64,000 nt of DNA from an uncultured Patescibacteria group bacterium. GTDB lineage: Bacteria; Patescibacteriota; Microgenomatia; UBA10105; UBA927. The translations under genes and the position numbers were made by a program. Location of the stretch: assembly GCA_937921305.1 (NCBI GenBank), contig CAKZSU010000006.1, positions 1,089 through 65,088 of the forward strand, read 5' to 3'. Below are positions 1 through 64,000 of the stretch, piece by piece; positions within the stretch are counted from its first letter, which is position 1, and every line of letters starts with the position of its first letter. The notes beneath the pieces were generated by a model, which searched no databases, was not told the origin of the DNA, and saw nothing but the letters and a program-made list of their open reading frames with translations.

Positions 1-339
1 AGCATATCGTGAAAAAACATTCATCTTCTTTTCAATACTTCTTTTGGATTCGATAACTTCATCGCTATCTAAAAACATAATATATCTTCCACGCGCATGA
101 ATAAATCCGAGATACTTTGCGTAAGCTGGAAAAATTTTCTCATTGTAAAAGATTCTACAATGATATGATTTTGCTATATCTATAGTATTATCCGTTGACC
201 CACCATCTACAATAAAAATTTCAATTTTTTTAGATGGAAAAGTCTGATGGTTGATCGAATCTAAAACAAAAGGGAGTAATTTCGCAGAGTTTAATGTTGC
301 TATAACAATTGTTAATTCTGGAGATCTTCTGTCGTTCAT
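1..339 (-). CDS. Glycosyltransferase family 2 (GT-A). The N-terminal part starts at about 339 and the gene runs off the window start.
   Basis: Reverse-strand translation begins MNDRRSPELTIVIATLNSAKLLPFVLDSINHQTFPSKKIEIFIVDGGSTDNTIDIAKSY... This is the typical GT2 N-terminus, with a 'VIxxxN' beta-strand and a 'DGGSTD' nucleotide-binding loop. The ORF is cut by the window edge. Confidence 0.6.
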   Translation of the reverse strand, partial: MNDRRSPELTIVIATLNSAKLLPFVLDSINHQTFPSKKIEIFIVDGGSTDNTIDIAKSYHCRIFYNEKIFPAYAKYLGFIHARGRYIMFLDSDEVIESKRSIEKKMNVFSRYA

Positions 340-349
340 TTAATATCAT

Positions 350-1453
350 TTAAAGAAAATTAACAATAATTTCTGATGGTCTTTTTCTTAAGGAGATTTT
401 TCTCCTTTGAAATTTATGATAATTATTTATAAATTCTTCTATTATTCCAATATTATTTTTACTTAAGACAACATTTTGACCTAATCCTTCGATTCGCTCA
501 GTAACATTTCTCAACAAGAGACAAGGTTTGCCCATGTAATACAATTCTTCCTGATTGCTTCCACCATCAGTTATAACAAATTCAGAATTTTCGAATAAAT
601 GAATAAAATCAACATAAGGAAGACGAGAAATTCTTATGATTCTTTTCGAAATTTCTAAGGGCAAAACTTGAGATAGTAGTTTAATAAAACTATTAGAAAG
701 ATCGTGAGCTAAAAAGACACAATAAAAATTAGAAGGAACAATATCTAAAACTTTGCTTATAACCTCTACCATTTTTTTCTTTCCGAAAACAACATGTTCT
801 TGTCTGTGAACAACAAGGACAAAATATTTTTTATTATTTTCTTTAAGAGTTGTAACTAAAGGATGGATGCTTCTTTTTTTGATAGCGTTTAAATATATTT
901 CTATGAGCGTATTTTGATAAGTATTCAATTTTTTCCCTCCTTTATTTTGAAGATTTTTCATTGCCCATTCATTTGGACAACAATGCACATCTGCCAAAAA
1001 AGAGATAATATATCTACTCATTTCTTCTGGAAAAGGCTCAAAAAAATTAAAAGATCTCAATCCTGATTCAATATGAACAAGTTTCAAACCATATATCTTA
1101 GCAATAAAAGATCCAATAACAGAAGAAATAGTGTCTCCATGAACAATAAAGATTGAATTTGACTTATTTAAACCATGAAATGCATCGCGCATTCCTATTA
1201 ATAAAGATATAAATGCTCTGACTGCCCATAGAAAAAATAACAACAAACAAGAATCTTTTGATTTTGGAGTAACAGCATATACAATGTCTGAATTCTTTAT
1301 AGAATCAGCAAATTCTTCAAATTGAACATCGTTTTGACCCGAAGTAATGATCATGAATCGCAACGATCTTTTGTTCATTTCTTTAATAAGAGGAATAAGT
1401 TTAATTAATTCCGCTGTTGTTCCTATAAAAAAAAATATTTTTTTATGCTTCAT
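350..1453 (-). CDS. wecB: UDP-N-acetylglucosamine 2-epimerase (non-hydrolysing), WecB/MnaA family
   Basis: 367 aa. The motifs HIESGLRSFNFFEPFPEEMSRYIISFLADVHCCPNEWAMKNL match the conserved 'H(V/I)EAGLRS...PFPEE.NR...D.HFAPT' core of UDP-GlcNAc 2-epimerases. Confidence 0.75.
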   Translation of the reverse strand: MKHKKIFFFIGTTAELIKLIPLIKEMNKRSLRFMIITSGQNDVQFEEFADSIKNSDIVYAVTPKSKDSCLLLFFLWAVRAFISLLIGMRDAFHGLNKSNSIFIVHGDTISSVIGSFIAKIYGLKLVHIESGLRSFNFFEPFPEEMSRYIISFLADVHCCPNEWAMKNLQNKGGKKLNTYQNTLIEIYLNAIKKRSIHPLVTTLKENNKKYFVLVVHRQEHVVFGKKKMVEVISKVLDIVPSNFYCVFLAHDLSNSFIKLLSQVLPLEISKRIIRISRLPYVDFIHLFENSEFVITDGGSNQEELYYMGKPCLLLRNVTERIEGLGQNVVLSKNNIGIIEEFINNYHKFQRRKISLRKRPSEIIVNFL

Positions 1454-1553
1454 AACATAGAAAAAATGATTTTTAAATTTATATTGTTATTCTTAACAAA
1501 TCTTAAAAATCATAAAAGATAAATAAAAATAATAACGTCTTTCCATAATTTAT

Positions 1554-2342
1554 TTAATAAGAAATAGCTAATCTTCTAAAAAAATTCATAAAAGCAACTC
1601 TTTTTTTCCATGGAATGGATAACACAAGTGTAAATATTAAAGCGCTCATCTTACTTAATAAAAATTCTGATCTAGTTTGTACACTTCTAGAAGAGGAACA
1701 TAAAATGTTCTCATTCTGAGAAAAATATGAAAAAGCTTCTCTAGAAATCTTCCCTTTTTCAACAACCCTTAAAAAGGTAAATAAAGGAATCATGTATGTG
1801 TAATATCCATCAAAATACGAAGATCTATAAGAACCCATAATTTCAAAATTCCAAGGATTTTCTCCCGGTATCAATAATTTTTCTAAATGACTTTTTTTCC
1901 AAAAACCTTCAATAATAACCCTATAGGGCACTCCTTTTTCATAATAACCAAATATGTTATTTTCTAAAAATACTCCATCGGGAGATATAAAAGGAGAAAA
2001 ATGGATATGATTCGCTTTTCTATCAATCATAAATTCGAAACATGTGTAAAAATTTTGTGTTTGCACATAATCAGCAAGAAAGAAATCTTCTAACCAAATA
2101 AAAAGATACTCTTCTTTTATTTGACTTAGAATTCTTAGTAAATCTGTTGACCAATCAACGCCTTCACCTGACAAAACAGTTTTGACTCGAAGAGAACGAT
2201 TATTATGTGATACTGTGTTGCTTCCTAAATAAATCTTAAAAGGACAGCCTGACCAATATTTATTAAATAAATAGAAGAAAGGATCCCATAAGTCAGAATA
2301 TTTATCACAGGACAATACAAGAATAGCACATTTATCTTTCAT
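1554..2342 (-). CDS. Hypothetical protein, 262 aa, with no recognised family. Its position between wecB and the GT2 genes suggests a sugar-modifying role.
   Basis: Intact ORF that begins MKDKCAILVLSCDKYSDLWDPFFYLFNKYW. It has no TM segments at the N-terminus and I see no clear motif. Confidence 0.3.
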   Translation of the reverse strand: MKDKCAILVLSCDKYSDLWDPFFYLFNKYWSGCPFKIYLGSNTVSHNNRSLRVKTVLSGEGVDWSTDLLRILSQIKEEYLFIWLEDFFLADYVQTQNFYTCFEFMIDRKANHIHFSPFISPDGVFLENNIFGYYEKGVPYRVIIEGFWKKSHLEKLLIPGENPWNFEIMGSYRSSYFDGYYTYMIPLFTFLRVVEKGKISREAFSYFSQNENILCSSSRSVQTRSEFLLSKMSALIFTLVLSIPWKKRVAFMNFFRRLAISY

Positions 2343-2383
2343 GAAAAATTATCCTGTTTCTATAAAATTAATGAAACAAAGAA

Positions 2384-3439
2384 TTATTCATAAAAAGTCC
2401 TTCCAATTGCTTGATAAAAATAATATCTGAATGGAGTTTTTTTAACGGTTCTTTTCATATACCACTTATCCGAAACTTTGCGAATATTTTTTTGTATATA
2501 ACATCTTTTCCTTATTGTATCTTTGATATGCACCATATTCCAAAGCAACGCTTTTTGAACGGAAAAAAATATTGAAAACGTTCCTTTGATGGCATGCAAC
2601 AACGCATACACTTCGCACGCAATAATGTGAACAGGTAATATCGTGACTAATGATATGATTTCTAAATTTTTAAGATAGCTTGCGATTCTATTCTTGAACG
2701 AATGGTATTGAATAAACGCTTTATTCATGGTTTCACTTGTGCCTCCCATTTTATGATAAATAACGGCATCTGGAACATAGACAATCCTTTTCCCTGACAA
2801 CCATATCCGATTCGCCATATCTGTTTCCTCAAAATATGCAAAAGCTTCTGGATCAAATAACTTACCATCAACCAAGACATTTTGAAGAGCGGATCGCTTA
2901 AATATCATACACGCTCCCTTTGGAGTAAAAATATCAATACTTTTTTCATATATCTTGTTCACTCGATTCATAAAACAGTAATGATACAAAAAACCTGTCG
3001 ATGTTAAAAACGCTCCTATTGTATCGTATCTATCCCTATCGTTCATGAGAAGAATTTTGCTTTGCGCGCCGGCAATTGTATCATCCTTTTCTATCGCACT
3101 AACAAGATTATTCACAAATTCCGATTCCACTTCGACATCGTTATTCAAAAATAAAACATACGCGCCTCTTGATACTTCAAACCCTCTATTATTCGCTTCC
3201 GCGTATCCAAGATTCTTATCAATAGAAATAATAGAAACATCTGGGAAATGCTCGCTCACCCATTCTTTTGTGCCGTCTGTTGAAGAATTATCGACAAGAA
3301 TAATTTCAAACGGTCTATAAGAAACTCTGAACAAAGAAGGAATGCTTTTTTTTAACCAATGCAATCCATTCCATGAAACGATAATAATGGAAACTAATTC
3401 CCTATTTTTTTTATTATCGACTCTTTTTTTTTTACTCAT
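2384..3439 (-). CDS. Glycosyltransferase family 2
   Basis: VSIIIVSWNGLHWLKKSIPSL...FEIILVDNSSTDGT...FLNNDVEVE. This is the GT2 signature, with DxS/DGT and an 'NND' variant of DxD. Confidence 0.75.
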   Translation of the reverse strand: MSKKKRVDNKKNRELVSIIIVSWNGLHWLKKSIPSLFRVSYRPFEIILVDNSSTDGTKEWVSEHFPDVSIISIDKNLGYAEANNRGFEVSRGAYVLFLNNDVEVESEFVNNLVSAIEKDDTIAGAQSKILLMNDRDRYDTIGAFLTSTGFLYHYCFMNRVNKIYEKSIDIFTPKGACMIFKRSALQNVLVDGKLFDPEAFAYFEETDMANRIWLSGKRIVYVPDAVIYHKMGGTSETMNKAFIQYHSFKNRIASYLKNLEIISLVTILPVHIIACEVYALLHAIKGTFSIFFSVQKALLWNMVHIKDTIRKRCYIQKNIRKVSDKWYMKRTVKKTPFRYYFYQAIGRTFYE

Positions 3440-4284
3440 GACAAAAAATGCTGATTATTTCTATATCTTCCAACAAGATATCCCAATGCGAGAGCAATCA
3501 TCTCAAGAGTTTTCAAAACAATAGTTCCGATAAAGATATGCACAATTCGAAAAGACAATCGAGGATTTTTTATAAACAAGAGAAATCTTTGGAAAAGACT
3601 CGATTGCTTCATAAAATTGTTTTTGTTCTCTATTTTTTTTCTAAAATTACTCATAGACAATCCATAATAAAATTTCTTTCTTAAATGAGATAAAAGATGT
3701 ATTCTTCCTTCATTGTGAATAATTACCTCGTTTATTCTTGAAATCGATTTTTCTCCGTAATGGAATATCAACCGTTGAGGAAGATCAAAATCTTCAGGAC
3801 CTGTTAACGACTCATCATACCCTTCTAATTCCCAGAAAACATCTTTCCTAAACGCTCTTGGCATCTCAATCCATGCAGCGCCAAGATAACTCTGCCTTTC
3901 ATACATTTTGCATGCTGACCAGAATCCAATCCCAATAGACTCCTCAGGAATAATAATTGCCTTAACATGTGGATCTTTCTTAAAGACAGCAATAATCTCC
4001 GAAAGAACACCATCGGACATCATCATGTCTGAATCTAAGAAAACGAGATATCTTCCTTTCGCTTTTTTCGCTCCAAAATTTCGCTGAGATGATCGCTCAA
4101 CACCATGAATATAAACTTTTTTTGTATATTGCTTCGCTATCTCTCGTGTTTGATCATGAGAATGATTGTCAACCACAATAATTTCAAATGATCTATATCG
4201 TTGTTTTCTCAAGCTTTCTAAAAGATTTTTCAAATGAAATTCTGAATTTTTTGTTGTGATGATAACGCTTACATCAACTCTCAT
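3436..4284 (-). CDS. Glycosyltransferase family 2
   Basis: VSVIITTKNSEFHLKNLLESLRKQRYRSFEIIVVDNHSHDQTREIAKQY...VFLDSDMMM. GT2 fold motifs. There is a 4-bp overlap with the upstream gene. Confidence 0.75.
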   Translation of the reverse strand: MRVDVSVIITTKNSEFHLKNLLESLRKQRYRSFEIIVVDNHSHDQTREIAKQYTKKVYIHGVERSSQRNFGAKKAKGRYLVFLDSDMMMSDGVLSEIIAVFKKDPHVKAIIIPEESIGIGFWSACKMYERQSYLGAAWIEMPRAFRKDVFWELEGYDESLTGPEDFDLPQRLIFHYGEKSISRINEVIIHNEGRIHLLSHLRKKFYYGLSMSNFRKKIENKNNFMKQSSLFQRFLLFIKNPRLSFRIVHIFIGTIVLKTLEMIALALGYLVGRYRNNQHFLS

Positions 4285-4296
4285 AAATATGATTTA

Positions 4297-5610
4297 TTAC
4301 TGTTCGTTATACCCAAGAATTGTCCATATGTTTAAGATGAAAATCAATAGAAAAACAAAAATGATGCTTGCCAACTCTATTTTTCTAAACGCCTTATGAT
4401 GAAAAAAATAAGAGATTCCAGTAAGTCCGCACAGAATAAGAAACAATCGATATGCTCCATAAGAAAATCCAAAGAATGGCTCCCATGTGTTTTGAAACAA
4501 TGATAAACCAATCACTGTCGATGAAAAGAATAAAAACAACGATCGATATTTCAACGCATCGATAAATACAACAGCTAACGCAATAGCGAGAAAGGGATAA
4601 AAGGGATATCGATACCAGCCATGACCTGGCTCATTCGGAATGCCGAAGATATAAATCGCGAAGTAAGAAAGCAAACCAAAAATGATAACCGCGTGTCGTT
4701 TCGTGTTTGAAAGAAGGATAAAAAACGCAAACCACCCCGCGTATAACCATCCATCCAAAAATGATCGATCAACAAGCATTGGATTCGTGAATAAAGAAAA
4801 CACACCGTCGAATGTTATATCGTATCGATGCAATTGAAATCGCCAAAGATTGATAAACACTTCCCAGTCCCATAGATACCCCCAAAGAAAGTACAGAGAA
4901 AAAATACCAGCAACCAAACAAATGTATTGAATTACCCTTGCGTACATACGATGATAGAACAGGAGAAAAGATCCGCCTATTGCCGCCGACCACCAAGGAA
5001 CTTTCGCAAGCGTAAGCAAACCAGCGACAATCGCGCTTCCATAAAAATATCGAGTTCGTTTTACCTTTATATATTTAACCATCGCATACAACACCAAAAG
5101 AAATCCTGGAATAAAAAAATTCTCGTTTTGAACAATCCGAGAACCTACAACAACGGTAGGGATAATCGCGTATAAAAATGAGGAAACGAGCCCAATCTCA
5201 TCACCATACATCTCTCGCGCCAGAAGAAATACCATAAGAATACTCGATATCCCCAATATCAATGCCAATCCTCGAATATGAGAAATATCAACAGTGCGCA
5301 TATCTTTTGCCCCCGAGAATAATGCGTAGCTTCCGACAATGAGTCCAAATAATGGCGGATGTTCAAGATATGGTTCGACAAGCCAATATGGCGTTCCCTT
5401 TTCACTCACATAGTGCGTTCGAAGTTTATATTGCGGATGAGGAGACCACGATACCGGCTTTCCTTTTTGAAGAATATTCATACCAAGCCATGTCCATGCA
5501 TATTCATCAAAAGTCGATCCTTCCCGTGGCCATGTGAGATAATTATGTCTTCTCAATAGAAATCCCAAGAAGAGAATACACAGCAAACTAATAATCGTAA
5601 TCTTTTTCAT
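4297..5610 (-). CDS. Polytopic membrane protein, probably a GT-C-fold glycosyltransferase (PMT/ArnT-like, orphan member)
   Basis: More than 10 predicted TM helices. There is a 'TFDEYAWTWLGMNIL' DE-loop straight after TM1, as in GT39/GT83 enzymes. The track ORF (to 5691) is probably over-extended. The internal start MKKITIISLL at about 5610 abuts the upstream stop. Confidence 0.5.
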   Translation of the reverse strand: MKKITIISLLCILFLGFLLRRHNYLTWPREGSTFDEYAWTWLGMNILQKGKPVSWSPHPQYKLRTHYVSEKGTPYWLVEPYLEHPPLFGLIVGSYALFSGAKDMRTVDISHIRGLALILGISSILMVFLLAREMYGDEIGLVSSFLYAIIPTVVVGSRIVQNENFFIPGFLLVLYAMVKYIKVKRTRYFYGSAIVAGLLTLAKVPWWSAAIGGSFLLFYHRMYARVIQYICLVAGIFSLYFLWGYLWDWEVFINLWRFQLHRYDITFDGVFSLFTNPMLVDRSFLDGWLYAGWFAFFILLSNTKRHAVIIFGLLSYFAIYIFGIPNEPGHGWYRYPFYPFLAIALAVVFIDALKYRSLFLFFSSTVIGLSLFQNTWEPFFGFSYGAYRLFLILCGLTGISYFFHHKAFRKIELASIIFVFLLIFILNIWTILGYNEQ

Positions 5611-6725
5611 ATTTGAAAGGATTGAATCGTCTTTTCCAACAATCCAAGACTTTGCTCTGTGACATCTTCCCATCGCAAGGAATGAACCCATCGTTTACCG
5701 TTTTCTTGAAATGTTTTATAGAGTTTTTTATTTCGAAGCAAAAAAACAGCTTGCTTTGCCAATTCCTCTGGAGAATTTTTTCGTATTACAATTCCAGTTT
5801 CTCCGTCCTTTACGACATCTCGAAGACCATGAACATTGTACACAACAGATGGCGTTCCTTGTTTTGCCGCTTCAAGAACAACAAGCCCCCATCCTTCTCG
5901 CATGGAAGCGTGCAATAAGATGTGAGATCTTGCCATAATTAACAACTTTTCATCTTCGGAAACTTTGCCAAAGAATGTTGTCGAATCCTGCAGATGTAAT
6001 TCTTTAATTATATCTTTTACCTTGTAAACATACCTCTCTTCTCCCGAACCGACGATAAATAGTTTCGCTTTGGGTTCTTCTTTTCTGATGTAGGAAAATG
6101 CTCGAATGACATCCTCCACCCCTTTCATTGGGACAATTCGACTCACAAATAAATATGTGGGATTCTTTTCTTTCTCTTCAGATTTTGTTTCATAGTGACG
6201 AAGAATTGGACATGGAATTGCGTGACATAGATTAGAAGATATCCCCACAGAAATTAATTCCTGAACCATTGATGGAGAATCTGTCCAGAACGGAATATTC
6301 CTTTTATTATATAAACGAAGCAAGCGAAGTTCTAACCACTTTCCAAACAAACTTATTGGAAAAGGAAATACCGTATCCCAGATATCGCCGGCGACTTCAT
6401 GAATAAACGCGACAGTGGGACGACGAAACACAAAGAATGAAAAAAACGGCAATCCATGAATTTCATCAACAATAATGTCATACGATGATGCATTGCGAAG
6501 AAGATACATGGCCGCAAAAATACAAAAAGAATACTCCCCTCCTTTTCGGATAACCCGAATTCCATCTCGAATCTCTAATGGACTTGCGGACGGAAAAGAA
6601 GAGGTAAAAAGATCAACTGCATGCCCCTTCGTAATCCATGCTTTTGCGTGTTCTTCTGTGACAATTTCCGCGCCGCCGGATTTTGGATGAGATGTGTCTC
6701 GCCAATTGAGAATCAATATATTCAT
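5607..6725 (-). CDS. Glycosyltransferase family 4 (GT-B, retaining)
   Basis: The C-terminal half has ...HASMREGWGLVVLEAAKQGTPSVV..., which is the E-x7-E motif of GT4/GT1 enzymes. 372 aa. Confidence 0.75.
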   Translation of the reverse strand: MNILILNWRDTSHPKSGGAEIVTEEHAKAWITKGHAVDLFTSSFPSASPLEIRDGIRVIRKGGEYSFCIFAAMYLLRNASSYDIIVDEIHGLPFFSFFVFRRPTVAFIHEVAGDIWDTVFPFPISLFGKWLELRLLRLYNKRNIPFWTDSPSMVQELISVGISSNLCHAIPCPILRHYETKSEEKEKNPTYLFVSRIVPMKGVEDVIRAFSYIRKEEPKAKLFIVGSGEERYVYKVKDIIKELHLQDSTTFFGKVSEDEKLLIMARSHILLHASMREGWGLVVLEAAKQGTPSVVYNVHGLRDVVKDGETGIVIRKNSPEELAKQAVFLLRNKKLYKTFQENGKRWVHSLRWEDVTEQSLGLLEKTIQSFQI

Positions 6726-7528
6726 AAGCGTTTTTTTGAAAACGTAAGATTTGGATCGTTATGCCACCGAAAGATACTTTTGCTATCGTAATACCCAAGT
6801 AATCGCAACTTTAAGAAGATATCGATCGTGTCTCTCAGCATGCGGAGTATAACTCTCCATGTATTCCACCCTGTAATGCTTGAACCAACTTTTGAGAAAT
6901 CAAGTTCTACCGGAGATTCATAAATTCTTGTATATCCCAAATGATTCGTGACAGCGAGTAATTCAATATCAAATGAAAATCCATCATGAGACATTCTTGG
7001 CAAGACGTCCTCAAGAACTTTCCGCTTATAAATTTTTAATCCAACCTGTGTATCTCTTACTTGCAATCCAAATAACACTTTTACCAGTAATTGATATCCA
7101 AATGACAAAATAGTTCTATGCCATGGATATGAAACTTTTGACGCCGGATGACGTTTACTCCCAACGATAATATCCGCGTTATACCACCGCATATGTTCAA
7201 GAAGCATAGAAATGCCAGACTCTCGAATTTCTCCTCCAGCATCGATAAACGCGACGACATCTCCACGCGATCTCGCCATTCCATATCGAACCGCGTAGCC
7301 CTTTCCTTTGTTTTGCTCATATCCATAAATTCTTAAGTGCTTATTTTTCACTTTTTTTGCTTGCTGAAGTGTGTTGTCAACAAATCCATCCACAACAACA
7401 ATCACTTCATATGGAAGGCGAGTCATGTCCAATTCCGCGATAATTGAAAGAAGATTTTTTTTTATCGTCTTTTCTTGGCGAAACACCGGGATAATGACGG
7501 AGAGAAATTCATTGGAATGATTTTCCAT
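6722..7528 (-). CDS. Glycosyltransferase family 2 (DPM1-like / polyprenyl-P-sugar synthase-like)
   Basis: LSVIIPVFRQEKTIKKNL...YEVIVVVDGFVDNT...GKGYAVRYG...AFIDAGGE. The likely start is M21 (MENHSNEF...). Confidence 0.7.
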   Translation of the reverse strand: MENHSNEFLSVIIPVFRQEKTIKKNLLSIIAELDMTRLPYEVIVVVDGFVDNTLQQAKKVKNKHLRIYGYEQNKGKGYAVRYGMARSRGDVVAFIDAGGEIRESGISMLLEHMRWYNADIIVGSKRHPASKVSYPWHRTILSFGYQLLVKVLFGLQVRDTQVGLKIYKRKVLEDVLPRMSHDGFSFDIELLAVTNHLGYTRIYESPVELDFSKVGSSITGWNTWRVILRMLRDTIDIFLKLRLLGYYDSKSIFRWHNDPNLTFSKKRL

Positions 7529-8771
7529 ATCGGTAGTATAGCAAAAGAACAAGGGTAAGAATTCCTGAAACAAACGATATGCTAACAATCACTTCATAGA
7601 GCGACGCATGAAAAAATAAAATGACAACAGAATGCACTATGCTTCCTATAAAAACAAGAAATCCAGCAATCGTTTTATTGATCGCAAGACAAACTGTCAT
7701 TAAATAATTCAGCATGGTAACAAACGCCATAAAGACGCCATATTGACTAATATATTGATTTGCATTCATAAACGCTTCCCCAAATAGGATTCGTATAACA
7801 AACTCTCCGAGAAACATATACATCCCAACAATTGCTGATGAAAGAATCGCAACAGAAAACAAACCAAAGTAAAACAAACTCGCGTATGGAATGCTCTTTT
7901 CCTTTCGTTCAGCAATCATTGGAAAAACAACAATAACGATTGGCGAAGCAGCAAAAAAAATAATTTTGCCAAATATCGTCAACGACGCGTAAATACCAGC
8001 TTCGGTCGCATCAAAAAAATGCTTTACCCAAATCACATCCATATTAAAAAACGCTGTCATGCCGAGCGTTGAAAACAATACGGGCACCGCGAATGAAAAA
8101 ACAGTTGAGAATTTTATCTGTATCCGTTCAGCTGGTTTCGCGAAAAGAAAACGAACGGAAAGCGCGTAAAATACTATGGCAATATATTCAGACATTGCGT
8201 TTCCAAGGATTGTAAGAGGAACGCTGATTGGCGCAAACGCTATACCGGAGAGCAATCGAAGAAATGTCAAAATAGACATATTCAAACTCGACAAAAAAAA
8301 TCGTTGATATCCATTTAATAAAGAAGAAAATACCGCGATCCCAAACGAGCCAACAACAGTAATATATAAATAAATAAAACTATCAAATCGATAGATGTGC
8401 GTTAAGCGCTGAAGAAACGGAAGGAAAAATAAAAATATAGGAAATGCAAGCAATGAAAGACCGATAATCCATCGCATGGTTTTTACAAATAACGAACGAG
8501 CCTCTCCAATATGATCTCTTGCTTTATAGATAGAAAAATACTTTGTTAACACGATTTGAAGAACATTCGCGGGAACGCTAAATAAAAAGAGAAAAGAAAT
8601 AAGTGTGGCAAATTCGCCATATTGTTCCGGACCAAAAATTCTTATAACAACAAGCTGATAAAGATATGCTCCAAAATTTATAATCATTGTTCCAAAAAAC
8701 ATAATGAAACTATTTCGGGCTGCTGGATTACGAAAGAGATGAAGAACGTTTTTGAAGATCATATTAATCAA
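7509..8771 (-). CDS. Wzx-like oligo/polysaccharide flippase (MOP superfamily, polysaccharide biosynthesis protein)
   Basis: 420 aa with about 12 TM helices. The N-terminus has an NxLxxFxxNPAxRNSFIMFFGTMIINFGAYLYQLVV pattern typical of Wzx/PST-family transporters. Confidence 0.6.
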   Translation of the reverse strand: MINMIFKNVLHLFRNPAARNSFIMFFGTMIINFGAYLYQLVVIRIFGPEQYGEFATLISFLFLFSVPANVLQIVLTKYFSIYKARDHIGEARSLFVKTMRWIIGLSLLAFPIFLFFLPFLQRLTHIYRFDSFIYLYITVVGSFGIAVFSSLLNGYQRFFLSSLNMSILTFLRLLSGIAFAPISVPLTILGNAMSEYIAIVFYALSVRFLFAKPAERIQIKFSTVFSFAVPVLFSTLGMTAFFNMDVIWVKHFFDATEAGIYASLTIFGKIIFFAASPIVIVVFPMIAERKEKSIPYASLFYFGLFSVAILSSAIVGMYMFLGEFVIRILFGEAFMNANQYISQYGVFMAFVTMLNYLMTVCLAINKTIAGFLVFIGSIVHSVVILFFHASLYEVIVSISFVSGILTLVLLLYYRYGKSFQ

Positions 8772-9450
8772 TAAATCGATATTTTATTAATGTCCATACG
8801 GCGCTAACCCCATCCCTCCATGTTAACTTTTTTCCTTCTTCAAATTTTCTTCCCAAATATGAAATAGGAACTTCATAAATTTGATATCCTCTTTTCAAGA
8901 GCTTTGCCGTAACTTCTGGCTCAAAATCAAATCGTCTCGCTCGAAGACGAAGATCTTTGATGACTTCTCTTCTAAATAACTTGTATCCTGTTTCCATATC
9001 GGTGATATTCGAGTTGTATATAACATTTGTGAGAAATGTGACAAATTTATTCCCTATCGTGTAAAGAAACATCGTTGAAAGATGAGATCCTAAAAATCTA
9101 GATCCATAAACAACATGAACGCGGGGATTATTGAATGGTTTCAACAATTGTTCATAGTCATCCGGCGTATATTCAAAGTCAGCGTCTTGAATCAACAAAA
9201 TATCTCCTGTCGCTTTTTTAAATCCTCTACAGACAGCGTATCCTTTTCCGTAATTTCTATCCAAAAAAATAATCCTGTGCTTTTTTACATATTTTTGCAA
9301 TACATCTCTCGTGCCATCGGTCGAACCATCATCGATGATGATAAGTTCTTTTCTCCAACCCGGAATATGTTTTTTTGAAACAACCTCGAGCACGAGATCA
9401 ATCATCGATCGTTCGTTATATACCGGAATAATAATCGAAACCTTTTTCAT
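8764..9450 (-). CDS. GT2 polyprenyl-phosphate sugar synthase (dolichyl-phosphate mannosyltransferase-like)
   Basis: 228 aa. VSIIIPVYNERSMI...LIIIDDGSTDGTRDVL...GKGYAVCRGF...LIQDADFEYTPDDY. This is the classic DPM1/GtrB-like architecture. Confidence 0.75.
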   Translation of the reverse strand: MKKVSIIIPVYNERSMIDLVLEVVSKKHIPGWRKELIIIDDGSTDGTRDVLQKYVKKHRIIFLDRNYGKGYAVCRGFKKATGDILLIQDADFEYTPDDYEQLLKPFNNPRVHVVYGSRFLGSHLSTMFLYTIGNKFVTFLTNVIYNSNITDMETGYKLFRREVIKDLRLRARRFDFEPEVTAKLLKRGYQIYEVPISYLGRKFEEGKKLTWRDGVSAVWTLIKYRFID

Positions 9451-10454
9451 ATAACGCTGTTATACACTGTTGTTGTTTCATCGACAACACGTCTCCATGT
9501 AAACTGTTTTACCCATGATAACGCCTTCTTTCCTTCTTTTTCTTTATCTTTTTGAAGAGCGATTCTAATCCCGCGAACGACATCTTCAATACTCCACGGA
9601 TTCACAAGAACTGATGGTCCGGCAATCTCCACAGGACTTGAAACATTTGACACAACACATGGTGTTCCACACGCCATAGATTCAACAATTGGAAATCCAA
9701 ATCCCTCGGCGTAAGAAAGACACAATGTTAGTCTTGCGAAAGAGTATATACTCTTCAATTCATCCGTTTCAACAAAACCCAATGTTATAATTTTTTTCTT
9801 CAACCCTTCTTTGTCGATAATTCTTTCTATTTCTTGTACTTCTTGTATCGATACATTTAAAAATGCTTTGCCAACAAGCACAAGCGGGATATCAATGTTT
9901 CTCATTGCGCGAAGCATGGTGGGAATATTTTTATTCCAATTGACATCACCAACATATAACAAATATTCATCAGGGAGACGATATTTTTTCTTAACCGATC
10001 GATCGTATGTCGGAGTAAATGAAGGATCCGGCGCGATAGGTACAACATGAACATTCGCATCAGGAACATGGACGATCCGAACGATATCGTTCTTTGACGC
10101 AAATGAATCAGTAATAATGGCTGAAACGCGTTGAAGTTTCCATTTTTGTATTCGCCATGCAATCGATCCTCGGATACCCGCAGGAAAGTGTTTTGGGTAT
10201 ACCAATGGAATAAGATCGTGAACCGTAACCACAACTGGTTTGTTTTTTATAAACGGCATCGTGAAAAAAAACGGATCGAAAAACGGATAGTGAATACAAT
10301 CAATATCTGGAAGATCGCGGAATGAAAGAAATTGATAATAGATATTGTTTTTATCAAACAAAGAAAACGCTTGAAGAAGAAGACGAAGATATGTCCCAGA
10401 TCCTCTCGCGGCATGAGCGTTACGAAGCGGCAAGATATTTATTCCGACGCGCAT
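9447..10454 (-). CDS. Glycosyltransferase family 4
   Basis: ...YAEGFGFPIVESMACGTPCVVS... E-x7-E motif. The likely start is MRVGINILPL, a typical GT4 start. Confidence 0.75.
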   Translation of the reverse strand: MRVGINILPLRNAHAARGSGTYLRLLLQAFSLFDKNNIYYQFLSFRDLPDIDCIHYPFFDPFFFTMPFIKNKPVVVTVHDLIPLVYPKHFPAGIRGSIAWRIQKWKLQRVSAIITDSFASKNDIVRIVHVPDANVHVVPIAPDPSFTPTYDRSVKKKYRLPDEYLLYVGDVNWNKNIPTMLRAMRNIDIPLVLVGKAFLNVSIQEVQEIERIIDKEGLKKKIITLGFVETDELKSIYSFARLTLCLSYAEGFGFPIVESMACGTPCVVSNVSSPVEIAGPSVLVNPWSIEDVVRGIRIALQKDKEKEGKKALSWVKQFTWRRVVDETTTVYNSVI

Positions 10455-12045
10455 AGAAATAACGAAAAACGACAAAATTAATCATCAACGACAATGTAAT
10501 CAGAGACAGCGCATTTGCGCTCCTTCTTGTTTGCGTTTCTTCAAATATAGCTTCTACATTATACACGCCCCGTTCTGGAAGATTAATATCAATGACTCCG
10601 CGAGAATAATCGACAGGAATTTCCCGACCATTTGCTATTATTCGCCATCCCGGATAGTATGTTCTATGAATACGAAGGGATGTTTCTTGATTTGTTTCAA
10701 CAGAAAAAGACACAGATATGGATGTTTCTTGAACATTACGTATCTTCCCTCCTCCGCTGACAACGCTTGTATATCGCTCGCGAATCCACGGCGTCCAAAT
10801 AGTTGAAAAACTATTTCCAAGAGACGATGTTCCATCGGTGAATGAAGGATTATTCAGATAATACGAATCTTCTCTTGGTTCATAGGCAACAGGTCTCATA
10901 TAAGAAAAAGAAAGGACTATTGCTATTCCTCCAAAGAGGATAAGAGAGGTAATCCGACGAACAAAAAACGCGCCAAGAAATGGAATCGTTATCAGCAAAA
11001 TTGACAACAAACGCCATGGATATTGAATAAATTGAAGAAAGGAGATAATTCTCCAAATAAAATCTGACATTGGCAAAAGAAAGAATATTCCAATAAAGGA
11101 AAAAACAAAAAAAACTAGTCGAATCGGTGAATGTTGTTTCCATAAAAAAATAAAAGAAACTAGCAAAATAACCAATGGAACAATACCAATCTGCTGAGAA
11201 ATTTCTCCAGCAATAATACCTGGTTGAGAAAAATTTGTTCCCCATGATGGAAAGAGCAATTGCGTAATATGAGGAAAGTGATCGCTATAGGTGACGGTAT
11301 TCAACCCAATCACATACTGTCTTTCAAACAAAGCGGGAATCCAAAAATATGCACTTAGACCTATTCCTCCAATCAAAGAAATGAACGCATTTCGATAAAA
11401 CAACTCCGTAAATATAGTCAAAAATGGAATCATAATCATCGCCATGATATTGTGACTTACAATAATCAAAGCGATGCATAAAGAAAAAAGAATTACCCTT
11501 CTCCATACGATACTGGCTAATGCGCACCATGTCCACGCAATCGCCCACAACTCGCCAATAGATCCTCGAACATACACATCAACATAGAGATATGGAACAG
11601 AAAAAAACAACACAACCCCAAAGACTGATGAAATAACAGAATAATATCTTCTTAAGAAGATATAACAACCAATCATCGCAACAAAAAGACTCATGCCGAG
11701 ACTATACTGAAATGATTGAACAAGAGGAAATCCTAGCAGAAAAAATAATGAACCGACATAATTAGGAAATGGATAATGAAAAATAAATAAAGGAAATCCA
11801 TAACCGCTGTTTAATCCCGGAGCCCATCGAGGAAATATATGTCCCTCTCTCAACATTTTGGAAAATTCATAGATTCGAATTAAATGATATTCACCGTCAT
11901 GCGTTGGAATAAAACGATTCCCAAATAACGGAAATGCGGCGAACAACCAAAGAAAAAGGAGTATGCCAATCCCTACCGCTTCTTTTTTGTAACGATGTAT
12001 CGTCTCCATAATATTAAAGACATAAGCATTACAAGAGGAAGCCAC
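10420..12045 (-). CDS. Family-B GT-C-like membrane protein (uncharacterised HDG/PRW/GYG family with a YfhO-like C-terminal domain)
   Basis: THDGEYHLIRIYEFSKMLREGHIFPRWAPGLNSGYGFPLFIFHYPFPNY straight after TM1, followed by about 11 TM helices. The C-terminus has ...YYPGWRIIANGREIPVDYSRGVIDINLPERGVYNVEAIFEET. Confidence 0.55.
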   Translation of the reverse strand: MASSCNAYVFNIMETIHRYKKEAVGIGILLFLWLFAAFPLFGNRFIPTHDGEYHLIRIYEFSKMLREGHIFPRWAPGLNSGYGFPLFIFHYPFPNYVGSLFFLLGFPLVQSFQYSLGMSLFVAMIGCYIFLRRYYSVISSVFGVVLFFSVPYLYVDVYVRGSIGELWAIAWTWCALASIVWRRVILFSLCIALIIVSHNIMAMIMIPFLTIFTELFYRNAFISLIGGIGLSAYFWIPALFERQYVIGLNTVTYSDHFPHITQLLFPSWGTNFSQPGIIAGEISQQIGIVPLVILLVSFIFLWKQHSPIRLVFFVFSFIGIFFLLPMSDFIWRIISFLQFIQYPWRLLSILLITIPFLGAFFVRRITSLILFGGIAIVLSFSYMRPVAYEPREDSYYLNNPSFTDGTSSLGNSFSTIWTPWIRERYTSVVSGGGKIRNVQETSISVSFSVETNQETSLRIHRTYYPGWRIIANGREIPVDYSRGVIDINLPERGVYNVEAIFEETQTRRSANALSLITLSLMINFVVFRYFYARRNKYLAAS

Positions 12046-13067
12046 GTCACGGCTGTCCGAATGATCTGATTATATCCTTCATATTGTCTCGTCACGATAT
12101 AAGGAAGATTTCTTAATAGCAATCCAAAGCACAACGAAAAAGAAAACATATACAACAGACGATGAGATGTATATGGCAATAACACTAAGAATGACAAACA
12201 CCAAACAAAATACCACGGATACATTTCCTCTCGAAATGGAGAAATCATAAATATCACAAACATGAACCAATACGCCTGCGCAAACGATCTTGAAAATACA
12301 AGAAGTATCGTCGCCCCCTTTACGAGAACAGATAAACACCACAAAGCAAACTTAAAACGAGGTATCAGCAACGCCAATACAGCAAACGTCATCATCACCA
12401 TATCGTTGTGCCCTTCGTTTAATACAGTAATCAACACTAATGGATTCAAAGCAAACGCGGTGACATTCCATACGCTTTTTGTTACTCGCCACACAATATA
12501 CAAAAAGAAGAAGAAAAATGCAGCGACAAACCCTTTGAACGCGATAATTGCCACCCACACATGATTCATGCTCACAAGATGAGGAATAACCGTCAACGCA
12601 ATCCATGTCGGACCATAAAGCGCTGTTTTATTTGCGGCTCGAGTAAATGCAAGATTCGGTTCGTTTGGAATCTCAATCGGTCGAACTAACCACGGATTTT
12701 CCGTGTAAGTATAGACAACTTTCGATGTCAATATGTAATTGAATATGTCATACGAAAACGCCGGAAAAGAAAATAAAAATATCGCGCTAACAATCACGAT
12801 TATTTTTTTTATTTCAAAAAAAGTTAACCGTTGATGATGAACTAAATGAAGTGTCACCCCGTAAAACCCCCACAAGGAAAGCAAAAATACCACATACATC
12901 ATTCCCGCCCATCCTCGCTTCTCAAACACAAAATATTGCAATGGAGCATGTATTGTTTGATAGATTGGATGAGTCGAAAGGACAAGATTTTTGTCAACAA
13001 ACCCATATGAATATATGAGAAACAATAAAGCGATAAAAATATATCCCAGGATGACGAATTGTTTCAT
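11973..13067 (-). CDS. Polytopic membrane protein ('GHND' family, paralog of 48738-49907), possibly a GT-C-like mannosyltransferase
   Basis: 364 aa with about 9 TM helices. It shares the motif ...LNEGHNDMVMMTFAVLALLI... with 48738-49907 (VSGHNDIVMMMFALLSYFL). I cannot confidently assign a family. Confidence 0.4.
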   Translation of the reverse strand: MKQFVILGYIFIALLFLIYSYGFVDKNLVLSTHPIYQTIHAPLQYFVFEKRGWAGMMYVVFLLSLWGFYGVTLHLVHHQRLTFFEIKKIIVIVSAIFLFSFPAFSYDIFNYILTSKVVYTYTENPWLVRPIEIPNEPNLAFTRAANKTALYGPTWIALTVIPHLVSMNHVWVAIIAFKGFVAAFFFFFLYIVWRVTKSVWNVTAFALNPLVLITVLNEGHNDMVMMTFAVLALLIPRFKFALWCLSVLVKGATILLVFSRSFAQAYWFMFVIFMISPFREEMYPWYFVWCLSFLVLLPYTSHRLLYMFSFSLCFGLLLRNLPYIVTRQYEGYNQIIRTAVTWLPLVMLMSLILWRRYIVTKKKR

Positions 13068-13576
13068 TGTCGAATGTGTTTTGCTTCTTCAAGAATAGAT
13101 CGCAAAGATAATAAAATCGGATCCTTTTTTTCATCCTGCCAAACAAATGATTTGGGAAGATAGTCTATCAATTGCTCAATAACTGTTGCATGCGTTACGG
13201 CTTGTTCGCGATGGCGTTTATACAATTCCGTTACATCTTTTCCTTCGCTCTTCGCCGCGTCTATATATCGCTGAATTTCTACCCAATATTGATTGGAACG
13301 CTTAAGAGCGTTTACGGCAAGAATATATTGTTTATATTCAAAAAGCGTTTTTGCTTCAACAAGATACTTATCAGACAATTCAGTGTAGTAATGAACTTTC
13401 GCGATATTTCCCCAATGCCAATAATATTGAAAGGCGTCTAAAATTTTCATGAGTATTCGCAGTTTGTTTCCTGGCATCGGACCTGGATATGGGAGAATAT
13501 ACTCAGCTCTAACAGTAAAACTAACAATGTGCAACATGAAAAGCATCATAACAATGCTTTTTATCACTTTCATCAT
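13064..13576 (-). CDS. Small secreted/exported hypothetical protein
   Basis: 170 aa. The N-terminal hydrophobic segment MMKVIKSIVMMLFMLHIVSFTVRAEY looks like a signal peptide. The rest is predicted helical and charged. It is embedded between a membrane protein and a GT2 gene. Confidence 0.4.
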   Translation of the reverse strand: MMKVIKSIVMMLFMLHIVSFTVRAEYILPYPGPMPGNKLRILMKILDAFQYYWHWGNIAKVHYYTELSDKYLVEAKTLFEYKQYILAVNALKRSNQYWVEIQRYIDAAKSEGKDVTELYKRHREQAVTHATVIEQLIDYLPKSFVWQDEKKDPILLSLRSILEEAKHIRQ

Positions 13577-14325
13577 GGTTCACCTTTCAAATATTTCCAA
13601 TAGGCAATTGGAACATGCAATGCAGAAAACAGTGAAAATAAAAATCCATATATTCCATCAATAAATCCTTTCTTTTGAATAAAAAATACAACGAATATTT
13701 TTATGGGCTGAAGAAAAAAATATGAAAAAAATGCTCTTTTTGAAATCTTTTTTCTTCTCAATTCATCAGCAGTCAACGATGTGTATGTATCAGCTTTTCT
13801 CCAATAATCCGCTATGGTTTCATAAGAATAGTGATAAAGATGATGAGTGAGATATCCAACAGAACCATCAACATCTATCTGCTCGTGAACACTTTTGCAT
13901 GGAAATCTTGCTTTTCCTCTTTTCACAAGTCGAATCACATAATCAGGATACACTCCTGTTTTTCTCATCCAATGTCCCCAAAAGTTATTTTTTCTTGGAA
14001 TAAAAAAACCACAATTCGTTGTTGTGTTGATTACTTCTTGAATTTCATTTTTTAATTCTGGAGAAACAACTTCGTCAGCGTCTAATTGCAAAATCCAATC
14101 AGATCGACAAGAGTCTAACGCTTTTTGCTTATTGATATGAAAAATTGGCGGATTGTCCGCATAAATAATTCTTGCGTTAAATCGTTTTGCTATATCCAAT
14201 GTGCCATCGGTGGATCCTCCATCGACAATCACGATTTCATCTGCAATATCAACAATAGAAGATAAGCATCGCTCTAGATATTTTTCTTCATTATACACAG
14301 CTAACGCGATAGAAAGTTTTTTCAT
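13573..14325 (-). CDS. Glycosyltransferase family 2
   Basis: LSIALAVYNEEKYLERCLSSIVDIADEIVIVDGGSTDGTLDIAKRF...LQLDADEVV. It is a paralog of 40808-41719, with the same C-terminal HEH.VVDG block. Confidence 0.75.
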   Translation of the reverse strand: MKKLSIALAVYNEEKYLERCLSSIVDIADEIVIVDGGSTDGTLDIAKRFNARIIYADNPPIFHINKQKALDSCRSDWILQLDADEVVSPELKNEIQEVINTTTNCGFFIPRKNNFWGHWMRKTGVYPDYVIRLVKRGKARFPCKSVHEQIDVDGSVGYLTHHLYHYSYETIADYWRKADTYTSLTADELRRKKISKRAFFSYFFLQPIKIFVVFFIQKKGFIDGIYGFLFSLFSALHVPIAYWKYLKGEP

Positions 14326-15950
14326 TGTCTCGCTAAAATAAGTAAGGGAAACAATAATATAACGCTTGCCATAGAAACAATCGTTGATATCATCCGAAAC
14401 TTTGTGTCTTGAAAGACAATGCGAATTGCATGCTCACCTTGATCAACCCAAAATGTTATTCTCCCTCTCCATCGAGGATCTTGAAATTCTATATCAGCTC
14501 GTTGATTATTCACAAAGACATTCCATCCCGGAAAATACAGCGTGTTCTCAACCAATCGCGTTCGTTCTTTTGCGATAACATGATACTCTCTCATCGTCGT
14601 TATTCTTCGTTGTTCCTTAATGATCGCGTTTCCTTCAGCGATTTCCATATGAGAAGACGGCTCGAATTCCATAAACCGAACAGACCAAATGGGACTACTT
14701 TCTCCTGTATCTGTTGTGCTTTTGTACACTCCAGTAAAAAATGATTCATCGTATGTTTTATACGCTTTCGGTTTCCACATGTGAGCAGTGGACACAACGG
14801 CAATCACGCACAACAACAATCCAAGTATCGATTGATATCGTTTTCGGACTTGAACAATGACTGAAGCTCCAATAAGACTTCCAATAAATGTCGTCATGAC
14901 AAGTAATCGCCAAGGAAACTGAAATTTTTGCAAAAGAGAAATTTTCTCCCAAATAGGCAACGATGGAGATGTCATGAGGACAAGATATCCACAAAACATC
15001 GCCCATAACCCAAAAATCAATCCTTTCTTTTTTATAAAAATGGTTAAAAAGAAAAGAATAATCATCGGCATGCCAATTTCTTTTGTAAATTCATTCCCGC
15101 CACCATAGTTCCATGGAGAACGGAGAAATGATGCAAATGGAACCATTCGTTGTCCAATTTCTCCTTTTGTCACAATATCTCGCAATGTGTACTTTCCCTC
15201 AAAAAACGCTGGAAATAGAAAAAATGCCGATAGCAAAACACTATACATGCCAAAAAGAAAAACAAAAACCAAAAATCGTTTTTTTTGTTTAGTATGAATC
15301 ATCATGTATAGAACAAAGAACACTATACATGGAATCATCATGATGCTTACAGCATTATGCGACAACAACAATCCAGCGAGAGATAGAGAGAAAAACAATC
15401 CCCACAGAATTTTTCTTTTTTTTCTCGCCAAATCAGCAATTCCCCAAAGAATAAGCGGTAAAAAGATAAACGACACATGCTCTCCTATCGCGCCGCGAAC
15501 ATAAAGGTTTACAAATCTATACGGAGCGAATCCGTACAATATCGCGGCAACAATACCGGGAATAGTTCCCCAGAAATCTTTAACAAACCAATACATCGCA
15601 AGAATGCTTGCAGCATATCCAAAAGCAAACACTAACTTTACGCTATCAACGAGTGAAAATCCTATCGCATGAAAAAAAGAAGCGATGTAAGAAGGCAATG
15701 GATACAGAAACATAAGTACAGGATGACCAAAACCCCAATTCAAGTTATTTCCCCACCGTGGGATGATATTTCCTTCGGATAAAGATTGATAAAAATTCGC
15801 TATTCTTGCGACATGGTCTTGCCCATCATGCGTCACAGGCAATCCCGGAGACAGCAAAGAACGAAGAGGAAACAATGAAAGTATCATCAAAAACAAGGGA
15901 AAGAGCAATCGTTTATTCATAGACATAAAGAATAACCCCCGGCGTTTCAT
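14322..15950 (-). CDS. Family-B GT-C-like membrane protein
   Basis: THDGQDHVARIANFYQSLSEGNIIPRWGNNLNWGFGHPVLMFLYPLPSY. The C-terminus has YFPGWNVFVNNQRADIEFQDPRWRGRITFWVDQGEHAIRIVF. The start is uncertain: the track ORF runs to 15998, and internal Met codons lie at about 15950 and about 15920. Confidence 0.55.
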   Translation of the reverse strand: MKRRGLFFMSMNKRLLFPLFLMILSLFPLRSLLSPGLPVTHDGQDHVARIANFYQSLSEGNIIPRWGNNLNWGFGHPVLMFLYPLPSYIASFFHAIGFSLVDSVKLVFAFGYAASILAMYWFVKDFWGTIPGIVAAILYGFAPYRFVNLYVRGAIGEHVSFIFLPLILWGIADLARKKRKILWGLFFSLSLAGLLLSHNAVSIMMIPCIVFFVLYMMIHTKQKKRFLVFVFLFGMYSVLLSAFFLFPAFFEGKYTLRDIVTKGEIGQRMVPFASFLRSPWNYGGGNEFTKEIGMPMIILFFLTIFIKKKGLIFGLWAMFCGYLVLMTSPSLPIWEKISLLQKFQFPWRLLVMTTFIGSLIGASVIVQVRKRYQSILGLLLCVIAVVSTAHMWKPKAYKTYDESFFTGVYKSTTDTGESSPIWSVRFMEFEPSSHMEIAEGNAIIKEQRRITTMREYHVIAKERTRLVENTLYFPGWNVFVNNQRADIEFQDPRWRGRITFWVDQGEHAIRIVFQDTKFRMISTIVSMASVILLFPLLILARQ

Positions 15951-17559
15951 TGAGATATCTTGCAATATATTGCACTCGTATTCCTTGATGATCTTCAAAG
16001 TAATTAGTTACATACAATGTTTTTTCGTTGCGTTCATTTTTTTTAATTGATCGAAACTCATAGACATCAAACGCGTGATGCGCGTCAAAACTTCCAGACT
16101 GTGTTCCTCCGTAATGATGGTACATCTTTGGATGATATCGAGAAAAAAATAAAAAAAACATATATGACGGGTAAGAGTATCGTTGACCCAATCGATTCGA
16201 GATAACAATCGAATCAAAAGCATCACGATAGTTTAGAAGATACTTCATTGCATCTGCGGCAGCGTATGAAAACGCTTCTGATTGGTCCCGAGGAAAAACA
16301 AAAAAATAATTTCTATAAAAATGATACAAACTTACACTAATAACAAAAAGAAATATAGCAACGGTTATTACGCTCTTTTTTAGAAGAGCATAACGAGAAA
16401 ACACGTGCCATAAACCAATCGCGCCAAATACTTGCCATGTTGGAAGAAATGTGTATGATCGCATCGCGTGCGGAGCTTGCGTTGTTATTGCTGCAGGGAT
16501 TGGAGAGGATAAAAACCATATCATCATAAAGAAAAAAACTTTTTTAGAAAACAGTTTATACGCTAAAACAAAGCCAATCAGAATAAATGGAAGCTCCCAT
16601 GGATACAATAATCCCATGTATGGAACTTTATGTGCTTCATACGCTTTTCCTTGAAATAGCCAAGAAAAGGAAAAATGCGACATATATTGCTGAAGAAAAA
16701 TTTTCAATGACGTTAATCGAGGATGATGCCATAACTGCACAAAGATATTCTTTTCTTCTCTTGCTTGAACAAACGCCAGCCGATCTCGTTCGTAAAACGG
16801 ATGACTTCCATTAAAGACCGTCGTTCCTTGAAACCGAATTAATCCCTTATCTGAAAATGTGACAAGAATCAGGGGAAAAAGAAGAATGAAGCAAAAAAAG
16901 AGAAGCACGATTATTTTTTTAAACTGTTTGAGAAGAACGCGAAAAAAAAGACCAAACAGTGAACAAACAATAATCGGAATAATAATTTTTTGACTTTGAT
17001 AACTATATAACGCCAAAACAAACGAAAAAAGTGAAAATGCAATAATGCTCGTCTTATTGCATTCATAAATATAGTAAAAAAACAATGCAATCCCTATCAC
17101 ACCGAACGCGAGACCAGCGTTTACTTCGTGTCCTAATCGAGATATATAGATATGCCATGGAGATATCGCCAATAAAACCATAGCGATCAATCCGATCCAC
17201 ATGTTCTTTGTTAAAATTTTCGCAAGAAAAAATGTTGCGACAACAGTAAGCAAAGAAAGAACGACCGAAGGCGCGCGAACCGCCTCGACAGTTAATCCAA
17301 ATATAAAAAGAAATGGAAGAATTAAATATACATACAACGCCGGTCTGTAATCATCGTATGCTCGAAGGAGAATAGGAAAAAATGTTCCATATTCATCTCT
17401 CCCCGTATGAAATATCGAGTAAGCGTTCCACCCCAAGGAAACTTCATCAAGAGACGGAGATGGAGGAACAGAGGAAAGATGATAGAAACGAAGGATAAAA
17501 GCGAATATAATTATGGCGATAAATATTATTGTTTTATGCATACCGAAATAATTTTGCAT
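15913..17559 (-). CDS. Family-A GT-C glycosyltransferase (PMT/ArnT-like, GT39/GT83-like)
   Basis: SLDEVSLGWNAYSIFHTGRDEYGTFFPILLRAYDDY in the first extracytoplasmic loop (DE motif). 548 aa with about 11 TM helices and a C-terminal soluble domain. Confidence 0.6.
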   Translation of the reverse strand: MQNYFGMHKTIIFIAIIIFAFILRFYHLSSVPPSPSLDEVSLGWNAYSIFHTGRDEYGTFFPILLRAYDDYRPALYVYLILPFLFIFGLTVEAVRAPSVVLSLLTVVATFFLAKILTKNMWIGLIAMVLLAISPWHIYISRLGHEVNAGLAFGVIGIALFFYYIYECNKTSIIAFSLFSFVLALYSYQSQKIIIPIIVCSLFGLFFRVLLKQFKKIIVLLFFCFILLFPLILVTFSDKGLIRFQGTTVFNGSHPFYERDRLAFVQAREEKNIFVQLWHHPRLTSLKIFLQQYMSHFSFSWLFQGKAYEAHKVPYMGLLYPWELPFILIGFVLAYKLFSKKVFFFMMIWFLSSPIPAAITTQAPHAMRSYTFLPTWQVFGAIGLWHVFSRYALLKKSVITVAIFLFVISVSLYHFYRNYFFVFPRDQSEAFSYAAADAMKYLLNYRDAFDSIVISNRLGQRYSYPSYMFFLFFSRYHPKMYHHYGGTQSGSFDAHHAFDVYEFRSIKKNERNEKTLYVTNYFEDHQGIRVQYIARYLNETPGVILYVYE

Positions 17560-17564
17560 TCAAT

Positions 17565-19193
17565 CTACGATGAAATTCGTATCGCTTCTATTCCATTTAA
17601 ATAATAAATTGTGTGTATGCTATGAGGAATTTCACTTGGCGTCCCAATGTAAAGAATCGTTCCATCGCGTTTTTCATTCTCCCATTGAATAGGACGAAAT
17701 CGAAACTTATCAAACGCATTTTGTGTTTCTTTAAATCCTCCAGATTTTGTACCTCCTTGTGAAAGATATAATGAAGGATCGTATCGCAAATGGAACAAAA
17801 AAAACATATGAGGCTGTTCCAATTTTGTTGAAACGACAATCGTTTCATATTTATCATAATGTTGAACCGCGTATTCAACCGCCTGCTTGTATCCATACTG
17901 CCAATACTCAGAATATTCATAATTTTGTTGAATAAAGTATGAAGAGAGATAATATGTAACATTCCATAACCCAACGATACACACAATAATAAAAACGCCA
18001 TAACGAATCCGATAGATTGATTTGAAAAGAAAAAATGTATATATCGTTCCAATAGCAATGACTATTTGAAATGTCGGAAGGAACACAAGCGTTCGTATAG
18101 CATGAGGCAATTCTGTTGTCGGGGACGCGGGAATAGGAGCAATCAACATCCATCCAAGAATAAAAAAGGCAACTTTTTTTCCATGCTGTATTAACCACAA
18201 TAAACCAACAAATAATAGCGGCAACTCGATATGATAAAGCAACCCCATTCTAGGGGCATGATGCCGAGCGTTATCACCCTCTAAAAACAACCACTTCAAC
18301 GAAAAATGAGAAAGATACCCATTGAGGATCGTTTTCGCATAAACAAATCGACGATTATCCAACAATAAACCAATCTGGCTATTCATCTCCCTGTCTCGCT
18401 CCAATTTTCTTACGGTATCTCTTAATAAACCAGTTGTATCCGCAAGCGTGCTTGTCCCCCTGAGTCTCATAAGCGTTGTTGGATTGGTAAATACTGGAAT
18501 TAATGGAAGGATGGTCAAAAATAATGAAAGAAAAAATAGACCAATATATCGTTTCCGTTCCCATATCTCTTTTCTAAAGGCAACAAAAAAAAGAAGAATC
18601 AACAAAGGTATGAAAACTCGTTGACTATGATACGCGTATAAACTCGCTCCCATAAGACATCCTGATACAACAAAAAAGAAAGGATTTCTTAACCCTCGAA
18701 GCAGGGCATAGATACCCCAAATGTTCAATGTCACTCCTATATTTGCTTCAAAGGCGATCCGAGAAAAATGAACATGCCACGGAGAAATCGCGAGAAGAAA
18801 CGCGCCAAGATATGGTAAATATTTCCATTTTTGCAGTAATGAAGCATGCCGAGAAAATTCTCTTACAAGAAAGAAAACGCCAATAACAGCGATTACACCA
18901 TTTATTGCAGCAGGCAAACGCGTAGACCATAGATCAAGGCCAAAGATTGCGACACTTGGAATCGCAAGATACATGTAAAGAGGCGGTTTGTAATCATCGT
19001 AAGATCGCAGAGACAATGGGAAGCGTTCTCCATACTCATCTCTTCCAGTCTTCAATATGGAATACGCATTCCATCCAAGTGCCGCTTCATCCCAATTTGG
19101 CCCAACCGGAACCTCGCCTAATTTACAAAAGCGAATCGCTATCGCAACAACAACAATACAAACTAATAAAAGATAATCTTTGAAACGATTCAT
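17565..19193 (-). CDS. Family-A GT-C glycosyltransferase (PMT/ArnT-like)
   Basis: NWDEAALGWNAYSILKTGRDEYGERFPLSLRSYDDYKPPLYMY. It is a paralog of the neighbouring genes. Confidence 0.6.
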   Translation of the reverse strand: MNRFKDYLLLVCIVVVAIAIRFCKLGEVPVGPNWDEAALGWNAYSILKTGRDEYGERFPLSLRSYDDYKPPLYMYLAIPSVAIFGLDLWSTRLPAAINGVIAVIGVFFLVREFSRHASLLQKWKYLPYLGAFLLAISPWHVHFSRIAFEANIGVTLNIWGIYALLRGLRNPFFFVVSGCLMGASLYAYHSQRVFIPLLILLFFVAFRKEIWERKRYIGLFFLSLFLTILPLIPVFTNPTTLMRLRGTSTLADTTGLLRDTVRKLERDREMNSQIGLLLDNRRFVYAKTILNGYLSHFSLKWLFLEGDNARHHAPRMGLLYHIELPLLFVGLLWLIQHGKKVAFFILGWMLIAPIPASPTTELPHAIRTLVFLPTFQIVIAIGTIYTFFLFKSIYRIRYGVFIIVCIVGLWNVTYYLSSYFIQQNYEYSEYWQYGYKQAVEYAVQHYDKYETIVVSTKLEQPHMFFLFHLRYDPSLYLSQGGTKSGGFKETQNAFDKFRFRPIQWENEKRDGTILYIGTPSEIPHSIHTIYYLNGIEAIRISS

Positions 19194-20809
19194 AAATGAA
19201 ATCCAACCAAACGAGATTCTCCATTCAACAAACGAACGCGAAACACTTCTTTAGATCCCTGAGGAACTTCAATTAAAGGAAGTATATACAATGTATTTTG
19301 TTCATACGATTCTGGATTGTGTCGGACAAATTCATATGATCCAAACCCTTTGACAGTATAAAATCCAACCGCGTCAAAATATGCATGTTTCGTTCTCCAA
19401 AACTCTCTCGGATCGTATGCTCCATAAAACAACGCATAGGCGTATGGTCTGCCTATTACATCCGACACCACAATTTTTTGATATTTATCTTTTACAGATT
19501 CTGAAAAACGAAACGCTTCTCTGTACCCATACTGCCATTCTCCTGAGTACTCTATTGGATAATGTGCATAGTAGTTGTGAAGATAATACATGATAAAAAA
19601 TCCATATCCAAAAATGACGAATATCCTGGAAGAGAAAGAAACCAATACGTGCTTTTGTTCAAACAGCACATAAACAATTCCATACGCAATCCATATATGC
19701 CATGTCGGAAGCGTATTTAAAATACGTAACGCGTGAGGAGTCTCTCGAGCAACACCGGCAGGAATGACTGCAAGCAACAACCAAAGCAACAATAATATAC
19801 CCACCTTTTTATACCTAAGAAGTACCCCAAAAAATCCAACGACAAGAAACGGAATTTCAACAATATATAACTGTCCCACATCTTGAATGGAGAACTTTGG
19901 ATTGCCGTCTCCTTTAATAAATAAAAATCTCGGCTCGAAATGATCAAGATAGTGCTTGGCGAATTCCATCGCATAATATATACGTCGATTATGAATAATT
20001 CTTGCCCACATTGTGTTTCCAGCTTGCTCAATTCGTTGATTTGCCGTTCGAACAATATCAACATTGCTAAAGATATTCACTTCTTTATATCGAAGGCGAG
20101 CTTCAGGAGAAAGTAAGTGTGGAAGAATTGGCAACAGCGCAAACACTCCTATCATCCATCCAATCGCAACCTTTTTCCTTTCCTTCCATGCATATTCTTT
20201 TGTATACCACAATAAGAAAAGAAGAAACATTGGCGAAAAATATCGAGCGCTATTAAACGTATATACCGCGGCAACAAAAGGCAAAAACACTCCGTACCAT
20301 ATGGTTGATCGAGATCGAGCAAGAAGAAACAACACAGTCGCAAGAACGATAAAAAACAACGCGATAACCGCTTCAAATCCGACTCGCGAAAGATTTACAT
20401 GCCAAGGTGATATTCCTAGGACAAAAGATGAAAGAAGCGCAAGAGTATACTTCTTTTTGTGAGATGAAAATAATTCAAGAACAAGCACGTACGTTAACGC
20501 AACTGTAGCAGTTCCAAACAATACAGAAGGAATGCGAACAGAAAATTCATTCAAGCCAAAAAACGCGATAAATGGAACAGTGATGTAAATGGGAATGGGC
20601 GGTTTATAATCTCCATATGCAATAAATGTATCCAATGGTAACAATCTTCCGTGTTCATCTTTTCCTGTTTTTAAAATTGAGTATCCATTATATCCAATTG
20701 ATACTTCATCCCATGATAATGAGGGGGGAATTTGATCAACTTTATATACTCGAAAACAAAAAGAGATACAAATAATAATGAACAAAAAAAATCTATAATA
20801 GGTCGTCAT
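19190..20809 (-). CDS. Family-A GT-C glycosyltransferase (PMT/ArnT-like)
   Basis: SWDEVSIGYNGYSILKTGKDEHGRLLPLDTFIAYGDYKPP. The likely start is M13 (MTTYYRFFLF) at about 20809. Confidence 0.6.
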   Translation of the reverse strand: MTTYYRFFLFIIICISFCFRVYKVDQIPPSLSWDEVSIGYNGYSILKTGKDEHGRLLPLDTFIAYGDYKPPIPIYITVPFIAFFGLNEFSVRIPSVLFGTATVALTYVLVLELFSSHKKKYTLALLSSFVLGISPWHVNLSRVGFEAVIALFFIVLATVLFLLARSRSTIWYGVFLPFVAAVYTFNSARYFSPMFLLFLLWYTKEYAWKERKKVAIGWMIGVFALLPILPHLLSPEARLRYKEVNIFSNVDIVRTANQRIEQAGNTMWARIIHNRRIYYAMEFAKHYLDHFEPRFLFIKGDGNPKFSIQDVGQLYIVEIPFLVVGFFGVLLRYKKVGILLLLWLLLAVIPAGVARETPHALRILNTLPTWHIWIAYGIVYVLFEQKHVLVSFSSRIFVIFGYGFFIMYYLHNYYAHYPIEYSGEWQYGYREAFRFSESVKDKYQKIVVSDVIGRPYAYALFYGAYDPREFWRTKHAYFDAVGFYTVKGFGSYEFVRHNPESYEQNTLYILPLIEVPQGSKEVFRVRLLNGESRLVGFHL

Positions 20810-22031
20810 ACTGCTTGAATATACCCAATGCGATGAGATCCGCAATTACAGCGACATGACTATCATTAAAATATCTACTTGTGTACCAGAATGAAAACAA
20901 AATTATTGCAAATCCAAGAAAAAATTTTGCAATGGAAGGATTTTTACTGAAAAACCGCAAAACAACCATTGTGGTCACGCCTCCCACGAGAATCTGCCAT
21001 ACGATAAAAGGATAATATTCATGAATATCATTAATCAATCTAAATTGATACAGCATCATCGATAATCCATACCCGCTTATAGGATACCCTCGTTCTCCGC
21101 CAGAGCTTAAATACCGAATCGTACTATCAATGAACGCGTTTGCATCCCACACAAGAAAAGGACCAACAAACAATCCAATGGTAATGAGAAACACAATACC
21201 TGATCGAACAATCGTCTTCCGTTGTGGAGTCGTATAAAACATATATAGGAGAAACAGTGGAGCGGCAAACCACATTGTTTGTTTGCTTAAGAACGCAAAC
21301 GCAAACGATATAGACGCAAGATATGGTCGTTTCTGATTTAGGAACAATAAACTTGCGACAAGAAAAAATAATGCAAAACTGTCGCTTCTACCTTCAATGA
21401 AAAAGTGAACAGACGCTGGAGAAAGCGATGCAAATACGATGGCAAGTTCCGCAAGGTCAAATTTCTTAAATAACCGCAAAAACATCCACCATATGCCAAC
21501 CATAAATACAACAAGAACCATTCTTCCATCGAAATAACCAAATATCCTATTTGCTAGCCAATAAAACGGAAATGGAACAAGTAAATACGCCGGTGGCATA
21601 ACAAAGTGATAGAGAGCAGGATTCACCGCGTCTTGATTTCCCGGCTCATCGTAATTAAACAATTCCACAGGAGTGCCAAAATATGTTTCTTTATATGGAT
21701 TCTTTCCTTGAAGGAGATATCGCATCGCCGCCTCTTGTTGCAGCACGATATCATGAACTTTCCACGAAGGCGCTACCACGTGCCGTTCATAAATAGCTCC
21801 AGTCGTCGCTCCCAAAAAAACAATCCCGAGAGATACCCAAAAAGAAACCAATCGAGCCTTTTGAAAACGGTCGGTGTAAAAAAGGGATGTCAACGCAAGA
21901 GTCATGAACGAAACAAGAAGAATACCATACAACCAATATTGATTTCCTTCCGTTGGAAACAACTTGTATCGCGTTATGACAGGAATGCTAAAAGAAAAGA
22001 GCAATACAGCCGTCAATGTCCTAAAATTCAT
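20793..22031 (-). CDS. Polytopic membrane protein, orphan (GT-C-like?). First gene of the minus-strand block.
   Basis: 412 aa with about 10 TM helices and no DE or HDG motif. It begins MNFRTLTAVLLFSFSIPVITRYKLFPTEGNQYWLYG. Confidence 0.35.
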   Translation of the reverse strand: MNFRTLTAVLLFSFSIPVITRYKLFPTEGNQYWLYGILLVSFMTLALTSLFYTDRFQKARLVSFWVSLGIVFLGATTGAIYERHVVAPSWKVHDIVLQQEAAMRYLLQGKNPYKETYFGTPVELFNYDEPGNQDAVNPALYHFVMPPAYLLVPFPFYWLANRIFGYFDGRMVLVVFMVGIWWMFLRLFKKFDLAELAIVFASLSPASVHFFIEGRSDSFALFFLVASLLFLNQKRPYLASISFAFAFLSKQTMWFAAPLFLLYMFYTTPQRKTIVRSGIVFLITIGLFVGPFLVWDANAFIDSTIRYLSSGGERGYPISGYGLSMMLYQFRLINDIHEYYPFIVWQILVGGVTTMVVLRFFSKNPSIAKFFLGFAIILFSFWYTSRYFNDSHVAVIADLIALGIFKQYDDLL

Positions 22032-22064
22032 GAGGTTATTGTACTATAATGTGTCTCATACCGC
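22032..22064. promoter_or_regulatory. 33-bp divergent intergenic region with a TATAAT-like element. This is the strand-switch point of the locus.
   Basis: This is the only non-coding DNA between the start of 20793-22031 (-) and the start of 22065-23666 (+). The sequence aggttattgtactataatgtgtctcataccgc contains 'tactataat'. Confidence 0.4.
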
Positions 22065-23666
22065 ATGAAAAAAAGCCTTAATATTCTGATTATTCTTATT
22101 GTTCTTTCTTCGCTTCCGTTTATTCACATGTTTGTATCGCCTGACTTACCACACACAAGCGACGGAGAAGTGCAAATCCCTCGAATGGCTGCGTTTTATA
22201 AAGCGATTCGAGACGGACACATTCCTGTTCGATGGGCTGGAGATTTAAATTATGGCTATGGCATGCCGTTGTTTACTTTCATCTATCATACGCCGTTTTA
22301 TGTTTCTTCTTTTCTAATCGCTCTTGGCATCCCTCTTGTTTCTGTGTTTAAACTCACTCTTTATTTCAGTTTTCTATTATCTTGCATATTCATGTTTTTA
22401 TTCGCAAAGACATTTTTTAAGAGAGAGAAGATAGCATTCCTTGTCACGCTTCTATATCAATTCGCTCCGTATCATCTCGTTGATGTGCTAATCCGCGGAG
22501 CTATTGGAACAATCTATGTGTATGCTTTTTTCCCTCTTGTCCTCTGGGGATGTTTACGAGCGAACATTCCAATTGTCACAATTTCCCTCTCTCTTATGAT
22601 TCTTTCTCATAATTCTATGGCGCTTGTTTTCTTCTTTATTACTATTGGATTTCTCTTATTATTTGCTGAAAACAAACGAAAGGCGATTCTTGGCATATCT
22701 CTTGGGCTTGGTCTCGCTTCTTTTTATTGGATTCCAGCGCTTATTGAACATAAATATACCTATGGAGATCTCTTTATGAAGGATCTTTTTCGGGTGAACT
22801 TTCCTCAGTTTCATCACTTTTTCATTCCGAACCTATTTAACGATCCGCACCTTCGCGTTTCTGAGATTGTTGTTCACTGGGGAATAGCACACACACTTCT
22901 AACAGTTCTTGCTATCATCTTTTGGAGGTCATTGCCATCAACAATGAAAATTATGTCGATATTTTGTTATGCAATCATCATTATTTCAATTTTCTTCATG
23001 CATCCTCTATCAACGCCACTATGGGAACGCGTATCGTATCTTCGACAATTTCAATTTCCGTGGAGATTCTTGTCGGTCATCGTATTCGCCACAGCAATGC
23101 TCGGAGGAATAGTCATCCATCGATATTTACCAAGAAAACCATATCTTTTTATTATTCTCGCACTTATGATCGTGTTGCCGACAATGCACTATTGGAAACC
23201 AACACAAGGATATGATCAAATTCAAGATGAACAAGTATTTTGGAATTATCCATTGAATACCACATACTTTGGCGAAACAGATGTGATATGGTCAGCCGGA
23301 CCAGCAACTGCGTATCCTAAGTCCCGAGTACAAATCATAGAAGGAGAAGGAAGAATTCATAATTTCAGAAAAATAAATCACAAACAAACATTTTCTGTTA
23401 AATCGACAACAAGCGCTCGCATAGTCAGCCACACGCAGTACTTTCCCGGATGGAGAGTTTACATAAACGGTGAAAAAACCTCCATTCAATTTCAAGATCC
23501 GAATTGGCGAGGACTAATAACATTTTTTGTTCCTGAAGGAACACATGCTGTTCGCATACAATTTGAAGAAACTCCGATACGATTACTAGCAAATCTTATA
23601 TCTGTGGGATCCATAATTATATTGATAAGTTTTCTCATTAGAAAACATTTATGCAAACGCGCATAA
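22065..23666 (+). CDS. Family-B GT-C-like membrane protein
   Basis: TSDGEVQIPRMAAFYKAIRDGHIPVRWAGDLNYGYGMPLFTFIYHTPFY. The C-terminus has YFPGWRVYINGEKTSIQFQDPNWRGLITFFVPEGTHAVRIQFEET. Confidence 0.55.
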   Translation: MKKSLNILIILIVLSSLPFIHMFVSPDLPHTSDGEVQIPRMAAFYKAIRDGHIPVRWAGDLNYGYGMPLFTFIYHTPFYVSSFLIALGIPLVSVFKLTLYFSFLLSCIFMFLFAKTFFKREKIAFLVTLLYQFAPYHLVDVLIRGAIGTIYVYAFFPLVLWGCLRANIPIVTISLSLMILSHNSMALVFFFITIGFLLLFAENKRKAILGISLGLGLASFYWIPALIEHKYTYGDLFMKDLFRVNFPQFHHFFIPNLFNDPHLRVSEIVVHWGIAHTLLTVLAIIFWRSLPSTMKIMSIFCYAIIIISIFFMHPLSTPLWERVSYLRQFQFPWRFLSVIVFATAMLGGIVIHRYLPRKPYLFIILALMIVLPTMHYWKPTQGYDQIQDEQVFWNYPLNTTYFGETDVIWSAGPATAYPKSRVQIIEGEGRIHNFRKINHKQTFSVKSTTSARIVSHTQYFPGWRVYINGEKTSIQFQDPNWRGLITFFVPEGTHAVRIQFEETPIRLLANLISVGSIIILISFLIRKHLCKRA

Positions 23667-25864
23667 CAAAAATTTTTCCATTTCTCATTCTTGCTGGAAT
23701 AACCTGCGTATTTTTTTATAAAACATTGATCTTCCGACTTCTTCCTTTTCCCGGAGACCTTCTCGTCTCCGAGTATCAACCATGGAGATCATACTCATTT
23801 CTTGGATACAATCCAGGCAGTTACCCTAGCAAAAAACAATACTTTGATACAATCCGTCAGATCTACCCATGGAGAACATTTGTCAATCAAGAGTTAAAAC
23901 AAGGAAGAATTCCGCTGTGGAATCCTCATAATTTTTCAGGACATCCATTATTGGCAAATCTTCAATCTCAAGTTTTCTATCCTTTTACAGTTTTATACTT
24001 TATATTCTCTCAACCGATGGCATGGACCATCCTCGTCATGCTTCAACCATTCTTGGCAATGATTGGCATGTTTCTGTATCTTCGATCAATTCATCGATCA
24101 ATATACGCAAGTCTTATTTGCTCTCTTTCGTACGGATTCAGTCACTATATGACGGTGTTTCTTGAATACAATACGATTGGACATGTCATTCTTTGGATTC
24201 CTTTTATCCTTTATTCGATAGAAAAAATACATGAAACAAAAAAAACGATATTTAAGACGCTGCTTGTTTTTTCAATCGCGTCAAGCGCTGTTGCTGGACA
24301 TCTTCAAATATTTGGAGGAATCGCCATATTTGCAATCCTTTATGCTCTTGTAATAAAGAAACCCGTTGCGCTTGATATCATAATACTGCTCATTATTGGC
24401 ATGGGCATCGCTGGAATCCAACTCATTCCAACAATTGAATTGCTCTATCACTCAGCAAGGGTAAATCACCCATATGAAGACTTTGTCACAAGATTGCTGA
24501 TTCAACCGAAACAATTACTCACATTTATCAATCCAGATCTCTTTGGAAATCCAGCGACAGAGAATTATCTTCTTCACGATTCCTATCCGGGAAAAGCGTT
24601 GTTTGTTGGTTTCTTAATATTCTTTTTCAGTGTGTTAAGTTCTATAAGTAAAAAGAAAACACCATGGGAACGCTTTTTTCTTTTCCTCTCTATAATACTT
24701 CTATTTCTTTTAACAAGAAATCCGATCACGGAATTGCTTTATCGCGTTCCAATTCCGCTCGTATTACAGAGCGGTCCTGGAAATTTTATTATTTTTATTA
24801 CATTCACTCTTACGACTCTCGCCTCCTTTGGCATCGACAAATGGATGAAGCATGCTAAAACCAACATCGCCTATGGTATCATTCTCGGATTAATTAGTAT
24901 CATCTTTATAGGAGCGCTCACAAACAGCACCCCTCACATTCGATCAATGGTTATTTTTTCTCTTCTCTCCTTTTCTTTTCTTTCTATCCTTCTCTTCGTA
25001 TCAAAATTTATTAGAAAGAAAGTTTTACTATACGCTACTTTTCTATTCACCGCTTTTGAGCTCTTTTATTTCTTTCATAAATTCAATCCATTTGTTCCAG
25101 TATCGCTTATCTATCCCGAAACTCCACTTGTTTCATTTCTTAAACAACAACGATCAATTGGAAGACTTTATGGATACGGTCATGGTGCGATCGAAGCAAA
25201 TTTCGCAACACAACTTGGATTATATGATCCAAACGGATATGACCCGCTATATCCAAAATCATACGGCATATTTATTTATGGAGAAAAAAACAAACCATTT
25301 GCGTTTAATCAATCAACACGATCAGACGCGACAATCATTCCGGGATTTGGCGATGAGCCTTTTGACAGCAATAAAAAAAGAAAAGAGCTTATTGACGGGC
25401 TAGGTGTAGAATATATCATTAGCGGAAAAGAAAATAATGCGACAGAAAGAACATTTCCTCCATCAGAATATCCAATTGTGTATCAGGATGATGTATTTAT
25501 TGTTTACAAAAATATGACCGCTCAACCAAGACTGTCATTTTCATCGCCAGACAATCAAGGAACAACGAATATCCTTTTATACAAATCAACAGTTGTTGAA
25601 CTAGAAGTTTCATCACCAATTCGTCAACATCTCATCCTGTCAGACACCTATATGCCGGGATGGAAAGCCTTTGTTAATGGGGAAAAAGTTCCATTTGTTC
25701 AATCCTCGCATCCATTTCGAGAAATTGAAATTCCAGAAGGCAAACATATTGTAAAATTTGAATACGCCCCATTATCATTTATCGTTGGAATTGGAATCTC
25801 ATCCGCAAGCATTACTTTTTTTATTTTTTTCATTAATTCCAAAAAGAGAAAGATTGTTTCATAA
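23651..25864 (+). CDS. YfhO-family membrane glycosyltransferase-like protein
   Basis: 737 aa. ...IPLWNPHNFSGHPLLANLQSQVFYPF... in the N-terminal region, about 13 TM helices, then a soluble C-terminal domain ending DTYMPGWKAFVNGEKVPFVQSSHPFREIEIPEGKHIVKFEYAP, as in B. subtilis YfhO-type proteins. Confidence 0.6.
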   Translation: MQTRITKIFPFLILAGITCVFFYKTLIFRLLPFPGDLLVSEYQPWRSYSFLGYNPGSYPSKKQYFDTIRQIYPWRTFVNQELKQGRIPLWNPHNFSGHPLLANLQSQVFYPFTVLYFIFSQPMAWTILVMLQPFLAMIGMFLYLRSIHRSIYASLICSLSYGFSHYMTVFLEYNTIGHVILWIPFILYSIEKIHETKKTIFKTLLVFSIASSAVAGHLQIFGGIAIFAILYALVIKKPVALDIIILLIIGMGIAGIQLIPTIELLYHSARVNHPYEDFVTRLLIQPKQLLTFINPDLFGNPATENYLLHDSYPGKALFVGFLIFFFSVLSSISKKKTPWERFFLFLSIILLFLLTRNPITELLYRVPIPLVLQSGPGNFIIFITFTLTTLASFGIDKWMKHAKTNIAYGIILGLISIIFIGALTNSTPHIRSMVIFSLLSFSFLSILLFVSKFIRKKVLLYATFLFTAFELFYFFHKFNPFVPVSLIYPETPLVSFLKQQRSIGRLYGYGHGAIEANFATQLGLYDPNGYDPLYPKSYGIFIYGEKNKPFAFNQSTRSDATIIPGFGDEPFDSNKKRKELIDGLGVEYIISGKENNATERTFPPSEYPIVYQDDVFIVYKNMTAQPRLSFSSPDNQGTTNILLYKSTVVELEVSSPIRQHLILSDTYMPGWKAFVNGEKVPFVQSSHPFREIEIPEGKHIVKFEYAPLSFIVGIGISSASITFFIFFINSKKRKIVS

Positions 25865-25870
25865 AAAACT

Positions 25871-27550
25871 ATGAAATATAAATATAATATTATTCTCTTC
25901 CTGATTATCCTTTTTGGTTCATTTATACGATTGTATCGAATTGATAGCATTCCTAATGGTCTTCAACAAGACGAGCTTTCTATTGGTTATAACGCATACT
26001 CTATTCTCAAAACTGGGAAAGACGAACATGGAAAAATCATGCCACTCCAATTCATTGCGTTCGGCGAATATAAACTGCCAGTATCCATCTACGCAACTGT
26101 ACCATTTATTTATATATTTGGTTTAAACGAAATAGCAGTTCGTCTTCCATTTGGGATATTCGGCATCGCCACTATCATTGTTTTTACTCTAATCATTAGA
26201 GATGTATTTTTAGAGAATCACAATAGAAATATAGCAATGATCATCGGCGCGTTTCTTCTTGCAACAAATCCATGGCATATATTCTTCTCTCGAGCCGCTT
26301 TTGAAGTAACTATCGCGCTGTTTTTTCTTTCTCTTTGTCTTTTATTATTGTTTTTCTATCTTCGAAAAAAACAGAATATTATTCTTTACGCTTCAATCGT
26401 CTCAGGAATGTTTGCTTTTTATACCTATAACACCATGCGATTAATCATTCCGCTGTTATTGATCTCATTGCTTTACACCATAAGAAACAATAAAAAACAC
26501 GTGTGGATGTCAATAATTATCATTTTCCTTTTTGCTATCCCATTTTTAGTGACAATATCAGATTCAACATCCGCAGTTTCCGGAACGCTTATTCACTCAA
26601 GCGCGAGAATTCAAGCTGAATTAATTGAGACGCGAAGTTATATGGTAAACATTCATCCATTCATTCAAAAAATATTTTTTTCTATACCACTGCAAACTGT
26701 CGTTGTTTTTATAAAAAACATCCTAAACAATATAAACGCTTCGTTTTATCTCCTCCATGGTCCTTTTCATGGAAATCATGGCATAGGGACGCACGGATTA
26801 TTTTTCATCTATCAATTACCACTATTTCTCATAGGTATCGTTTTTTACTTAAAGAATAAAACCATACAAACAACTCTTTTGCTTCTTGTCATGTTTTTCA
26901 CAATTATTGCAACCGCCATAACAAGAGAAAGTCCGTACGGCACAAGAAGTTTTTTCATGGTGCCAGCAATTCTTGTTATAACAACCATAGGGGTCTTACA
27001 TGTTTGGAGATGGATGGTAAAAAGAAACGTTACTATGAAATGCTTCATAATCGGAACAGTTTCTTTCTCAATCCTATATGAAGGAACTACCTATGCACTA
27101 AGCTATGCACAACGATTCCCGCAAGCATATGCAAAAGAATGGAGGTCTGCAGATAAAGCATTAATTGCGTACCTTCAAGAAAAAAACGATGAATACGATC
27201 GAATTGTCATCGACCCAGAAGCAAATCTTCTTTATATTTCATACTTATTCTATTCAAAAATAGATCCGAATGAATTCATTAATTCTGTCGAAAAAGAGAA
27301 ACCAGACAATGAGGGATTCATAAATGTAAAAAAATTTATCAATGTGGAATATCGATCGATTCATTGGGAGGAAGATCTAAAGAAGAAACGCACAATTTTT
27401 ATAACTCGACCAGAAAAAAAACCAGAGACAGCGCAAAAATTTAAAACTTTTTATTATCCAAAAAGACCTGTTGCCATAGCAAAAAAACAAGAAATTATTC
27501 AATATCCTTTTCAGGATATCGCGTATGTTGTCATATCATCGCTTGAATAA
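25871..27550 (+). CDS. Family-A GT-C glycosyltransferase (PMT/ArnT-like)
   Basis: QQDELSIGYNAYSILKTGKDEHGKIMPLQFIAFGEYKLP. Confidence 0.6.
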   Translation: MKYKYNIILFLIILFGSFIRLYRIDSIPNGLQQDELSIGYNAYSILKTGKDEHGKIMPLQFIAFGEYKLPVSIYATVPFIYIFGLNEIAVRLPFGIFGIATIIVFTLIIRDVFLENHNRNIAMIIGAFLLATNPWHIFFSRAAFEVTIALFFLSLCLLLLFFYLRKKQNIILYASIVSGMFAFYTYNTMRLIIPLLLISLLYTIRNNKKHVWMSIIIIFLFAIPFLVTISDSTSAVSGTLIHSSARIQAELIETRSYMVNIHPFIQKIFFSIPLQTVVVFIKNILNNINASFYLLHGPFHGNHGIGTHGLFFIYQLPLFLIGIVFYLKNKTIQTTLLLLVMFFTIIATAITRESPYGTRSFFMVPAILVITTIGVLHVWRWMVKRNVTMKCFIIGTVSFSILYEGTTYALSYAQRFPQAYAKEWRSADKALIAYLQEKNDEYDRIVIDPEANLLYISYLFYSKIDPNEFINSVEKEKPDNEGFINVKKFINVEYRSIHWEEDLKKKRTIFITRPEKKPETAQKFKTFYYPKRPVAIAKKQEIIQYPFQDIAYVVISSLE

Positions 27551-29153
27551 ATCTCTCTTGATCATTCTCTTTCTCTTTTTTGTTCATCTTGTCTTTCTTC
27601 ATCATTTTTTTAGACAAGGAGTTCCAGAAACACATGATGGAGATCTTCATATGGCAAGATTTGCCACATATAAAAAAGCGTTTATCGATTTTCATATTCC
27701 TCCGCGATGGGCTAAAGATTTAAATTATACTTATGGTTTGCCGGAACTTAATTTCTTCTATCCCGTATCAGGGTATATCGCTACAATGCTTTCATTATTA
27801 GGAGTATCATATGAAGTGATTTTTAAACTCCTTCTAAGCATCTCTTTTCTTATAGCGCCAATAGGTATGTTTTTTTTCCTGTCATTGTTAAGTTCTCGAA
27901 TCAACGCAATTCTTGGAGCGTTTCTCTTTGGATTAGCACCATACCAATTTCTAAACATGTATGTTCGAGGAGCATTGGGAGAAATACTTTCGATTTCGAT
28001 TGTTCCGTTTGCTTTATATTTCTTAACCATGGGAATTCAAAAGAAAGCATTACATTTATTTATTCTTGGAGGTATTATATCTTCTCTTATTATTCTGACG
28101 CACCATGGCGTAGGACTCATGACATTTCCATTTTTTATAGCATTTTTATGCTTCATGATATGGAAATATAAAACGCCTTTTAGTTATATGTTAATGTATT
28201 TTATTCTTACTCTTGGAATCTCAGCGTTCTTCTGGATTCCGGCATTTTTTGAATCGAAATATACACATGCAGCTCTTTTCTTTGGAAATATATATAAAGA
28301 ACATTTTATCTCTCCGCTTGAAATGATTCTAAAATCATGGGGATTTGCTCCAAATCCGAATGAACCAGATGGACAATCGCCTCAAATAGGATTAGTTGGA
28401 GCTATTATTTTAATAATAAGCATAGTTTCTCTAATAAAGAGAAAACAATTATGTTCGCTAACACTATTAATAGTATTGACTTTGTTTATCTGTTATTTTC
28501 TACCTCTCTCTATTTCAAGTCCAGTATGGGAAAACATTAAAATATTAAAACTCTATCAATTTCCATGGAGATTTATAGGATTGGCAAGCATACTGTTGCC
28601 AATATTCGTTAGCTTATCAAATATCACAAAGAAACCAATAATTTTATTTTTTCTTATCTTATCACTCGTGGCACAAGCATTCTTGTATATTCCACAAAAG
28701 AATATTATTCACAGAGAAAATAATTGGTATGAAAATTTTCAGTCGACAACAGCTGTTCATGGAGAATCGACACCAATATGGACAGATGGATTAAAGTCAT
28801 CCTATCCAAAACAATATATAGAAATCATTGAAGGAGTCGCTTCAGGAGAGCTTACTCAAAGGAAAACGCAACAGATTGAAACAATCATAAACGCGCAAAC
28901 CGATGCGAATATTCGCTTCAACACATTATACTATCCCGGATGGAAAGCATACATAAATAATCAAGAAACACCAATAGAATTTCAAGATCCAAATCATAAA
29001 GGCATCATTACGGTTAGAGTTCCGAAGGGTCTCCATACCGTTGTTCTTCAATTTGAAGAAACAAAACTCCGAATGGTAGCAAATATAATAACAATTGGCA
29101 GTGTCATGTTTGCGATAGGTTCTTTCCTATGGATAAGAAAACGTTATTCATGA
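27525..29153 (+). CDS. Family-B GT-C-like membrane protein
   Basis: THDGDLHMARFATYKKAFIDFHIPPRWAKDLNYTYGLPELNFFYPVSGY. The C-terminus has LYYPGWKAYINNQETPIEFQDPNHKGIITVRVPKGLHTVVLQFEET. Confidence 0.55.
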   Translation: MLSYHRLNKSLLIILFLFFVHLVFLHHFFRQGVPETHDGDLHMARFATYKKAFIDFHIPPRWAKDLNYTYGLPELNFFYPVSGYIATMLSLLGVSYEVIFKLLLSISFLIAPIGMFFFLSLLSSRINAILGAFLFGLAPYQFLNMYVRGALGEILSISIVPFALYFLTMGIQKKALHLFILGGIISSLIILTHHGVGLMTFPFFIAFLCFMIWKYKTPFSYMLMYFILTLGISAFFWIPAFFESKYTHAALFFGNIYKEHFISPLEMILKSWGFAPNPNEPDGQSPQIGLVGAIILIISIVSLIKRKQLCSLTLLIVLTLFICYFLPLSISSPVWENIKILKLYQFPWRFIGLASILLPIFVSLSNITKKPIILFFLILSLVAQAFLYIPQKNIIHRENNWYENFQSTTAVHGESTPIWTDGLKSSYPKQYIEIIEGVASGELTQRKTQQIETIINAQTDANIRFNTLYYPGWKAYINNQETPIEFQDPNHKGIITVRVPKGLHTVVLQFEETKLRMVANIITIGSVMFAIGSFLWIRKRYS

Positions 29154-30838
29154 TTGTCATCATTACTTGTTTTGGAGCCTTACTGCGATTCTATAAGCTT
29201 GGAATCGTTCCTGACGGTTTTCATAGGGACGAAGCGTTTCTTGGCTATAACGCATATTCGTTATTAAAAACAGGAAAAGATATGTCTGGAAAACTCCTCC
29301 CCTTACATTTCGAATCATTTATTTATAGTCCAGGAGGATATAGCTACGCTAGCATACCATTTATCGCGATCTTTAGACTTGATGAATTTTCTACTCGATT
29401 CGCGTCGGCGTTTTTTGGAACACTGACAATTCCGTTATTATTTCTCTTAGCGTACAAACTATTTCCAAAAACACCACGTATTGGAATTCTGGGATCCTTT
29501 ATTCTCGTCATAACTCCTTGGCACATTAATCTTTCAAGAACCGCCACAGAAAACATTCTTGTTACATTTTTTCTTTTGCTCGGAATATATTTTTTATTTG
29601 TATGGAAAGACCATCAAAACAAACTTCTATTTCTTTTGCTTGGATTTATCTCAATCTCTCTTACGCTCGTTATATATCAAGCGCCAAGAGCATTTCTTCC
29701 TATGTTTATTCCATTTATGTTTAGTATCTTGTTCTTCGATAAAAAACGTTCTATATTTCTTCCATTAGTTTTGTATAGTATTTTCATACTTCTTCCTGTT
29801 GGATTAGTTTTAAGCAACTCTCATCTCTCAACAAGAATGAAAACTGTTAGTATTTGGAGCACAGAAAAAACATCGCTTATAATTCAAGAACAAATAAGAG
29901 AAGATGGCGTAAGAAATATTCATCCTCTTGTTTCTAGAATAACCCACAATAAAATTATCGGATATACGGAAGAATTTTTAAGAAATTACTTTCTTCATTT
30001 CTCCTACGATTTTCTCTTTACTGACAGAGGAATGCCAGACAGATATAGAATCCCGCATGCCGGACTTCTGTATATATCCATGATTCCTCTCGTGCTTTCA
30101 GGAATTTATTACCTCATGACGGAGAAAAAAAGGATCGGATGGTTTCTGATCGGCTGGATAAGTATCGGCATTATTGGAAGCGCATTAACATTTGATGATA
30201 TTCCAAATCTGCAACGAACCGTTTTTATCGTTCCAGCGGTTTCTCTAATCATAAGCGTTGGAACATATTCATTACTTGGCATACGATCAAACATTCTTAG
30301 AATTGCCACAACGGGGATCTTTCTTTTCGCTTTCTTTTTTGAAGGATATCGCTATCTTCATCATTATTATGTCCAACAAATCGTTCATCGTCCATGGTAT
30401 AGACAGGAAGGATACCGAGAATTAGTTCAATTCATTCAGAAAATTGAACATAAATACAACAATATCGTTATTACAAATAGAGAATCGGCGCCGACTATCT
30501 TTTTTCTCTTTTATACAAAATACGATCCAAAGCAATTTCAAGAAGAAACAAAATATTCCACATTTAGAGATTTTGATAGAATATCATTTTATAAATATAT
30601 TTTTTCAGAAGAAGAATGCCCATTGAAAGAAGTGTCCTATCAAAGCGAGAAGAATCCGAACATCATAGTAACGAATTGCTATGGAGAAAAAAATTCGCTT
30701 TATGTAAATTCTGGTCTGTGCAAAGAACCAAAAGTGTGTGCCAATATACTCCGCACTGTTCGAAGAAATGATGGAACGAATGCATTTTTTATCTTAGAAC
30801 CAACAGGTGTTACTTCTACTTCAACGTCTCTTCAATAA
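29129..30838 (+). CDS. Family-A GT-C glycosyltransferase (PMT/ArnT-like)
   Basis: HRDEAFLGYNAYSLLKTGKDMSGKLLPLHFESF. This is the last gene of the plus-strand block. It overlaps the convergent GT2 gene by 18 bp. Confidence 0.55.
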   Translation: MDKKTLFMIVIITCFGALLRFYKLGIVPDGFHRDEAFLGYNAYSLLKTGKDMSGKLLPLHFESFIYSPGGYSYASIPFIAIFRLDEFSTRFASAFFGTLTIPLLFLLAYKLFPKTPRIGILGSFILVITPWHINLSRTATENILVTFFLLLGIYFLFVWKDHQNKLLFLLLGFISISLTLVIYQAPRAFLPMFIPFMFSILFFDKKRSIFLPLVLYSIFILLPVGLVLSNSHLSTRMKTVSIWSTEKTSLIIQEQIREDGVRNIHPLVSRITHNKIIGYTEEFLRNYFLHFSYDFLFTDRGMPDRYRIPHAGLLYISMIPLVLSGIYYLMTEKKRIGWFLIGWISIGIIGSALTFDDIPNLQRTVFIVPAVSLIISVGTYSLLGIRSNILRIATTGIFLFAFFFEGYRYLHHYYVQQIVHRPWYRQEGYRELVQFIQKIEHKYNNIVITNRESAPTIFFLFYTKYDPKQFQEETKYSTFRDFDRISFYKYIFSEEECPLKEVSYQSEKNPNIIVTNCYGEKNSLYVNSGLCKEPKVCANILRTVRRNDGTNAFFILEPTGVTSTSTSLQ

Positions 30839-31738
30839 TTCTCGATCCTTTTTCTTAAACAATCGTTGCGATTCTTTTCTCTTACGAAGGACAACGAATA
30901 GACGCTTCAACGCGTCAAAATATCCGAAAATAAAACTTGTATCTCCTTTTATAGACGATTGGATAAGACGTATATGAAGATAGACTACATGCTCACAGAG
31001 ATAAGAATAATCAGTAATATTTTTCCATATACAAAACAATTGATTTCTATACGAAACTCGCTTGACATGCGAGGATTTCATCCTTGTTTTTATCATTCCT
31101 TCCTCATGTCTATGAATGACCACGCTTCTTGATTCAAAAATAATTCGATATCCGCTCTTTCTTGCTCGATATGAAAGATCAATGTCCTCCCAATAAAACG
31201 GATTAAACAATTCATCCATTCCGCCAAGTTTCATCCAATATGATCGACGAAACGCCCCGCTTCCTCCAGAAACCCACGCGGTATCGGTTTTTTCGACCTC
31301 TCCTCGCTCATGCATAATCATTCCTTTGTGCCAATAAGCAATTCCCCTTCCTCGAAGGATAATCTGATATCCTTCAACGCTCTTATCCATGCATCCTACG
31401 GCAAAAACAGAAGAATCGGAAAAATGAGGAAGCAAGTATTCTAAAAAATGATCTTCTGGTTCAACATCTGAATTCAACAATACAACAATATCTCCTAAAG
31501 CATGAGCAACACCTACATTAACCGTGCTTGAAAATCCATCATGACTTTTCTTTTTTATTAATCGAACATGCGGATAATAGTTTGTAATAAAGTCAACAGA
31601 ATCATCCGTAGAGGCATCGTCAACAACGATAATTTCATGATTTTTTGCCGCTTTTATAACTGCGGGAAGATACTTTTGTAGCAGATTTTTCCCATTCCAA
31701 TTTGGAATAACAATGCTAACAGAGTATTTACAATTCAT
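30821..31738 (-). CDS. Glycosyltransferase family 2
   Basis: YSVSIVIPNWNGKNLLQKYLPAVI...EIIVVDDASTDDSVDF...VLLNSDVEPE. Confidence 0.75.
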   Translation of the reverse strand: MNCKYSVSIVIPNWNGKNLLQKYLPAVIKAAKNHEIIVVDDASTDDSVDFITNYYPHVRLIKKKSHDGFSSTVNVGVAHALGDIVVLLNSDVEPEDHFLEYLLPHFSDSSVFAVGCMDKSVEGYQIILRGRGIAYWHKGMIMHERGEVEKTDTAWVSGGSGAFRRSYWMKLGGMDELFNPFYWEDIDLSYRARKSGYRIIFESRSVVIHRHEEGMIKTRMKSSHVKRVSYRNQLFCIWKNITDYSYLCEHVVYLHIRLIQSSIKGDTSFIFGYFDALKRLFVVLRKRKESQRLFKKKDRELLKRR

Positions 31739-33989
31739 ACCTCAATTCTAGTCTATGTTCTCCATCTGGAATGACAATGCCCATAAACGCGCCGTTGGTC
31801 TGATATATTTTCACAGATGTTCCATCAACATATGCTTTCCACTGCGGCGTATATTGCGTTCCTATCACAAAAAATCGATGAAATATCGCTCGTGTTTCAA
31901 TAACAGCTCGAGCATCTTCATATGTTTCTATACGAACATATTCTGACGAATCAAGCGGGTACGATTGAATATCAAGATTTCCTAATACAACAGCTTCTTG
32001 ATGTGGATTGATCTGAAATAATGTTTGAAACATTGAGGAATACTCTGATTTTGAAATCACCCGAGAAACAAAGAAAAATCTTGATAAAACAGAAGATCGT
32101 TCATAAAGATATGTCTGTCCTTCATTCATAATAAACTTTATATCTTCACGATCAGTCATTGGCCCATATGATAGAACATATTTAATGTTTAACAAATTAA
32201 AAAGTGGATGATCCACATATGACGGATGAATCATACGATTGAATCTATACGGTCGCTCCAACAGTCCATTTCCTCTTTGAATAGATGCTATGAAATCTTC
32301 ATAATGTTTTGTGTACAAAGGATCGTATCCCGAAACCATCTCTATGCCGTAATACGCAGCGACATTTGATGAAAGAATACGATCATCCAAAGAGATAACT
32401 CTGAACGGCTTTTCTTGCCGTTGCAAATAAGTAATAATTTTTGTTGAAGGGAAAAAATAAGACACATCGGTAAATGGCGTAAATTTTCTGCCGAAACGAA
32501 ACAGATCAAAAAAAACAATCAAAAGAAGCAATATTCCAACAAGAACCAAAGGTATTTTTTTTCTTAATAAGAAAATACCGCCACCTATAAAAAGGAGCAT
32601 CGTTGGAAGAATACTGTTGCGAAACGCGATTCGCATATACTCAACCATGTCTTCTTCTCCATGGCGAAACAACATCCACGATATGAATGCAATCGACGCG
32701 ACACATGCGAATACCATCCCCCACAAAACGTTAAATCTTCTCATATTTTCTTGGTTTGTTTCTAAAAATCTTTGAAATCCATACGCAGAAAAAATAGAAA
32801 GAATAAAAACAATAAGAACTAATAAACGCGTTGGTTGAAGAGAAGAAAGAAGAGGAATAGAGTATTCATATGGCAATTTCGCGATAGATGTGGGTAAAAT
32901 AAAAAGGAAACTCAAACAAAGGATAAACAAAAAAAGCTTCTTTTCTCGAAATGAACTATATAAAATTCCTCCAATTGAAAATACTACTGAAACTATTCCT
33001 ATATACCCCACAAGTTCTCCGTAATTCCATGTTCCCCAATAATTCATCGTTGCCGGATTCCCAAAGAAATCTGGAATCAAAAATTGAAGAAGATGTTTCC
33101 ATGGAACAAACCATCCTTCTTTTAACATCACATCGTGTTCGATAACTCTACTAGACTGAACGACAATCGAATAAAATTCTTTCCATTGAATGGAAGTAAT
33201 ACTAAAAAAAACTGGCAATGCGAGAAAAAACCTACGTATTCTCTTCTTCGCGATGACGTAGAAACACAAAAAAATAAACACATACAAAAATATCTGCGCA
33301 TGACCTGCGAGAAATGAACATGACATAACGACACCTAATGTAATTCCATTGAATATTCTACTTTTACTTCGATCAATAAAAAAAAGCATCAATGGCAACC
33401 ATAAAGCGGTATGAACCATTGTTCCCCATGTGAGCCACGCAATGGAAAATCCAGAAAACGCCCATGCTATACTTCCCAAAAGACATGCAAAAGGATGCAA
33501 TTTTTTTGATGAAAGATAGATATAAAGAAATACGCCAGCAAGAGTTGGTTGAAGTATTATAAGCAAAGACCATGCAATTGGAAATGAAAAAATAAAAAAT
33601 AATGCATTCAGCGGATATAACGCTCCTGCTTGAATATTCCCAAGTAATGGACTTCCGCTAAACGCATAAGGATTCCAAAGGGGAAGTTTACCTTCTTTCA
33701 GCGAATCGATGGCAATCTTCCTCCACGGAATCTGTTGACGAATGGGATCGGTAATTAAAAAATTCTTAAATGGAATACCTCGAGGATATTCCTCTGCGTA
33801 AAGATCTCTCCACGGATGATACATGCCAACCAATGTGTCCGATGGTACAGGCAATTTGCCTTGAAAAAAGAATGGGGCAAAAAATAAGAAAACAAATAGG
33901 AGAAAAAACAAGATACCGATGCATTGTTTCATATATTTATTTCGATTAAACCTATTGAATCTCATATAAGACGCAACATTCTTTATCAA
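31728..33989 (-). CDS. YfhO-family membrane glycosyltransferase-like protein
   Basis: 753 aa. ...LPLWNPYAFSGSPLLGNIQAGALYPLNALFFIF... The C-terminus has QYTPQWKAYVDGTSVKIYQTNGAFMGIVIPDGEHRLELRYEL. Confidence 0.6.
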   Translation of the reverse strand: MIKNVASYMRFNRFNRNKYMKQCIGILFFLLFVFLFFAPFFFQGKLPVPSDTLVGMYHPWRDLYAEEYPRGIPFKNFLITDPIRQQIPWRKIAIDSLKEGKLPLWNPYAFSGSPLLGNIQAGALYPLNALFFIFSFPIAWSLLIILQPTLAGVFLYIYLSSKKLHPFACLLGSIAWAFSGFSIAWLTWGTMVHTALWLPLMLFFIDRSKSRIFNGITLGVVMSCSFLAGHAQIFLYVFIFLCFYVIAKKRIRRFFLALPVFFSITSIQWKEFYSIVVQSSRVIEHDVMLKEGWFVPWKHLLQFLIPDFFGNPATMNYWGTWNYGELVGYIGIVSVVFSIGGILYSSFREKKLFLFILCLSFLFILPTSIAKLPYEYSIPLLSSLQPTRLLVLIVFILSIFSAYGFQRFLETNQENMRRFNVLWGMVFACVASIAFISWMLFRHGEEDMVEYMRIAFRNSILPTMLLFIGGGIFLLRKKIPLVLVGILLLLIVFFDLFRFGRKFTPFTDVSYFFPSTKIITYLQRQEKPFRVISLDDRILSSNVAAYYGIEMVSGYDPLYTKHYEDFIASIQRGNGLLERPYRFNRMIHPSYVDHPLFNLLNIKYVLSYGPMTDREDIKFIMNEGQTYLYERSSVLSRFFFVSRVISKSEYSSMFQTLFQINPHQEAVVLGNLDIQSYPLDSSEYVRIETYEDARAVIETRAIFHRFFVIGTQYTPQWKAYVDGTSVKIYQTNGAFMGIVIPDGEHRLELRYEL

Positions 33990-34141
33990 TCAAAGGTTTT
34001 AATTATTTTTCTTTTAAGAAGATATTTTTCAGAAGATTTTCTTAGCATAATATGCGTTACCCCCTGCTCCTTAAGATATTGAACATCGTTTATCATTTCT
34101 CTTCTTTTCATTTCTTCCTTTTTTGCTTCTTCGCTATTTAA

Positions 34142-35848
34142 TTATGATAAAACATATATTGGTCTATGTATCATATAGGAAAGATATAATTGTCCATAAT
34201 CAAAAGGATATCCAATCGGCAAGATGAGAGCATTCTTAGACAATACGTTTTGTGCATCGTTATAAAACTCAGCCTCGTGATGTGTGATAAAGGTATAGGA
34301 TAATTTCGCTATATTTTCATAGGTGACATATAAGGTTCTTGGAAGAGTAATCGAAATAATAAATAGCGATAAAAGACTAGATACAATAGGAGGAAATCGA
34401 TGAAATACATACGTCATCGCCAATGACGCGAAAATACTCATCAATATAACCGTTGTAATTAAAAAATTTACCGATGTTGATCCCCCGACCTTCTGCAAAT
34501 AAAACATCCAGACAAAAAAACTGCTTATCATCGAAAAAAGAAAAAAGAGAAGAAGCGAAAGAGAAAGGATGCGAAGAGATACTCTTGTTTGTATGATTCC
34601 AATGATTTTTGATCCGTATGTCACAACCACAAAAATACAAAACATCATACTATCTAAAAACCATACGCGTGGCATGTTGTGATGTTGCATAAACACTTCT
34701 CTCGTAAGTAACCAATGAGAAACTCCCAATTCTGGCATAGCAAAAAAATCATGAACTCTCCATAAACCGCTAAAAAAGAATCCACCAGATTCCCCTTTGA
34801 CTTTTGGCATAAATAAAACGATGCTTATCAAGACAGTCGCCACAGCATAAGCCATTAATTGCATATCTCTTTTAAACAATGAATAAAGAAAAACGCCAAC
34901 CATCCCAGCCCAAACAAAAATACCCGTATACGCTTTATAATGAATAAGAGAAGCGAATATAAATACTCCCGCAATAAAAAGAAGAAATCTTCTTTCTTTA
35001 ATACAAAATATAAGAAACGATAAACCAGTAAATAATCCAACGATTGAAAACGCCCGCGGATAATTAAACAAAAATCCAGCGCCACTCTCCATAGCGGCAA
35101 AATAAAACATAAACTGAGTATTTAATAAAAGAACAAATAAAAATACCGCGTCAGCCCCAAAGTAAAGGAAAAATAACAGACACCGTAAATATGTTTTATT
35201 CGCGTTTATTGCCTTCGCAAACACATACGCGGATAACCCCAAAGATATGGACAATACGATAGAAAAAAATTGATATGTTGTCGTGACAAGAGGAAGACGA
35301 AATATCCTGACAAATTCCACAATAACTAAATGACTAAGATAATGATAATCGTATAATTCTACGCCAAATAATCCCGGTTCATGTGGAGGAAATCGTTGTG
35401 TTAGTTCATGAGTAATAGCCAAAAAAAGAATATTATCAGGCACATGACCACAACATCCTATAACGCCGCGTGATGTAAGAATTCCCATGAACCACACGCC
35501 GAGCACCTGCGTTATCACGCCAAACAACATAATCAAAAGAGCAACAATATCCACTGAACGGAATAATCGAGAAATAGTAAGTTTCTGTTTTGTAAACAGA
35601 AACCATGCAAGAAAAAATATCAAATATACAACTATTCCAGATCGGATATGCAATCTTCCAAAGATATAGGAAGCCGCTCCCCAAAGAAACATTCCTGTTA
35701 AAAACGACAACACATGAAAAACATGCTGATTTTGAATGTTTTCTATATGACGAAGAAAAAATCTCCCGGGAATATAAAACGCAAAAACCATCGCAAAGAG
35801 AAAGATAAAAAGATGTATAAAGAACTCGATAGTGAATGTTGTAGCCAT
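34142..35848 (-). CDS. Large polytopic membrane protein, orphan (possible GT-C-like or O-antigen-ligase-like; family not recognised)
   Basis: 568 aa with at least 14 predicted TM helices and no obvious large soluble domain. No DE, HDG or YfhO motifs. Confidence 0.35.
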   Translation of the reverse strand: MATTFTIEFFIHLFIFLFAMVFAFYIPGRFFLRHIENIQNQHVFHVLSFLTGMFLWGAASYIFGRLHIRSGIVVYLIFFLAWFLFTKQKLTISRLFRSVDIVALLIMLFGVITQVLGVWFMGILTSRGVIGCCGHVPDNILFLAITHELTQRFPPHEPGLFGVELYDYHYLSHLVIVEFVRIFRLPLVTTTYQFFSIVLSISLGLSAYVFAKAINANKTYLRCLLFFLYFGADAVFLFVLLLNTQFMFYFAAMESGAGFLFNYPRAFSIVGLFTGLSFLIFCIKERRFLLFIAGVFIFASLIHYKAYTGIFVWAGMVGVFLYSLFKRDMQLMAYAVATVLISIVLFMPKVKGESGGFFFSGLWRVHDFFAMPELGVSHWLLTREVFMQHHNMPRVWFLDSMMFCIFVVVTYGSKIIGIIQTRVSLRILSLSLLLFFLFSMISSFFVWMFYLQKVGGSTSVNFLITTVILMSIFASLAMTYVFHRFPPIVSSLLSLFIISITLPRTLYVTYENIAKLSYTFITHHEAEFYNDAQNVLSKNALILPIGYPFDYGQLYLSYMIHRPIYVLS

Positions 35849-35851
35849 GTG

Positions 35852-36877
35852 TTAAAGAAAAATTCTATCCAATGTTTGATAAAAAATACTTGTATCAAAT
35901 TGTTTTGCCCTATTTATCGTTTTTTTTCTCACTAATGTTGCCTTTTTCTGATCTTTGATTAACGATAGTGTTCTCTCTGTCAATTCCTCTTTTGACTTCC
36001 AAAACATCCCAGAGATTCCGTGTTCCACAATCTCTTTCTGACCACCCGCAGGATAGACAAGAGGAATAGCTCCTGACGCCATCGCTTCAACTGTCGAAAT
36101 GCCAAAATGCTCAACACACTCCGGATGGTTCGATTCATCCTCGCCATATCCAGTCGCATGCCAGTAGACCATTGCTTCTCCATATAAATCTAATAAGGTA
36201 TCTCTTGAGATGTTAATCAACAATTCAATCGGGTATCCGTGAATCATTCGCCGAATTCTTTGTTCTTCATCTTTGTCAGCGTCTAATATCCCACCAGCAA
36301 GAATAAGTTTCCATTCCTTCAATCCATCATCAACCATCCGTTGAAACGCTTGAATCAATATTTCTTGTTTTTTTGCATTCATGCCTTTTGTCAATCTTCC
36401 AACAGAGAGAATAATTTTCTCTTTTTTCTTCTCTTTATAATCGTCTATATGAATTGATGGATATACGACATGGGCGTTCGCAAAAAATGTTTTATCGATG
36501 AATTTCTTCGTGAATTCTGAATTAACAATTATGTCAGCAATTCGCAAACGTTTAAGCAAAGTTATTGGAGAAAAAAGACGCACCCATGGAACAGGAAACT
36601 GAAAAATACAATATGTTTTCTTTGCAAAAGAAAAGGGCAAGCTGCCATCGCTATAAAACAACAAAACATCTAATCCGCGAGAGTCGAATACATCTCTCGT
36701 TTCAAGATGAGACAATGATATACCAAACCGTTCTTCGGCAAGAGATACTTCGCCAGGATTATTCGTAAAGTACAAAACTGAATGATTCTTTTTCAAAAAA
36801 TATGACGCAAAAGTGAACATGTACTGTTCTCCTCCGCCCAATGTATCATGATATGGATTATAGATTCCGACGATCAT
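35852..36877 (-). CDS. Glycosyltransferase family 4
   Basis: ...VEHFGISTVEAMASGAIPLVYPAGGQKEIV... E-x7-E motif. 341 aa. Confidence 0.75.
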   Translation of the reverse strand: MIVGIYNPYHDTLGGGEQYMFTFASYFLKKNHSVLYFTNNPGEVSLAEERFGISLSHLETRDVFDSRGLDVLLFYSDGSLPFSFAKKTYCIFQFPVPWVRLFSPITLLKRLRIADIIVNSEFTKKFIDKTFFANAHVVYPSIHIDDYKEKKKEKIILSVGRLTKGMNAKKQEILIQAFQRMVDDGLKEWKLILAGGILDADKDEEQRIRRMIHGYPIELLINISRDTLLDLYGEAMVYWHATGYGEDESNHPECVEHFGISTVEAMASGAIPLVYPAGGQKEIVEHGISGMFWKSKEELTERTLSLIKDQKKATLVRKKTINRAKQFDTSIFYQTLDRIFL

Positions 36878-39161
36878 AAAAATATCTTCTTAATGACTCA
36901 AATAAAAGCACCACACATGTGAATCCAGAAATCCAAACGCCAATCATAAACAATCGAGGTTGATAATACAAATCGACAATCGATATTCCTTCTGGAATCG
37001 CCACGGCTCTAAACGCGTGATTGGCGCGGAGCACCTTTGACTCTTTTTCATTTACTTTTACTTTCCATCCAGGATCAAATACCTCTGAAAGAAACAGTAT
37101 CCGCGGAGTATCTGTTGTCGCTTTGATTCGGACACTGTTTGGTCGATATGAAATGACTTCAACATTTCCGACTTCTCCTTTTTTCGGCTCGATAGAAGGA
37201 TCTTCTTCCAAAACCACAAGACCTCTCTCAACCCGATTTGCGAGGAATGATAGTATCTTGTTTTTATCTGATAAGATAACATAGTCATGAAACAACGCAA
37301 ATCGAGGAGAAGGAGTTACATCTTTAAGAATTTCATAGTGTTCATCTTCGTATACAGATACATAGTCAGGATATTCCCAATGAGGAAATGTCCATATATG
37401 TCGTCCATCGCTCTTTCTATAAAGAACCCAATTCACGCCAAGAATATCAAACCATGTTTTTGTATAAACGCCGTGCTTATCGATGCGAACGACAGATCGC
37501 TCCAATGGTTCAATAGTTCCTTTTGACGCAGCAGAGATAAACTCTCCATATCGCTTTTGATACATCGCGTCATAACCTTCAATAAAGGGGATATGCGCAT
37601 GCATCGCAAGTTCATTGCCAAATGTTCCGAATGCTCGATCATTTCCGATTTCTTTTTGAAGATATGAAATGAGTGGAATTGAAGGATACACATAGTCTCT
37701 TGGATCAAATGGCATCCACTTGAGAGAAAATCGAAGGAGATCAAACGAAACGCATAGAAGAAAAACAATTATTATTGCTTTTCTTATTCTTCGGAATTTC
37801 CTTCCAAGGATGAGACATCCTACAAATACAATAGACAACACTGTTGGAAGAGTCATATTTCGTTTCACAATTTGCATATACTGTTCTTGAATGTGAAAAA
37901 AGAAAAGAATATATACCCAAGCAATTCCCAAAAAGAATACGATGAAAAGAGAAAAACTTTGTATTCTCAAAGATCCCTTCTTTTGCCAATCTTCTTTCAA
38001 TTGATCAAATCCAAACGATGAAAGAACGATAAGCGAAAAACTAAACAATACAATCATTCTTGTCGCCACACTTGTTGAGATGATAGAAATCTTCATCGCG
38101 TACAATAACGCATTCAACGGCGAAGCAAAAGAGACTAACAAACTCATAATCGCCATCACGAGAAATACGATCTTTCCTTTCTTTTTTGAGAATATAGCTC
38201 CGTATATCGCAAGAAATAAGGGAATGACGCCGATATAACTCGCCCACTCGGCGTATTGACCAAACCAATCATTCCTTGTCACAGGATTTCCATATACATC
38301 AGGAGCAAAAAGCGTAAGAATATAGCTCCACGGAATCGAACCAGTGGTAAAACTTTCTCCTCGATTTGATTGCAGATATGCATGAAGTGTTGTCAACACC
38401 TGCACGCTTGATAGCAACATTCCGAGAAATACAAAAAGGAATAACGCTCCTTTTTTCTTTGTATACCCGAGGATAAATAGCATTAACGCTCCCACCACAT
38501 ACATGCTTATTTGATAATGACCAGAAAGAAATGAAAACGCGATACTCAACGCAATAAGAACGCCATATCTCCAACGAGATGATTCTTCGTACAAAACAAC
38601 ACCAAATAATGCAAGTGGAAACACAACGATCGCCCACCCCAATGTTCCATATGCCATCCAAACTGTCATAAATCCAAAAAACATAAAACTTACGGTTCCA
38701 AGCAACGATGAAATAGTTGACACTTTAATTGCCCGTAAAAATAAAAACATGCAGAATCCCGCGCATAGTGGTTGCAGAAGCACATGAAGACTCCATGCGT
38801 CAATAAATGGAAAAACAAAAAACAGAATATTAATAGGAGAAAACACTGCTGATTGATAATTGCCTGCGTGGGGAGTTCCCGAGAATAGGTACGGATTCCA
38901 CAATGGAACTTCTCCAGATTTCCATGTGTCTATTGTTAGTTTTTTCCACGGAAATATCTGAGTAATAACATCCGGCATCGCGTTATTCTTTACCGGCATG
39001 CCATAATATGCGTTCCACGGAGGGAAAAACGACACAAGATATGTTGATGGAAATGGAACGCTTCCATGAAGAAAATATTGAGAAGAAAAAATAAACCAAA
39101 TAACAACAATAAAACAATATGGCAAAATTTTTACAATAACTGACGATGTTGTTTTTCCCAT
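36858..39161 (-). CDS. YfhO-family membrane glycosyltransferase-like protein
   Basis: 767 aa. ...VPLWNPYLFSGTPHAGNYQSAVFSPINILFFVFPF... The C-terminus has VFDPGWKVKVNEKESKVLRANHAFRAVAIPEGISIVDLYY. Confidence 0.6.
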   Translation of the reverse strand: MGKTTSSVIVKILPYCFIVVIWFIFSSQYFLHGSVPFPSTYLVSFFPPWNAYYGMPVKNNAMPDVITQIFPWKKLTIDTWKSGEVPLWNPYLFSGTPHAGNYQSAVFSPINILFFVFPFIDAWSLHVLLQPLCAGFCMFLFLRAIKVSTISSLLGTVSFMFFGFMTVWMAYGTLGWAIVVFPLALFGVVLYEESSRWRYGVLIALSIAFSFLSGHYQISMYVVGALMLFILGYTKKKGALFLFVFLGMLLSSVQVLTTLHAYLQSNRGESFTTGSIPWSYILTLFAPDVYGNPVTRNDWFGQYAEWASYIGVIPLFLAIYGAIFSKKKGKIVFLVMAIMSLLVSFASPLNALLYAMKISIISTSVATRMIVLFSFSLIVLSSFGFDQLKEDWQKKGSLRIQSFSLFIVFFLGIAWVYILFFFHIQEQYMQIVKRNMTLPTVLSIVFVGCLILGRKFRRIRKAIIIVFLLCVSFDLLRFSLKWMPFDPRDYVYPSIPLISYLQKEIGNDRAFGTFGNELAMHAHIPFIEGYDAMYQKRYGEFISAASKGTIEPLERSVVRIDKHGVYTKTWFDILGVNWVLYRKSDGRHIWTFPHWEYPDYVSVYEDEHYEILKDVTPSPRFALFHDYVILSDKNKILSFLANRVERGLVVLEEDPSIEPKKGEVGNVEVISYRPNSVRIKATTDTPRILFLSEVFDPGWKVKVNEKESKVLRANHAFRAVAIPEGISIVDLYYQPRLFMIGVWISGFTCVVLLFESLRRYFYDRRNL

Positions 39162-39871
39162 AATTTTGTATAGGTAATCAACATACTAAACCCTTGATAC
39201 ACGCTCTCGATAATTCCGATCGTTCCAACGCTCCATCCGCGTTGCTTCAGATATGAATCAAAAAATCCAGTAAAAAACACGCGAAATAATCTCCATGAAA
39301 CAACTGGCGGATGATTCGAGGAAAAACGAAGATCCGCTTCTATCTCAGACCAATCATTTGTTTGCTGAAGCATATCCTCCAATGTGTTGTGACTTCTATG
39401 AATAAGCGGATGACGCAATGTTCCCACTGATCCTTTAATCCGCGCTGTTTCATGAATTCTTCCTTCCCACCGTTCCAACGCGTCTTTTCTTATCAAGCGA
39501 ATCATTCCGTCCATGTATGGCCAAAGATGATTCATATAGATATTTCTTCTTCTTAAAAAAAACGCTTGATAGATATCTTGCTTTGTCGACAAAAGAATTT
39601 CTTGTTTAAGCTTCTCTGTCACTTCTTCATCTGTGTCCACATAGAATAACCAATCTCCTCTTGCATAAGATGCTCCAGCGTTTCTCATGCGAGAAAAATC
39701 CATCTCAGAAACATGGATCACTCGAGCTCCGGCGTCTCTAGCAAATCGAACAGTCGAATCAATTGATCCATTGTCAACCACAATAATGTCATTGATCCAT
39801 GATCGAAAACTACTAATCAGCGATGCAATTCGAGATTCTTCATTTTTCGTCAAAATAATACAACTTATCAT
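39131..39871 (-). CDS. Glycosyltransferase family 2
   Basis: The likely start is MISCIILTKNEESRIASLI... ...IIVVDNGSIDSTVRFARDAGARV...LFYVDTDEEV. Confidence 0.7.
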   Translation of the reverse strand: MISCIILTKNEESRIASLISSFRSWINDIIVVDNGSIDSTVRFARDAGARVIHVSEMDFSRMRNAGASYARGDWLFYVDTDEEVTEKLKQEILLSTKQDIYQAFFLRRRNIYMNHLWPYMDGMIRLIRKDALERWEGRIHETARIKGSVGTLRHPLIHRSHNTLEDMLQQTNDWSEIEADLRFSSNHPPVVSWRLFRVFFTGFFDSYLKQRGWSVGTIGIIESVYQGFSMLITYTKLWEKQHRQLL

Positions 39872-39881
39872 ACGAGCTTTG

Positions 39882-40811
39882 TTATGCTTTCTTCCATGAA
39901 TATCGATTTCCAAATCTTCTACACGCCGCATCTATAATTGCGCGCTTTTGTGAAAATGAACCGAAGCGCATCATCCGAATTGCTTCTTTTACCAACGCGA
40001 ATTTTGTTCGAGCAGAGGTATACGAATACCCAAACAACAACCTATTTCGGGTAAAATAATATTGGTGAAACGGATTACCCGGACGATCAGTCGATCCGGC
40101 GTTTTTATGCCAGACAATGGATTTTGGCACATATACTACTCTCCACCCCTGTTGTTTCATCCTCAAAGAAAAATCCATATCTTCCACATACGCAAAATAT
40201 CGTTCATCAAATAGTCCCACATCATCAAAACAAGAAGTTCGAATCATCATTGAACATCCTGTCGCAAAATCAATGTCGCATATTGCATCATACTTACCAT
40301 GATCTACTTCATCAACGCCTCGATGAAATCCATTCACATGATCCCAATCAATCATTCCTCCCGCATACCATAAAACTCTACCCCGATCGCCATCCTGATA
40401 TCGCTCATAGTGAAATTCTCGACCGTTCATAAAATAAATTTTTGATGAAGCGATGCCAATCGATGAATCAGAAAACACATCCAAAAGCGCTTTTAAAGAA
40501 AAAGAATCAACAATAGTGTCATTATTGAGAAGCCAAACATATTCAGCTCCGTCACGCATCGCTTGTCGAATTCCTCTATTATTTCCTCCCGTAAATCCTT
40601 CATTTTTTTTATTTTGAATAAAAAAGACATCTGGAAATTGATCGATCATTGTATCAATCCTTCTATCGTTCGATCCATTGTCAATAACATATATTTTTAA
40701 TGAAATGTTACTCTTTTCAAGTTTCTTAAGGGACGAAAGACAGTTGATGGTATCATCGGTTCCGTTCCAATTCACAATAATAATTGCGACATAGGAAATA
40801 CTATTCTTCAT
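39882..40811 (-). CDS. Glycosyltransferase family 2
   Basis: VAIIIVNWNGTDDTINCLSSL...IYVIDNGSNDR...FTGGNNRGIRQA...LNNDTIVD. Confidence 0.75.
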   Translation of the reverse strand: MKNSISYVAIIIVNWNGTDDTINCLSSLKKLEKSNISLKIYVIDNGSNDRRIDTMIDQFPDVFFIQNKKNEGFTGGNNRGIRQAMRDGAEYVWLLNNDTIVDSFSLKALLDVFSDSSIGIASSKIYFMNGREFHYERYQDGDRGRVLWYAGGMIDWDHVNGFHRGVDEVDHGKYDAICDIDFATGCSMMIRTSCFDDVGLFDERYFAYVEDMDFSLRMKQQGWRVVYVPKSIVWHKNAGSTDRPGNPFHQYYFTRNRLLFGYSYTSARTKFALVKEAIRMMRFGSFSQKRAIIDAACRRFGNRYSWKKA

Positions 40812-41719
40812 AGATATCGAGTTAATATCAATCGAATTCGCAACAATAATCGATGAAAAATTGACTTCGCTTCTTGCATCTGTTCATGAATAAGCCAATA
40901 GTTGAAATCTTTTCTCGCTTTTTTCAATTCTCTTGAAATATCCGATAACACAACATCTTGAGAGGGAAATTCACCTCTCTCCCATATCTTCGCAAAAACA
41001 ACAAACGTATAAAACGCCTGAAGCATCGCCAACACCAATCCGTGCATCCCATCTTTATATCCTTGCTGAGCGAAATATATTTTTATAAAGTCGTTTATTG
41101 GCATGCGTATAGCGTCATACCAAACAATTTGTTTGCCCGTTTGTCGCAAATGCAACACTTCATTTTCTGTATAGAGCACATCCATTTTTCTAAGAAATTG
41201 TGAAATCGAATCATAATTATGATGGAGAATAGGAGAAGAAAGCTCCGCTGTTTTTCCATCGACAACAAGATGCTCATGAATATGATTGCAAGGGAATCGT
41301 CCTTTTCCTCGCCTAAATAAACGAAGTTGTTTGTCTGGCCACCATAACCCATGCCGTATCCATTTTCCAAAGATTATATTTTTTCTTGGAATCCAGTACC
41401 CATCAACAGTGCTGCTATCTTTCTTTAATACCCCCCGAATCTCATACTGCAATTCATTTGTGACTTCTTCATCGCCATCAAGATTAAGAATCCAATCTTT
41501 TGTCGCTTGCTCAAATCCAAGATTCTTATTCTTATTTAGCATCGGATCATTCTTCTTATGATATACCTTTGCTCCAAAAGACTTTGCTATATTAGGAGTT
41601 TTATCCGTTGACTCGTTGTCAACAACAATAATCTCGTCAGCCCACGACACAGAACGAAGAACTCGCTCGATATATTGTTCTTCGTTTTTCACTGATAGAA
41701 CAACGCTTATACTATACAT
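40808..41719 (-). CDS. Glycosyltransferase family 2
   Basis: ISVVLSVKNEEQYIERVL...EIIVVDNESTDKTPNIAKSFGAKV...LNLDGDEEV. It is a paralog of 13573-14325. Confidence 0.75.
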   Translation of the reverse strand: MYSISVVLSVKNEEQYIERVLRSVSWADEIIVVDNESTDKTPNIAKSFGAKVYHKKNDPMLNKNKNLGFEQATKDWILNLDGDEEVTNELQYEIRGVLKKDSSTVDGYWIPRKNIIFGKWIRHGLWWPDKQLRLFRRGKGRFPCNHIHEHLVVDGKTAELSSPILHHNYDSISQFLRKMDVLYTENEVLHLRQTGKQIVWYDAIRMPINDFIKIYFAQQGYKDGMHGLVLAMLQAFYTFVVFAKIWERGEFPSQDVVLSDISRELKKARKDFNYWLIHEQMQEAKSIFHRLLLRIRLILTRYL

Positions 41720-43169
41720 AATGCCTCCGATGAAATAATTGAATAAACGAACGAATATTCTGATAATCGATTATCCATAATGTCACCATATATAGTCCCA
41801 TTCCTGCGCCCGCTAACGCAAGAAGTCCTAAAAGCGAATGAGGAATGATTGAAAGAAACAAAGCGTAGAAGACGATTTGAGGAAAAATCGCAAGAAGAGG
41901 ACGAGACGCGTTTCTGTAAAAGTCAAACGGAATAATTCGCCGAACCACATGCAAGACAAGAAACACGCTCACCAATGAAATAAGCATAAGCGCAAACGCA
42001 AATCCATGAAATCCGACCAAGAAAATGAATAACACGACAAAAATCCATGTAGAAATAACCCATCCAATCATAAAATAGAGTGTAATATGAATTTTTCCAA
42101 TAGCGTTTAATGAGTTTGTCAGCGGTGTTGAAACGCTCGCGGTAATAGAACCAATACAAAAAAATAAAAACGAAAGAAACGCTCCCTCCCATTTTTGATA
42201 TTTCGGTATTATCTGAACAACTGGTTGGTAAAAAAATATCATCGCTGTGTAAATCGGCAATACACACGCCATGATGCCAAAAACAGTTCTGTTCAACGCG
42301 ACTCGAAGCGCGTGTTGATCGTGTTGAATCCGAGAAAACGCTGGAAACGTCACTTTCGTAATATTATCCATAATCGTTCGAAGAGGAAGTTCTGAAACTT
42401 TTTTTGCAAATGAAATAAGACCAATAATATCAAGCGAAAAGACCCTTCCTAGAAAAAGGATCATGAGATCATCCTTAAGCAACGCGAGAAATGAATTTGA
42501 TTGAAATGGAATGCCGTATTTTATCAATTTTTTCGCGGATTGCGCGGAAATTCCAATCTGAATCATCCACGGAGCAATCAGATACAACGAGACCAAACCA
42601 ATAATTGCCCTTGCCGTTACGCCATACACAAAGCTCATGACACCAAATCCCTTCCACGCAAAGAATACGGTAACAATATTGAACGAGAGAACTTCAAGAA
42701 TTTGTGGAATCACCAATTTTTGAAATTGAAGACCTCGCTCAAGAAGAATCGATGGAATAGTCTTCAATGAAGAAAGAAAAAAAGAAAACAGTAACGCTCT
42801 GAACAACCAAATACCATCATGATCCAACTTATACATATTTGTTATCCAAGGCGTGAGAAAAATTCCAACAGCAATAATTGTTCCGACAAGAAGTTGTTGA
42901 ATCGTAAACGTTGTGGCAAGATCCTCTCGCGTTACCGATTCCTTCTTTTGAATCAAGGCGCCGGCAAGACCAATATCGGAAAAATATGTTAAAAACGCGA
43001 TAAGAGAATTAACAACCCCAAACACGCCCCAATGTTCGCTTGAAAGAAACGCGGCAAAAAAACCAGTTGAAACAATCCCAACGATCTGAATAATAAACGT
43101 TCGTTGAATGAGAATGAATATACTTGTTGTCGATCGACGTTTAACTTCTTCAAGATTAAGTTCAGTCAT
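41712..43169 (-). CDS. Wzx-like flippase (MOP superfamily polysaccharide biosynthesis protein)
   Basis: 485 aa with about 14 TM helices. ...VVNSLIAFLTYFSDIGLAGALIQKKESVTRED... is the classic Wzx 'DxGLxxALIQ' motif. Confidence 0.7.
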   Translation of the reverse strand: MTELNLEEVKRRSTTSIFILIQRTFIIQIVGIVSTGFFAAFLSSEHWGVFGVVNSLIAFLTYFSDIGLAGALIQKKESVTREDLATTFTIQQLLVGTIIAVGIFLTPWITNMYKLDHDGIWLFRALLFSFFLSSLKTIPSILLERGLQFQKLVIPQILEVLSFNIVTVFFAWKGFGVMSFVYGVTARAIIGLVSLYLIAPWMIQIGISAQSAKKLIKYGIPFQSNSFLALLKDDLMILFLGRVFSLDIIGLISFAKKVSELPLRTIMDNITKVTFPAFSRIQHDQHALRVALNRTVFGIMACVLPIYTAMIFFYQPVVQIIPKYQKWEGAFLSFLFFCIGSITASVSTPLTNSLNAIGKIHITLYFMIGWVISTWIFVVLFIFLVGFHGFAFALMLISLVSVFLVLHVVRRIIPFDFYRNASRPLLAIFPQIVFYALFLSIIPHSLLGLLALAGAGMGLYMVTLWIIDYQNIRSFIQLFHRRHYV

Positions 43170-43905
43170 AGCGACGGAGAAGGCGATTCCATGGACGTTC
43201 TCTCAACATGCGAAGCAATCCTTCCAAATCTCTTTGCGCTGTTTTCATAACTCTCACGGTTGATCCCGGATTGTCGATCCATGTTACCGGCTCTTCATAA
43301 ATACGATACCCCGCTTTTTCCGCGATCAGCAATAATTCCGTATCAAAGAACCATTCATTATCTTGAACAAATGGAAGCACCTCTCGAACAACTTGGCGTG
43401 TGACCGCCTTAAATCCGCATTGCGCGTCGGTGAAATGAACCCAAAAGAACAGTTTAATTAACGCAATATATCCTTTTGATGTTATTGTTCGCAGCATTCC
43501 TCGTTTAAAAACACGGCTTCCTTTCGCGTTTCTTGTGCCAATAGCAAAGTCATACCCGCGGAGCAACGAACGAACGAGCGGAGGAAAATGCTTTAAATCA
43601 GTGGACAAATCAACATCCATATACGCGAGAATATCATCGTCAGACTCCATCCATGCTTTTTTAACTGCCCTTCCTCTTCCTTTTTCATCAAGATGATGAT
43701 AGCGAACATGCGGCATTGTTTTACTTAATCGTTTTGCAATCGCTAGGGTGCTATCTGTTGACGCGTTGTCAACTATTGCGATGTTCCAAGAAAAATCTGA
43801 CAACGCGGTTTTCAAGTACTCAGAGATCGTCTTGACACTCTGCTCAAGCTCCGCTTCTTCATTGTACACCGGGATAGCGATGTTAAGAGACGGTTTTTTT
43901 CCCAT
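43162..43905 (-). CDS. GT2 polyprenyl-phosphate sugar synthase (DPM1-like)
   Basis: LNIAIPVYNEEAELEQSV...NIAIVDNASTDSTLAIAKRL...GRGRAVKKAW...LAYMDVDLSTD. Confidence 0.75.
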   Translation of the reverse strand: MGKKPSLNIAIPVYNEEAELEQSVKTISEYLKTALSDFSWNIAIVDNASTDSTLAIAKRLSKTMPHVRYHHLDEKGRGRAVKKAWMESDDDILAYMDVDLSTDLKHFPPLVRSLLRGYDFAIGTRNAKGSRVFKRGMLRTITSKGYIALIKLFFWVHFTDAQCGFKAVTRQVVREVLPFVQDNEWFFDTELLLIAEKAGYRIYEEPVTWIDNPGSTVRVMKTAQRDLEGLLRMLRERPWNRLLRRYD

Positions 43906-45559
43906 AGGAATACACTAATAATAACACGCTCAAAACGCTTATTATATTTCCTATAAATCGAACAGGTGTATCGATAAATCTCATTTCAATTGTGCTAAAT
44001 CCTTCTGGAATGCGAACAATAGCTCTGCTGTTATCAAGACGAATATATTGCTCTTTGCCATTGACCCAATATCGCCATCCAGGGAAATGCGCGTGCTGAA
44101 GAATTATGTCATGTTGTTTTTGACTCATGATTTCAAATTTTTTATATGTTTCTTTATTGATAGCTTGCTTAAATTGATATACCGTACTCTCCGGAATAGG
44201 AAGTTTTATAATTTCCTCGGCGGATTTCGGTTTTGGGATATCTGGCGGCAAATACTCATCGGAAATTTTTGATGCTCTATATCGAAGATCTTCCTGTGTT
44301 TCAAAACTCGCGGGTGATCGATCATACAGATATTGAGGAACGAAAAATTTTTTGTTTACGAAGATATTTCCAATCATAATCATACAACTTATAAGAAAAA
44401 AACCATATCGATATCGATATCGATGAGGAATCGACAAAACCAAAGAAATTGTTAATAACGATATCCCGAATGCCGTATAAGCAAGAAACCGCCATGGATA
44501 TTGAACATAAGAAAATCCAGGAATTAAGATCCATAAAAATTCAGAAAGACTTGTCATAAAAAAAATCGAAAGCAAAACAACTCCCCAGCCGAATACCCCA
44601 ACAAACACCAACTGATTCTTTCGCTTCCACGAATAAAGCAAAGCAAATCCGCTACTCACCATAATAAAAAACGCCAACTTGCCAAGCATAAATGACAGTC
44701 CATCTTCGCATCCAGAGACAGATCCTCCGTACCCCCATGGGGAATACCAAAATTGACGAAGACATACAAAGTGATCGACAACGTTCGCAGTCGGTCCAAT
44801 TTGCTCTGAAACAGAAATAAATCTCATTTCTACGATCGCTGGAAGCCAGAAAAACGCGGAGAGACCTAATCCGAATAATAAACCAATCTTCAAAATGCCA
44901 AAAGGAAGAACCGATTTCTTTTTTATAACTACAACAATAGCAAAAAATACTAAGAAAAAGAGAAAAAACACTACTGTAGTAAATCCAAGAATCGTGTGAG
45001 ACAAGACAACTCCCGCTACGCCGATTGCTCCAAGATATATCCCTATTCTATATCGTCGCTCAATCAGTGTCGCGTATACCGAACCAAACAAAAACGGAAA
45101 GAACACAAGCGTCCATAATTCTCCAATCGCGCCGCGAACATATAATTGCGTCGCATGATACGGCGCATAAACATACACAATAGCAGCAACTAACGCGATC
45201 ACAATTCCAAAAAAACTGGAATAGATCAACACCATTAGTATGGCTGGAAGCACCATACCGATTACCATCATTATTTTTGTCGCAGCAAGGCCAGAGAAGC
45301 CTAATGCGTAGAAAAAACCGCCGACATAATACGGAAGCGGTCCATAAAAATTAAACAGTGGATATCCATAACCATATCCCAAATCAGAAATCCATCGAAC
45401 AGGAAATTGACCATTGAGAAGAGCTCTTCCCATAGAAACAACTCGCGCAACCTGCGTATCATCATGCATAGGGAAAAATCCATCAGAAAGAATAGGTTGA
45501 ACAACTGGCAAGCATAACACAAAAGACAATAAAACAACAAAAAAATATTTAACGATCAT
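43883..45559 (-). CDS. Family-B GT-C-like membrane protein
   Basis: MHDDTQVARVVSMGRALLNGQFPVRWISDLGYGYGYPLFNFYGPLPYY. The track ORF (to 45862) is over-extended into the upstream gene. An internal start MIVKYFFVVLL at about 45559 lies 5-8 bp from the upstream stop. Confidence 0.55.
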   Translation of the reverse strand: MIVKYFFVVLLSFVLCLPVVQPILSDGFFPMHDDTQVARVVSMGRALLNGQFPVRWISDLGYGYGYPLFNFYGPLPYYVGGFFYALGFSGLAATKIMMVIGMVLPAILMVLIYSSFFGIVIALVAAIVYVYAPYHATQLYVRGAIGELWTLVFFPFLFGSVYATLIERRYRIGIYLGAIGVAGVVLSHTILGFTTVVFFLFFLVFFAIVVVIKKKSVLPFGILKIGLLFGLGLSAFFWLPAIVEMRFISVSEQIGPTANVVDHFVCLRQFWYSPWGYGGSVSGCEDGLSFMLGKLAFFIMVSSGFALLYSWKRKNQLVFVGVFGWGVVLLSIFFMTSLSEFLWILIPGFSYVQYPWRFLAYTAFGISLLTISLVLSIPHRYRYRYGFFLISCMIMIGNIFVNKKFFVPQYLYDRSPASFETQEDLRYRASKISDEYLPPDIPKPKSAEEIIKLPIPESTVYQFKQAINKETYKKFEIMSQKQHDIILQHAHFPGWRYWVNGKEQYIRLDNSRAIVRIPEGFSTIEMRFIDTPVRFIGNIISVLSVLLLVYSYGKKTVS

Positions 45560-47078
45560 ATCGTTTCGGTATGAAAAATTTATAACCAAGCAATCCGCCG
45601 TAACACAGCATAAAACAGAGAGACGCGCTATTCGCGACAAATCGCGGAATCGTCTCTCGAAACTCGGCAAATATTTCGTGTTCTCCTTTGAGAACAAAAA
45701 AACGAATAAGACCATTTGGATTATCATAGGAGATCTTTTGCGGCAAACCATTGACCAACACACCCCATCCCGGATAATAAATCGAATTAATCTGAAGCAC
45801 GCTATCTTCTTCCGCAATAACGCGAGCTTTGATCGTTTGAGTAGTGGCAACATCAAACACAATCTTCCCTCGTCCTTGCTGAAAAATCATCCGTTTATAG
45901 GATCGCTCTGAGGGAATTTCTCGCACCCATCGCGGCATATATTCTCCTGAAACAGTTGTAGTTGACTCGTTTGTCGCGTAAAATCCTTCTGGATGATTCA
46001 TATACTCAATAAGGCGAAAAAACGAAAGCGCATGAGCGTAAAAAGAAATAATAACCAAAACAATATATAACATCCGAAACCTGTCTCTCAATACATCAAC
46101 TACCAACGCGATGAAATAAGCTGACAAAAAAATTGAAAGAGAAAACATTCGAAATGGAAATTGAAACAATCGAGCAAATGATTCAATTGACCAGACCCAT
46201 TGGGAAAAAGATGTTAATAAAAACAATAGAAAAATATTACTAAAAAAATAAAAAGATATGTACGATTTTTTTAGGAAAAAGATCAATAGCGATGATAATA
46301 GACCAATCGTTGGGAATAGATACGAGAATCGATTATCAAGAAAAAAACTTTGAGGATTTGAAATTATTTTTGAATCAAATATAACGTATCGTTTCTCATA
46401 TAGCGCAGGAAACCAAAAAAATGTCGCCATACCAATACCTAAACAAAATAACAAAATTCCCTTAATATTTCTTCGCAAAGCAAGAAGCAAAAGAAAAAAA
46501 CAACAGAATATCAATGCCACAGAATTATGACTAATAACAAGGAAAAACACCGCAGGAGCGATCAGCATATACCGTTGTCTTTCAATCGCGTACAACACTA
46601 TCGCCGCGAAAGAAAACGCAAGCACCTCGCCGACAGATCCCCGCTCGTAAAGATCAAATAAAAGATAAGGAGAAACAAGATAACTAACGCTGCCAATAAA
46701 CGCTGAAAATGGAGAAACAAATACCCGAAGCCAAAGATAAACAAAGATTCCAGAAATAATAACTGATCCCCCCATAATGATTTTCACAGCGTCAAGAAAA
46801 GAAAAACCAATACCATGAAGCATCGATCCGATGTACAAATATCCTGGATATAAAAAATTTGAAACAGGATATCCATAGCTATTGTTCAACCTTCCTAAAA
46901 ACCGAACAGGAAATTGTCCTTCTCGAAGACTTTGATAAAACGCCGAAAGACGAATAATCATCCAATCGCCATCGTGTGTCACGGGAAATCCCGAATGAAA
47001 CAATGGAATAAGAGAAGCACATGCGGCAAATATGACCGCAACAAGGAACACGATGTGTGTACGATTATGAATATTCAT
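45549..47078 (-). CDS. Family-B GT-C-like membrane protein
   Basis: THDGDWMIIRLSAFYQSLREGQFPVRFLGRLNNSYGYPVSNFLYPGYLY. The C-terminus has YYPGWGVLVNGLPQKISYDNPNGLIRFFVLKGEHEIFAEFRET. Confidence 0.55.
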   Translation of the reverse strand: MNIHNRTHIVFLVAVIFAACASLIPLFHSGFPVTHDGDWMIIRLSAFYQSLREGQFPVRFLGRLNNSYGYPVSNFLYPGYLYIGSMLHGIGFSFLDAVKIIMGGSVIISGIFVYLWLRVFVSPFSAFIGSVSYLVSPYLLFDLYERGSVGEVLAFSFAAIVLYAIERQRYMLIAPAVFFLVISHNSVALIFCCFFLLLLALRRNIKGILLFCLGIGMATFFWFPALYEKRYVIFDSKIISNPQSFFLDNRFSYLFPTIGLLSSLLIFFLKKSYISFYFFSNIFLLFLLTSFSQWVWSIESFARLFQFPFRMFSLSIFLSAYFIALVVDVLRDRFRMLYIVLVIISFYAHALSFFRLIEYMNHPEGFYATNESTTTVSGEYMPRWVREIPSERSYKRMIFQQGRGKIVFDVATTQTIKARVIAEEDSVLQINSIYYPGWGVLVNGLPQKISYDNPNGLIRFFVLKGEHEIFAEFRETIPRFVANSASLCFMLCYGGLLGYKFFIPKRYDR

Positions 47079-48580
47079 GGGAGGAAATGATGGACAATTG
47101 GTTGAGTAACGCGAAATAATCGAAGTTTCACTGTTGGATTTGTTCCCTTCTGATATTCGCCAATCAATTCAAGCGGCCAATCAGGGGGAGCGCCTTGTGT
47201 TTGATTAAGAATAAGATATGTTGGTCTCTTCAACGCAGATTGAACAATCTCTTGAGGCAATACTTCAGGTAATGGCCATATCCCCTTAATCATAACATTT
47301 GGATTGTTTGCCAAATATATTTCTAACGCGTAAGGAAATAATCCAAATGTTCCCTCTGTATACACTGCGATTGCTCCCTTCTTTGCTTCGCCTCTAAGAA
47401 ATTCAAGGGATTCCTTTACGCCGTATCCAGACGGCCAATCATCGATAAACTGTCCTCTGTCCGCGTACGGGATGGGAGCATACATTGGATTTGTAATAAT
47501 CACATATGAAGCCCACACCGAAGGTAAAAAAACAATCAATGAGAAAAAATTTTTATACCAACGAGATCGAAGAACAGAAAAGATATGATAAAACGAATAC
47601 GCGGCAAGAGGAAGAAGCGGCATAGACATAAATAAAATAAATCGAGGATATAACACTTTTCCAAAATATGCCAATCCAATCAATGGAAGAAAATAATATA
47701 AAAATAATAAAATCATACTTTTCTTTCGAAATGCGAGAGAGAAGAGCGCAAGAAACACAATAGGAATCGTCAAATATCCAATCAACCAGTCAAGCAATCC
47801 TCGAAGGTTTCCAAGAAAAAAAGGATAGAGGAAATAAAAATTCCTAAACGGATGAACAAACACAAAATCCTTCTGCGCGATCATATGAAAAAACGGAGAA
47901 AGACGAAGAATACCATATATAAGTTGAGAAATCACAAGTGATACAAACGCCAACCCGACCCAATGAAGCAATCGCTGTTTCCATCGCTTATGATGGAAAT
48001 CAAAAAGAATCAATATGATAGGCAATAGATACAATGCTATAAATCCAGATGTTTTATTCAACATTCCCGCTCCCAACGACATACCCAACAATAACGCGAC
48101 ATCCAATCGACGATACCGAACCAAAAGAATAGAAAAATAGAGACTCCATATCGCCAACGCTGCGGATAACGAATCATATAACGCAAGACGGTCATACGTA
48201 AGCGAAAAAGGAGAAAGTATATACATGAAAGCGACAATAAGAATGATTTTCTTTGAGCGAAAAAGTTCATAAGAAAGCATTACAAGTCCAACCAATGTTA
48301 ATGCTCCTGCAGATACGGAGACTATCCTACCCGCCAAAAGAGGATCGGCAAATAAACGCAAAGAAACCATCATTATCCACGGGAATAATGGCTGTTTTCC
48401 GTCAGTAAGAGAAATGAAGCGCCAATTCGGATCTTGTCCACCTATTTGCGCCCATCGAATGTAGATTGCCTCGTCGGTAAAAATCGGAAGCGCAGTAAGA
48501 TTAATACTTCTTGTCAGAAAATAGAGAAATAATATCCCAAATCCAATCAAAATCATTTTCCATGTCATTAAAAACTTCAT
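47075..48580 (-). CDS. GT-C-fold glycosyltransferase, PMT_2/GT39-like
   Basis: 501 aa. ...ALPIFTDEAIYIRWAQIG... is a DE-loop after TM1, followed by about 11 TM helices and a C-terminal soluble domain. Confidence 0.5.
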   Translation of the reverse strand: MKFLMTWKMILIGFGILFLYFLTRSINLTALPIFTDEAIYIRWAQIGGQDPNWRFISLTDGKQPLFPWIMMVSLRLFADPLLAGRIVSVSAGALTLVGLVMLSYELFRSKKIILIVAFMYILSPFSLTYDRLALYDSLSAALAIWSLYFSILLVRYRRLDVALLLGMSLGAGMLNKTSGFIALYLLPIILILFDFHHKRWKQRLLHWVGLAFVSLVISQLIYGILRLSPFFHMIAQKDFVFVHPFRNFYFLYPFFLGNLRGLLDWLIGYLTIPIVFLALFSLAFRKKSMILLFLYYFLPLIGLAYFGKVLYPRFILFMSMPLLPLAAYSFYHIFSVLRSRWYKNFFSLIVFLPSVWASYVIITNPMYAPIPYADRGQFIDDWPSGYGVKESLEFLRGEAKKGAIAVYTEGTFGLFPYALEIYLANNPNVMIKGIWPLPEVLPQEIVQSALKRPTYLILNQTQGAPPDWPLELIGEYQKGTNPTVKLRLFRVTQPIVHHFLP

Positions 48581-48737
48581 GATGGATTGTATTATATCCT
48601 AGATACAATGAGTCAGACAAAATTTTTTCTAAAAAAAGAGCAACCATATCAAAGTTGTATAAAAGTCTCTTGAAACTATGGATATTTCGTAAAATCATCG
48701 AATGAATTCGAATGAAAATTTATAAATCATAAAACAT

Positions 48738-49907
48738 CTATGGAAAAAATCTTCTACCATTATTAGCGTAGCTCAAAAACAATACAAACATAACGGAACA
48801 CACTATCAAAGCGACAAATGCATCAAAGAATCGTTGAGGATATATTGCCTGATCACCGATGCCAAAGTATAAAAAAGGAATATACTTAAAAAGAAGAATA
48901 AATCCGACGATACCGATCGTCCAAAATAAACGAGACAGAGGAAGTAACGAAGCAAACGAAAGCATCCATAACCAATACCACGGCAAAAATTCTCTTCTCG
49001 TCAATACCAACAACGACGCAAGAGACATCAATGCAACTGCTTTCTTCGATGACCAACCGATAATAAATAAAGGGAGAAGAATAATAGTCATAAACTTTGT
49101 CGCCACAGACAATGAATAAAAGAGCAACGATGATAAAACATGTCGCTTTAACCACAAAAAATATGAAAGCAACGCAAACATCATCATGACAATGTCATTG
49201 TGTCCACTTACTAATACTTCAATAATCACCAACGGATGAAATGCAAACGAAGCCATCCCGATCAATCGATAAGTATTTTTCGTGATTGTCAGTATCTTGC
49301 CAATCATCCAAATCAAACCGATATATGAACCAATCTGAATAATTTTCATCGTCCACAACAAAAAAAGCATTTTCTCAAAACTCAACAGGTACTGAACTAT
49401 GCTTAAAAAAATCCAGAACGGCGTATACGGACTGTTCACATGCGTCCACCGCATAAATGAAAGCATCGCGTCAATACCTCGAAACGCCAACGGTTTTACT
49501 TCAAATGGGTTAACCCCATACACAAGAATCATCCGTGGATAAAAGATATAATTGAAAATATCGTACGAAAACGCGGCAGAATAAGAACATAAAAGAATAC
49601 CAGCCATGGCGAATACTATACACCACAGATGACGTTCAAAAATCATTCGCTTCCACAACGCAAATAACACACTTCCATACAATCCCATCATGGAAAGTAA
49701 TACCGAGATATATATCCCTGTCGCCAACGGACGTTGATAAAATCCGACATATTGAAATTCTTTCTGAATCGTTTGAACAATCGTTTCTTCAGAAAGCGTT
49801 AAACTCAAATCAATTTGCGTGTAACTGAAAAAAAATAACGCAAGAGCGTTTATAATCGAGAACAATAAAAGAAATAAGAAGACAAATCGTTGACGACGCG
49901 CATTCAT
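48738..49907 (-). CDS. Polytopic membrane protein ('GHND' family, paralog of 11973-13067)
   Basis: 389 aa. It shares ...VSGHNDIVMMMFALLSYFLW... and the overall TM pattern with 11973-13067. Confidence 0.4.
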   Translation of the reverse strand: MNARRQRFVFLFLLLFSIINALALFFFSYTQIDLSLTLSEETIVQTIQKEFQYVGFYQRPLATGIYISVLLSMMGLYGSVLFALWKRMIFERHLWCIVFAMAGILLCSYSAAFSYDIFNYIFYPRMILVYGVNPFEVKPLAFRGIDAMLSFMRWTHVNSPYTPFWIFLSIVQYLLSFEKMLFLLWTMKIIQIGSYIGLIWMIGKILTITKNTYRLIGMASFAFHPLVIIEVLVSGHNDIVMMMFALLSYFLWLKRHVLSSLLFYSLSVATKFMTIILLPLFIIGWSSKKAVALMSLASLLVLTRREFLPWYWLWMLSFASLLPLSRLFWTIGIVGFILLFKYIPFLYFGIGDQAIYPQRFFDAFVALIVCSVMFVLFLSYANNGRRFFP

Positions 49908-49909
49908 GC

Positions 49910-50662
49910 TTATTTATACAACCCTCGCCATGCGTTAAGCCGAATTGCAATAATATCCATAATCCCCTGAAGAGAGTCTTTGATGGGATTGACTCGCCTT
50001 GTCTCAACATAATGCCATTCTACCGGAACTTCCTTTATCTTGTATCCTTTTCTCTTTGCAACAAACAGAATTTCAATATCAAAACCAGCCGTAACCATCG
50101 CGCCGGAGACTTCGTGCCCTTTCCCATATCGCTTTAATGAACGGAATACATCATACGCGACTTCGCGACGAAACGCCTTAAATCCACACTGCGTATCAAT
50201 AATCCCGTGCAATCCAAGAATAATGCTTCGCAACGCCATAAAGCCTCGAGCCATAATCTTTCGTGACAATGGCGCTCCATGACGCTCACCACTTCTTGAG
50301 CCGATAACAACATCGTACCCTTTACCGAAAAATGGAAGCAATTTCCGAATCTCATGAAGCGGCGTTGCCTGATCAAGATCGGAAAATAATACGATATTCC
50401 CTTTTGCCGCAAGCATACCAGTAATAACTGTTGCCGCTTTTCCTTGATGAGGATTAAATATCGCCTGAAATCCTTTGTTTTGATCAACAAAATCGGCAAG
50501 CAACCGTTTTGTCATATCTGTCGATCCATCGTCAACAATAATCACTTCCCATGAAAAGAAAACATGCTGAAGATATCGAACAACCTTATCCAACGTACCT
50601 AATCGTATATTTGTTTCTTCATTGTACGCTGGAATAACAATAGAGATATCACATGGTTTCAT
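49910..50662 (-). CDS. GT2 polyprenyl-phosphate sugar synthase (DPM1-like)
   Basis: ISIVIPAYNEETNI...VIIVDDGSTDMTKRLL...GKAATVITGM...VLFSDLDQATP. Confidence 0.75.
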   Translation of the reverse strand: MKPCDISIVIPAYNEETNIRLGTLDKVVRYLQHVFFSWEVIIVDDGSTDMTKRLLADFVDQNKGFQAIFNPHQGKAATVITGMLAAKGNIVLFSDLDQATPLHEIRKLLPFFGKGYDVVIGSRSGERHGAPLSRKIMARGFMALRSIILGLHGIIDTQCGFKAFRREVAYDVFRSLKRYGKGHEVSGAMVTAGFDIEILFVAKRKGYKIKEVPVEWHYVETRRVNPIKDSLQGIMDIIAIRLNAWRGLYK

Positions 50663-52257
50663 TCTTCTCCTTTGTAATGAACGAGCTTAAATAATTTTAC
50701 TGGAAAGACATCCTTTTCTTCGACAATTTCCGCTCTTCCAAACCCAGCAACCTCCCAGCTAGCATGCCCTAATGGCTGACATGATGGATTTTCACAGATA
50801 ACAATAAGCTGATCGGTCACAGTTGTTCGTTCTGGATCTACGGACGGTTGTTGAATAACAATCGGCGATCTTCCCCATATTTCAAAGAAATATCGATATG
50901 CATGATCGGAGTTTGTCGCCGTGATTAATGCAAAATTAAATGGTTTTCCTTCCGAGAGATCCAACGCCGCCTTCGCGATTCGTTTTGTTTGCTCCAATTG
51001 ATTATTCGGAGGGTACATAAATGGTCTTCCCTGCCAATTATAGTAAAACAGTCCGCCCCATACGAACAAGCCAATCGCAATTCCCGCTTTTGTTTTCATA
51101 AGTTGCCAAAGAACAATGCCCACCGCAATAAACGGAAACGCAAAAAAAATGCCGAAGTAATAATCATAAATACTTCGCTGATAAAATCCAAACGACAAAA
51201 TAGACCATAAAAACCATCCAGATAATAACATTGCTCCCAACCATTGCTTACGCGTCAGTATATTTTGCGAAGATTTCCGAATAAAACGAATACTCATATA
51301 GACCACAACACCAATTGAAATATAGAGCGTCGTACGTATCAATATGACTAAAAGATTGATATACCAATCAGAATATCCATTCCACACTTCATATTGAGGC
51401 ATGCGAAACAACAACCGTCCATAAGAACGAAACGTAACATCATGAACAATCTCGATGAATTTTCCTGGAACAAACACTGTTTCATTTCCTCCCAGAAAAA
51501 AATTGATAAGCGCTGTTGTATTGGGAAACGAATGGCGAAATTCAAACGCCACAAACGGGGAAAGCATAAGAAAAAATCCACAACACCACACCGCAATATG
51601 CTTAAAAAGCGACCTTATTGAAGAAACAATAAGAATCAATAAAGAAAACGCGATGAGTATTGAATATAAATAATGAAATTGGATACCCATCCCAGACACC
51701 ACCCCAATAAAAAAAACAAGGATTGTCTTCTTCTGAACAATGAATCTCCATAAAAGGTAGAGAAGAAGCAAGGAAAAAAAAGGCACAAGGTTAGGATTCC
51801 ACGATGATCGAGCATACGCGATCACCAAGGGAGAAACAGCATATAAACTCGCTCCAACAAGCCCGACAACAGGATGAAACATTGTGCTTCCCACATGAAA
51901 GACTAAATAAATTGTCGCAATTCCGAATAACGCGACCATAATCGCGGGACCAACTGGATCAAGATTCCACAACCAAAGAAACGGCGCCATGAAGTAGTAA
52001 TACAATGGTCCAAGAAAGAATCCGCCGACCGACGCTGTTGGCCCAAGAAAGACCATGTCTCTATCAACGATCATCCGTTTCACAATTAATACATCTCTTC
52101 CTTCATCGCCTAAAAACGTTAAATACTCATGAATACGATGTAATCGAAGATATGCGCCAAGGAGCATAATTATTGTTATGCAAGAAATCAGAAGATGCTT
52201 TAAAGAACTACAATTCATGAGTGTAGTATACCTTACACCAATCTCTTTTTTCTCCAA
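50659..52257 (-). CDS. GT-C-like polytopic membrane protein with a DE motif (ArnT/PMT-like, orphan)
   Basis: 532 aa. ...HEYLTFLGDEGRDVLIVKRMIVDRDMVFLGPTASVGGFFLGPLYYY... after TM1, then about 11 TM helices. Confidence 0.5.
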   Translation of the reverse strand: MEKKEIGVRYTTLMNCSSLKHLLISCITIIMLLGAYLRLHRIHEYLTFLGDEGRDVLIVKRMIVDRDMVFLGPTASVGGFFLGPLYYYFMAPFLWLWNLDPVGPAIMVALFGIATIYLVFHVGSTMFHPVVGLVGASLYAVSPLVIAYARSSWNPNLVPFFSLLLLYLLWRFIVQKKTILVFFIGVVSGMGIQFHYLYSILIAFSLLILIVSSIRSLFKHIAVWCCGFFLMLSPFVAFEFRHSFPNTTALINFFLGGNETVFVPGKFIEIVHDVTFRSYGRLLFRMPQYEVWNGYSDWYINLLVILIRTTLYISIGVVVYMSIRFIRKSSQNILTRKQWLGAMLLSGWFLWSILSFGFYQRSIYDYYFGIFFAFPFIAVGIVLWQLMKTKAGIAIGLFVWGGLFYYNWQGRPFMYPPNNQLEQTKRIAKAALDLSEGKPFNFALITATNSDHAYRYFFEIWGRSPIVIQQPSVDPERTTVTDQLIVICENPSCQPLGHASWEVAGFGRAEIVEEKDVFPVKLFKLVHYKGEE

Positions 52258-53357
52258 ATAACTTTTGAATACATCGCATAGTTATAAAACAACCCTATCC
52301 CAACGCCAATGATGTAGAACAATCGATACCACGAAACGCCAAAGAGATGCGTTCCAATAAACACTGAACTTCCTTGAATGAGGATTGCGCCAAGCGCAGA
52401 AAGATTAAACTGGAAAAATTTTATTAAATACCTTCCGTGCTGAATTTTTCTATCGCGAAATGTCCACGCGTTATTGAAAATAAAATTCGAAATAATCGCA
52501 CATTCAGCGCCAATAACGCTTCCAATACTTGGGTGCAATCCAATAAGATGAACTGCAATCTCCAAAACAATCGTATTGATGATAAATCCAAAACCGCCTA
52601 CAACAAGAAACTTTTTAAAGTTTCCATAACGAAGCCAAATAAGACGCTGACGAAATACATATGCAAACACATCTCTGATATATTCAGACGGAGCTATCTT
52701 CGAATGACCAAATTTTCTATCAACAAATCGTATTGGAATTTCTTTAATTCTTGCTCCTGCTAACACTGCGTTGTGCAAAAACGCGATTTGAAACACATAA
52801 CCGGAATATTTTGCTACCTTTTGTTTATTTAATTCATAATATTTTTTATAAAATGCACGATACCCTCCTGTCCAATCATGCAAATATGAACATCCAAGAC
52901 CAAATCGAACAAACATATTACCAACCACGCTAAATATTTTTCTATGAATGCCCCAATCAGAAGGAATCGCGCCTCCCGGAATATATCTGCTTCCCACAGC
53001 TATATCATATCCATCATCCAATGCTTGAATAAACGAGGGAAGCACTGCTGGATCGTGTGAAAGATCAGCATCCATCTGTACAATAATATCTGCGCCCAGT
53101 TTCTCTACCGCATAGGTCATTCCTCGCAACAACGCCTTCCCTAATCCTTGTTTTTCCCCTATGAGAAGATGAACATCGTTATGCGTCTTCGCGTATTCTT
53201 TTACTGCGTCAGCCGTGCCATCGGGAGATGTATCATCAACCACAAGATAAGAACATGAATGATGAGGAAAAGAGGAGAACGCTTCCCGCGCTTTTTCCAA
53301 CAAAACGAGAATCGTATCCCGCTCATTATATGTGGGGAGAATAAGAACGACATTCAT
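52233..53357 (-). CDS. Bifunctional-architecture GT2 polyprenyl-phosphate sugar synthase fused to a C-terminal GtrA-like 4-TM domain
   Basis: 374 aa. N-terminal VVLILPTYNERDTI...YLVVDDTSPDGTADAVKEY...GLGKALLRGM...IIVQMDADLSHD. The C-terminal approx. 120 aa have four hydrophobic helices (FLVVGGFGFIINTIVLEIAVHLIG...), as in GtrA/Ppm1-type fusions. Confidence 0.7.
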   Translation of the reverse strand: MNVVLILPTYNERDTILVLLEKAREAFSSFPHHSCSYLVVDDTSPDGTADAVKEYAKTHNDVHLLIGEKQGLGKALLRGMTYAVEKLGADIIVQMDADLSHDPAVLPSFIQALDDGYDIAVGSRYIPGGAIPSDWGIHRKIFSVVGNMFVRFGLGCSYLHDWTGGYRAFYKKYYELNKQKVAKYSGYVFQIAFLHNAVLAGARIKEIPIRFVDRKFGHSKIAPSEYIRDVFAYVFRQRLIWLRYGNFKKFLVVGGFGFIINTIVLEIAVHLIGLHPSIGSVIGAECAIISNFIFNNAWTFRDRKIQHGRYLIKFFQFNLSALGAILIQGSSVFIGTHLFGVSWYRLFYIIGVGIGLFYNYAMYSKVIWRKKRLV

Positions 53358-53390
53358 ACGAAGAGCGGGTAAACCGCATAAATCATTCTG

Positions 53391-54350
53391 CTATACATGC
53401 TCCCGCCAATAATTCAAAAGATCAGCCATGGTTTGTTCAAGCGGGATCATTGGTTGCCATCCTGTTTTCTGAACAAACTTTGTATTGTCTCCGATCAAGA
53501 CAGGAACATCCGACGGTCTCATCCTTGCCGGATCTTCTTTTATCTCTACCTTAACTTTACTCATACCAAGAAGCATCGTGAGGACATCTCCAATCCTCTC
53601 TGCTCTTCCTGTGCAAATGTTATAAACCTCTCCGGGGTCACAGTGCTCGACAGCGAGAAGATATCCCTTTACCATGTCGCGAACATCGGTATAATCCCGT
53701 TTTGCGTCAAGATTCCCCACATAAATCACCGGATCTTGTTTCTTTTTCTCTATCAGCGCAATCTGTTTCGCGAAGTTTGATTCAGCGAATGTGTCTCCTC
53801 GTCGAGGACCGGTATGATTAAATCCTCTTGTCCGCACAATTTTCAAACCATACGACTGATAATATTGATACCCTAAATAGTCCATTGCAACTTTTGAAAC
53901 AGCGTATGGAGAAAGCGGACGAAGCGGATTCGTTTCTTTTATTGGAAGCTCATTTTCGTACACCATGCCGTACTCTTCCGAGGAACACGCGATTTGAATA
54001 ACGCAATCAAGCTTTGCCCGTTTCACAGCTTCAAATAAATTCGCTGATCCAATAATGTTGACATCAAGCGTTACAGCGGGAGACACCCATGAAGTAGGGA
54101 CAAATGATTGGGCGGCAAGATGAAAGATGACATCAGGCCGAATACGTTCAATAGAGCTGTATAAACTATGCGAATCAAGGAGATCTGCCTCTTCAAGTTT
54201 TAATTTATCTTGAATATGTACAATGTGATCAAGCTTGCTTCGAACGCGAACATAACCGTACACTTCGTATCCTTTCTCTAGCAATAATTCCGCCATATGG
54301 CTTCCAACAAATCCAGCAATACCGGTAATAAGCGCTTTTTTCTTTTCCAT
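53391..54350 (-). CDS. NAD(P)-dependent SDR of the GDP-mannose 4,6-dehydratase / GDP-4-keto-6-deoxymannose reductase (Gmd/Rmd) family
   Basis: ALITGIAGFVGSHMAELLLEKGYEV...SPYAVSKVAMDY...RGFNHTGPRRG...YVGNLDAKRDYTDVRDMV...EDPARMRPSDVPVLIGDNTKFVQKTGWQP. These align with the Gmd/Rmd core. GFVGSH rather than GQDGSY favours the short Rmd-like/archaeal-type enzymes. Confidence 0.6.
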   Translation of the reverse strand: MEKKKALITGIAGFVGSHMAELLLEKGYEVYGYVRVRSKLDHIVHIQDKLKLEEADLLDSHSLYSSIERIRPDVIFHLAAQSFVPTSWVSPAVTLDVNIIGSANLFEAVKRAKLDCVIQIACSSEEYGMVYENELPIKETNPLRPLSPYAVSKVAMDYLGYQYYQSYGLKIVRTRGFNHTGPRRGDTFAESNFAKQIALIEKKKQDPVIYVGNLDAKRDYTDVRDMVKGYLLAVEHCDPGEVYNICTGRAERIGDVLTMLLGMSKVKVEIKEDPARMRPSDVPVLIGDNTKFVQKTGWQPMIPLEQTMADLLNYWREHV

Positions 54351-54390
54351 AGTCCTCCTTCTTATAAATCATTATAAACGATATTGTATA

Positions 54391-55689
54391 CTACATCCTT
54401 CCAACGCCATAGTACATATACCCTAACTTTTTAACAAACTCTGGATCATAAATGTTTCGACCGTCAAACAAAACCCGTTGTTTCAATCCTTTTGCAAGGC
54501 GAACAAGATCAAGGTTTCGAAACTCGTTCCACTCAGTAATCACCGCTACCACATCCACATCTTGGCAAGCGGAATACGGATCTTTTGCATAAATGACAGA
54601 AGACGGAAGAACTTTTTTTGCGTTTTCCATTGCTACAGGATCAAAGACGATAATGTCAGCTCCATGATTGAGAAGTTTTTCAATAATCGTGATCGATGGA
54701 GCTTCTCTCATATCGTCGGTGTCTGGCTTAAAAGAAAGACCAAGAATAGCGACTCTTTTTCCATGAATGTTTCCTTCAAAGTGCCTCAATATCTTTTCCA
54801 CGAAATGGTCTCTCATGGAGTGATTGACCTCATCAACCGCCTCAAGAAGACGAAAATCATACCCATGCCCCTTTGAAAGCGCAATCAATGCCTTCACATC
54901 TTTTGGAAAACAACTCCCTCCGTAGCCAACACCAGGATAGAGAAAACTTCTTCCAAGTCGACTATCAAGACCTACCCCCTCTAACACTTTTTCCGCATCC
55001 GCACCAACTCGTTCTGAAAGAACAGCGATCGCATTAGCAAAGGATATTTTTGTTGAAAGAAGCGAATTTGATGCATATTTAATAAGCTCCGCCGTCTCTA
55101 CATTGCATAAGACAAGGTTTGTGTTAATCGGTTTATGGAGATCAATCAACATATCTCTCGCTCGATCCGATGTTGTCCCAATCACGACGCGATCTGGATG
55201 CAATGTATCATGGATAGCGGTGCCTTCGCGAAGAAATTCCGGACACGAAGCAATGGCAAAACTTGCTCCCGGAGGTTTTACTTTTGCAAGAATTTCCCCA
55301 ACTTTCTTGTTGGTTCCCGGAGGCACCGTGCTTTTTGTGACAACCACTTTGTAACCCACTAAATTTTTTCCAATTTTTTCAGCAGCGGCGAAGACATTCG
55401 TCAAATCCGCTTCTCCTGACGGTTTCGGAGGCGTCCCAACGCAAATAAAGATAATTTCAGAAGGGACTACTGCTTCTTTATAATCCAATGTAAATAACAA
55501 TCGCCCCACGTCCACATTTCTCTTTACCAAATCAGATAATCCTGGTTCATAAAATGTCGCTTTTCCCTGCTTTAATATTTCTATTTTCTCTTTTGTTCTT
55601 CCCACAACCCATACAGTGTTGCCAAAATCGGCGAATACCGCGGCGGTAACAAGTCCAACATATCCATGACCAATAAATGCTATTGTCAT
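54391..55689 (-). CDS. ugd: UDP-glucose 6-dehydrogenase (nucleotide-sugar dehydrogenase family)
   Basis: MTIAFIGHGYVGLVTAAVFADFGN... (N-terminal Rossmann fold) and the ...GYGGSCFPKDV... catalytic-Cys motif of UDP-Glc/GDP-Man dehydrogenases. 432 aa. Confidence 0.8.
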   Translation of the reverse strand: MTIAFIGHGYVGLVTAAVFADFGNTVWVVGRTKEKIEILKQGKATFYEPGLSDLVKRNVDVGRLLFTLDYKEAVVPSEIIFICVGTPPKPSGEADLTNVFAAAEKIGKNLVGYKVVVTKSTVPPGTNKKVGEILAKVKPPGASFAIASCPEFLREGTAIHDTLHPDRVVIGTTSDRARDMLIDLHKPINTNLVLCNVETAELIKYASNSLLSTKISFANAIAVLSERVGADAEKVLEGVGLDSRLGRSFLYPGVGYGGSCFPKDVKALIALSKGHGYDFRLLEAVDEVNHSMRDHFVEKILRHFEGNIHGKRVAILGLSFKPDTDDMREAPSITIIEKLLNHGADIIVFDPVAMENAKKVLPSSVIYAKDPYSACQDVDVVAVITEWNEFRNLDLVRLAKGLKQRVLFDGRNIYDPEFVKKLGYMYYGVGRM

Positions 55690-56552
55690 ACTATTTCCTT
55701 TTTTATCGTTTTCAAACCTTCTTCGAATGAAATTGCTTGAAAGCCTAGTTTAGTAATTTTAGCATTGGAAATAAGAAGTTGAAAAGCCCTCGGAGCTCTC
55801 CCTTTATAAAACTCCTGAGCCGATGTCTTCTGCACCAAAGAAAAAGAATACCCAAACACTTTTGCGACACTCTGCGCGGCTTCATACGCGCTTATCGCCG
55901 ACGGACCTACCACATGATAGACGCCAAACGAGTTTCGCTCGACGAGAAGACGAATACCCTCCGCAATCGTTTGAAGATGCGTTGGAACAAATATCTGATC
56001 CACGGGCGCCGAAAGAGTCTTTCCTTGTTTTAATACCTGAATCATCCGCTGCACAAAATCAGGACGAGATCCGCAAAGCGCTCCATACGGAAACGAGATA
56101 CGAACAATCAACGCATTTTTCCCAAGCATTCTTACTTCTTTTTCACCCATATATTTTGTCATTGCATACCATCCAATCGGGCTTGGCTTATGTCTTTCAG
56201 TAAACACTTTTTTTCCGCCGGGAAACACAAAATCTGTGGAAAGATAAAGAAGTTTTTTCCTGTACTTTCGGCATGCTTCAACGATATGTCTTGTTCCCAA
56301 AACATTCACTTTCCATGTTGAGCTCTCCTCGCCAAGATCGATCTCTTGTTCCGCTTCATCAACATTTGTTTTTGCCGCAAAATGAAATACCCACGATGCG
56401 TCCGATGAAGCAATATGCCATTGAATATCGTGACGATTTGTGATATCAACGCCTGTTTCTAAACTCAAATTTTCAAAAGTAAAAGAAGGAGAGAGAAATT
56501 GAACAACATATGAACCAACCAATCCTGACAATCCTGTACCTATAATCTTCAT
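55686..56552 (-). CDS. rmlD: dTDP-4-dehydrorhamnose reductase-like (RmlD family)
   Basis: 288 aa. MKIIGTGLSGLVGSYVVQFL...VFHFAAKTNVDEAE...YAMTKYMGE... The RmlD-type short SDR lacks a large N-terminal extension. There is a 4-bp overlap with rmlB. Confidence 0.7.
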   Translation of the reverse strand: MKIIGTGLSGLVGSYVVQFLSPSFTFENLSLETGVDITNRHDIQWHIASSDASWVFHFAAKTNVDEAEQEIDLGEESSTWKVNVLGTRHIVEACRKYRKKLLYLSTDFVFPGGKKVFTERHKPSPIGWYAMTKYMGEKEVRMLGKNALIVRISFPYGALCGSRPDFVQRMIQVLKQGKTLSAPVDQIFVPTHLQTIAEGIRLLVERNSFGVYHVVGPSAISAYEAAQSVAKVFGYSFSLVQKTSAQEFYKGRAPRAFQLLISNAKITKLGFQAISFEEGLKTIKKEIV

Positions 56553-57565
56553 AGACTCTTTCCATATTGCTGTTCATAATAGGATCGATATGCACCGCTT
56601 TTCACCCGCTGCCACCACTCTTGATGCTCTTGATACCAACGAATAGTCTCCTTCAACCATGTATCAAAATCATGCAATGGTTCCCAGCCTAATTCGTTTC
56701 GTATTTTTGACCAATCAATCGCATATCGCCGATCGTGTCCTGGACGATCTTTCACAAATTCTATATATGACTCATCTTTTCCCATGTACGCAAGAATTTT
56801 TTTGACAATAGAAAGATTATTGATATCTTCTGTTAATCCGCCGATACAATAGGTTTCTCCGATTTTCCCATGACGCAATACCATATCTATTGCCCGACAA
56901 TGATCTTCCACATACAACCAATCTCGCACATATAACCCATCGCCGTAAATAGGAACCTTTTTCCCTTCCATGAGATTCGTAATCGCTAGCGGAATAAGCT
57001 TCTCTGGAAACTGAAACGGACCATAATTGTTGGAACAATTTGTGATCGTTATCGGCAATCTATAGGTATAAAAATACGCTCGAACAAGATGATCTGACGC
57101 CGCTTTCGTCGCGGAATACGGACTCCTCGGTCTATACGGCGTCTGCTCGGAAAATATTTGCTTTTCAGAAAGATCCAACGATCCAAAGACTTCATCGGTG
57201 GACACATGGTGGAATCGTTGAATTTTCCTTTCTCGAGCTACCTCGAGCAACACATGCGTTCCAACAATATTTGTGCGAACAAACGGAGAAGGATCAAGGA
57301 TAGAACGATCCACATGGCTTTCCGCGGCAAAATGCACAACCACATCGCATCCATCCATCGCACTTCGAACCGCGTTTTTATCGCAAATATCCCCCTTAAT
57401 GAACACATCACAAGGGTTATTCTTTACTTCTTGGAGATTTTCTAAGTTTCCTGCGTATGTCAGCGCGTCAAATGTTACGACCGTATCTTCCGGATAATGC
57501 CGGAGCCAGTAGAGAACAAAATTGGCGCCGATAAATCCAGCGCCCCCCGTGACGAAGAGTTTCAC
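56549..57565 (-). CDS. rmlB: dTDP-glucose 4,6-dehydratase
   Basis: MKLFVTGGAGFIGANFVLYWLRHYPEDTVVTFDALTYAGNLENLQEV...YSATKAASDHLVRAY... This is the near-canonical RmlB N-terminus and YxxxK. 338 aa. Confidence 0.85.
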   Translation of the reverse strand: MKLFVTGGAGFIGANFVLYWLRHYPEDTVVTFDALTYAGNLENLQEVKNNPCDVFIKGDICDKNAVRSAMDGCDVVVHFAAESHVDRSILDPSPFVRTNIVGTHVLLEVARERKIQRFHHVSTDEVFGSLDLSEKQIFSEQTPYRPRSPYSATKAASDHLVRAYFYTYRLPITITNCSNNYGPFQFPEKLIPLAITNLMEGKKVPIYGDGLYVRDWLYVEDHCRAIDMVLRHGKIGETYCIGGLTEDINNLSIVKKILAYMGKDESYIEFVKDRPGHDRRYAIDWSKIRNELGWEPLHDFDTWLKETIRWYQEHQEWWQRVKSGAYRSYYEQQYGKSL

Positions 57566-58299
57566 AACTTTCCCTCTTTTACCATCTGCGCGACTTCATT
57601 ATTCGCGCGAAGCAATTCATCATACGATGTTCCAGCGTCAACCCACCAGTCAATAATTTCACAATACAAGTTTCCTTTGTTTTTGTAAATGTTATTTAAG
57701 TCTGTAACTTCTAATTCTCCTCGCTGAGACGGTGTTAACTGTTGAATATATGCAAACACATGATGATCGTACATATAAATGCCTGTTTGCGCGATATCAG
57801 ATTTTGGATACTCAGGCTTCTCCTCAATAGAAATCACTTTTCCTGACTCATCAATCTCTATGACGCCATATTGCCGTGACTCAGTGTCTTTATGAACACC
57901 AAAAATAACCGCGCCTTCCTCTCGAGATTCAAATCGGTCTACCGATGGACGAAGATCGTACGAAAAAATATTGTCGCCGAGAAGCACAAGAATTTTCTCA
58001 TTATTGGCAAAATCTCTCGCTAAAGAAATCGCATCGGCGATTCCGCCTTTTGGATTCTTTTGAATAGCGTAATAGAGCGTCAATCCAAAATCTTCTCCCC
58101 CTTTCAAAAGCCCGGCAAACTGACCAACAGCCTCAGGAGACGATGTAATCAAAACTTCTTTAATGCCAGATTTCACCATCGCTTCGAGCGAATAGTAAAT
58201 CATCGGTTTATTGTAAATGGGAAGCAAGTGTTTATTCGTGACAAGCGTCAATGGTCGAAGCCTTGTCGCTAATCCTCCTGCTAAAATAACACCTTTCAT
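57562..58299 (-). CDS. rmlA: Glucose-1-phosphate thymidylyltransferase, short form
   Basis: MKGVILAGGLATRLRPLTLVTNKHLLPIYNKPMIYYSLEAMVKSGIKEVLI is the sugar-nucleotidyltransferase signature. 245 aa, short archaeal/CPR-type form. Confidence 0.8.
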   Translation of the reverse strand: MKGVILAGGLATRLRPLTLVTNKHLLPIYNKPMIYYSLEAMVKSGIKEVLITSSPEAVGQFAGLLKGGEDFGLTLYYAIQKNPKGGIADAISLARDFANNEKILVLLGDNIFSYDLRPSVDRFESREEGAVIFGVHKDTESRQYGVIEIDESGKVISIEEKPEYPKSDIAQTGIYMYDHHVFAYIQQLTPSQRGELEVTDLNNIYKNKGNLYCEIIDWWVDAGTSYDELLRANNEVAQMVKEGKL

Positions 58300-58307
58300 A
58301 TATGCGA

Positions 58308-58580
58308 TTAAATAAAGAGGACAGTATATAATATCGCCAATCCAATCCCGGCAATCAACACGTATTCTATCATAACCTTGACATATAAATCACCTTCAAT
58401 ATAGTGATAGACAATCCCCCACAAAATATACGACATCGCGGCGATAAATCCTACAAGGAACTGGAGATCTGGTTTCCCCTGAAAAAGAGAAATTGCAAGA
58501 ATCGTAAATCCAAAAATAATACAAAGAACAAGTGGATGAAGATATGTATGATGAATAATGTTTTTATTATGATGCTTCAT
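58308..58580 (-). CDS. Small 3-TM membrane protein, hypothetical
   Basis: The likely start is MKHHNKNIIHHTY..., where an ATGA-type overlap with the stop of the CAP gene is expected. It has three hydrophobic helices. The track ORF extends to 58694 inside the upstream gene. Confidence 0.35.
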   Translation of the reverse strand: MKHHNKNIIHHTYLHPLVLCIIFGFTILAISLFQGKPDLQFLVGFIAAMSYILWGIVYHYIEGDLYVKVMIEYVLIAGIGLAILYTVLFI

Positions 58581-59503
58581 AAGACGCTTCCATGAATAAT
58601 CATATTGCTTGCGATCAAGATTGCCAAGAAAAATAATCCATGGGCGAAGGTCGATCCAACAGCTCGAACTTTCTTCTTCTTTGCCATAATCCATATATCC
58701 AACAACAACACGCCAAGAAACATGCCTCCGAACATCATCGTGATATCTCGACGCACTTTTACAACATCAACCTGTGGCATAGAGATAACGGATGGAAACG
58801 GAATCTCATTGATAGACGCCGCAACTTGCGGAACTTCAACAGAATTTGTCGGCGATCCAGCATCAGCAATCATCGATTCAGATGCAGTAGATTCTTCTGT
58901 CGGCTCATCTACCGCTTGACTTACCGGACGAGCGGACGGACGAGCGCCAAACATTTGCACCACAAGTGTTGTTTCTTCTCCTTGAAGTTTTCCATTCACA
59001 ACAGCGAATCCAACATCTTTGTATCCCTTTTTAAGGATATTATCCCGATGACTCGAAGACGCCATCCATGCGTTGACAACGCCGGTGCTATCCTGAAAAT
59101 TCTTCGCCAAATTTTCACCTGCGACGGTATATTTATACCCAGAAGCAACAATAAAATCCCACGGCGTCTTTCCATCAGGAGACACATGTGCCCAGTAATT
59201 TTTTGCAAACATATCTTCTGCTTTTTTCGCAGCCGCTTGAGACAATTGCTGATCAAGACGAAGGGGAGACAATCCAGCCTCTATCCGTTTTTCATTAGTT
59301 TTTCTTAATAATTCCTGGACTTGAATATTTGTCGCGTATCCCAACACATCAGGAAACCATTGTGTCATCATCCGAAGACCAATATTTATGACAAGAAATG
59401 CCAATAAATACAGCATCAAGACATCGATGTGCAACGCCTTTGCCCTATGATTATTGCCGTGATGAGGGATAAACAAATGCTTTACCAACGAAAGAAGACT
59501 CAT
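58577..59503 (-). CDS. CAP/SCP (PR-1-like) domain protein with an N-terminal TM anchor and a C-terminal TM segment
   Basis: ...NEKRIEAGLSPLRLDQQLSQAAAKKAEDMFAKNYWAHVSPDGKTPWDFIVASGYKYTVAGENLAKNFQDSTGVVNAWMASSSHRDNILKKGYKDVGFAV... matches the CAP domain motifs (HxxNxxR, GENL, HRxNIL). There are hydrophobic segments near both termini. Confidence 0.65.
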   Translation of the reverse strand: MSLLSLVKHLFIPHHGNNHRAKALHIDVLMLYLLAFLVINIGLRMMTQWFPDVLGYATNIQVQELLRKTNEKRIEAGLSPLRLDQQLSQAAAKKAEDMFAKNYWAHVSPDGKTPWDFIVASGYKYTVAGENLAKNFQDSTGVVNAWMASSSHRDNILKKGYKDVGFAVVNGKLQGEETTLVVQMFGARPSARPVSQAVDEPTEESTASESMIADAGSPTNSVEVPQVAASINEIPFPSVISMPQVDVVKVRRDITMMFGGMFLGVLLLDIWIMAKKKKVRAVGSTFAHGLFFLAILIASNMIIHGSVL

Positions 59504-59553
59504 ACTCTTCCATCATAAAATAGGATCAATGAGTAATTCTAGAGGGAAGAAGA

Positions 59554-60123
59554 TTATTGTTGAGGAATAGCGTACACAACACGACGTTTTTGATCAAATG
59601 CGCCTTCGCAGGTATACAATGTTAATCGATTATCCTCAGAAAAGATAGCCTCCACATCATGTTTTGATACCGTTTTTGATTCAATTACTGTATACAAATG
59701 ACTTCTCTCTCCTTGATGCAATTCAATTGCATCGCCGGGGACAAGTTTATGGAGATCGCCCCACAAATTTTTCCAGTTATGCGCATACAAAATCACATTC
59801 CCTTCGCCGGGAACCGCGGATGTAGAAAGCCACGCAACGCTAGTATCAAACAGTTGCCACGCGTTATCTTTAACAATTGCTGCTTGAATAACATGCTGTT
59901 TATTAATTTTTGGAATATAGATGCTTGTTGGCGGTTGTTTTGTTGTGCTTTTCCTCTCGTGCTGATCCACAAGATCGACTACGAATGAAGCGTTCATAGG
60001 CACATAAAACTGTTGATCGCGAATTGTCGTTGCAACCCGATAAGAAGTATAAAAAAGAACTGCTGGAACCAGAAAGACAAAAAGACGAATAATCTTATCG
60101 CGAAAATTTATGATATATGCCAT
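59554..60123 (-). CDS. Sortase-family transpeptidase
   Basis: 189 aa with an N-terminal TM anchor, ...VILYAHNW... (catalytic His region) and ...NRLTLYTCEG... (the TLxTC catalytic-Cys motif). Confidence 0.7.
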   Translation of the reverse strand: MAYIINFRDKIIRLFVFLVPAVLFYTSYRVATTIRDQQFYVPMNASFVVDLVDQHERKSTTKQPPTSIYIPKINKQHVIQAAIVKDNAWQLFDTSVAWLSTSAVPGEGNVILYAHNWKNLWGDLHKLVPGDAIELHQGERSHLYTVIESKTVSKHDVEAIFSEDNRLTLYTCEGAFDQKRRVVYAIPQQ

Positions 60124-61219
60124 AGAAGATCGTTCCCATTAATAAAGACATCGCTATGGCACTGTATTGGTCTAATCGACCCGTCGCGCCCAAAACATCT
60201 GTAGAAACACCCAACACCTGTCCTCCGCCAATCGAAGTAGACACTCCTAACACTTGACCGCCATTTCCAACAGATCGCTCGTCAGAAGGATCTCCCGGCA
60301 TGCAATCATTGATTCCGCGAACTTGAAAATAATATGTCGCGTTGGGATCCAAACCTCCTATGACAAACGATGTGATATTTCCCGTAGAAGGAACGCCAAA
60401 TTGATAACTCCCAGAAGATAATCCATAGGATATCGCATATGTTGTTACCGGAGCAACTTCTGTCCACGATAAACTAACCGTCGTTGGACTCGTTCGAGTA
60501 ATCGACGTAATCGATGGCTTTGCTGGTTTTCCCGCAGGACACTGTTGCGCTGTTGGATTCGTATTCGATCCGCCACCATTTGATCCTGAAGAAGATTGTG
60601 ATTGAGATGTCGGCATCGGTGTTGGCAACGAAGATGGAGACATCAGCGGTGTTGGCGTTATTGTTGGCGTCGGTCCGCCAGTATTACCCTCATTACATGG
60701 TTCGGCGTTAACCGCTCTCACGCCATCAACATCATATCCATCGGCAATGTCATCGGTAAAAATCGTCGGATCGCTGATATCTGTTATTCTGACATAGTTT
60801 ACACATGAGAATCCGCTTGGCATATCGACTTGTCCATCTTGGACAACTGTTCCAGCGAGAACCCAATTGACACCATCTTGAGATACTTCTATTCTTGCAC
60901 GCTCCTCTGGATAATTTGGCCAAGTAGATTCAACAACAATCACCCCATCACGAACGCCATTATCAAAACGAAGTACGATATTCCCGCCAAACCCAAGGGA
61001 AAAGAAATATCCATCGACATTACTATTTTCCGCCGGACCAAGCGCGGAAGAAGGATTGCTTCGTATTGCCGGCACTGGATTGCCATTCTTCATTAATCCT
61101 TGTGAATAGGAGATAACCTCGTCAGCCCATGGACCCAAGCCATCGGGTGTCGCAGCGAAAACAATAAAAAAAGACAACGAAACAAAAAAGAATAGTGAAA
61201 GAAAAAAGAGTTTTTTCAT
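60095..61219 (-). CDS. Secreted surface protein. Signal peptide, jelly-roll/lectin-like N-domain, Pro/Thr/Ser-rich linker, fibronectin type III domain, and a C-terminal sorting-signal-like tail.
   Basis: The likely start is MKKLFFLSLFFFVSLSFFIVFAA (signal peptide). The linker is TPTITPTPLMSPSSLPTPMPTSQSQSSSGSNGGGSN. The FN3-like region is PSITSITRTSPTTVSLSWTEV...YYFQVRGIND. The C-terminus is ...GGQVLGVSTSIGGGQVLGVSTDVLGATG-RLDQYSAIAMSLLMGTIFYGIY-HKFSR (motif, hydrophobic stretch, basic tail). Confidence 0.6.
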   Translation of the reverse strand: MKKLFFLSLFFFVSLSFFIVFAATPDGLGPWADEVISYSQGLMKNGNPVPAIRSNPSSALGPAENSNVDGYFFSLGFGGNIVLRFDNGVRDGVIVVESTWPNYPEERARIEVSQDGVNWVLAGTVVQDGQVDMPSGFSCVNYVRITDISDPTIFTDDIADGYDVDGVRAVNAEPCNEGNTGGPTPTITPTPLMSPSSLPTPMPTSQSQSSSGSNGGGSNTNPTAQQCPAGKPAKPSITSITRTSPTTVSLSWTEVAPVTTYAISYGLSSGSYQFGVPSTGNITSFVIGGLDPNATYYFQVRGINDCMPGDPSDERSVGNGGQVLGVSTSIGGGQVLGVSTDVLGATGRLDQYSAIAMSLLMGTIFYGIYHKFSR

Positions 61220-61270
61220 CCTATATTTTTTTAATAGGGGTATTATATAGAGAAGAATTATTTTTGTCAA

Positions 61271-61461
61271 ATTCAGTACTCGTTTTTTTCTTAAATACCT
61301 ATTTTTTAAAATATTTATTATTTATTGCAGATACAGCATAAAATTTAACATTATAAATAATAATATATTATTGATGATTACAAAAAAATAGTAATATTCT
61401 TCATATATACTTCTCTATATCGATCGTTAATTAAACACTTTCTGTATCAAATTAAGAAAAA
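61271..61461. promoter_or_regulatory. AT-rich 190-bp intergenic region upstream of the surface-protein/sortase operon. Probable promoter.
   Basis: It is more than 80% A+T, with several TATAAT/TATATA-like hexamers and long T/A runs. It is the largest non-coding gap in the window. Confidence 0.4.
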
Positions 61462-62775
61462 CTATGTATGTTCTATAGGTGCATAGAAAAGAAAAAAGAA
61501 GAAAGGGAAACGCGTTTTTAAAAATTTCATGACCTTAAATATAAATGTTTCATGCAAGTAAGGAAGGGTAATCATATTCTTCCCTTCAGACAACTGAATA
61601 TCAGTCGTATGAACATATGGACTCGAAACTGTCGCTACTTCTCCGTTATACATCAAGGGCAATCGAAACAACCCAGTTGCATCTGTGACGATATTTCTAT
61701 ATCGCGTCTCAATAAATATCTCACTAAGAGGTTTGCCAAGTTCATCTCGAACGATTCCAAACGCTTGTTTCGGTCGATAAAATTCCTCAAGAACCGATAT
61801 TCCTTTTTTTCTTTTCCCATCGATTGTTATAAGCTCTGTTGAACCCCCAGTGCTTACCCAATAATTTACCCCAATAACATCTAGATGTTCGACAAATACT
61901 TCAAGAAATTCTCGGAGAAGACTTGCTTGAGCTTCTTCTGAAAGTTTTCCATGAATATCAGGAATTGGCAACCCAAATTCTCCTATCATGATTTTCCCCT
62001 TGCTTCGGTCTGCGTACCGTTTTAAATCTTGTCTCATTTTTTCTGGCGTTTTTACATAATGATCAATCGTGACAACCCCATCAAGAGCGCTCGTCATCTC
62101 CTCGTCCATGATCAGAAACGCGACATCGCCATTCATAGAGTATAGATTTGCTTGGACGCGTTTATTTATTCGGTCAAACGATTCTTTCGCGATCGCATAT
62201 TCCTCCAGTAAGAATCGTTTAAATCCCTCGACATCTCCCGTCATTCGCGGATCGCCTGGACCGCCATTTTCACATTCTGGACAAGAAGTAAAAAGATCGC
62301 CATCTTCAAATAATAGAGAATTATTCAAAATAAATTCTTTCAATTGTTTCTTATGTTCTTCTCGTGTCATTTTTTTGTATCCAAACCATTCTTCCCATCC
62401 AGAGAAATTACCTCGAAACCAAATATTTAATTTTTCCGCTCTTGCATAGTGAACCCATCGTTTCATAAATGGAATAAATTCATTATCATAGGGTGTCGCA
62501 ATAGCGATATGCGTCGCGCCAATATCTTTCGCCAATAAAACTTGACGCTTGATAATTTCATCAAACGACTTGTCATTTCGCTTCTCTTGCGCGACATCTC
62601 GAGAAAATTTCATCGTATCAATAGAGCGAATCTTCCACCACCCAGTCAATGACTCACCATCTAATCCTTTTGCATGAATACCATCAGGAAAAAAAGCGAA
62701 CCCCATGAGGCATATCACAATGATGAAGCGGCGAAAGAAACAAAAAAGAAAAAAGACAATTCGTTGTCTATTCAT
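61462..62775 (-). CDS. Membrane-anchored glycoside hydrolase, clan GH-A-like TIM barrel (family unresolved)
   Basis: 437 aa. N-terminal TM (FFLFCFFRRFIIVICLMGFAFF), ...GATHIAIATPYDNE... and ...KIMIGEFGLPIP... resemble the NE acid/base and (I/V)xEFG nucleophile motifs of clan-A GHs. Confidence 0.45.
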   Translation of the reverse strand: MNRQRIVFFLFCFFRRFIIVICLMGFAFFPDGIHAKGLDGESLTGWWKIRSIDTMKFSRDVAQEKRNDKSFDEIIKRQVLLAKDIGATHIAIATPYDNEFIPFMKRWVHYARAEKLNIWFRGNFSGWEEWFGYKKMTREEHKKQLKEFILNNSLLFEDGDLFTSCPECENGGPGDPRMTGDVEGFKRFLLEEYAIAKESFDRINKRVQANLYSMNGDVAFLIMDEEMTSALDGVVTIDHYVKTPEKMRQDLKRYADRSKGKIMIGEFGLPIPDIHGKLSEEAQASLLREFLEVFVEHLDVIGVNYWVSTGGSTELITIDGKRKKGISVLEEFYRPKQAFGIVRDELGKPLSEIFIETRYRNIVTDATGLFRLPLMYNGEVATVSSPYVHTTDIQLSEGKNMITLPYLHETFIFKVMKFLKTRFPFFFFLFYAPIEHT

Positions 62776-63967
62776 TGCTTTGATTATATCGTTCGCGAAT
62801 AATTTTTCCTATCAACGCGCTTCCTGGAAATTTATATGCTGTTTTCCAATCAGACTTTCCCCAATGACCCATAAAATTATCCTCATTCGCCATCTGCCAT
62901 ACGCCGTGCGCACCATACGCGTGCCCGCACGCGCCATAACGAAGAGAAATGTCAATCGCTTCCTTCTGATGCTTTTCGCCAAAATTACTTCGTATCCCTT
63001 CATACCATGGTTCAAGATTAATGATTGGTACGCCTTCGCGCTGCGCTTCCCGCAACGCGGATATCATAAACAATCTTCCATCTTCGCTATGCCCTGACTG
63101 AATACTATCGATATCAAGCCATGAAGGATAATGAAATAATACAAACGCTCGCATCCTCTTATGCGGATGGACCATGAGTATTCTACCGTAAGGATCATGA
63201 TCCTTAATCCATTGCCCCACGCGACTCCATTGGGCTATACGTTTTCTAAGCAAAAAAGAAGAGAAGAGATCTTTCCATCGAGACATATGCCAAAATATAT
63301 CTACTTCTCCTGCCAAACAAAACATCACAGGATATGACGCATATCTTGCTATAATTTCTTTCCACAAACGAATTACCCTTCGTACCCCAATCACATCTAT
63401 ATGATGACCCCATCCGCCAAATATGCACGGCACCATTCCATACTCAATAATCATTTGAATCCTGTTGTCAACTTCATCAAAATAGGAAGGATTGATCGCA
63501 AACGTTTTTGTAAATGGATGACCGCCATCGTTTTCTGCCTCGTGAGAGAAAAAGGGAATTTCAGGAGGAACGCCAACGATGCATTGAACAGCTGTAAACC
63601 CTTTCTTCTTTCTATCTTTTAATAAAGTTTTAAGATCGATTCGAGACGCTCGATTCGTCATGCCATACCACCATGTATCAGCAAGATAGAAAAATGGCGT
63701 GTTATCATCGTGGATAAGATGTCTTCCTGATACTTTTATTGGTCCATGAAAAAACAACTTGTTCTTCCCTTTATATGGAACAACACGATATGTTTTTCCA
63801 TTTGATAATCGAATAATTCCTACCTCTGAAGAAGAAAATCGGACACACCATGCGCGATTACCCTTTTGAAATGGCATAGCGAAAATTATCTTCCCTGATG
63901 GAAGGATCACCGCAAGGGGATTTTTTGATGCTTCTTCAATCGTTTGATACCGAGTTATTGTTTCCAC
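62768..63967 (-). CDS. DUF4038/GH140-like glycoside hydrolase
   Basis: 399 aa. ...DNTPFFYLADTWWYGMTNRAS...KKGFTAVQCIVGVPPE... resembles the N-terminal 'ffwLGDTaW' signature of the DUF4038 (GH140) TIM-barrel family. No signal peptide. Confidence 0.45.
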   Translation of the reverse strand: METITRYQTIEEASKNPLAVILPSGKIIFAMPFQKGNRAWCVRFSSSEVGIIRLSNGKTYRVVPYKGKNKLFFHGPIKVSGRHLIHDDNTPFFYLADTWWYGMTNRASRIDLKTLLKDRKKKGFTAVQCIVGVPPEIPFFSHEAENDGGHPFTKTFAINPSYFDEVDNRIQMIIEYGMVPCIFGGWGHHIDVIGVRRVIRLWKEIIARYASYPVMFCLAGEVDIFWHMSRWKDLFSSFLLRKRIAQWSRVGQWIKDHDPYGRILMVHPHKRMRAFVLFHYPSWLDIDSIQSGHSEDGRLFMISALREAQREGVPIINLEPWYEGIRSNFGEKHQKEAIDISLRYGACGHAYGAHGVWQMANEDNFMGHWGKSDWKTAYKFPGSALIGKIIRERYNQSNE

Positions 63968-64000
63968 AGTTTTGTCGCTATTGTATCTGGAAGTTCAACA

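Follow-up and report, generated by a model that had tools for sequence, protein, structure and literature searches.

A 48-kb segment (positions 4297 to 52257) of the window, the whole 64,000-nucleotide stretch of DNA analysed here, was found to encode 21 GT-C-fold glycosyltransferases, whose genes occupy 34,794 of its 47,961 nt (72.5%). The window lies in an island of envelope-glycan biosynthesis genes that spans at least 78 kb of a 565,362-bp contig from a Microgenomates-type CPR bacterium; no description of the array was found in the searchable literature. Its paralogs are ancient, and related Microgenomates genomes carry colinear arrays of equal density. Most likely, with donor, acceptor and linkage roles all deduced from family membership, the enzymes use lipid-linked monosaccharides at the membrane's outer face to assemble, branch or decorate an envelope glycan; surface proteins are possibly among the targets as well.

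In the ORF listing, 37 ORFs of the segment are 150 aa or longer, and 23 of these encode polytopic membrane proteins, namely the 21 GT-Cs and two Wzx/MOP flippases. A Kyte-Doolittle scan revealed about eight or more hydrophobic segments in each of the 23, except for the product of 20793-22031, in which this crude scan detected just five. The GT-Cs comprise five PMT_2/ArnT-like proteins (family A), six PTPS_related/YfhO-like proteins (family B), three YfhO proteins, three PMT_2 singletons, one GT87-like protein, two MptA_B/ALG3-like proteins, and g27, which has the GT-C fold and belongs to a family that Pfam does not model; by sequence they form eight groups (three multi-gene families, one paralog pair, and four singletons). 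An earlier note on this DNA had estimated about 22 large polytopic proteins and at least 17 GT-Cs, figures that agree with the present counts, the second being slightly too low; its family counts (5, 6, 3, and 3 proteins with a DE loop) were reproduced exactly by all-versus-all BLASTP and Pfam searches. Four polytopic proteins that it left unclassified also proved to be GT-Cs, among them g19 (GT87, PMT_2). The GT2 and GT4 enzymes that it described as interleaved are real, with Pfam Glycos_transf_2 and Glycos_transf_1 matches: approximately five GT2s resembling polyprenyl-phosphate sugar synthases (one of them fused to GtrA) and about ten other GT2/GT4 genes lie between the GT-C genes. Its two Wzx flippases were likewise recovered, and nucleotide-sugar genes are located on the flanks of the array (Table 1).

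Table 1. Genes of the GT-C array and its flanks (positions in the window; E-values and bit scores from Pfam unless stated; cutoff, gathering cutoff).
Gene	Position	Strand	Assignment	Basis
Left edge	350..4284	-	UDP-GlcNAc 2-epimerase, one unknown gene, two more GT2 genes	Epimerase_2 8.6e-42; Glycos_transf_2 2e-27 and 1e-25
g05	4297..5610	-	GT-C, PMT_2 singleton, 437 aa (called start 5610; longest ORF to 5691)	PMT_2 3.1e-14, 53.9 bits (cutoff 26.1); TFDEYAW after TM1
g06	5607..6725	-	Cytoplasmic GT4	Glycos_transf_1 9e-43; Glyco_transf_4
g07	6722..7588	-	GT2, weakly like polyprenyl-P sugar synthases	Glycos_transf_2 2e-26; top NCBIfam match PpgS 5e-13, far below cutoff
g08	7509..8771	-	MOP/Wzx-type flippase	Polysacc_synt 2.9e-11, above cutoff
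g09	8764..9450	-	GT2 resembling polyprenyl-phosphate hexose synthase	Glycos_transf_2 7e-35; NCBIfam AglJ 1.3e-33, ArnC-like 1e-18, Dol-P hexose transferase 8e-17, near full length, below equivalog cutoffs
g10	9447..10475	-	Cytoplasmic GT4	Glycos_transf_1 2.4e-27
g11	10420..12045	-	GT-C family B	No own Pfam match; 26-31% full-length identity to other five members; THDG
g12	11973..13067	-	GT-C_B type, MptA_B family	ALG3/ALG6/PimE-like
g14	13573..14325	-	Cytoplasmic GT2	Glycos_transf_2 2.4e-22
g15	14322..15998	-	GT-C family B	PTPS_related 1.3e-8, YfhO 1.5e-7, STT3 7.5e-7, all above cutoffs
g16	15913..17559	-	GT-C family A	PMT_2 25.8 bits, slightly below 26.1 cutoff; 36% full-length identity to g17; DE motif
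g17	17565..19193	-	GT-C family A	PMT_2 1.6e-9
g18	19190..20845	-	GT-C family A	PMT 1.3e-8, PMT_2 6.7e-8
g19	20793..22031	-	GT-C, GT87/PMT_2-like singleton	GT87 2.7e-7, 31 bits (cutoff 25); PMT_2 27.3 bits (cutoff 26.1)
g20	22065..23666	+	GT-C family B	No Pfam match; 33% full-length identity to g15, g23
g21	23651..25864	+	GT-C YfhO family	YfhO 5e-21
g22	25871..27550	+	GT-C family A	PMT_2 24.7 bits, slightly below cutoff; 25-30% full-length identity to other members
g23	27525..29153	+	GT-C family B	PTPS_related 4.4e-9
g24	29129..30838	+	GT-C family A	PMT 2.2e-11, PMT_2 6.7e-7
g25	30821..31738	-	Cytoplasmic GT2	Glycos_transf_2 6.6e-25
g26	31728..33989	-	GT-C YfhO family	YfhO 5e-9; 30% full-length identity to g21, g29
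g27	34142..35848	-	GT-C fold, family without Pfam model; TAA codon shortens C-terminus	
g28	35852..36877	-	Cytoplasmic GT4	Glycos_transf_1 5e-23
g29	36858..39161	-	GT-C YfhO family	YfhO 6.6e-19
g30, g31, g32	39131..41719 (39131-39931, 39882-40811, 40808-41719)	-	Three cytoplasmic GT2 genes	Glycos_transf_2/Glyco_tranf_2_3, 1.8e-17 to 2.5e-19
g33	41712..43169	-	MOP/Wzx-type flippase	Polysacc_synt_3 8e-49
g34	43162..43905	-	GT2 resembling polyprenyl-phosphate sugar synthase	Glycos_transf_2 3.4e-24; NCBIfam PgfS 9e-15, Dol-P hexose transferase 4e-12, both under cutoffs
g35	43883..45559	-	GT-C family B (likely start 45559; longest ORF to 45862, its first 101 residues an extension overlapping g36 and unaligned in family B)	PTPS_related 8e-7
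g36	45549..47078	-	GT-C family B	No Pfam match; 25-30% full-length identity to members
g37	47075..48580	-	GT-C, PMT_2/PMT singleton	PMT_2 4.7e-12, PMT 1.2e-6; FTDEAIY after TM1
g38	48738..49907	-	GT-C_B type, paralog of g12	32% identity to g12; precomputed PF26314 match
g39	49910..50662	-	GT2 resembling polyprenyl-phosphate sugar synthase	Glycos_transf_2 9.6e-25; NCBIfam PgfS 9e-22, ArnC-like 2e-16, Dol-P hexose transferase 5.5e-16, all under cutoffs
g40	50659..52257	-	GT-C, PMT_2 singleton	PMT_2 3.7e-8; LGDEGRD after TM1
g41	52233..53357	-	GT2 fused to GtrA/DPMS transmembrane domain	Glycos_transf_2 2e-24, GtrA_DPMS_TM 8.5e-20
Nucleotide-sugar supply	53391..58299	-	SDR 4,6-dehydratase/UXS-like, UDP-glucose dehydrogenase, RmlD, RmlB-like, RmlA-like	GDP_Man_Dehyd/Epimerase, UDPG_MGDP_dh (three domains), RmlD_sub_bind, NTP_transferase
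	59554-60123		Sortase, close to the array	
	60095-61270		Signal-peptide protein	Long S/T/P-rich linker, fn3 domain, C-terminal sorting-signal-like tail

Thirteen of the 21 GT-C proteins matched Pfam PMT_2, PMT, GT87, PTPS_related, YfhO or STT3 above the gathering cutoff, and two more fell within 1.5 bits of it. The remaining six had no match in the Pfam copy searched, and paralogy, profile comparison or fold connects every one of them to GT-C. All-versus-all BLASTP grouped five full-length paralogs as family A, which has PMT_2/PMT matches, and six as family B, three of which (g15, g23, and g35) match PTPS_related; profile-profile comparison linked family B to the YfhO trio with a probability of 99% (E=2e-18). 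The three DE-loop singletons (g05, g37, and g40) exceed the PMT_2 gathering score and carry FDE, TDE and GDE, respectively, after TM1. PF26314, the MptA_B family, is present in both g12 and g38. Structure models, which cover two of the 21 proteins, matched ALG3, ALG6 and PimE for g12, and ALG12, AglB, STT3B and PglB best for g27. In family A, the predicted TM segments stop at around residues 380-420, and the C-terminal 130-185 residues or so form a soluble domain. Acidic residues are conserved in the loop following TM1. Alignments showed the DE motif to be invariant in family A and the THDG motif in family B within the window. Active-site residues are also conserved among ORFs of related loci, where the family A acidic motif is kept at D in 267 of 272 and at E in 268 of 272, the family B aspartate in 82 of 82, the YfhO aspartate in 57 of 59, and D107 and D222 of the MptA_B-like proteins in 29 of 29.

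The array would be an artefact if a metagenomic assembly, which is indeed the source of the sequence, had been chimeric or had collapsed paralogs, or if transporters had been mistaken for glycosyltransferases, a concern raised by the six proteins lacking a Pfam match. However, HMM and structure searches returned GT-C families or folds for all polytopic proteins except the two Wzx flippases, and the six were assigned as described above. The paralogs within the window are divergent (25-36% identical by all-versus-all BLASTP), no DNA repeat in the window is longer than 71 nt or matches above 77%, and GC is uniform across the array (0.33-0.42). Two contigs from independent assemblies, one of 179,651 bp from Logan and one of 6 kb from ENA, have the same gene order, and synteny extends to colinear Woesebacteria orthologs and to dozens of MAGs from different studies. 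The artefact explanation was thus rejected, and we regard it as extremely improbable.

Conservation in relatives bears on whether the genes perform fixed steps. A Woesebacteria MAG of a different candidate lineage contains a separate colinear ortholog for every core paralog, at 53-63% identity; identity to the best paralog in the window is 31-36%. The gene order "A Y B s40 s19 A A A s40 B M B" is repeated in five separate MAGs, and the best 80 related loci are all in Microgenomates-type MAGs, in keeping with the small-genome CPR organism that the earlier note had guessed. The 52 related Microgenomates loci that are 20 kb or longer have a median of 8.5 GT-C ORFs per 21 kb, a density conditional on the loci having been chosen for containing a family A gene, and the array is therefore considered lineage-wide. 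The claim of a density far outside the usual range stands in comparison with model bacteria, whereas within this lineage such density is the norm. Recurrence of the dense array in relatives suggests that a large part of the surface sugar coat is built on the outer face of the membrane.

The "combinatorial" idea of the earlier note corresponds to a variable serotype-conversion toolbox, in which a strain-specific set of GT-Cs adds optional side-chain decorations to a common backbone, strain differences serving phage evasion or host matching. Gtr-type and GT136 three-component systems work exactly in this way in enterobacteria (PMC11127046), GT-C order and number vary in more distant loci (4 to 12 per 21 kb), and the premature stop codon of g27 would be expected if individual members were dispensable. 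Against this, the one-to-one orthologs and repeated order described above are accompanied by almost universal retention of catalytic residues, and neither recent duplicates nor long repeats were found in the window, nor mobile-element genes among its Pfam hits. Orthology, retained catalytic residues and the lack of recent duplicates together indicate long-term purifying selection on fixed functions, making a toolbox very unlikely; as judged from sequence, paralogs this old and with conserved orthologs speak for specialised steps that are fixed rather than for strain-variable combinatorics.

The mechanism that we consider probable is one in which outer-face GT-Cs would share lipid donors and build a wall-associated glycan. 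About five small GT2s (g07, g09, g34, g39, and g41) would charge polyprenyl phosphate with monosaccharides from nucleotide sugars on the cytoplasmic face, the latter presumably supplied by the flanking Rml, UDP-glucose dehydrogenase, SDR and 2-epimerase genes. These GT2s align over nearly their full length with AglJ, Dol-P-hexose transferase, PgfS, ArnC and PpgS models, but all score far below the NCBIfam equivalog cutoffs, and the makers of lipid-linked monosaccharides among them are therefore candidates. From its domain content, g41 is predicted to combine a polyprenyl-P sugar synthase and a flippase-like module, the only GtrA-like module found. The lipid-linked sugars would be flipped by this module and/or by the two MOP-family proteins; in GacK-type and GT136 systems, Wzx- and MATE-type flippases are the proposed translocators of polyprenyl-P sugars (PMC8035078; PMC11127046). 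The remaining GT2 and GT4 enzymes may make a lipid-linked primer or backbone that is likewise flipped; neither an initiating phosphoglycosyl transferase nor a recognisable Wzy or ligase was found in the window or its 10-kb flanks, so the backbone pathway is incomplete as seen here. On the outer face, each of the 21 GT-Cs would attach one sugar, through one linkage, to one acceptor site, and their joint product would be a complex wall-associated glycan, elongated, branched and decorated, with Ser/Thr-rich surface proteins as possible further targets.

Such a logic would combine the multi-component transmembrane glycosylation of Gram-positive bacteria with mycobacterial arabinogalactan/LAM assembly, many GT-Cs sharing few lipid donors, and concentrate both in a single locus of a genome no larger than roughly 1 Mb. 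The array has the same three parts as GtrA/B/*, CsbB-GtcA-YfhO, GacI/K/L and Citrobacter GT136: a polyprenyl-phosphate-charging GT2, a GtrA- or MOP/MATE-type flippase, and an outer GT-C of YfhO or PMT_2 type (PMC8035078, PMC11127046). Those systems have one GT2 per GT-C and about one to three pairs per genome (B. subtilis and L. lactis have three GT-A/GT-C pairs each; PMC8035078), whereas about five candidate synthases accompany 21 GT-Cs here, so that most GT-Cs must share donors. Many GT-Cs with few polyprenyl-P donors are also a feature of mycobacterial and corynebacterial arabinogalactan and LM/LAM synthesis (EmbA/B/C, AftA-D, MptA/B/C, PimE), in which GT-Cs of differing linkage specificity extend a wall glycan and add its branches outside the membrane, as is proposed here. 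g12 and g38 belong to the Pfam MptA_B family, g19 matches GT87, and models match PimE, AftA and AftB. Sequence similarity is remote, however, and DPA pathway genes (DprE1/E2, PRPP transferase) were not seen among the Pfam hits. The mycobacterial GT-C genes are scattered over a 4.4-Mb genome, unlike the 21 confined here to 48 kb of a 565-kb contig. The best structural matches of g27 and g12 are eukaryotic and archaeal ER/N-glycan GT-Cs (ALG3/6/9/12, STT3/AglB), at 8-16% sequence identity; the ALG enzymes form a lumenal series that extends one glycan stepwise, and there is no sign of an oligosaccharyltransferase function, as neither an STT3 C-terminal domain nor a WWDYG motif was identified.

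Alternatively, the array might mainly be a protein O-glycosylation machinery that uses polyprenyl-P sugars, in which the PMT_2/PMT-like enzymes (family A, g05, g37, and g40) act on secreted, sortase-anchored or pilin proteins at regions rich in Ser and Thr, and the other GT-Cs extend the glycans. Nine proteins match PMT_2/PMT, families of protein O-mannosyltransferases, with the DE motif present, and the sortase and the S/T/P-rich protein with a sorting-signal-like tail are encoded close to the array. However, PMT_2 also includes ArnT, GtlB, GacL and CsdD-type enzymes, whose acceptors are lipids and wall polymers and not proteins (PMC8035078, Table 2), and 12 of the 21 GT-Cs belong to polymer-glycosylation or glycolipid families (YfhO, PTPS_related, MptA_B, and GT87) or to the unclassified g27 family. 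We consider this alternative unlikely, and favor assembly of a wall-associated glycan. Family A resembles both ArnT (GT83) and bacterial PMT (GT39) in its DE motif after TM1, its PMT_2/PMT matches and its soluble C-terminal domain; the MIR domain of eukaryotic PMTs was not detected. The sole solved structure reached from sequence by its profile is ArnT (5EZM), although with an E-value of only 0.006, and lipid A, which ArnT uses as its acceptor, would not be expected in a CPR bacterium that anchors proteins by sortase.

The 48-kb array was found to consist largely of genes for GT-C enzymes, the membrane glycosyltransferases that act outside the cytoplasm. A Kyte-Doolittle scan of the array detected 23 polytopic proteins, close to the count of about 22 in an earlier note made from the sequence alone, and the 21 genes of GT-C fold cover 34,794 of 47,961 nt (72.5%). 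All but one of these 21 proteins contain 8-19 hydrophobic segments, and the exception, g19, contains five. Thirteen GT-C proteins scored above the Pfam gathering cutoffs of GT-C-type families (PMT_2, PMT, GT87, PTPS_related, YfhO, and STT3), including g18, g24, and g37, which exceeded the cutoff of PF02366 (PMT) and carry the DE motif. For YfhO (PF09586, cutoff 28.5 bits), scores of 75.2, 68.2, 35.5, and 30.6 bits were obtained for g21, g29, g26, and g15, respectively. All-versus-all BLASTP identified g11, g20, and g36 as full-length paralogs of g15, g23, and g35 (25-33% identity), together forming the six-member, PTPS_related/YfhO-like family B. The same comparison united g16, g17, g18, g22, and g24 in the five-member, PMT_2/ArnT-like family A (25-36% identity), grouped the YfhO trio (g21, g26, and g29), and paired g12 with g38 (32% identity); these groups match exactly the families of that note. 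The family B profile aligned to that of the YfhO trio with an hhalign probability of 99% (E=2e-18). Assignment of g12 and g38 to PF26314 (MptA_B_family) comes from precomputed annotation only, and was not reproduced with the Pfam copy scanned here. NCBIfam gave no matches for g12, g38, g27, g13, and others. The g27 protein has no Pfam membership, and belongs to a family of 1,492 clusters at 50% identity (663 at E<=1e-30); its profile showed no relationship to that of family A, and a fold search was needed. AF2 models of g27 and g12, both all-helical bundles, resembled solved GT-C enzymes in three dimensions. The reading of these polytopic proteins as transporters rather than glycosyltransferases was ruled out by the HMM and fold searches for all but the two MOP flippases. 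The 21 proteins belong to the GT-C superfamily by sequence and/or fold; gene identity in the array is secure. Taken singly, the enzymes add new members to families that are already known, and one family among them lacks a Pfam model.

Genes and other features of the window and of the loci that flank it (positions refer to the window unless a locus is named)
Feature	Genes	Position (nt)	Strand	Remarks
Low-GC left end		1-4000		UDP-GlcNAc 2-epimerase (left end of window), 262-aa protein without assigned function, GT2
GT-C array		4297-52257		
PMT_2 and/or PMT	g05, g17, g18, g24, g37, g40			above gathering score (Pfam)
PMT_2	g16, g22			25.8 and 24.7 bits, both within 1.5 bits of the cutoff of 26.1 (Pfam)
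GT87 and PMT_2	g19	20793-22031	minus	above gathering score (Pfam)
PTPS_related	g15, g23, g35			g15 also matches YfhO and STT3 (Pfam)
YfhO	g21, g26, g29			above gathering score (Pfam)
No match in Pfam	g11, g12, g20, g27, g36, g38			
Polysacc_synt (Wzx/MOP)	g08, g33			flippases (Pfam)
GT4	g06, g10, g28			interleaved with GT-C genes
GT2	g07, g09, g14, g25, g30, g31, g32, g34, g39, g41			interleaved
GT2	g03, g04			left edge
Small membrane protein	g13	13064-13576	minus	170 aa, one N-terminal TM; no Pfam or NCBIfam family; between GT2 and MptA_B-like GT-C
Five-gene block		22065-30838	plus	GT-C order B, YfhO, A, B, A; divergent from g19, 33-nt gap
Stop codon	g27	34142-34144	minus	TAA
Similarity past the stop	g27	33990-34144		in frame for about 50 codons past TAA, then frame shift
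N-terminal extension of longest ORF	g35	45559-45862	minus	101 residues, no alignment in family; 314-nt overlap with g36
Nucleotide-sugar genes				downstream; SDR 4,6-dehydratase/UXS-like, UDP-glucose dehydrogenase, RmlD, RmlB-like, RmlA-like
Surface-protein genes				beyond the nucleotide-sugar genes; CAP-domain protein, sortase, S/T/P-rich fn3 surface protein
Sortase and adjoining secreted-protein gene		59554-61270	minus	
Right edge		61462-63967	minus	437-aa secreted protein without known family; 399-aa protein with precomputed Apiosidase match (PF13204)
Flanking TM protein		L084 1722-3296		524 aa
Flanking TM protein		L084 3293-4915		540 aa
Flanking TM protein		L082 16952-19183		743 aa

Direct sequence searches of the PDB with family B, the YfhO trio, g37, and g40 returned chance matches only, and the YfhO and PTPS_related families lack a solved relative that is detectable by sequence. 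Family A matched ArnT only, and weakly (profile versus 5EZM, E=0.006 over 170 residues). ArnT acts on lipid A, which is unlikely to be present in this organism, and eukaryotic PMT members also carry a MIR domain, for which no Pfam match was found among the GT-C proteins here. As far as they can be read from sequence, the acceptor-side features that define these classes were not found, and we therefore do not file the 21 proteins as ArnT, eukaryote-type PMT, or oligosaccharyltransferase.

The GT-C proteins have conserved acidic residues in the first loop after TM1. A D-E pair just after TM1 is invariant in the five family A paralogs, an invariant D within a T-H-D-G motif occupies the same position in family B, and the singletons g05, g37, and g40 carry FDE, TDE, and GDE, respectively. 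The conserved residue of the YfhO proteins is D66, those of the g12 family are D25, D107, and D222, and the candidate residue of g27, D138 or D233, is likewise conserved. Among related ORFs, the D and the E of family A were retained in 267 and 268 of 272, the D of family B in all 82, D66 of YfhO in 57 of 59, and D107 and D222 of the MptA_B-like proteins in 29 of 29 each. The near-universal retention of the first-loop acidic residues in relatives argues that the array copies function as active enzymes and are not decaying. The array and its relatives provide GT-C sequences in large number and natural variety, with their catalytic loops conserved, on which structure and function can be studied together.

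A chimeric assembly, in which paralogs had been collapsed into one locus, was weighed as another origin of the array. No DNA repeat in the window exceeds 71 nt in length or 77% in matching, and the contig from which the window comes (ENA ERZ6864144, also in NCBI) measures 565,362 bp. Two other contigs, an independent one of 179,651 bp from Logan and one of 6 kb from ENA, repeat the gene set and order, and synteny is found in other MAGs; a chimeric collapse, which the earlier note had left open, was rejected on these grounds. The glycan genes continue into the flanks, with GT2, acetyltransferase, SDR, and DegT aminotransferase genes on one side, and genes for pyruvyl transferase and another GT2 on the other, so that the island reaches a length of at least 78 kb. 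Among the flanking pyruvyl transferase, DegT aminotransferase, and acetyltransferase genes are those of three further proteins with 12-13 TM segments, none of which has a Pfam match. They did not match the HMMs of the window's families, and may be unclassified GT-C or polymerase-like proteins.

To find relatives of the array, the family A motif was run against a GTDB set with a single genome for each species, and at least 597 stretches that encode it were recovered. Microgenomates-type CPR MAGs (Woesebacteria, Gottesmanbacteria, Levybacteria, Roizmanbacteria, Curtissbacteria, and Chisholmbacteria) account for all of the best 80 loci, which bears out the CPR-like nature first suspected for the organism. 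HMMs of the families in the window were then applied to the ORFs of these loci. All of the loci proved to contain several GT-C genes, with 4-12 GT-C ORFs (median 8.5) and a median base coverage of 64% in the 52 that reach 20 kb or more. The order 'A Y B s40 s19 A A A s40 B M B' was found in five MAGs. The core paralogs g11-g20 have colinear orthologs in a Woesebacteria MAG (locus L002) at 53-63% identity, and a second sub-block, g31 and g34-g38, is colinear in a Levyibacteriota contig (L049). As to whether the array is conserved or strain-variable, a point raised before these searches, it proved to be conserved across related Microgenomates loci. Since the core paralogs share only 31-36% identity with their best counterparts in the window, compared with 53-63% with their orthologs, the duplications are old and the copies have been retained. 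The protein families are recognizable with standard tools. The density of the genes is striking and lineage-wide, the arrangement having been kept across Woesebacteria-, Gottesmanbacteria-, Levybacteria-, Roizmanbacteria-, and Curtissbacteria-type genomes. Many records titled 'uncultured Gammaproteobacteria bacterium' (TPA_asm), L005, L006, L008, L010, and L012 among them, carry loci that are colinear with the array and 40-56% identical, and these titles look like taxonomic mislabels.

The GT-C genes had been described as interleaved with GT2 and GT4 enzymes, two Wzx flippases, and polyprenyl-P-sugar synthases. The GT2, GT4, and Wzx genes were recovered. As candidates for the synthases, g09, g34, g39, g41, and, more weakly, g07 align over nearly their full length to the NCBIfam models AglJ, Dol-P hexose transferase, PgfS, ArnC-like, and PpgS, all far below equivalog cutoffs, and these sub-threshold matches assign no specific sugar to the GT2 proteins. 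The g41 protein is fused to a GtrA_DPMS_TM domain (E=8.5e-20, 71.5 bits versus a cutoff of 26.1), and two Polysacc_synt MOP proteins are present in addition to this module. From the co-location of GT2 synthase-like genes, the GtrA module, and MOP flippases, we infer that the GT-C enzymes use polyprenyl-phosphate sugar donors on the outer face. Modeled on multi-component transmembrane glycosylation systems and GT-C enzymes (PMC8035078, PMC11127046), the pathway would begin with GT2 synthases that load polyprenyl phosphate with monosaccharides. A GtrA-type or MOP/MATE-type flippase would then carry the lipid-linked sugars over the membrane, and an acceptor on its outer face would receive the sugar from the GT-C enzymes. 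The remaining GT2 and GT4 enzymes, together with the MOP flippases, would provide a primer or backbone in lipid-linked form. With about five candidate synthases for 21 GT-C enzymes, most of the latter must presumably share donors and differ in acceptor or linkage, as such enzymes do when mycobacteria assemble arabinan and mannan.

The preferred candidate for the acceptor is a wall-associated polysaccharide, given the predominance of YfhO, PTPS_related, MptA_B, and GT87 types in the array. Protein O-glycosylation, carried out by the PMT_2-type enzymes, deserves serious consideration as a partial alternative, as a sortase and an S/T-rich surface protein adjoin the array. In the secreted protein encoded next to the sortase, a long linker rich in Ser/Thr/Pro and an fn3 domain are accompanied at the C-terminus by 'LGATG', a hydrophobic stretch, and a KFSR tail; this protein may plausibly serve as a substrate of the sortase, and is a candidate for O-glycosylation by the PMT_2-type enzymes. 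The locus does not fit the definition of a classical Wzx/Wzy system, in that Wzx is present twice, but neither an initiating phosphoglycosyl transferase (PF00953, PF02397) nor Wzy was seen; these families and O-antigen ligase were absent from the Pfam matches in the window and its 10-kb flanks. The two proteins at the right edge, which adjoin the biosynthetic island, could be involved in glycan trimming or remodeling.

Well-studied bacteria possess a handful of GT-C enzymes, with genes scattered over the genome. The present locus resembles a greatly enlarged multi-component transmembrane glycosylation system, for which three GT-A/GT-C pairs each are listed in B. subtilis and L. lactis (PMC8035078 Table 1). 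The nearest remark that was found is one on '29 genes of glycosyl transferases', made for a complete Microgenomates genome (PMC7143001). The searchable literature yielded nothing that links CPR, Patescibacteria, or Microgenomates to GT-C, YfhO, or PMT, and the array is not described there. A conserved, one-locus array of about 20 GT-C enzymes in a minimal genome is a new form of a kind of system that is already known.

In this minimal genome, 21 GT-C genes take up about three quarters of a stretch of 48 kb, an indication that the members of a large uncultured radiation carry a major coat of envelope glycan or glycoprotein that is as yet uncharacterised. The cell surface of this radiation is thought to mediate an episymbiotic lifestyle. 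It is possible, at somewhat less than an even chance, that Microgenomates-type CPR build a dominant layer of their envelope, which could be a branched heteropolysaccharide of complex structure and/or a coat of heavily glycosylated protein, almost wholly outside the membrane, through a conserved assembly line of more than 20 GT-C enzymes fed by few lipid-linked monosaccharides. Such a system would be an independently evolved counterpart of mycobacterial arabinogalactan/LAM assembly, would take up about 5-14% of a minimal genome, and would include at least one GT-C family outside Pfam (that of g27, about 1,500 clusters at 50% identity). If this is true, the envelope layer could be central to host attachment or phage resistance of these ultra-small cells.

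Several smaller features of the locus were also observed. Where g27 has its stop codon, TAA, a homolog of 84% identity (P0002, 621 aa) reads TCA, which encodes Ser, and g27 loses the C-terminal 55-75 residues that are typical for the family (~645 aa). The same 568-aa product is recorded from three contigs, and the premature stop is therefore probably real, rather than a read error. The small protein g13 is kept in the same place in relatives (43% identity in locus L009), and may be an accessory subunit.

The window contains 51 ORFs of at least 150 aa, which were taken as genes; they lie mostly on the minus strand, and the five-gene block is the sole exception. The divergent junction at the start of this block recurs in the Woesebacteria locus, where the g20 ortholog stands opposite the g19 ortholog. 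Between positions 20000 and 36000, promoter-like sites were fewer than in shuffled sequence (48 versus 62.5), and terminator-like sites were about equal (13 versus 9.3). A tRNA scan found no tRNA genes. The GC content is 0.33-0.42 across the array and 0.34-0.42 in the window outside its first 4 kb, compared with 0.28-0.33 within those 4 kb, and this low-GC end may be a more recent acquisition. The true start of g35 is probably the ATG at 45559.

Follow-up and report, generated by a model that had tools for sequence, protein, structure and literature searches.

The 64,000-nucleotide stretch of DNA analysed here (the window) belongs to an island of cell-envelope glycosylation genes that spans at least 85 kb in a sortase-bearing, reduced-genome, Microgenomates-type Patescibacteria (candidate phyla radiation, CPR) bacterium, and five of its GT2 proteins, designated A to E, are likely to be divergent polyprenyl-phosphate (Pol-P) sugar synthases that feed extracytoplasmic GT-C enzymes. 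These five small enzymes would load sugars on a membrane lipid carrier, for use outside the cell by about 20 membrane GT-C enzymes. The assignment as Pol-P-sugar synthases is supported by both homology and synteny. Multi-component transmembrane glycosylation is a pathway type that is already known; its scale here is unusually large.

Five GT2 proteins of the DPMS/GtrB/ArnC clade

The window holds 12 GT2 genes, seven of another type and five of the DPMS type; these five all lie on the minus strand, each as an open reading frame at the coordinates given here: A (8764..9450, 228 aa), B (43162..43905, 247 aa), C (49910..50662, 250 aa), D (6722..7528, 268 aa) and E (52233..53357, 374 aa). The original prediction of at least four DPM1-like GT2s, with sizes of 228-250 aa for A, B and C, was borne out: PF00535 exceeds the Pfam gathering threshold in every one (A, 120.9 bits, 7e-35; B, 86.1; C, 87.9; D, 93.1; E, 86.8), and the top solved-structure sequence match of each is Pyrococcus furiosus DPMS (PfDPMS), with ArnC and GtrB, the other two structurally characterised polyprenyl-phosphate glycosyltransferases, coming next. 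The paralogues are 21-32% identical to one another and fall in the DPMS/GtrB/ArnC clade of GT2. When PfDPMS was used as a phmmer query, the alignments of A-E extended to Pf residue 169 or beyond (44-128 bits), whereas those of four of the other seven GT2s ended at residue 116 or earlier and three gave no match, so that only A-E reach beyond the nucleotide-binding half. None of the five attains the NCBIfam equivalog cut-offs for AglJ, PgfS, ArnC, PpgS or the haloarchaeal Dol-P hexose transferase, and they are therefore not orthologues of any characterised enzyme.

Residues with roles assigned in PfDPMS (PMC5526996, PMC12992685) are conserved to different degrees. All of A, B, C and E keep E12, D89, D91 and R117 (PfDPMS numbering), which do not vary inside the A, B and C families, while the acceptor-phosphate triad R117/R131/S135 is complete in E and B only (R/R/A in C, R/Y/N in A, K/R/S in D). 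The AlphaFold models of A (pLDDT 86) and D (pLDDT 82) have ArnC, DPMS and GtrB as their top Foldseek matches over 230-250 columns at TMq 0.7-0.8 (0.76-0.80 for A, about 0.7 for D); the superpositions take in nearly the entire length of each model, and each has a helix at both the IFH1 and the IFH2 position. The putative interface helices are clearly amphipathic in B and D and weakly so in A. No transmembrane (TM) segments were found in A-D, which would attach to the membrane peripherally, by way of their interface helices or of membrane proteins encoded by overlapping genes, in parallel with DPM1, GacI and PpgS.

Protein E resembles type-III DPMS

In E the GT2 catalytic domain is followed by a 4-TM GtrA/DPMS domain (PF04138, residues 249-368, 71.5 bits), confirming the predicted GT2-GtrA fusion, which is the known architecture of type-III DPMS. 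E matches PfDPMS (PDB 5mlz) over its full length (E=7.6e-37, 32% identity) and retains nearly all residues of the catalytic centre, the acceptor-phosphate site and the TM pocket: E12, D39, D89, D91, H94, R117, G122, R131, S135, F177, R202 and K208 and, in the TM pocket, N248, N277 and N(341). Its translation reads LPTYNE, DDTSPD and DAD. From this sequence evidence, E is most likely a type-III-DPMS-like polyprenyl-phosphate sugar synthase. Like the P. furiosus enzyme (PDB 5MLZ/5MM1/9EP0), it combines a GT-A domain, two interface helices and a 4-TM GtrA-like domain in a single chain, aligns end to end and keeps DAD (PMC5526996, PMC12992685), and it has Asn at position 341, as non-Thermococcales members do. 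[quoted passage not shown] E further differs in having Ser for Q93 and Gln for K178, in aligning Leu with the gating F338 (a Phe follows one residue later), and in its lipid, presumably a bacterial polyprenol.

The gene adjoining E encodes an SDR protein (53391..54350, minus strand; PDB 2pk3, 1.6e-86) closest to GDP-6-deoxy-D-lyxo-4-hexulose reductase (Rmd) and GDP-mannose dehydratases (GMD), with orthologues in genomes L005-L011 that are 75-83% identical and likewise adjoin the E orthologue. Pfam and NCBIfam profiles identify genes for UDP-glucose 6-dehydrogenase, an RmlD-like protein, RmlB and RmlA beyond it (54391..58299, minus strand). Because the guanine-contacting Asp is kept and an Rmd/GMD-like GDP-sugar enzyme adjoins E, its donor substrate is probably a GDP-sugar; given the Rmd-like nature of this neighbour, a GDP-6-deoxyhexose enzyme, E may make a product other than a mannose derivative. 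E would pass its product to the adjoining PMT_2 GT-C (50659..52218, minus strand; PF13231), encoded between E and C.

Proteins B and C are encoded among GT-C genes

C is a TM-less DPMS/GtrB/PgfS-like GT2 (PDB matches DPMS 1.5e-13, GtrB 7e-13, ArnC 5e-12; top NCBIfam match PgfS) in which E12, D39, D89, D91, R117 and R131 are invariant across seven orthologues. Its gene overlaps the upstream GT-C gene by 4 nt. On the same strand there follow, directly downstream, an MptA_B-family GT-C (48738..49907; precomputed PF26314), a PMT_2/PMT GT-C (47075..48580; PF13231, 4.7e-12), a family I (PTPS_related/STT3-like) paralogue with no Pfam match (45549..47078; phmmer to 14322-15998, 5e-55) and, directly upstream of B, a second family I protein (PTPS_related, 43883..45559; PF10131, 558-aa gene call). 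B, a TM-less DPMS-like GT2 whose PDB matches are DPMS (4.7e-17) and ArnC only, has a DVD motif and equivalents of R117, R131 and S135 that are invariant in 27 homologues. Its gene shares 23 nt with the GT-C gene upstream and 8 nt with the downstream gene for a MOP (Wzx-type) flippase (41712..43169, minus strand; PF13440 8e-49, PF01943; NCBIfam MOP flippase 2e-33). Motifs of the IPxYNE, DDGSTD and D(A/L)D type, as had been predicted, can be read in the translations: C (IPAYNE, DDGSTD, DLD) and A (IPVYNE, DDGSTD, DAD) fit them, and B has IPVYNE with DNASTD and DVD.

The gene order SDR-E-GT-C-C-MptA_B-GT-C-GT-C-GT-C-B-MOP is kept in seven related genomes, where the GT2s are the best conserved members of the block (59-80%). 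The pairing of E with its GT-C persists in L012, at 46%/44% identity, and the adjacency of B and MOP is kept in L006, L008 and L009.

Proteins A and D flank a MOP flippase

A, a TM-less AglJ/ArnC/DPMS-like GT2 (PDB matches DPMS 1.7e-18, ArnC 9e-17), and D are encoded on either side of the second MOP flippase (7509..8771, minus strand; PF01943, 2.9e-11; public gene call starting at 8762), so that both predicted Wzx-like flippases are MOP-family proteins. The Pfam matches of these flippases, like those of A-E, are too strong to have arisen by chance. GT4 genes lie on the same strand directly upstream of A (9447..10475; PF00534) and directly downstream of D (5607..6725; PF00534, 9e-43), each with a 4-nt overlap, and a PMT_2 GT-C (4297..5610, minus strand; PF13231, 3e-14) ends the block. 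The A-MOP-D order is kept in L035, L037 and L040, and the whole block GT4-A-MOP-D-GT4-PMT_2 in two of these further genomes (L035 and L037); the placing of A-E genes beside GT-C or MOP genes recurs in Woesebacteria, Gottesmanbacteria and other Patescibacteria.

D had been put forward as a possible further member. The public gene call (P0001) uses 6722-7528 with an ATG start and 268 aa, and the protein proved to be an atypical DPMS-fold GT2 with deviating motifs (IPVFRQE, VDGFVD, DAGGE). Its top PDB match is DPMS (5.5e-11), its top NCBIfam match PpgS, and it matches the A family in profile-profile comparison at 99.8% probability. DxGG(D/E) replaces DxD and GSKRHP replaces GSR, the motif being invariant in 53 homologues; D thus lacks the metal-binding second Asp of DxD.

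The genes of the set show translational coupling with GT-C or MOP genes: those for B and C overlap GT-C genes, and those for A, B and D overlap MOP genes. The classical cargo of MOP proteins is Und-PP-oligosaccharides. By analogy with GacK and AglR, Wzx-type flippases for Pol-P-monosaccharides (PMC8035078, PMC3871713), the MOP proteins here might flip Pol-P-monosaccharides; lipid-linked sugars would then cross the membrane through its own TM domain in the case of E and through the MOP proteins encoded beside A, D and B.

GT-C genes of the window

Pfam, precomputed Pfam and phmmer paralogue clustering together identify 20 GT-C-like genes in the window. Besides those named above, two encode YfhO-family GT-Cs on the minus strand (36858..39161, PF09586 6.6e-19; 31728..33989, PF09586 and paralogue clustering). 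Five are consecutive on the plus strand (22065..30838): family I (22065-23666), YfhO (23651-25864), PMT_2 (25871-27550), PTPS_related (27525-29153) and PMT (29129-30838). Another five are consecutive on the minus strand (14322..22031), namely PTPS/YfhO/STT3-like (14322-15998), three PMT/PMT_2 genes (15913-17559, 17565-19193, 19190-20845) and GT87/PMT_2 (20793-22031), all by Pfam or paralogue clustering. The remaining two, also on the minus strand, are a family I gene (10420-12009; phmmer) and an MptA_B-family gene (11973-13067; precomputed PF26314, phmmer) that is a paralogue of 48738..49907. These PMT/PMT_2, YfhO, MptA_B, GT87-like and PTPS/STT3-like enzymes would take lipid-linked sugars as donors for the assembly or decoration of a glycan, lipoglycan or glycoprotein outside the cytoplasm. 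The predicted succession of cytoplasmic synthase, flippase and GT-C has the support of homology and synteny, except that "periplasmic" should read "extracytoplasmic", the host being a sortase-bearing Patescibacteria bacterium.

Alternative pathways

DPMS-like GT2s do not only make monosaccharide donors: in Haloferax volcanii, AglJ adds the first sugar to Dol-P, which AglG, AglI and AglE then extend (PMC3871713). Part of the set could likewise initiate or elongate such a chain instead of supplying GT-C enzymes with monosaccharide donors, with A (perhaps B) priming Pol-P with the first hexose, GT4s and GT2s, including D as an elongating enzyme, extending it, a MOP protein flipping the oligosaccharide and a GT-C transferring it en bloc. 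We consider this unlikely, although the A-MOP-D block may build a lipid-linked oligosaccharide. The strongest curated-family match of A is AglJ (1.3e-33, far above the next matches), GT4-A-MOP-D-GT4-PMT_2 is conserved as one block, the metal site of D is altered, and downstream of B come first MOP and then three non-DPMS GT2s. Moreover, the search of about 84 kb turned up no phosphoglycosyl transferase (PGT), so the cytoplasmic GT4 and GT2 enzymes need another lipid-linked primer. However, the AglJ score of A is 116.7 bits against an equivalog cut-off of 325, and A lacks the C-terminal extension of AglJ, matching positions 1-216 of the 293 in the profile. The host is bacterial, and the window has no oligosaccharyltransferase of the STT3/AglB/PglB type, WWDxG occurring in none of its GT-Cs. 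GT-Cs alone flank C and E, which fits the donor model, and the GT4s could equally prime a glycolipid anchor.

If A-E were ordinary cytoplasmic GT2s of a Wzx/Wzy pathway, they would assemble an Und-PP repeat unit with a PGT encoded elsewhere, and their likeness to DPMS would be at the level of the fold only. Two MOP/Wzx genes, many GT2 and GT4 genes and a polytopic protein with no family assignment (34142-35848), which could be a divergent Wzy, would suit such a pathway. It is nevertheless very improbable: the similarity of A-E to Pol-P glycosyltransferases extends across the acceptor half and the interface helices, which is not so for the other seven GT2s, the direct coupling of A-E genes to GT-C genes is conserved, and about 84 kb yielded neither a PGT nor a Wzy_C or ligase domain.

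The fold alone is no proof of a lipid acceptor, because the next-best structural matches of the A and D models are GpgS/MpgS, soluble glucosyl- or mannosyl-3-phosphoglycerate synthases. That A-E are such enzymes is scarcely credible, since GpgS/MpgS rank below all three Pol-P enzymes, NCBIfam GpgS scores are low, the operon context consists exclusively of membrane glycosylation genes, and the IFH positions carry hydrophobic or amphipathic helices. Processive, polymer-forming synthases (of the cellulose, chitin or hyaluronan type), the case named in the original prediction as its refutation, share GT2 membership with A-E and nothing more, and this reading, of negligible probability, is refuted by sequence: A-E lack QxxRW and a membrane pore, A-D have 228-268 aa and no TM helices, E has only its 4-TM GtrA-like domain, and the best matches are not processive synthases.

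Relation to known systems

As probable Pol-P-sugar synthases feeding GT-C enzymes, A-E have several counterparts. A TM-less GT-A synthase, a Wzx-type flippase and a PMT_2 GT-C occur together in GacI/GacJ/GacK/GacL of Streptococcus pyogenes ("type b", PMC8035078) and in the DPMS-like AglD, Wzx-like AglR and Dol-P-Man-dependent AglS of H. volcanii (PMC3871713), and exactly the Gac combination surrounds B, and also A and D. Unlike the Gac system, with one of each, there are five synthases and 20 GT-Cs here; no GacJ-like small partner was found beside A-D, and sequence similarity is at the family level only. GtrA/GtrB/Gtr*, CsbB/GtcA/YfhO and ArnC/ArnE-F/ArnT likewise join a GT2 Pol-P-sugar synthase, a flippase and a GT-C; GtrB and ArnC rank among the best matches in both sequence and structure, and YfhO-family and ArnT-like (PMT_2) GT-Cs are present. 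In contrast, GtrB, CsbB and ArnC have two C-terminal TM helices where A-D have none. The window contains neither a GtrA gene standing alone nor an SMR-type gene, and the flippase position is taken by MOP proteins.

The mycobacterial and corynebacterial assembly of LM, LAM and arabinogalactan by Ppm1, PpgS and DPA-dependent GT-Cs belongs to another phylum, and neither an Lnt-like (Ppm1 D1) nor an Rv3632-like partner was observed here. In mycobacteria PimA and PimB prime the glycolipid anchor, as the cytoplasmic GT4s here could. There, as proposed here, TM-less synthases feed many GT-C paralogues, among them MptA/MptB-family and GT87-like enzymes.

Five GT2 proteins related to polyprenyl-phosphate glycosyltransferases

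The five ORFs originally predicted to encode polyprenyl-phosphate (Pol-P) sugar synthases are real, and the product of each matches PF00535 above the Pfam gathering threshold. All are encoded on the minus strand: A (8764-9450, 228 aa), B (43162-43905, 247 aa), C (49910-50662, 250 aa), D (6722-7588, or 6722-7528 from the ATG of the public gene calls, 268 aa) and E (52233-53357, 374 aa). The proposed GtrA-like fusion in E is confirmed by a match to PF04138, the GtrA/DPMS transmembrane domain, at residues 249-368, and the small-GT2 motifs quoted for the ORFs are readable in the translations. The five paralogues share 21-32% pairwise identity. A cluster look-up returned no name for these exact proteins from any source. 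The A, B and D families each have thousands of close metagenome homologues, Patescibacteria members included, for which the public records consulted give only generic glycosyltransferase names, if any.

In a sequence search of all PDB chains, the top match of all five proteins was Pyrococcus furiosus dolichyl-phosphate mannose synthase (PfDPMS), followed by the Pol-P glycosyltransferases ArnC and GtrB. The E-values against PfDPMS were 7.6e-37 for E, over its full length, 1.7e-18 for A, 4.7e-17 for B, 1.5e-13 for C and 5.5e-11 for D. As a control, PfDPMS was compared reciprocally with all twelve GT2s of the window by phmmer. A-E scored 44-128 bits, with alignments extending to PfDPMS residue 169-207 for A-D and to residue 350 for E; among the other seven GT2s, four alignments went no further than residue 116, and the remaining three proteins gave no match. 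By this comparison, the homology of A-E reaches beyond the nucleotide-binding half into the acceptor half of the enzyme. The NCBIfam neighbours of A-E are AglJ, PgfS, ArnC, PpgS and a haloarchaeal Dol-P hexose transferase, all Pol-P-sugar enzymes, and the other seven GT2s show affinity to SunS/TIGR04283-type and MftF/rhamnosyltransferase-type families. In place of a phylogeny against characterized Ppm1, GtrB and CsbB, NCBIfam equivalog scores were compared. Those of A-E all fall far short of the equivalog cut-offs (the best is A against AglJ, 116.7 bits against a cut-off of 325), and sugar specificity is therefore not transferable from the curated families. The label "DPM1-like" is used in the sense of a common TM-less architecture and homology to archaeal DPMS, and in that sense only.

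AlphaFold models of A (pLDDT 86, 55 homologues) and D (pLDDT 82, 53 homologues) adopt a GT-A fold. Their top Foldseek matches in the PDB are ArnC, DPMS and GtrB over 230-250 columns, with a TMq of 0.76-0.80 for A and about 0.7 for D. Both models place helices at the two positions of the interface helices, which in PfDPMS bind dolichyl phosphate (PMC5526996). The fold by itself is no proof of a lipid acceptor, since the soluble enzymes GpgS and MpgS rank next; a GpgS-like soluble role for A-E is unlikely. PfDPMS stripped of its TM domain is still active and still membrane-bound (PMC5526996), and by analogy the TM-less A-D are plausible enzymes. The opposing case named in the original prediction, a processive GT2 synthase of the cellulose, chitin or hyaluronan type, was rejected: the Q/RxxRW motif is absent from all twelve GT2s, A-D lack a TM segment, and the proteins are small.

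Catalytic residues and the DxGG(D/E) subfamily

Residue roles and numbers were taken from studies of PfDPMS (PMC5526996; PMC12992685). The DxD motif reads DAD in A and E, DVD in B and DLD in C. In A, B and C, equivalents of E12, the DxD pair and R117 are kept and are invariant in the respective homologue alignments. The acceptor phosphate is liganded in PfDPMS by R117, R131 and S135, the latter two having no clear counterparts in GtrB (PMC5526996). The corresponding residues are R/R/S in E and B, R/R/A in C, R/Y/N in A and K/R/S in D; partial conservation of this triad is not decisive, because GtrB itself departs from it.

D has no DxD motif, carrying DAGGE instead, which is invariant as DxGG(D/E) in 53 homologues. 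Its family comprises more than 4000 close matches of 260-269 aa, Patescibacteria members included, publicly named only "glycosyltransferase". Its members share an invariant F(I/L)DxGG(D/E), a GSKRHP sequence that replaces GSR, and a conserved C-terminal YYD...W..DPEL tail. Aligned profile to profile with the A family (99.8% probability), D shows Gly in place of the metal-binding Asp, and the residue matching Q93 is acidic. Purifying selection on D is clear, but the chemistry of D may differ.

A bacterial protein resembling type-III DPMS

E shares with type-III DPMS the fusion of a catalytic domain to a GtrA-like 4-TM domain and, judged by alignment, has nearly all of the motifs that characterize the class. 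PfDPMS residues E12, D39, D89, D91, H94, R117, G122, R131, S135, F177, R202 and K208 are kept, and N261, N291 and N359 of E align to the polar-pocket residues N248, N277 and R/N341 of the TM domain. The Asn at position 341 is the residue found in type-III enzymes outside the Thermococcales. The gating residue F338 aligns to L356, with F357 adjacent, and the gate in E is uncertain. A 2026 study found type-III DPMS only in archaea, termed it a trait of hyperthermophiles, and proposed that the enzyme moonlights as the flippase of its own product (PMC12992685). E, whose exact sequence occurs on a metagenome contig of 565 kb, is bacterial and falls outside this archaeal restriction. Its nearest genomes are Candidatus Woesebacteria (73%), Gottesmanbacteria (about 60%) and other Patescibacteria. 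The full-length architecture is present in about 90 of the 150 highest-ranking cluster representatives, and end-to-end relatives are numerous in metagenomes. We therefore regard E as a bacterial look-alike rather than a strict type-III member; as E shows, the type-III architecture is not confined to hyperthermophilic archaea.

Directly upstream of E lies an SDR gene (53391-54350, minus strand), whose product is closest to Rmd, a GDP-6-deoxy-D-lyxo-4-hexulose reductase (PDB 2pk3, 1.6e-86), and is also similar to GDP-mannose/heptose dehydratases. It is the best-conserved gene of the module (75-83%). This Rmd/GMD-like neighbour, together with the guanine-contacting Asp that E keeps in alignment with PfDPMS, hints at a GDP-sugar as the donor of E. 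The SDR also suggests a GDP-6-deoxyhexose (D-rhamnose-like) branch beside the dTDP-rhamnose genes; among the genes of the window, RmlC was not seen.

Conserved gene strings within a glycosylation island

The window is almost wholly a glycosylation locus, encoded on the minus strand except for 22065-30838 (plus strand), and contains 20 GT-C-like genes: six PTPS/STT3-like, six PMT-like, three YfhO, two MptA_B and three singletons. Each of the five GT2 genes lies in a tight string of overlapping genes. The first string comprises the Rmd/GMD-like SDR, E, a PMT_2 GT-C, C, an MptA_B-family GT-C, a PMT_2 protein, two family-I GT-Cs, B and MOP1 (41712-43169), so that C is flanked by two GT-Cs and B stands between a GT-C and MOP1. 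The second comprises a GT4, A, MOP2 (7509-8771), D, a second GT4 and a PMT_2 protein. Domain matches bear out the earlier description of MOP1 and MOP2 as Wzx-like, both being MOP-family proteins; MOP1 had no match in the PDB sequence search.

The first string is kept in seven related genomes, where the GT2s are best conserved (C 64-80%, B 68-70%, E 59-73%, against 41-69% for the GT-Cs). The pairing of E with a GT-C is still present at 46%/44% identity. At the divergence of the distant E-homologue loci (L013-L034), tblastn with the window proteins could not detect GT-C neighbours. The second string is kept in two further assemblies, and the homologue lists of A, B and D have contigs in common, which suggests that these three travel together as a set. 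The island runs on for at least 10 kb past both ends of the window and spans at least 85 kb.

A probable multi-component pathway and its alternatives

The best-supported reading, which we consider probable, is that the GT2s make Pol-P-monosaccharide donors that are flipped and then used by GT-Cs outside the membrane. A-E would load single sugars onto Pol-P at the cytoplasmic face, the products would be flipped by the GtrA-like domain of E, the MOP proteins or both, and the GT-Cs would in turn consume them on the far side. Confidence differs among the synthases. E is very likely a monosaccharide-donor synthase; C is a probable one and B a reasonably likely one, A is favoured on balance, and D is somewhat less likely than not to be one. 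The three-component gene set of GT-A synthase, flippase candidate and GT-C set out in the original prediction is co-encoded, in arrangements that are kept in relatives. The scheme is one of multi-component transmembrane glycosylation and follows the logic of known three- and multi-component systems. For the joint use of TM-less GT-A, Wzx-type flippase and PMT_2 GT-C there are precedents in GacI/J/K/L (PMC8035078) and AglD/AglR/AglS (PMC3871713). No free-standing GtrA, SMR or GacJ-like gene is present in the window, which has no spare gene space.

The main rival holds that the GT4-A-MOP-D-GT4 block builds a Pol-P-linked oligosaccharide, as in the haloarchaeal AglJ pathway, and that the MOP protein flips this oligosaccharide. 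The affinity of A to AglJ and the cytoplasmic GT4s in the block speak for it, as does the finding that domain searches of the window and 10 kb past each end (about 84 kb) detected no phosphoglycosyl transferase (PGT). Against it, the WWDxG motif occurs in none of the GT-Cs, which led us to reject en bloc N-glycosylation of the AglB/PglB type, and priming of a glycolipid anchor, as in mycobacterial PIM/LM synthesis, is another possible role of the GT4s. We consider this rival unlikely. A role for A-E in an ordinary Wzx/Wzy pathway is likewise unlikely.

The logic of the pathway is textbook; what the locus adds is its scale, its host and its variants, not a new principle. Points of moderate interest are the bacterial E, the DxGG(D/E) subfamily, the repeated and conserved coupling of TM-less synthases to MOP genes, and five donors with 20 GT-Cs encoded in at least 85 kb of a small genome. 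This recurrent gene pairing offers comparative support for the still-unproven flipping of Pol-P-monosaccharides by Wzx-type proteins. The envelope chemistry of CPR/Patescibacteria is hardly known, and since these bacteria live attached to hosts, surface glycans probably have a central part in their biology; a search of the accessible literature library found no relevant paper on their GT-C or Pol-P-sugar loci. As a concrete list of parts, the locus supplies five lipid-linked donor candidates, a pair of MOP flippases and 20 GT-Cs. A bolder joint reading, which we regard as doubtful, is that Microgenomates-type CPR devote about a tenth of a genome of less than about 1 Mb to a conserved, PGT-free envelope assembly line similar to mycobacterial and archaeal systems. 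Five distinct Pol-P-sugar donors would feed about 20 GT-Cs, one donor coming from a type-III-DPMS-like make-and-flip enzyme and one from a DxGG(D/E) subfamily not described before, and MOP/Wzx proteins would act as flippases dedicated to Pol-P-monosaccharides. On this reading, nearly all assembly of the main surface glycan or lipoglycan in these uncultured bacteria would take place outside the membrane.

Envelope type and other genes of the locus

A sortase gene (59554-60123) and DUF5656/DUF5667-type matches fit a monoderm-like CPR cell. The original prediction placed GT-C action in the periplasm; its location outside the membrane is kept in our model, and in keeping with a monoderm-like cell, "extracytoplasmic" replaces "periplasmic". 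Overlapping the sortase gene, 60095-61270 (minus strand) encodes a secreted fn3-domain protein. Its N terminus bears a signal or a TM segment, and its linker, TPTITPTPLMSPSSLPTPMPTSQSQSSSGS, is rich in Ser, Thr and Pro, with Ser or Thr at 15 of 30 positions. Towards the C terminus, "LGATG" precedes a hydrophobic segment that carries a basic tail. The protein resembles a sortase substrate and is a candidate for O-glycosylation by the PMT-like GT-Cs. In a related locus (L005), its homologue and that of the sortase stand in the same order.

Several further genes were noted. A 568-aa, highly polytopic membrane protein (34142-35848, minus strand) has neither a Pfam or NCBIfam match nor a paralogue within the window; it may represent a 21st GT-C or a divergent polymerase of the Wzy-like kind. 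A protein of about 90 aa with about three TM helices (58308-58580, minus strand) is encoded between a CAP-domain protein and rmlA, a position kept in L005-L011; it has only a weak DUF5656 match and no link to GtrA or GacJ, and might act like a flippase or as a small partner of a membrane protein. The GT2 paralogues 13573-14325, 39131-39931 and 40808-41719 (minus strand) are of a different type, with PF13704 and weak SunS/TIGR04283 affinity; two of the three have a C-terminal hydrophobic helix, and their genes are interleaved with GT-C and MOP genes. For the three GT4s and several GT-Cs, NCBIfam matches were generic or sub-threshold and uninformative. Beyond the window ends, on the same contig (L039 1-10000 and L040 11100-21056), one flank of the island carries three more GT4s, a GT2, a pyruvyl transferase and two polytopic proteins without an assigned family, and the other a GT2, an acetyltransferase, an SDR, DegT-type aminotransferases and a 743-aa protein without an assigned family. 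Finally, an apiosidase-like (PF13204) protein (62768-63967, minus strand) and an adjacent unannotated secreted protein (61462-62775, minus strand), both at the edge of the locus, may be glycan-processing hydrolases.

Follow-up and report, generated by a model that had tools for sequence, protein, structure and literature searches.

Three genes of the window (the whole stretch of 64,000 nucleotides that was analysed) are genuine YfhO-family genes that diverged long ago, here called A, B and C. They represent three old orthogroups, and the trio is not peculiar to one genome. The organism is an uncultured, ultra-small Patescibacteria (CPR) bacterium of Microgenomates type, close to Woese-, Levy- and Gottesmanbacteria. 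Enzymes of this family move sugars from C55-P-sugar donors outside the cell (PMC5836110, PMC8035078). We consider the chances slightly better than even that A, B and C are extracytoplasmic transferases, each with its own specificity, in one envelope-glycan pathway encoded by a locus of about 58 kb.

Three diverged YfhO-family paralogues

An earlier note on this DNA had described three YfhO-like genes in one locus, and the open reading frames were indeed present at exactly the coordinates first noted (Table 1). In a Pfam search all three exceeded the PF09586 (YfhO) gathering score of 28.5 bits, and none matched Wzy, O-antigen ligase or any other rival family. The scores are low, 35-75 bits for a model of 835 columns, and the match to B is confined to its C-terminal positions 707-751. 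The three proteins aligned over the YfhO core and throughout their length at 29-33% identity, with BLASTP E-values of 2.6e-92 (A/C), 2.0e-92 (B/C) and 1.5e-81 (A/B), a mutual similarity far above chance. The two motifs quoted previously were found in all three, with some deviating letters: the N-terminal motif reads IPLWNPHNFSGHPLLANLQSQVFYP in A, LPLWNPYAFSGSPLLGNIQAGALYP in B (QA, not QS) and VPLWNPYLFSGTPHAGNYQSAVFSP in C (V, not I/L), and the C-terminal motif reads YMPGWKAFVNG in A, YTPQWKAYVDG in B (Q for G) and FDPGWKVKVNE in C.

Table 1. Features of the window discussed in the text, with their conservation in five other CPR contigs (L002, L004, L005, L008 and L009)
Feature	Position	Strand	Description	Conservation
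WecB-like UDP-GlcNAc 2-epimerase	350-1453			
Short YfhO-like GT-C	22065-23666	+	533 aa; directly upstream of A, 16 nt overlap; no Pfam match	Adjoins A-type gene in L002, L004, L005, L008, L009
Paralogue A	23651-25864	+	737 aa; PF09586 75.2 bits, E 5e-21	A-type orthogroup
Three GT-C genes downstream of A	25871-30838	+	Pfam matches; paralogy by BLASTP	Orthologues, order kept, in L002
PMT_2-like GT-C	25871-27550	+	Pfam	
PTPS_related-like GT-C	27525-29153	+	Pfam	
PMT-like GT-C	29129-30838	+	Pfam	
Soluble GT2	30821-31738	-	305 aa; directly downstream of B, 11 nt overlap; PF00535; no TM helix; best NCBIfam MftF/EpsD-type, ArnC at only 30 bits	Adjoins B-type gene in L002, L004, L008, L009
Paralogue B	31728-33989	-	753 aa, TTG start; PF09586 35.5 bits, E 5e-9	B-type orthogroup
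Polytopic membrane protein	34142-35848	-	568 aa; between GT4 and B; many hydrophobic segments; no Pfam or NCBIfam match even at E<=5	Orthologue only in L004; absent between C and B genes of L002, L008, L009
GT4 (GT-B fold)	35852-36877	-	Between C and B; PF00534 E 5e-23	Kept between C-type and B-type in L002, L004, L008, L009
Paralogue C	36858-39161	-	767 aa; altered first loop; PF09586 68.2 bits, E 7e-19	C-type orthogroup
Soluble GT2	39131-39931	-	266 aa; directly upstream of C, 31 nt overlap; PF00535; no TM helix; best NCBIfam arsenosugar/SunS-type	Immediately precedes the C-type gene in L004, L005, L008, L009
Two GT2s, operon of C	39882-40811, 40808-41719	-	Pfam	Orthologues, order kept, in L005, L008, L009
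MOP/Wzx-type flippase	41712-43169	-	PF13440 E 8e-49; NCBIfam 'MOP flippase family' 116 bits	Position kept in L005, L008, L009
PgfS/Dol-P-hexose-transferase-like GT2	43162-43905	-	247 aa; candidate polyprenyl-phosphate-sugar synthase, C/B operon; top NCBIfam PgfS 54.6 bits, dolichyl-phosphate hexose transferase 45.6 bits	Highest conservation in the block (69-70% identity with the L008 and L009 genes)
PTPS_related/short YfhO-like GT-C	43883-45862	-	659 aa; operon head; PF10131; C-terminal module matches A (E 2e-5)	Orthologues, place kept, in L005 and L008
GT2 fused to GtrA-like membrane domain	52233-53357	-	PF00535 + PF04138	
Sortase	59554-60123		Adjoins Fn3 protein	
Fn3 protein	60095-61270		Signal peptide; LGATG + hydrophobic + KFSR tail	

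At least 119 homologue clusters were found for the A-type, at least 120 for the B-type and at least 120 for the C-type, with median identities of 40%, 45% and 48% respectively. The 360 homologues split cleanly into three types, with 40-48% identity within and 27-31% between types. Among the matches listed, the closest relatives were all Patescibacteria (Woesebacteria, Levybacteria, Gottesmanbacteria and Microgenomates), and in the literature searched we found no paper linking YfhO with CPR taxa. Since the three genes are of similar length and lie within 15.5 kb, we considered whether they had recently been duplicated in place, were an artefact of assembly or were pseudogenes in decay, with no significance as separate genes. 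This explanation, to which we assign practically no probability, is refuted by the low pairwise identity, by the orthologues that each copy has elsewhere in matching positions (44-58% identity), by the independent assembly of a 17.6 kb stretch with A and B in a Logan run, and by reading frames that are intact and retain the conserved residues.

Across the 360 homologues, 52 columns reached 90% conservation or more in each of the types, among them K61, D66, Q70, W74, W90, N91, N103, Q105, H217, Q219, R270, D296, K477, Y530, D531, R627 and W671 (A numbering). The first-loop Asp (D66 in A) is invariant in all three types. A further 14 columns were fixed differently by type, including 63-65 (beside D66), 172-173, 478-479 (beside K477) and 532 (beside D531). 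Several of these lie next to invariant residues. The divergence of A, B and C implies different specificities. In the C-type, K/T/R replaces the near-invariant D36, T/S the near-invariant R69, and A/G replaces E172; without D36 and R69 its chemistry may differ.

The AlphaFold (AF2) model of A (pLDDT 91.1, pTM 0.92) has a GT-C fold. It shows about 14 TM helices; residues 480-705 make up an extracytoplasmic domain, and a terminal TM helix spans 708-736. The B-type lacks this last helix: only 2 of the 120 B-type proteins have a C-terminal TM helix. The best Foldseek matches of the model were ArnT (5f15, E 1.8e-6), AftD, yeast STT3, PglB, DPY19 and AftA, all of them remote (TM-score 0.4-0.5, about 10% identity). 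No solved YfhO structure was found, and residue roles therefore rest on analogy. Both ends of A are basic (MQTRITK... and ...NSKKRKIVS), which together with the order of helices suggests that A spans the membrane 14 times and has both ends inside. The predicted topology would place D36, D66, E172, H217, R270, D296, K477 and D531 outside, and the active site would face outwards.

Conserved gene neighbourhoods

The neighbourhoods of A, B and C were conserved in five other CPR contigs, four with one-to-one orthologues in the same order (L002, L004, L008 and L009) and one in a rearranged version (L005). Two units are kept: one runs from a short YfhO-like GT-C through A to a PMT-like gene, and the other comprises the PgfS-like GT2, the MOP flippase, three GT2s, C, GT4, B and a GT2. 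When the top-120 lists were compared by hand, same-sized contigs were common to B and C in 27 cases and to A and B in nine. An arrangement that had been called unusual is thus the rule in this lineage.

PMT-like and GT-B (GT4) enzymes adjoin A, B and C, as had been reported. The pairing of each YfhO gene with a DPM1-like GT2 was not borne out: B always adjoins a GT2 of the 30821 type and C one of the 39131 type, both without membrane helices and not ArnC/GtrB/PgfS-like, and the partner of A is no GT2 but a short YfhO-like GT-C. The latter matched a PTPS_related/YfhO-positive paralogue at 14322-15998 with a BLASTP E-value of 1e-85, and hhalign linked its family to YfhO with a probability of 99.4% (E 7e-22).

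C directly follows three soluble GT2s and a MOP flippase, a Wzx-dependent layout, and such a pathway needs a downstream transferase or polymerase; no match to the Wzy/WaaL family was found in the window. These observations, the C-type substitutions at D36, R69 and E172, and the presence of the oligosaccharyltransferases STT3 and PglB among the solved structural relatives could mean that at least one paralogue, most plausibly the C-type, uses no monosaccharide donor. It would then either shift a lipid-pyrophosphate-linked oligosaccharide whole, as a ligase, oligosaccharyltransferase or polymerase, or serve as a non-catalytic scaffold. However, the C-type keeps all 52 shared positions, including D66, D296, K477 and D531, so that loss of catalysis is unlikely, and all characterised YfhO enzymes use a C55-P-monosaccharide donor (PMC8035078). 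Moreover, no priming phosphoglycosyltransferase (WecA/WbaP type) was found in the window, and a lipid-linked polymer pathway is therefore incomplete as seen there. We regard this explanation as quite improbable.

Candidate donor synthases and acceptors

About 20 genes for GT-C enzymes lie in the window from 4297 to 52257. They comprise, besides A, B and C, six shorter YfhO-like/PTPS_related paralogues, about nine PMT_2/GT87-like genes and two probable MptA/B-like genes; the L005 orthologue of 48738-49907 has an MptA_B-family match. Sugar-nucleotide genes are represented by rmlA/B/D, ugd and wecB. Four to five candidate polyprenyl-phosphate-sugar synthases were identified, and several donors are therefore possible. 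The candidates fall well short of all NCBIfam equivalog cut-offs, with scores such as 55-117 bits where 325-529 would be required. The clearest candidate is the GT2 with a fused GtrA-like domain, whose five best NCBIfam matches (ArnC, PgfS, AglJ, PpgS and Dol-P-hexose transferase) are all polyprenyl-phosphate glycosyltransferases. The proposal that the three enzymes use several donors or acceptors gains from the 14 type-fixed positions and from these candidates.

In the pathway that we favour, small GT2s at the cytoplasmic face would attach one sugar to polyprenyl phosphate. The first candidate is the GT2 of the C/B operon (43162-43905), followed by those at 8764-9450, 49910-50662 and 52233-53357. 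Either the MOP flippase or the fused GtrA domain would then flip the lipid-linked sugar. Each YfhO enzyme could act on the outer face through its invariant first-loop Asp, at a different position or on a different intermediate of a surface glycopolymer. The interleaved soluble GT2 and GT4 enzymes would build the polymer core, and the C-terminal beta-sandwich domain may help to hold the acceptor. Points against this pathway are that no priming phosphoglycosyltransferase was found in the window, that the candidate synthases score low, and that the GT2s touching B and C are not GtrB/CsbB-like.

We infer that this acceptor is a glycan. A, B and C might instead be protein O-glycosyltransferases like streptococcal PgtC2 and PgfM1/PgfM2, using polyprenyl-phosphate donors to modify Ser/Thr-rich disordered linkers of secreted or sortase-anchored proteins. 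The YfhO-family enzymes PgtC2 and PgfM1 glycosylate Ser/Thr-rich regions, and the pgf operon combines two YfhO paralogues with the GT2 PgfS (PMC12041528). For 43162-43905 and 49910-50662, PgfS ranked first or second among the NCBIfam matches, and the sole NCBIfam matches of A and C were weak C-terminal ones to PgfM1/PgfM2. In addition, the sortase gene adjoins that of an Fn3 protein whose linker has 15 Ser/Thr in 30 residues. However, the PgfM1/PgfM2 matches scored 18-22 bits against equivalog cut-offs of 1400-1500, and A and C are therefore not orthologues of these proteins. The operon consists mostly of soluble GT2/GT4 enzymes and a MOP flippase, which suggests an oligo- or polysaccharide rather than decoration of protein with single sugars, and about 21 kb separate the gene of the Fn3 protein, the candidate substrate, from the closest of the YfhO genes. 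Protein O-glycosylation is possible, but on this evidence we think it unlikely.

The earlier note had viewed the locus in terms of Firmicutes, with teichoic acids as acceptors. CsbB, GtcA and YfhO decorate the lipoteichoic acid of B. subtilis and S. aureus and, in L. monocytogenes, the wall teichoic acid. Membership of the YfhO family agrees with such a role, and the WecB-like epimerase could supply ManNAc, as in the linkage unit. CPR bacteria also have a Gram-positive-like envelope with sortases (PMC7143001). Nevertheless, a domain scan that covered 51 ORFs in the window (150 aa or longer, overlapping shadow ORFs excluded) revealed no teichoic-acid synthesis genes (TagF/TarF, TagB, TagD or LtaS-type domains). 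None of the YfhO genes has beside it a CsbB-type GT2, with its two membrane helices at the C-terminus, the window has no stand-alone GtcA, and the organism is not a Firmicute, the closest relatives listed for A, B and C all being Patescibacteria. Teichoic acids are not known from CPR bacteria. It therefore appears very unlikely that A, B and C decorate them.

Comparison with known systems

The CsbB-GtcA-YfhO systems, which add GlcNAc to lipoteichoic acid (B. subtilis, S. aureus) or wall teichoic acid (Lmo2550/GtcA/Lmo1079 of L. monocytogenes), share PF09586 with the present locus. They also share a build of polytopic N-terminal domain, large extracytoplasmic domain and last helix (A and C), and an operon logic of GT2 sugar-lipid synthase, flippase and GT-C that is available here. 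The present locus belongs to a different phylum and has no teichoic-acid genes nearby. Its adjacent GT2s are without membrane helices, its flippase is of the MOP/Wzx type rather than GtcA, and it has three paralogues and six short relatives in place of one gene. The extracytoplasmic domain measures about 225 aa here, whereas that of YfhO in B. subtilis has 389 aa (PMC5836110).

The assembly of mycobacterial and corynebacterial lipomannan, lipoarabinomannan and arabinogalactan by MptA/B/C, EmbA-C and AftA-D resembles the pathway proposed here in employing many GT-C enzymes in succession outside the membrane, with one or few polyprenyl-phosphate-sugar donors. The solved folds nearest to A include those of AftD and AftA. 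There is no sequence-level orthology, the envelope type is different, and the GT-C genes are scattered in mycobacteria whereas about 20 are packed into 48 kb here. The nearest solved structure, the lipid A aminoarabinose transferase ArnT, shares the common GT-C_A fold, a first periplasmic loop with juxtamembrane helices bearing conserved acidic residues, and presumably an undecaprenyl-phosphate-sugar donor. Besides its low identity and TM-score, ArnT differs in having lipid A as acceptor and neither beta-sandwich domain nor terminal helix.

GacI/GacJ/GacK/GacL, which act on side chains of the streptococcal rhamnose-rich cell-wall polysaccharide, resemble the locus in its rml genes, in a cytoplasmic GT2 that lacks a membrane anchor of its own and may be a lipid-sugar synthase, and in a Wzx-type flippase with an extracytoplasmic GT-C step. 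GacL is however PMT_2-type, not YfhO, and the window showed neither a small GacJ-like partner nor rmlC nor an ABC transporter for polyrhamnose. Streptococcal protein O-glycosylation (PgfS/PgfM1/PgfE/PgfM2 of S. mutans, GtrB/PgtC2 of S. pyogenes and S. pneumoniae) also uses YfhO-family enzymes. These are not orthologues; the operon here has no PgfE-type 4-epimerase and many extra soluble GTs and GT-C enzymes, and its candidate substrate gene is distant. The likeness lies in more than one YfhO paralogue per operon together with a PgfS-like GT2, and in a Ser/Thr-rich, sortase-type surface protein encoded in the window. The trio has a precedent in S. mutans, whose YfhO-family genes total three.

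Identity, orthology and host lineage of the three YfhO genes

The earlier note had described three open reading frames of about 750 amino acids, called here A, B and C, and these were found at exactly the positions listed in the table. In the PF09586 (YfhO) search that the note proposed, all three scored above the curated gathering score of 28.5 bits, used here as the threshold of membership (Pfam; A 75.2 bits, C 68.2 bits and B 35.5 bits). The HMM match in B is confined to its C-terminus; full-length BLASTP alignments (E 1e-81 to 1e-92) link B to A and C. The three proteins align end to end over the YfhO core with 29-33% identity, and BLASTP comparisons among them gave E values of 1.5e-81 to 2e-92. 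The shared motifs that had been described are present in all three, with small letter deviations: C has VPLWNP rather than (I/L)PLWNP and B has NIQA rather than QS in the N-terminal motif, and the sequence at the C-terminal motif is YMPGWKAFVNG (A), YTPQWKAYVDG (B) or FDPGWKVKVNE (C). An O-antigen polymerase or ligase identity was rejected, as the Pfam scan of A, B and C matched no such HMM, nor any other rival family. The public gene call for C (protein P0121, 706 aa) starts about 60 codons downstream of the ORF start, and it probably omits the opening membrane helix along with some of the first loop, since the long form of C aligns over 98-100% of its length with orthologues of 751-790 aa.

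The best 120 homologue clusters for each query (360 in total) were scored against A, B and C. The highest score was obtained with the cluster's own query in 120/120 cases for B, 120/120 for C and 119/120 for A, the single exception (homologue P0117) scoring best against C. Median identity within types was 40% (A), 45% (B) and 48% (C), and between types 27-31%. Genes of the window also have one-to-one orthologues, at the same position, in five other CPR contigs: L002 (a JGI metagenome contig), L004 (a Logan contig), L005 (Levybacteria GCA_016182185.1), L008 (GCA_040960095.1, a contig of 1.07 Mb) and L009 (Gottesmanbacteria GCA_016194575.1). The separation into clean orthogroups, together with the same-position orthologues, indicates that three divergent copies, which the note had called unusual, are normal in this lineage; judged from these comparisons, the triplication is older than the divergence of these candidate phyla.

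Two blocks of genes recur, types being named by their start coordinate in the window. One runs from the 22065-type short GT-C gene through A to PMT-like genes. The other comprises the 43883-type GT-C, the 43162-type GT2, a MOP flippase, three GT2s, C, a GT4, B and the 30821-type GT2, and its genes mostly overlap by a few bases in the window, an arrangement typical of one operon. Scans of positions 21000-40500 for promoters (55 sites versus 73.9 in shuffled sequence, that is, fewer) and for terminators (13 sites versus 13.0 expected) were uninformative on operon boundaries. When the result tables were matched by hand, 27 same-sized contigs were common to the best-120 lists of B and C, and nine to those of A and B, which suggests that co-location is widespread. 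A fourth YfhO type was observed in the same locus of L008, adjoining a methyltransferase gene; it is 26-29% identical to A, B and C, and some Microgenomates would thus have four YfhO orthogroups.

The Firmicute framing of the earlier note does not hold for this DNA, which comes from an uncultured Patescibacteria/CPR bacterium. Among the best 120 clusters each of A, B and C, all named homologues were assigned to 'Patescibacteria group', Candidatus Levybacteria, Gottesmanbacteria, Parcubacteria or Microgenomates group, in keeping with a CPR host. A scan of GTDB species genomes returned a single locus, in a Candidatus Woesebacteria MAG (52% identity), the nearest species representative. Metagenome contigs held by NCBI, ENA and Logan encode an identical protein A. 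A recent duplication or an assembly artefact was rejected on the basis of these independent contigs, the separation of the orthogroups and the orthologues elsewhere. GC skew was negative in every 2 kb bin of positions 1-64000, and AT skew was mostly positive except at 22-30 kb, a stretch of + strand genes. GC content is markedly lower in the first 4 kb (28-33%) than in the remainder (33-42%). Strong strand-composition disparity is known for a complete Microgenomates genome (PMC7143001).

Features of the window, with one YfhO gene of contig L008
Feature	Coordinates	Strand	Length or basis
YfhO A	23651-25864	+	737 aa
YfhO B	31728-33989	-	753 aa, TTG start
YfhO C	36858-39161	-	767 aa
Fourth YfhO type (contig L008)	14027-16504		825 aa
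Short family	10420-12045, 14322-15998, 22065-23666, 27525-29153, 43883-45862, 45549-47078		509-659 aa; BLASTP
PMT_2/ArnT-like family	15913-17559, 17565-19193, 19190-20845, 25871-27550, 29129-30838		about 550 aa; BLASTP
More distant PMT_2 or GT87-like genes	4297-5691, 20793-22031, 47075-48580, 50659-52257		
Probable MptA/B-like GT-C, polytopic	11973-13067, 48738-49907		precomputed match of an orthologue
GT2 abutting B (30821-type)	30821-31738		
GT2 abutting C (39131-type)	39131-39931		
GT2 fused to GtrA domain	52233-53357		top matches polyprenyl-phosphate glycosyltransferases
Candidate polyprenyl-phosphate-type GT2s	8764-9450, 49910-50662, 43162-43905		top family matches
Possible polyprenyl-phosphate-type GT2	6722-7588		top family matches
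Polytopic membrane protein between GT4 and B	34142-35848		568 aa; no family match
Four-gene module with ugd	50659-55689		
rmlA, rmlB, rmlD	53391-58299		
Sortase	59554-60123		
Fn3 surface protein	60095-61270		
Protein with signal peptide	61462-62775		no family match
Apiosidase-like protein	62768-63967		domain match, E 1e-54

Predicted fold and conserved residues

A search of PDB sequences with A returned nothing at E<=1; no YfhO structure is available, so there was no template from which residue roles could be transferred. A was modelled with AlphaFold2 from a 44-sequence alignment (pLDDT 91.1, pTM 0.92), B and C being covered through their alignment to A, whose residue numbers are used throughout. 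In the model a helical membrane domain extends to about residue 480 and is followed by an alpha/beta and beta-sandwich region (480-705) and a last membrane helix (708-736). Foldseek matched the model to GT-C_A enzymes, with ArnT best (E 1.8e-6) and then AftD, yeast STT3, PglB, DPY19 and AftA; the probability was 1.00 for ArnT, AftD, STT3, PglB and DPY19. The beta-sandwich gave small separate matches to glycoside hydrolase accessory domains. A is predicted by the model to have a GT-C fold, with a polytopic N-terminal membrane domain and a long first extracytoplasmic loop. The order of the helices and the basic N- and C-termini suggest a topology with both termini in the cytoplasm and the conserved loop residues on the outer side.

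Conserved acidic residues in an extracytoplasmic loop are a general hallmark of GT-C enzymes. D66 was invariant in 44/44 sequences, and was at least 90% conserved in each of the three types in a set of 363 sequences. It is one of 52 columns conserved to at least 90% in all three types in that set, which also include K61, Q70, W74, W90, N91, N103, Q105, H217, Q219, R270, D296, K477, Y530, D531, R627 and W671. Their retention in every type suggests that A-, B- and C-type proteins may all be catalytically competent.

At fourteen columns each type has a fixed residue of its own, and several of these columns flank invariant residues; they include 63-65 before D66, 172-173, 478-479 after K477 and 532 after D531. 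D36, near-invariant otherwise and present in the A-type and in B, is replaced by K, T or R in the C-type, where D is kept in only 7 of 119 sequences; C-type proteins also carry T or S in place of R69, and A or G in place of E172. That the C-type uses a different donor chemistry, or plays a ligase- or polymerase-like role, we regard as improbable. A terminal membrane helix was found in 114/120 A-type, 114/121 C-type and 2/120 B-type proteins. In A and C the extracytoplasmic domain is followed by this helix; in B, as in 118 of 120 B-type proteins, the chain stops straight after the domain. In B. subtilis YfhO a large extracytoplasmic domain lies between the last two membrane helices (PMC5836110). 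The type-specific columns, the C-type changes at D36 and R69 and the loss of the helix in the B-type argue for distinct specificities rather than redundancy.

The surrounding glycan locus and donor supply

Nearly all genes between positions 350 and 58299 are glycan-related. About 20 GT-C genes lie within 48 kb (4297-52257), namely three YfhO, six short YfhO-like/PTPS_related, nine PMT_2/PMT/GT87-like and two probable MptA/B-like genes, so that the YfhO trio is a slice of a much larger feature. CPR genomes are usually about 1 Mb, and the GT-C locus represents a very large share of a genome of that size. The window also contains 12 GT2 and three GT4 genes, two Wzx-type flippases, and the sugar-nucleotide genes rmlA, rmlB, rmlD and ugd, with genes for an SDR dehydratase and a WecB-like epimerase. 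No rmlC was found among ORFs of at least 150 aa, and no priming phosphoglycosyltransferase of the WecA/WbaP type in the window.

In all-against-all BLASTP the large membrane proteins formed three families of paralogs. Within the short family, some members match PTPS_related or YfhO weakly. They and A have in common a C-terminal PGW beta-sandwich module (BLASTP E 4e-6 to 4e-5), and the membrane cores of the short family and YfhO matched in a profile-profile comparison with hhalign (99.4% probability, E 7e-22). Six membrane proteins without Pfam matches still gave none in a lenient Pfam scan (E<=5), and their class was taken from paralogy, hhalign and, for 48738-49907, a precomputed MptA_B match on its L005 orthologue. 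The polytopic protein between the GT4 gene and B has an orthologue in L004, but L002, L008 and L009 have no such gene in that place; it may be a further GT-C, a ligase or a polymerase. Four adjacent genes, encoding Ugd (TuaD-like, 521 bits), an SDR dehydratase/decarboxylase-like protein, the GT2-GtrA fusion (ArnC/PgfS-like) and a PMT_2 GT-C, resemble a self-contained module that would add a uronic-acid-derived sugar on the outer side of the membrane. Beyond the glycan locus, the protein with a signal peptide and the one matching an Apiosidase-like catalytic domain look like secreted or cytoplasmic glycoside-hydrolase-type proteins.

B always abuts the 30821-type GT2 and C the 39131-type GT2. 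Neither appears to be the DPM1-like partner that the note had suggested looking for beside each YfhO gene: they have no membrane helix or hydrophobic segment, and they best match MftF/EpsD and arsenosugar/SunS-type models rather than polyprenyl-phosphate glycosyltransferases. A CsbB-like identity was rejected for them on the same evidence. A has no adjoining GT2, its conserved partner being a short GT-C. The window nevertheless contains GT2s for which all or most of the top matches are to polyprenyl-phosphate glycosyltransferases (ArnC, PgfS, AglJ, PpgS, Dol-P-hexose transferase). One of these candidates, 43162-43905, stands beside the flippase at the head of the C/B operon and is the most conserved gene of its block (69-70% identity versus 36-61% for its neighbours). 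This position suggests that the logic of synthase, flippase and GT-C enzyme applies to the operon as a whole, and not gene by gene.

Proposed function and relation to known systems

A, B and C probably, though far from certainly, each contribute their own sugar or linkage to an envelope glycopolymer whose core would be made by the soluble GT2 and GT4 enzymes interleaved with them. Characterised YfhO enzymes move a single sugar from a C55-P-sugar outside the cell, to lipoteichoic acid in B. subtilis and S. aureus and to wall teichoic acid in L. monocytogenes (PMC5836110, PMC8035078). The corresponding reading of the earlier note, decoration of teichoic acid, is very unlikely here; a scan of 51 ORFs (150 aa or longer) in the 64 kb found no teichoic-acid synthesis gene.

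For the streptococcal proteins PgtC2 and PgfM1/M2 the acceptors are Ser/Thr-rich protein regions (PMC12041528), and protein O-glycosylation by the YfhO enzymes is the main rival to glycopolymer modification. A possible substrate is the Fn3 surface protein, whose gene overlaps that of the sortase; it has a signal peptide, a Ser/Thr/Pro-rich linker with 15 S/T in 30 residues (about aa 201-230), and a tail of LGATG, a hydrophobic stretch and KFSR similar to a sorting signal. Its gene, however, is not part of the operon, and about 21 kb separate it from the closest YfhO gene. The PgfM1/M2 matches of A and C (18-22 bits versus cut-offs of 1400-1500) are far below equivalog level, and PgfS matches in the window reached 55-78 bits against a cut-off of 500. 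We consider protein O-glycosylation a possible but somewhat unlikely function.

Our literature search found nothing relevant tying YfhO, GT-C enzymes or mannosyltransferases to Patescibacteria/CPR, the only related remark being a count of 29 glycosyltransferase genes for one complete Microgenomates genome (PMC7143001). The YfhO family was known already, such proteins are named 'YfhO family protein' by the NCBI annotation pipeline, there is a precedent for paralogs in S. mutans, and no new mechanism is demonstrated here. To our knowledge, the envelope chemistry of CPR bacteria is essentially uncharted. These bacteria spend their lives attached to other cells, which probably gives the cell surface a central place in their biology. 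As three old, co-inherited orthogroups in a conserved operon, the trio offers a defined set of components with which a CPR surface-glycan pathway can be tested: a candidate synthase of lipid-linked sugar, a flippase, and three transferases predicted to act outside, with conserved and type-specific residues. It also extends the reach of the YfhO family well past the Firmicutes, where it has been studied so far.

The partner in systems of the CsbB/GtrB/GtlA type is a GT2 with two C-terminal membrane helices, which the GT2s beside B and C lack. The CsbB/GtcA/YfhO system uses a small GtrA/GtcA flippase, whereas the only GtrA domain in the window (among ORFs of at least 150 aa) is fused to a GT2, and the C/B operon has a MOP flippase instead. 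S. mutans provides the precedent of several YfhO paralogs per genome, two of them in one operon. We put forward as rather doubtful a broader proposal, in which about 20 GT-C enzymes in genomes of about 1 Mb form a conserved, mostly extracytoplasmic, lipoarabinomannan-like assembly line with a re-wired C-type YfhO. The conserved locus of more than 50 kb would build a complex envelope glycopolymer, one linkage per enzyme, through three (sometimes four) YfhO orthogroups, the short YfhO-like family and the PMT/ArnT-like family, and the C-type, with its altered first loop (D36 to K/T/R, R69 to T/S, E172 to A/G), would use a donor chemistry unlike that of all characterised YfhO enzymes. Such a system would be comparable to the mycobacterial assembly of lipoarabinomannan and arabinogalactan, but independently evolved.
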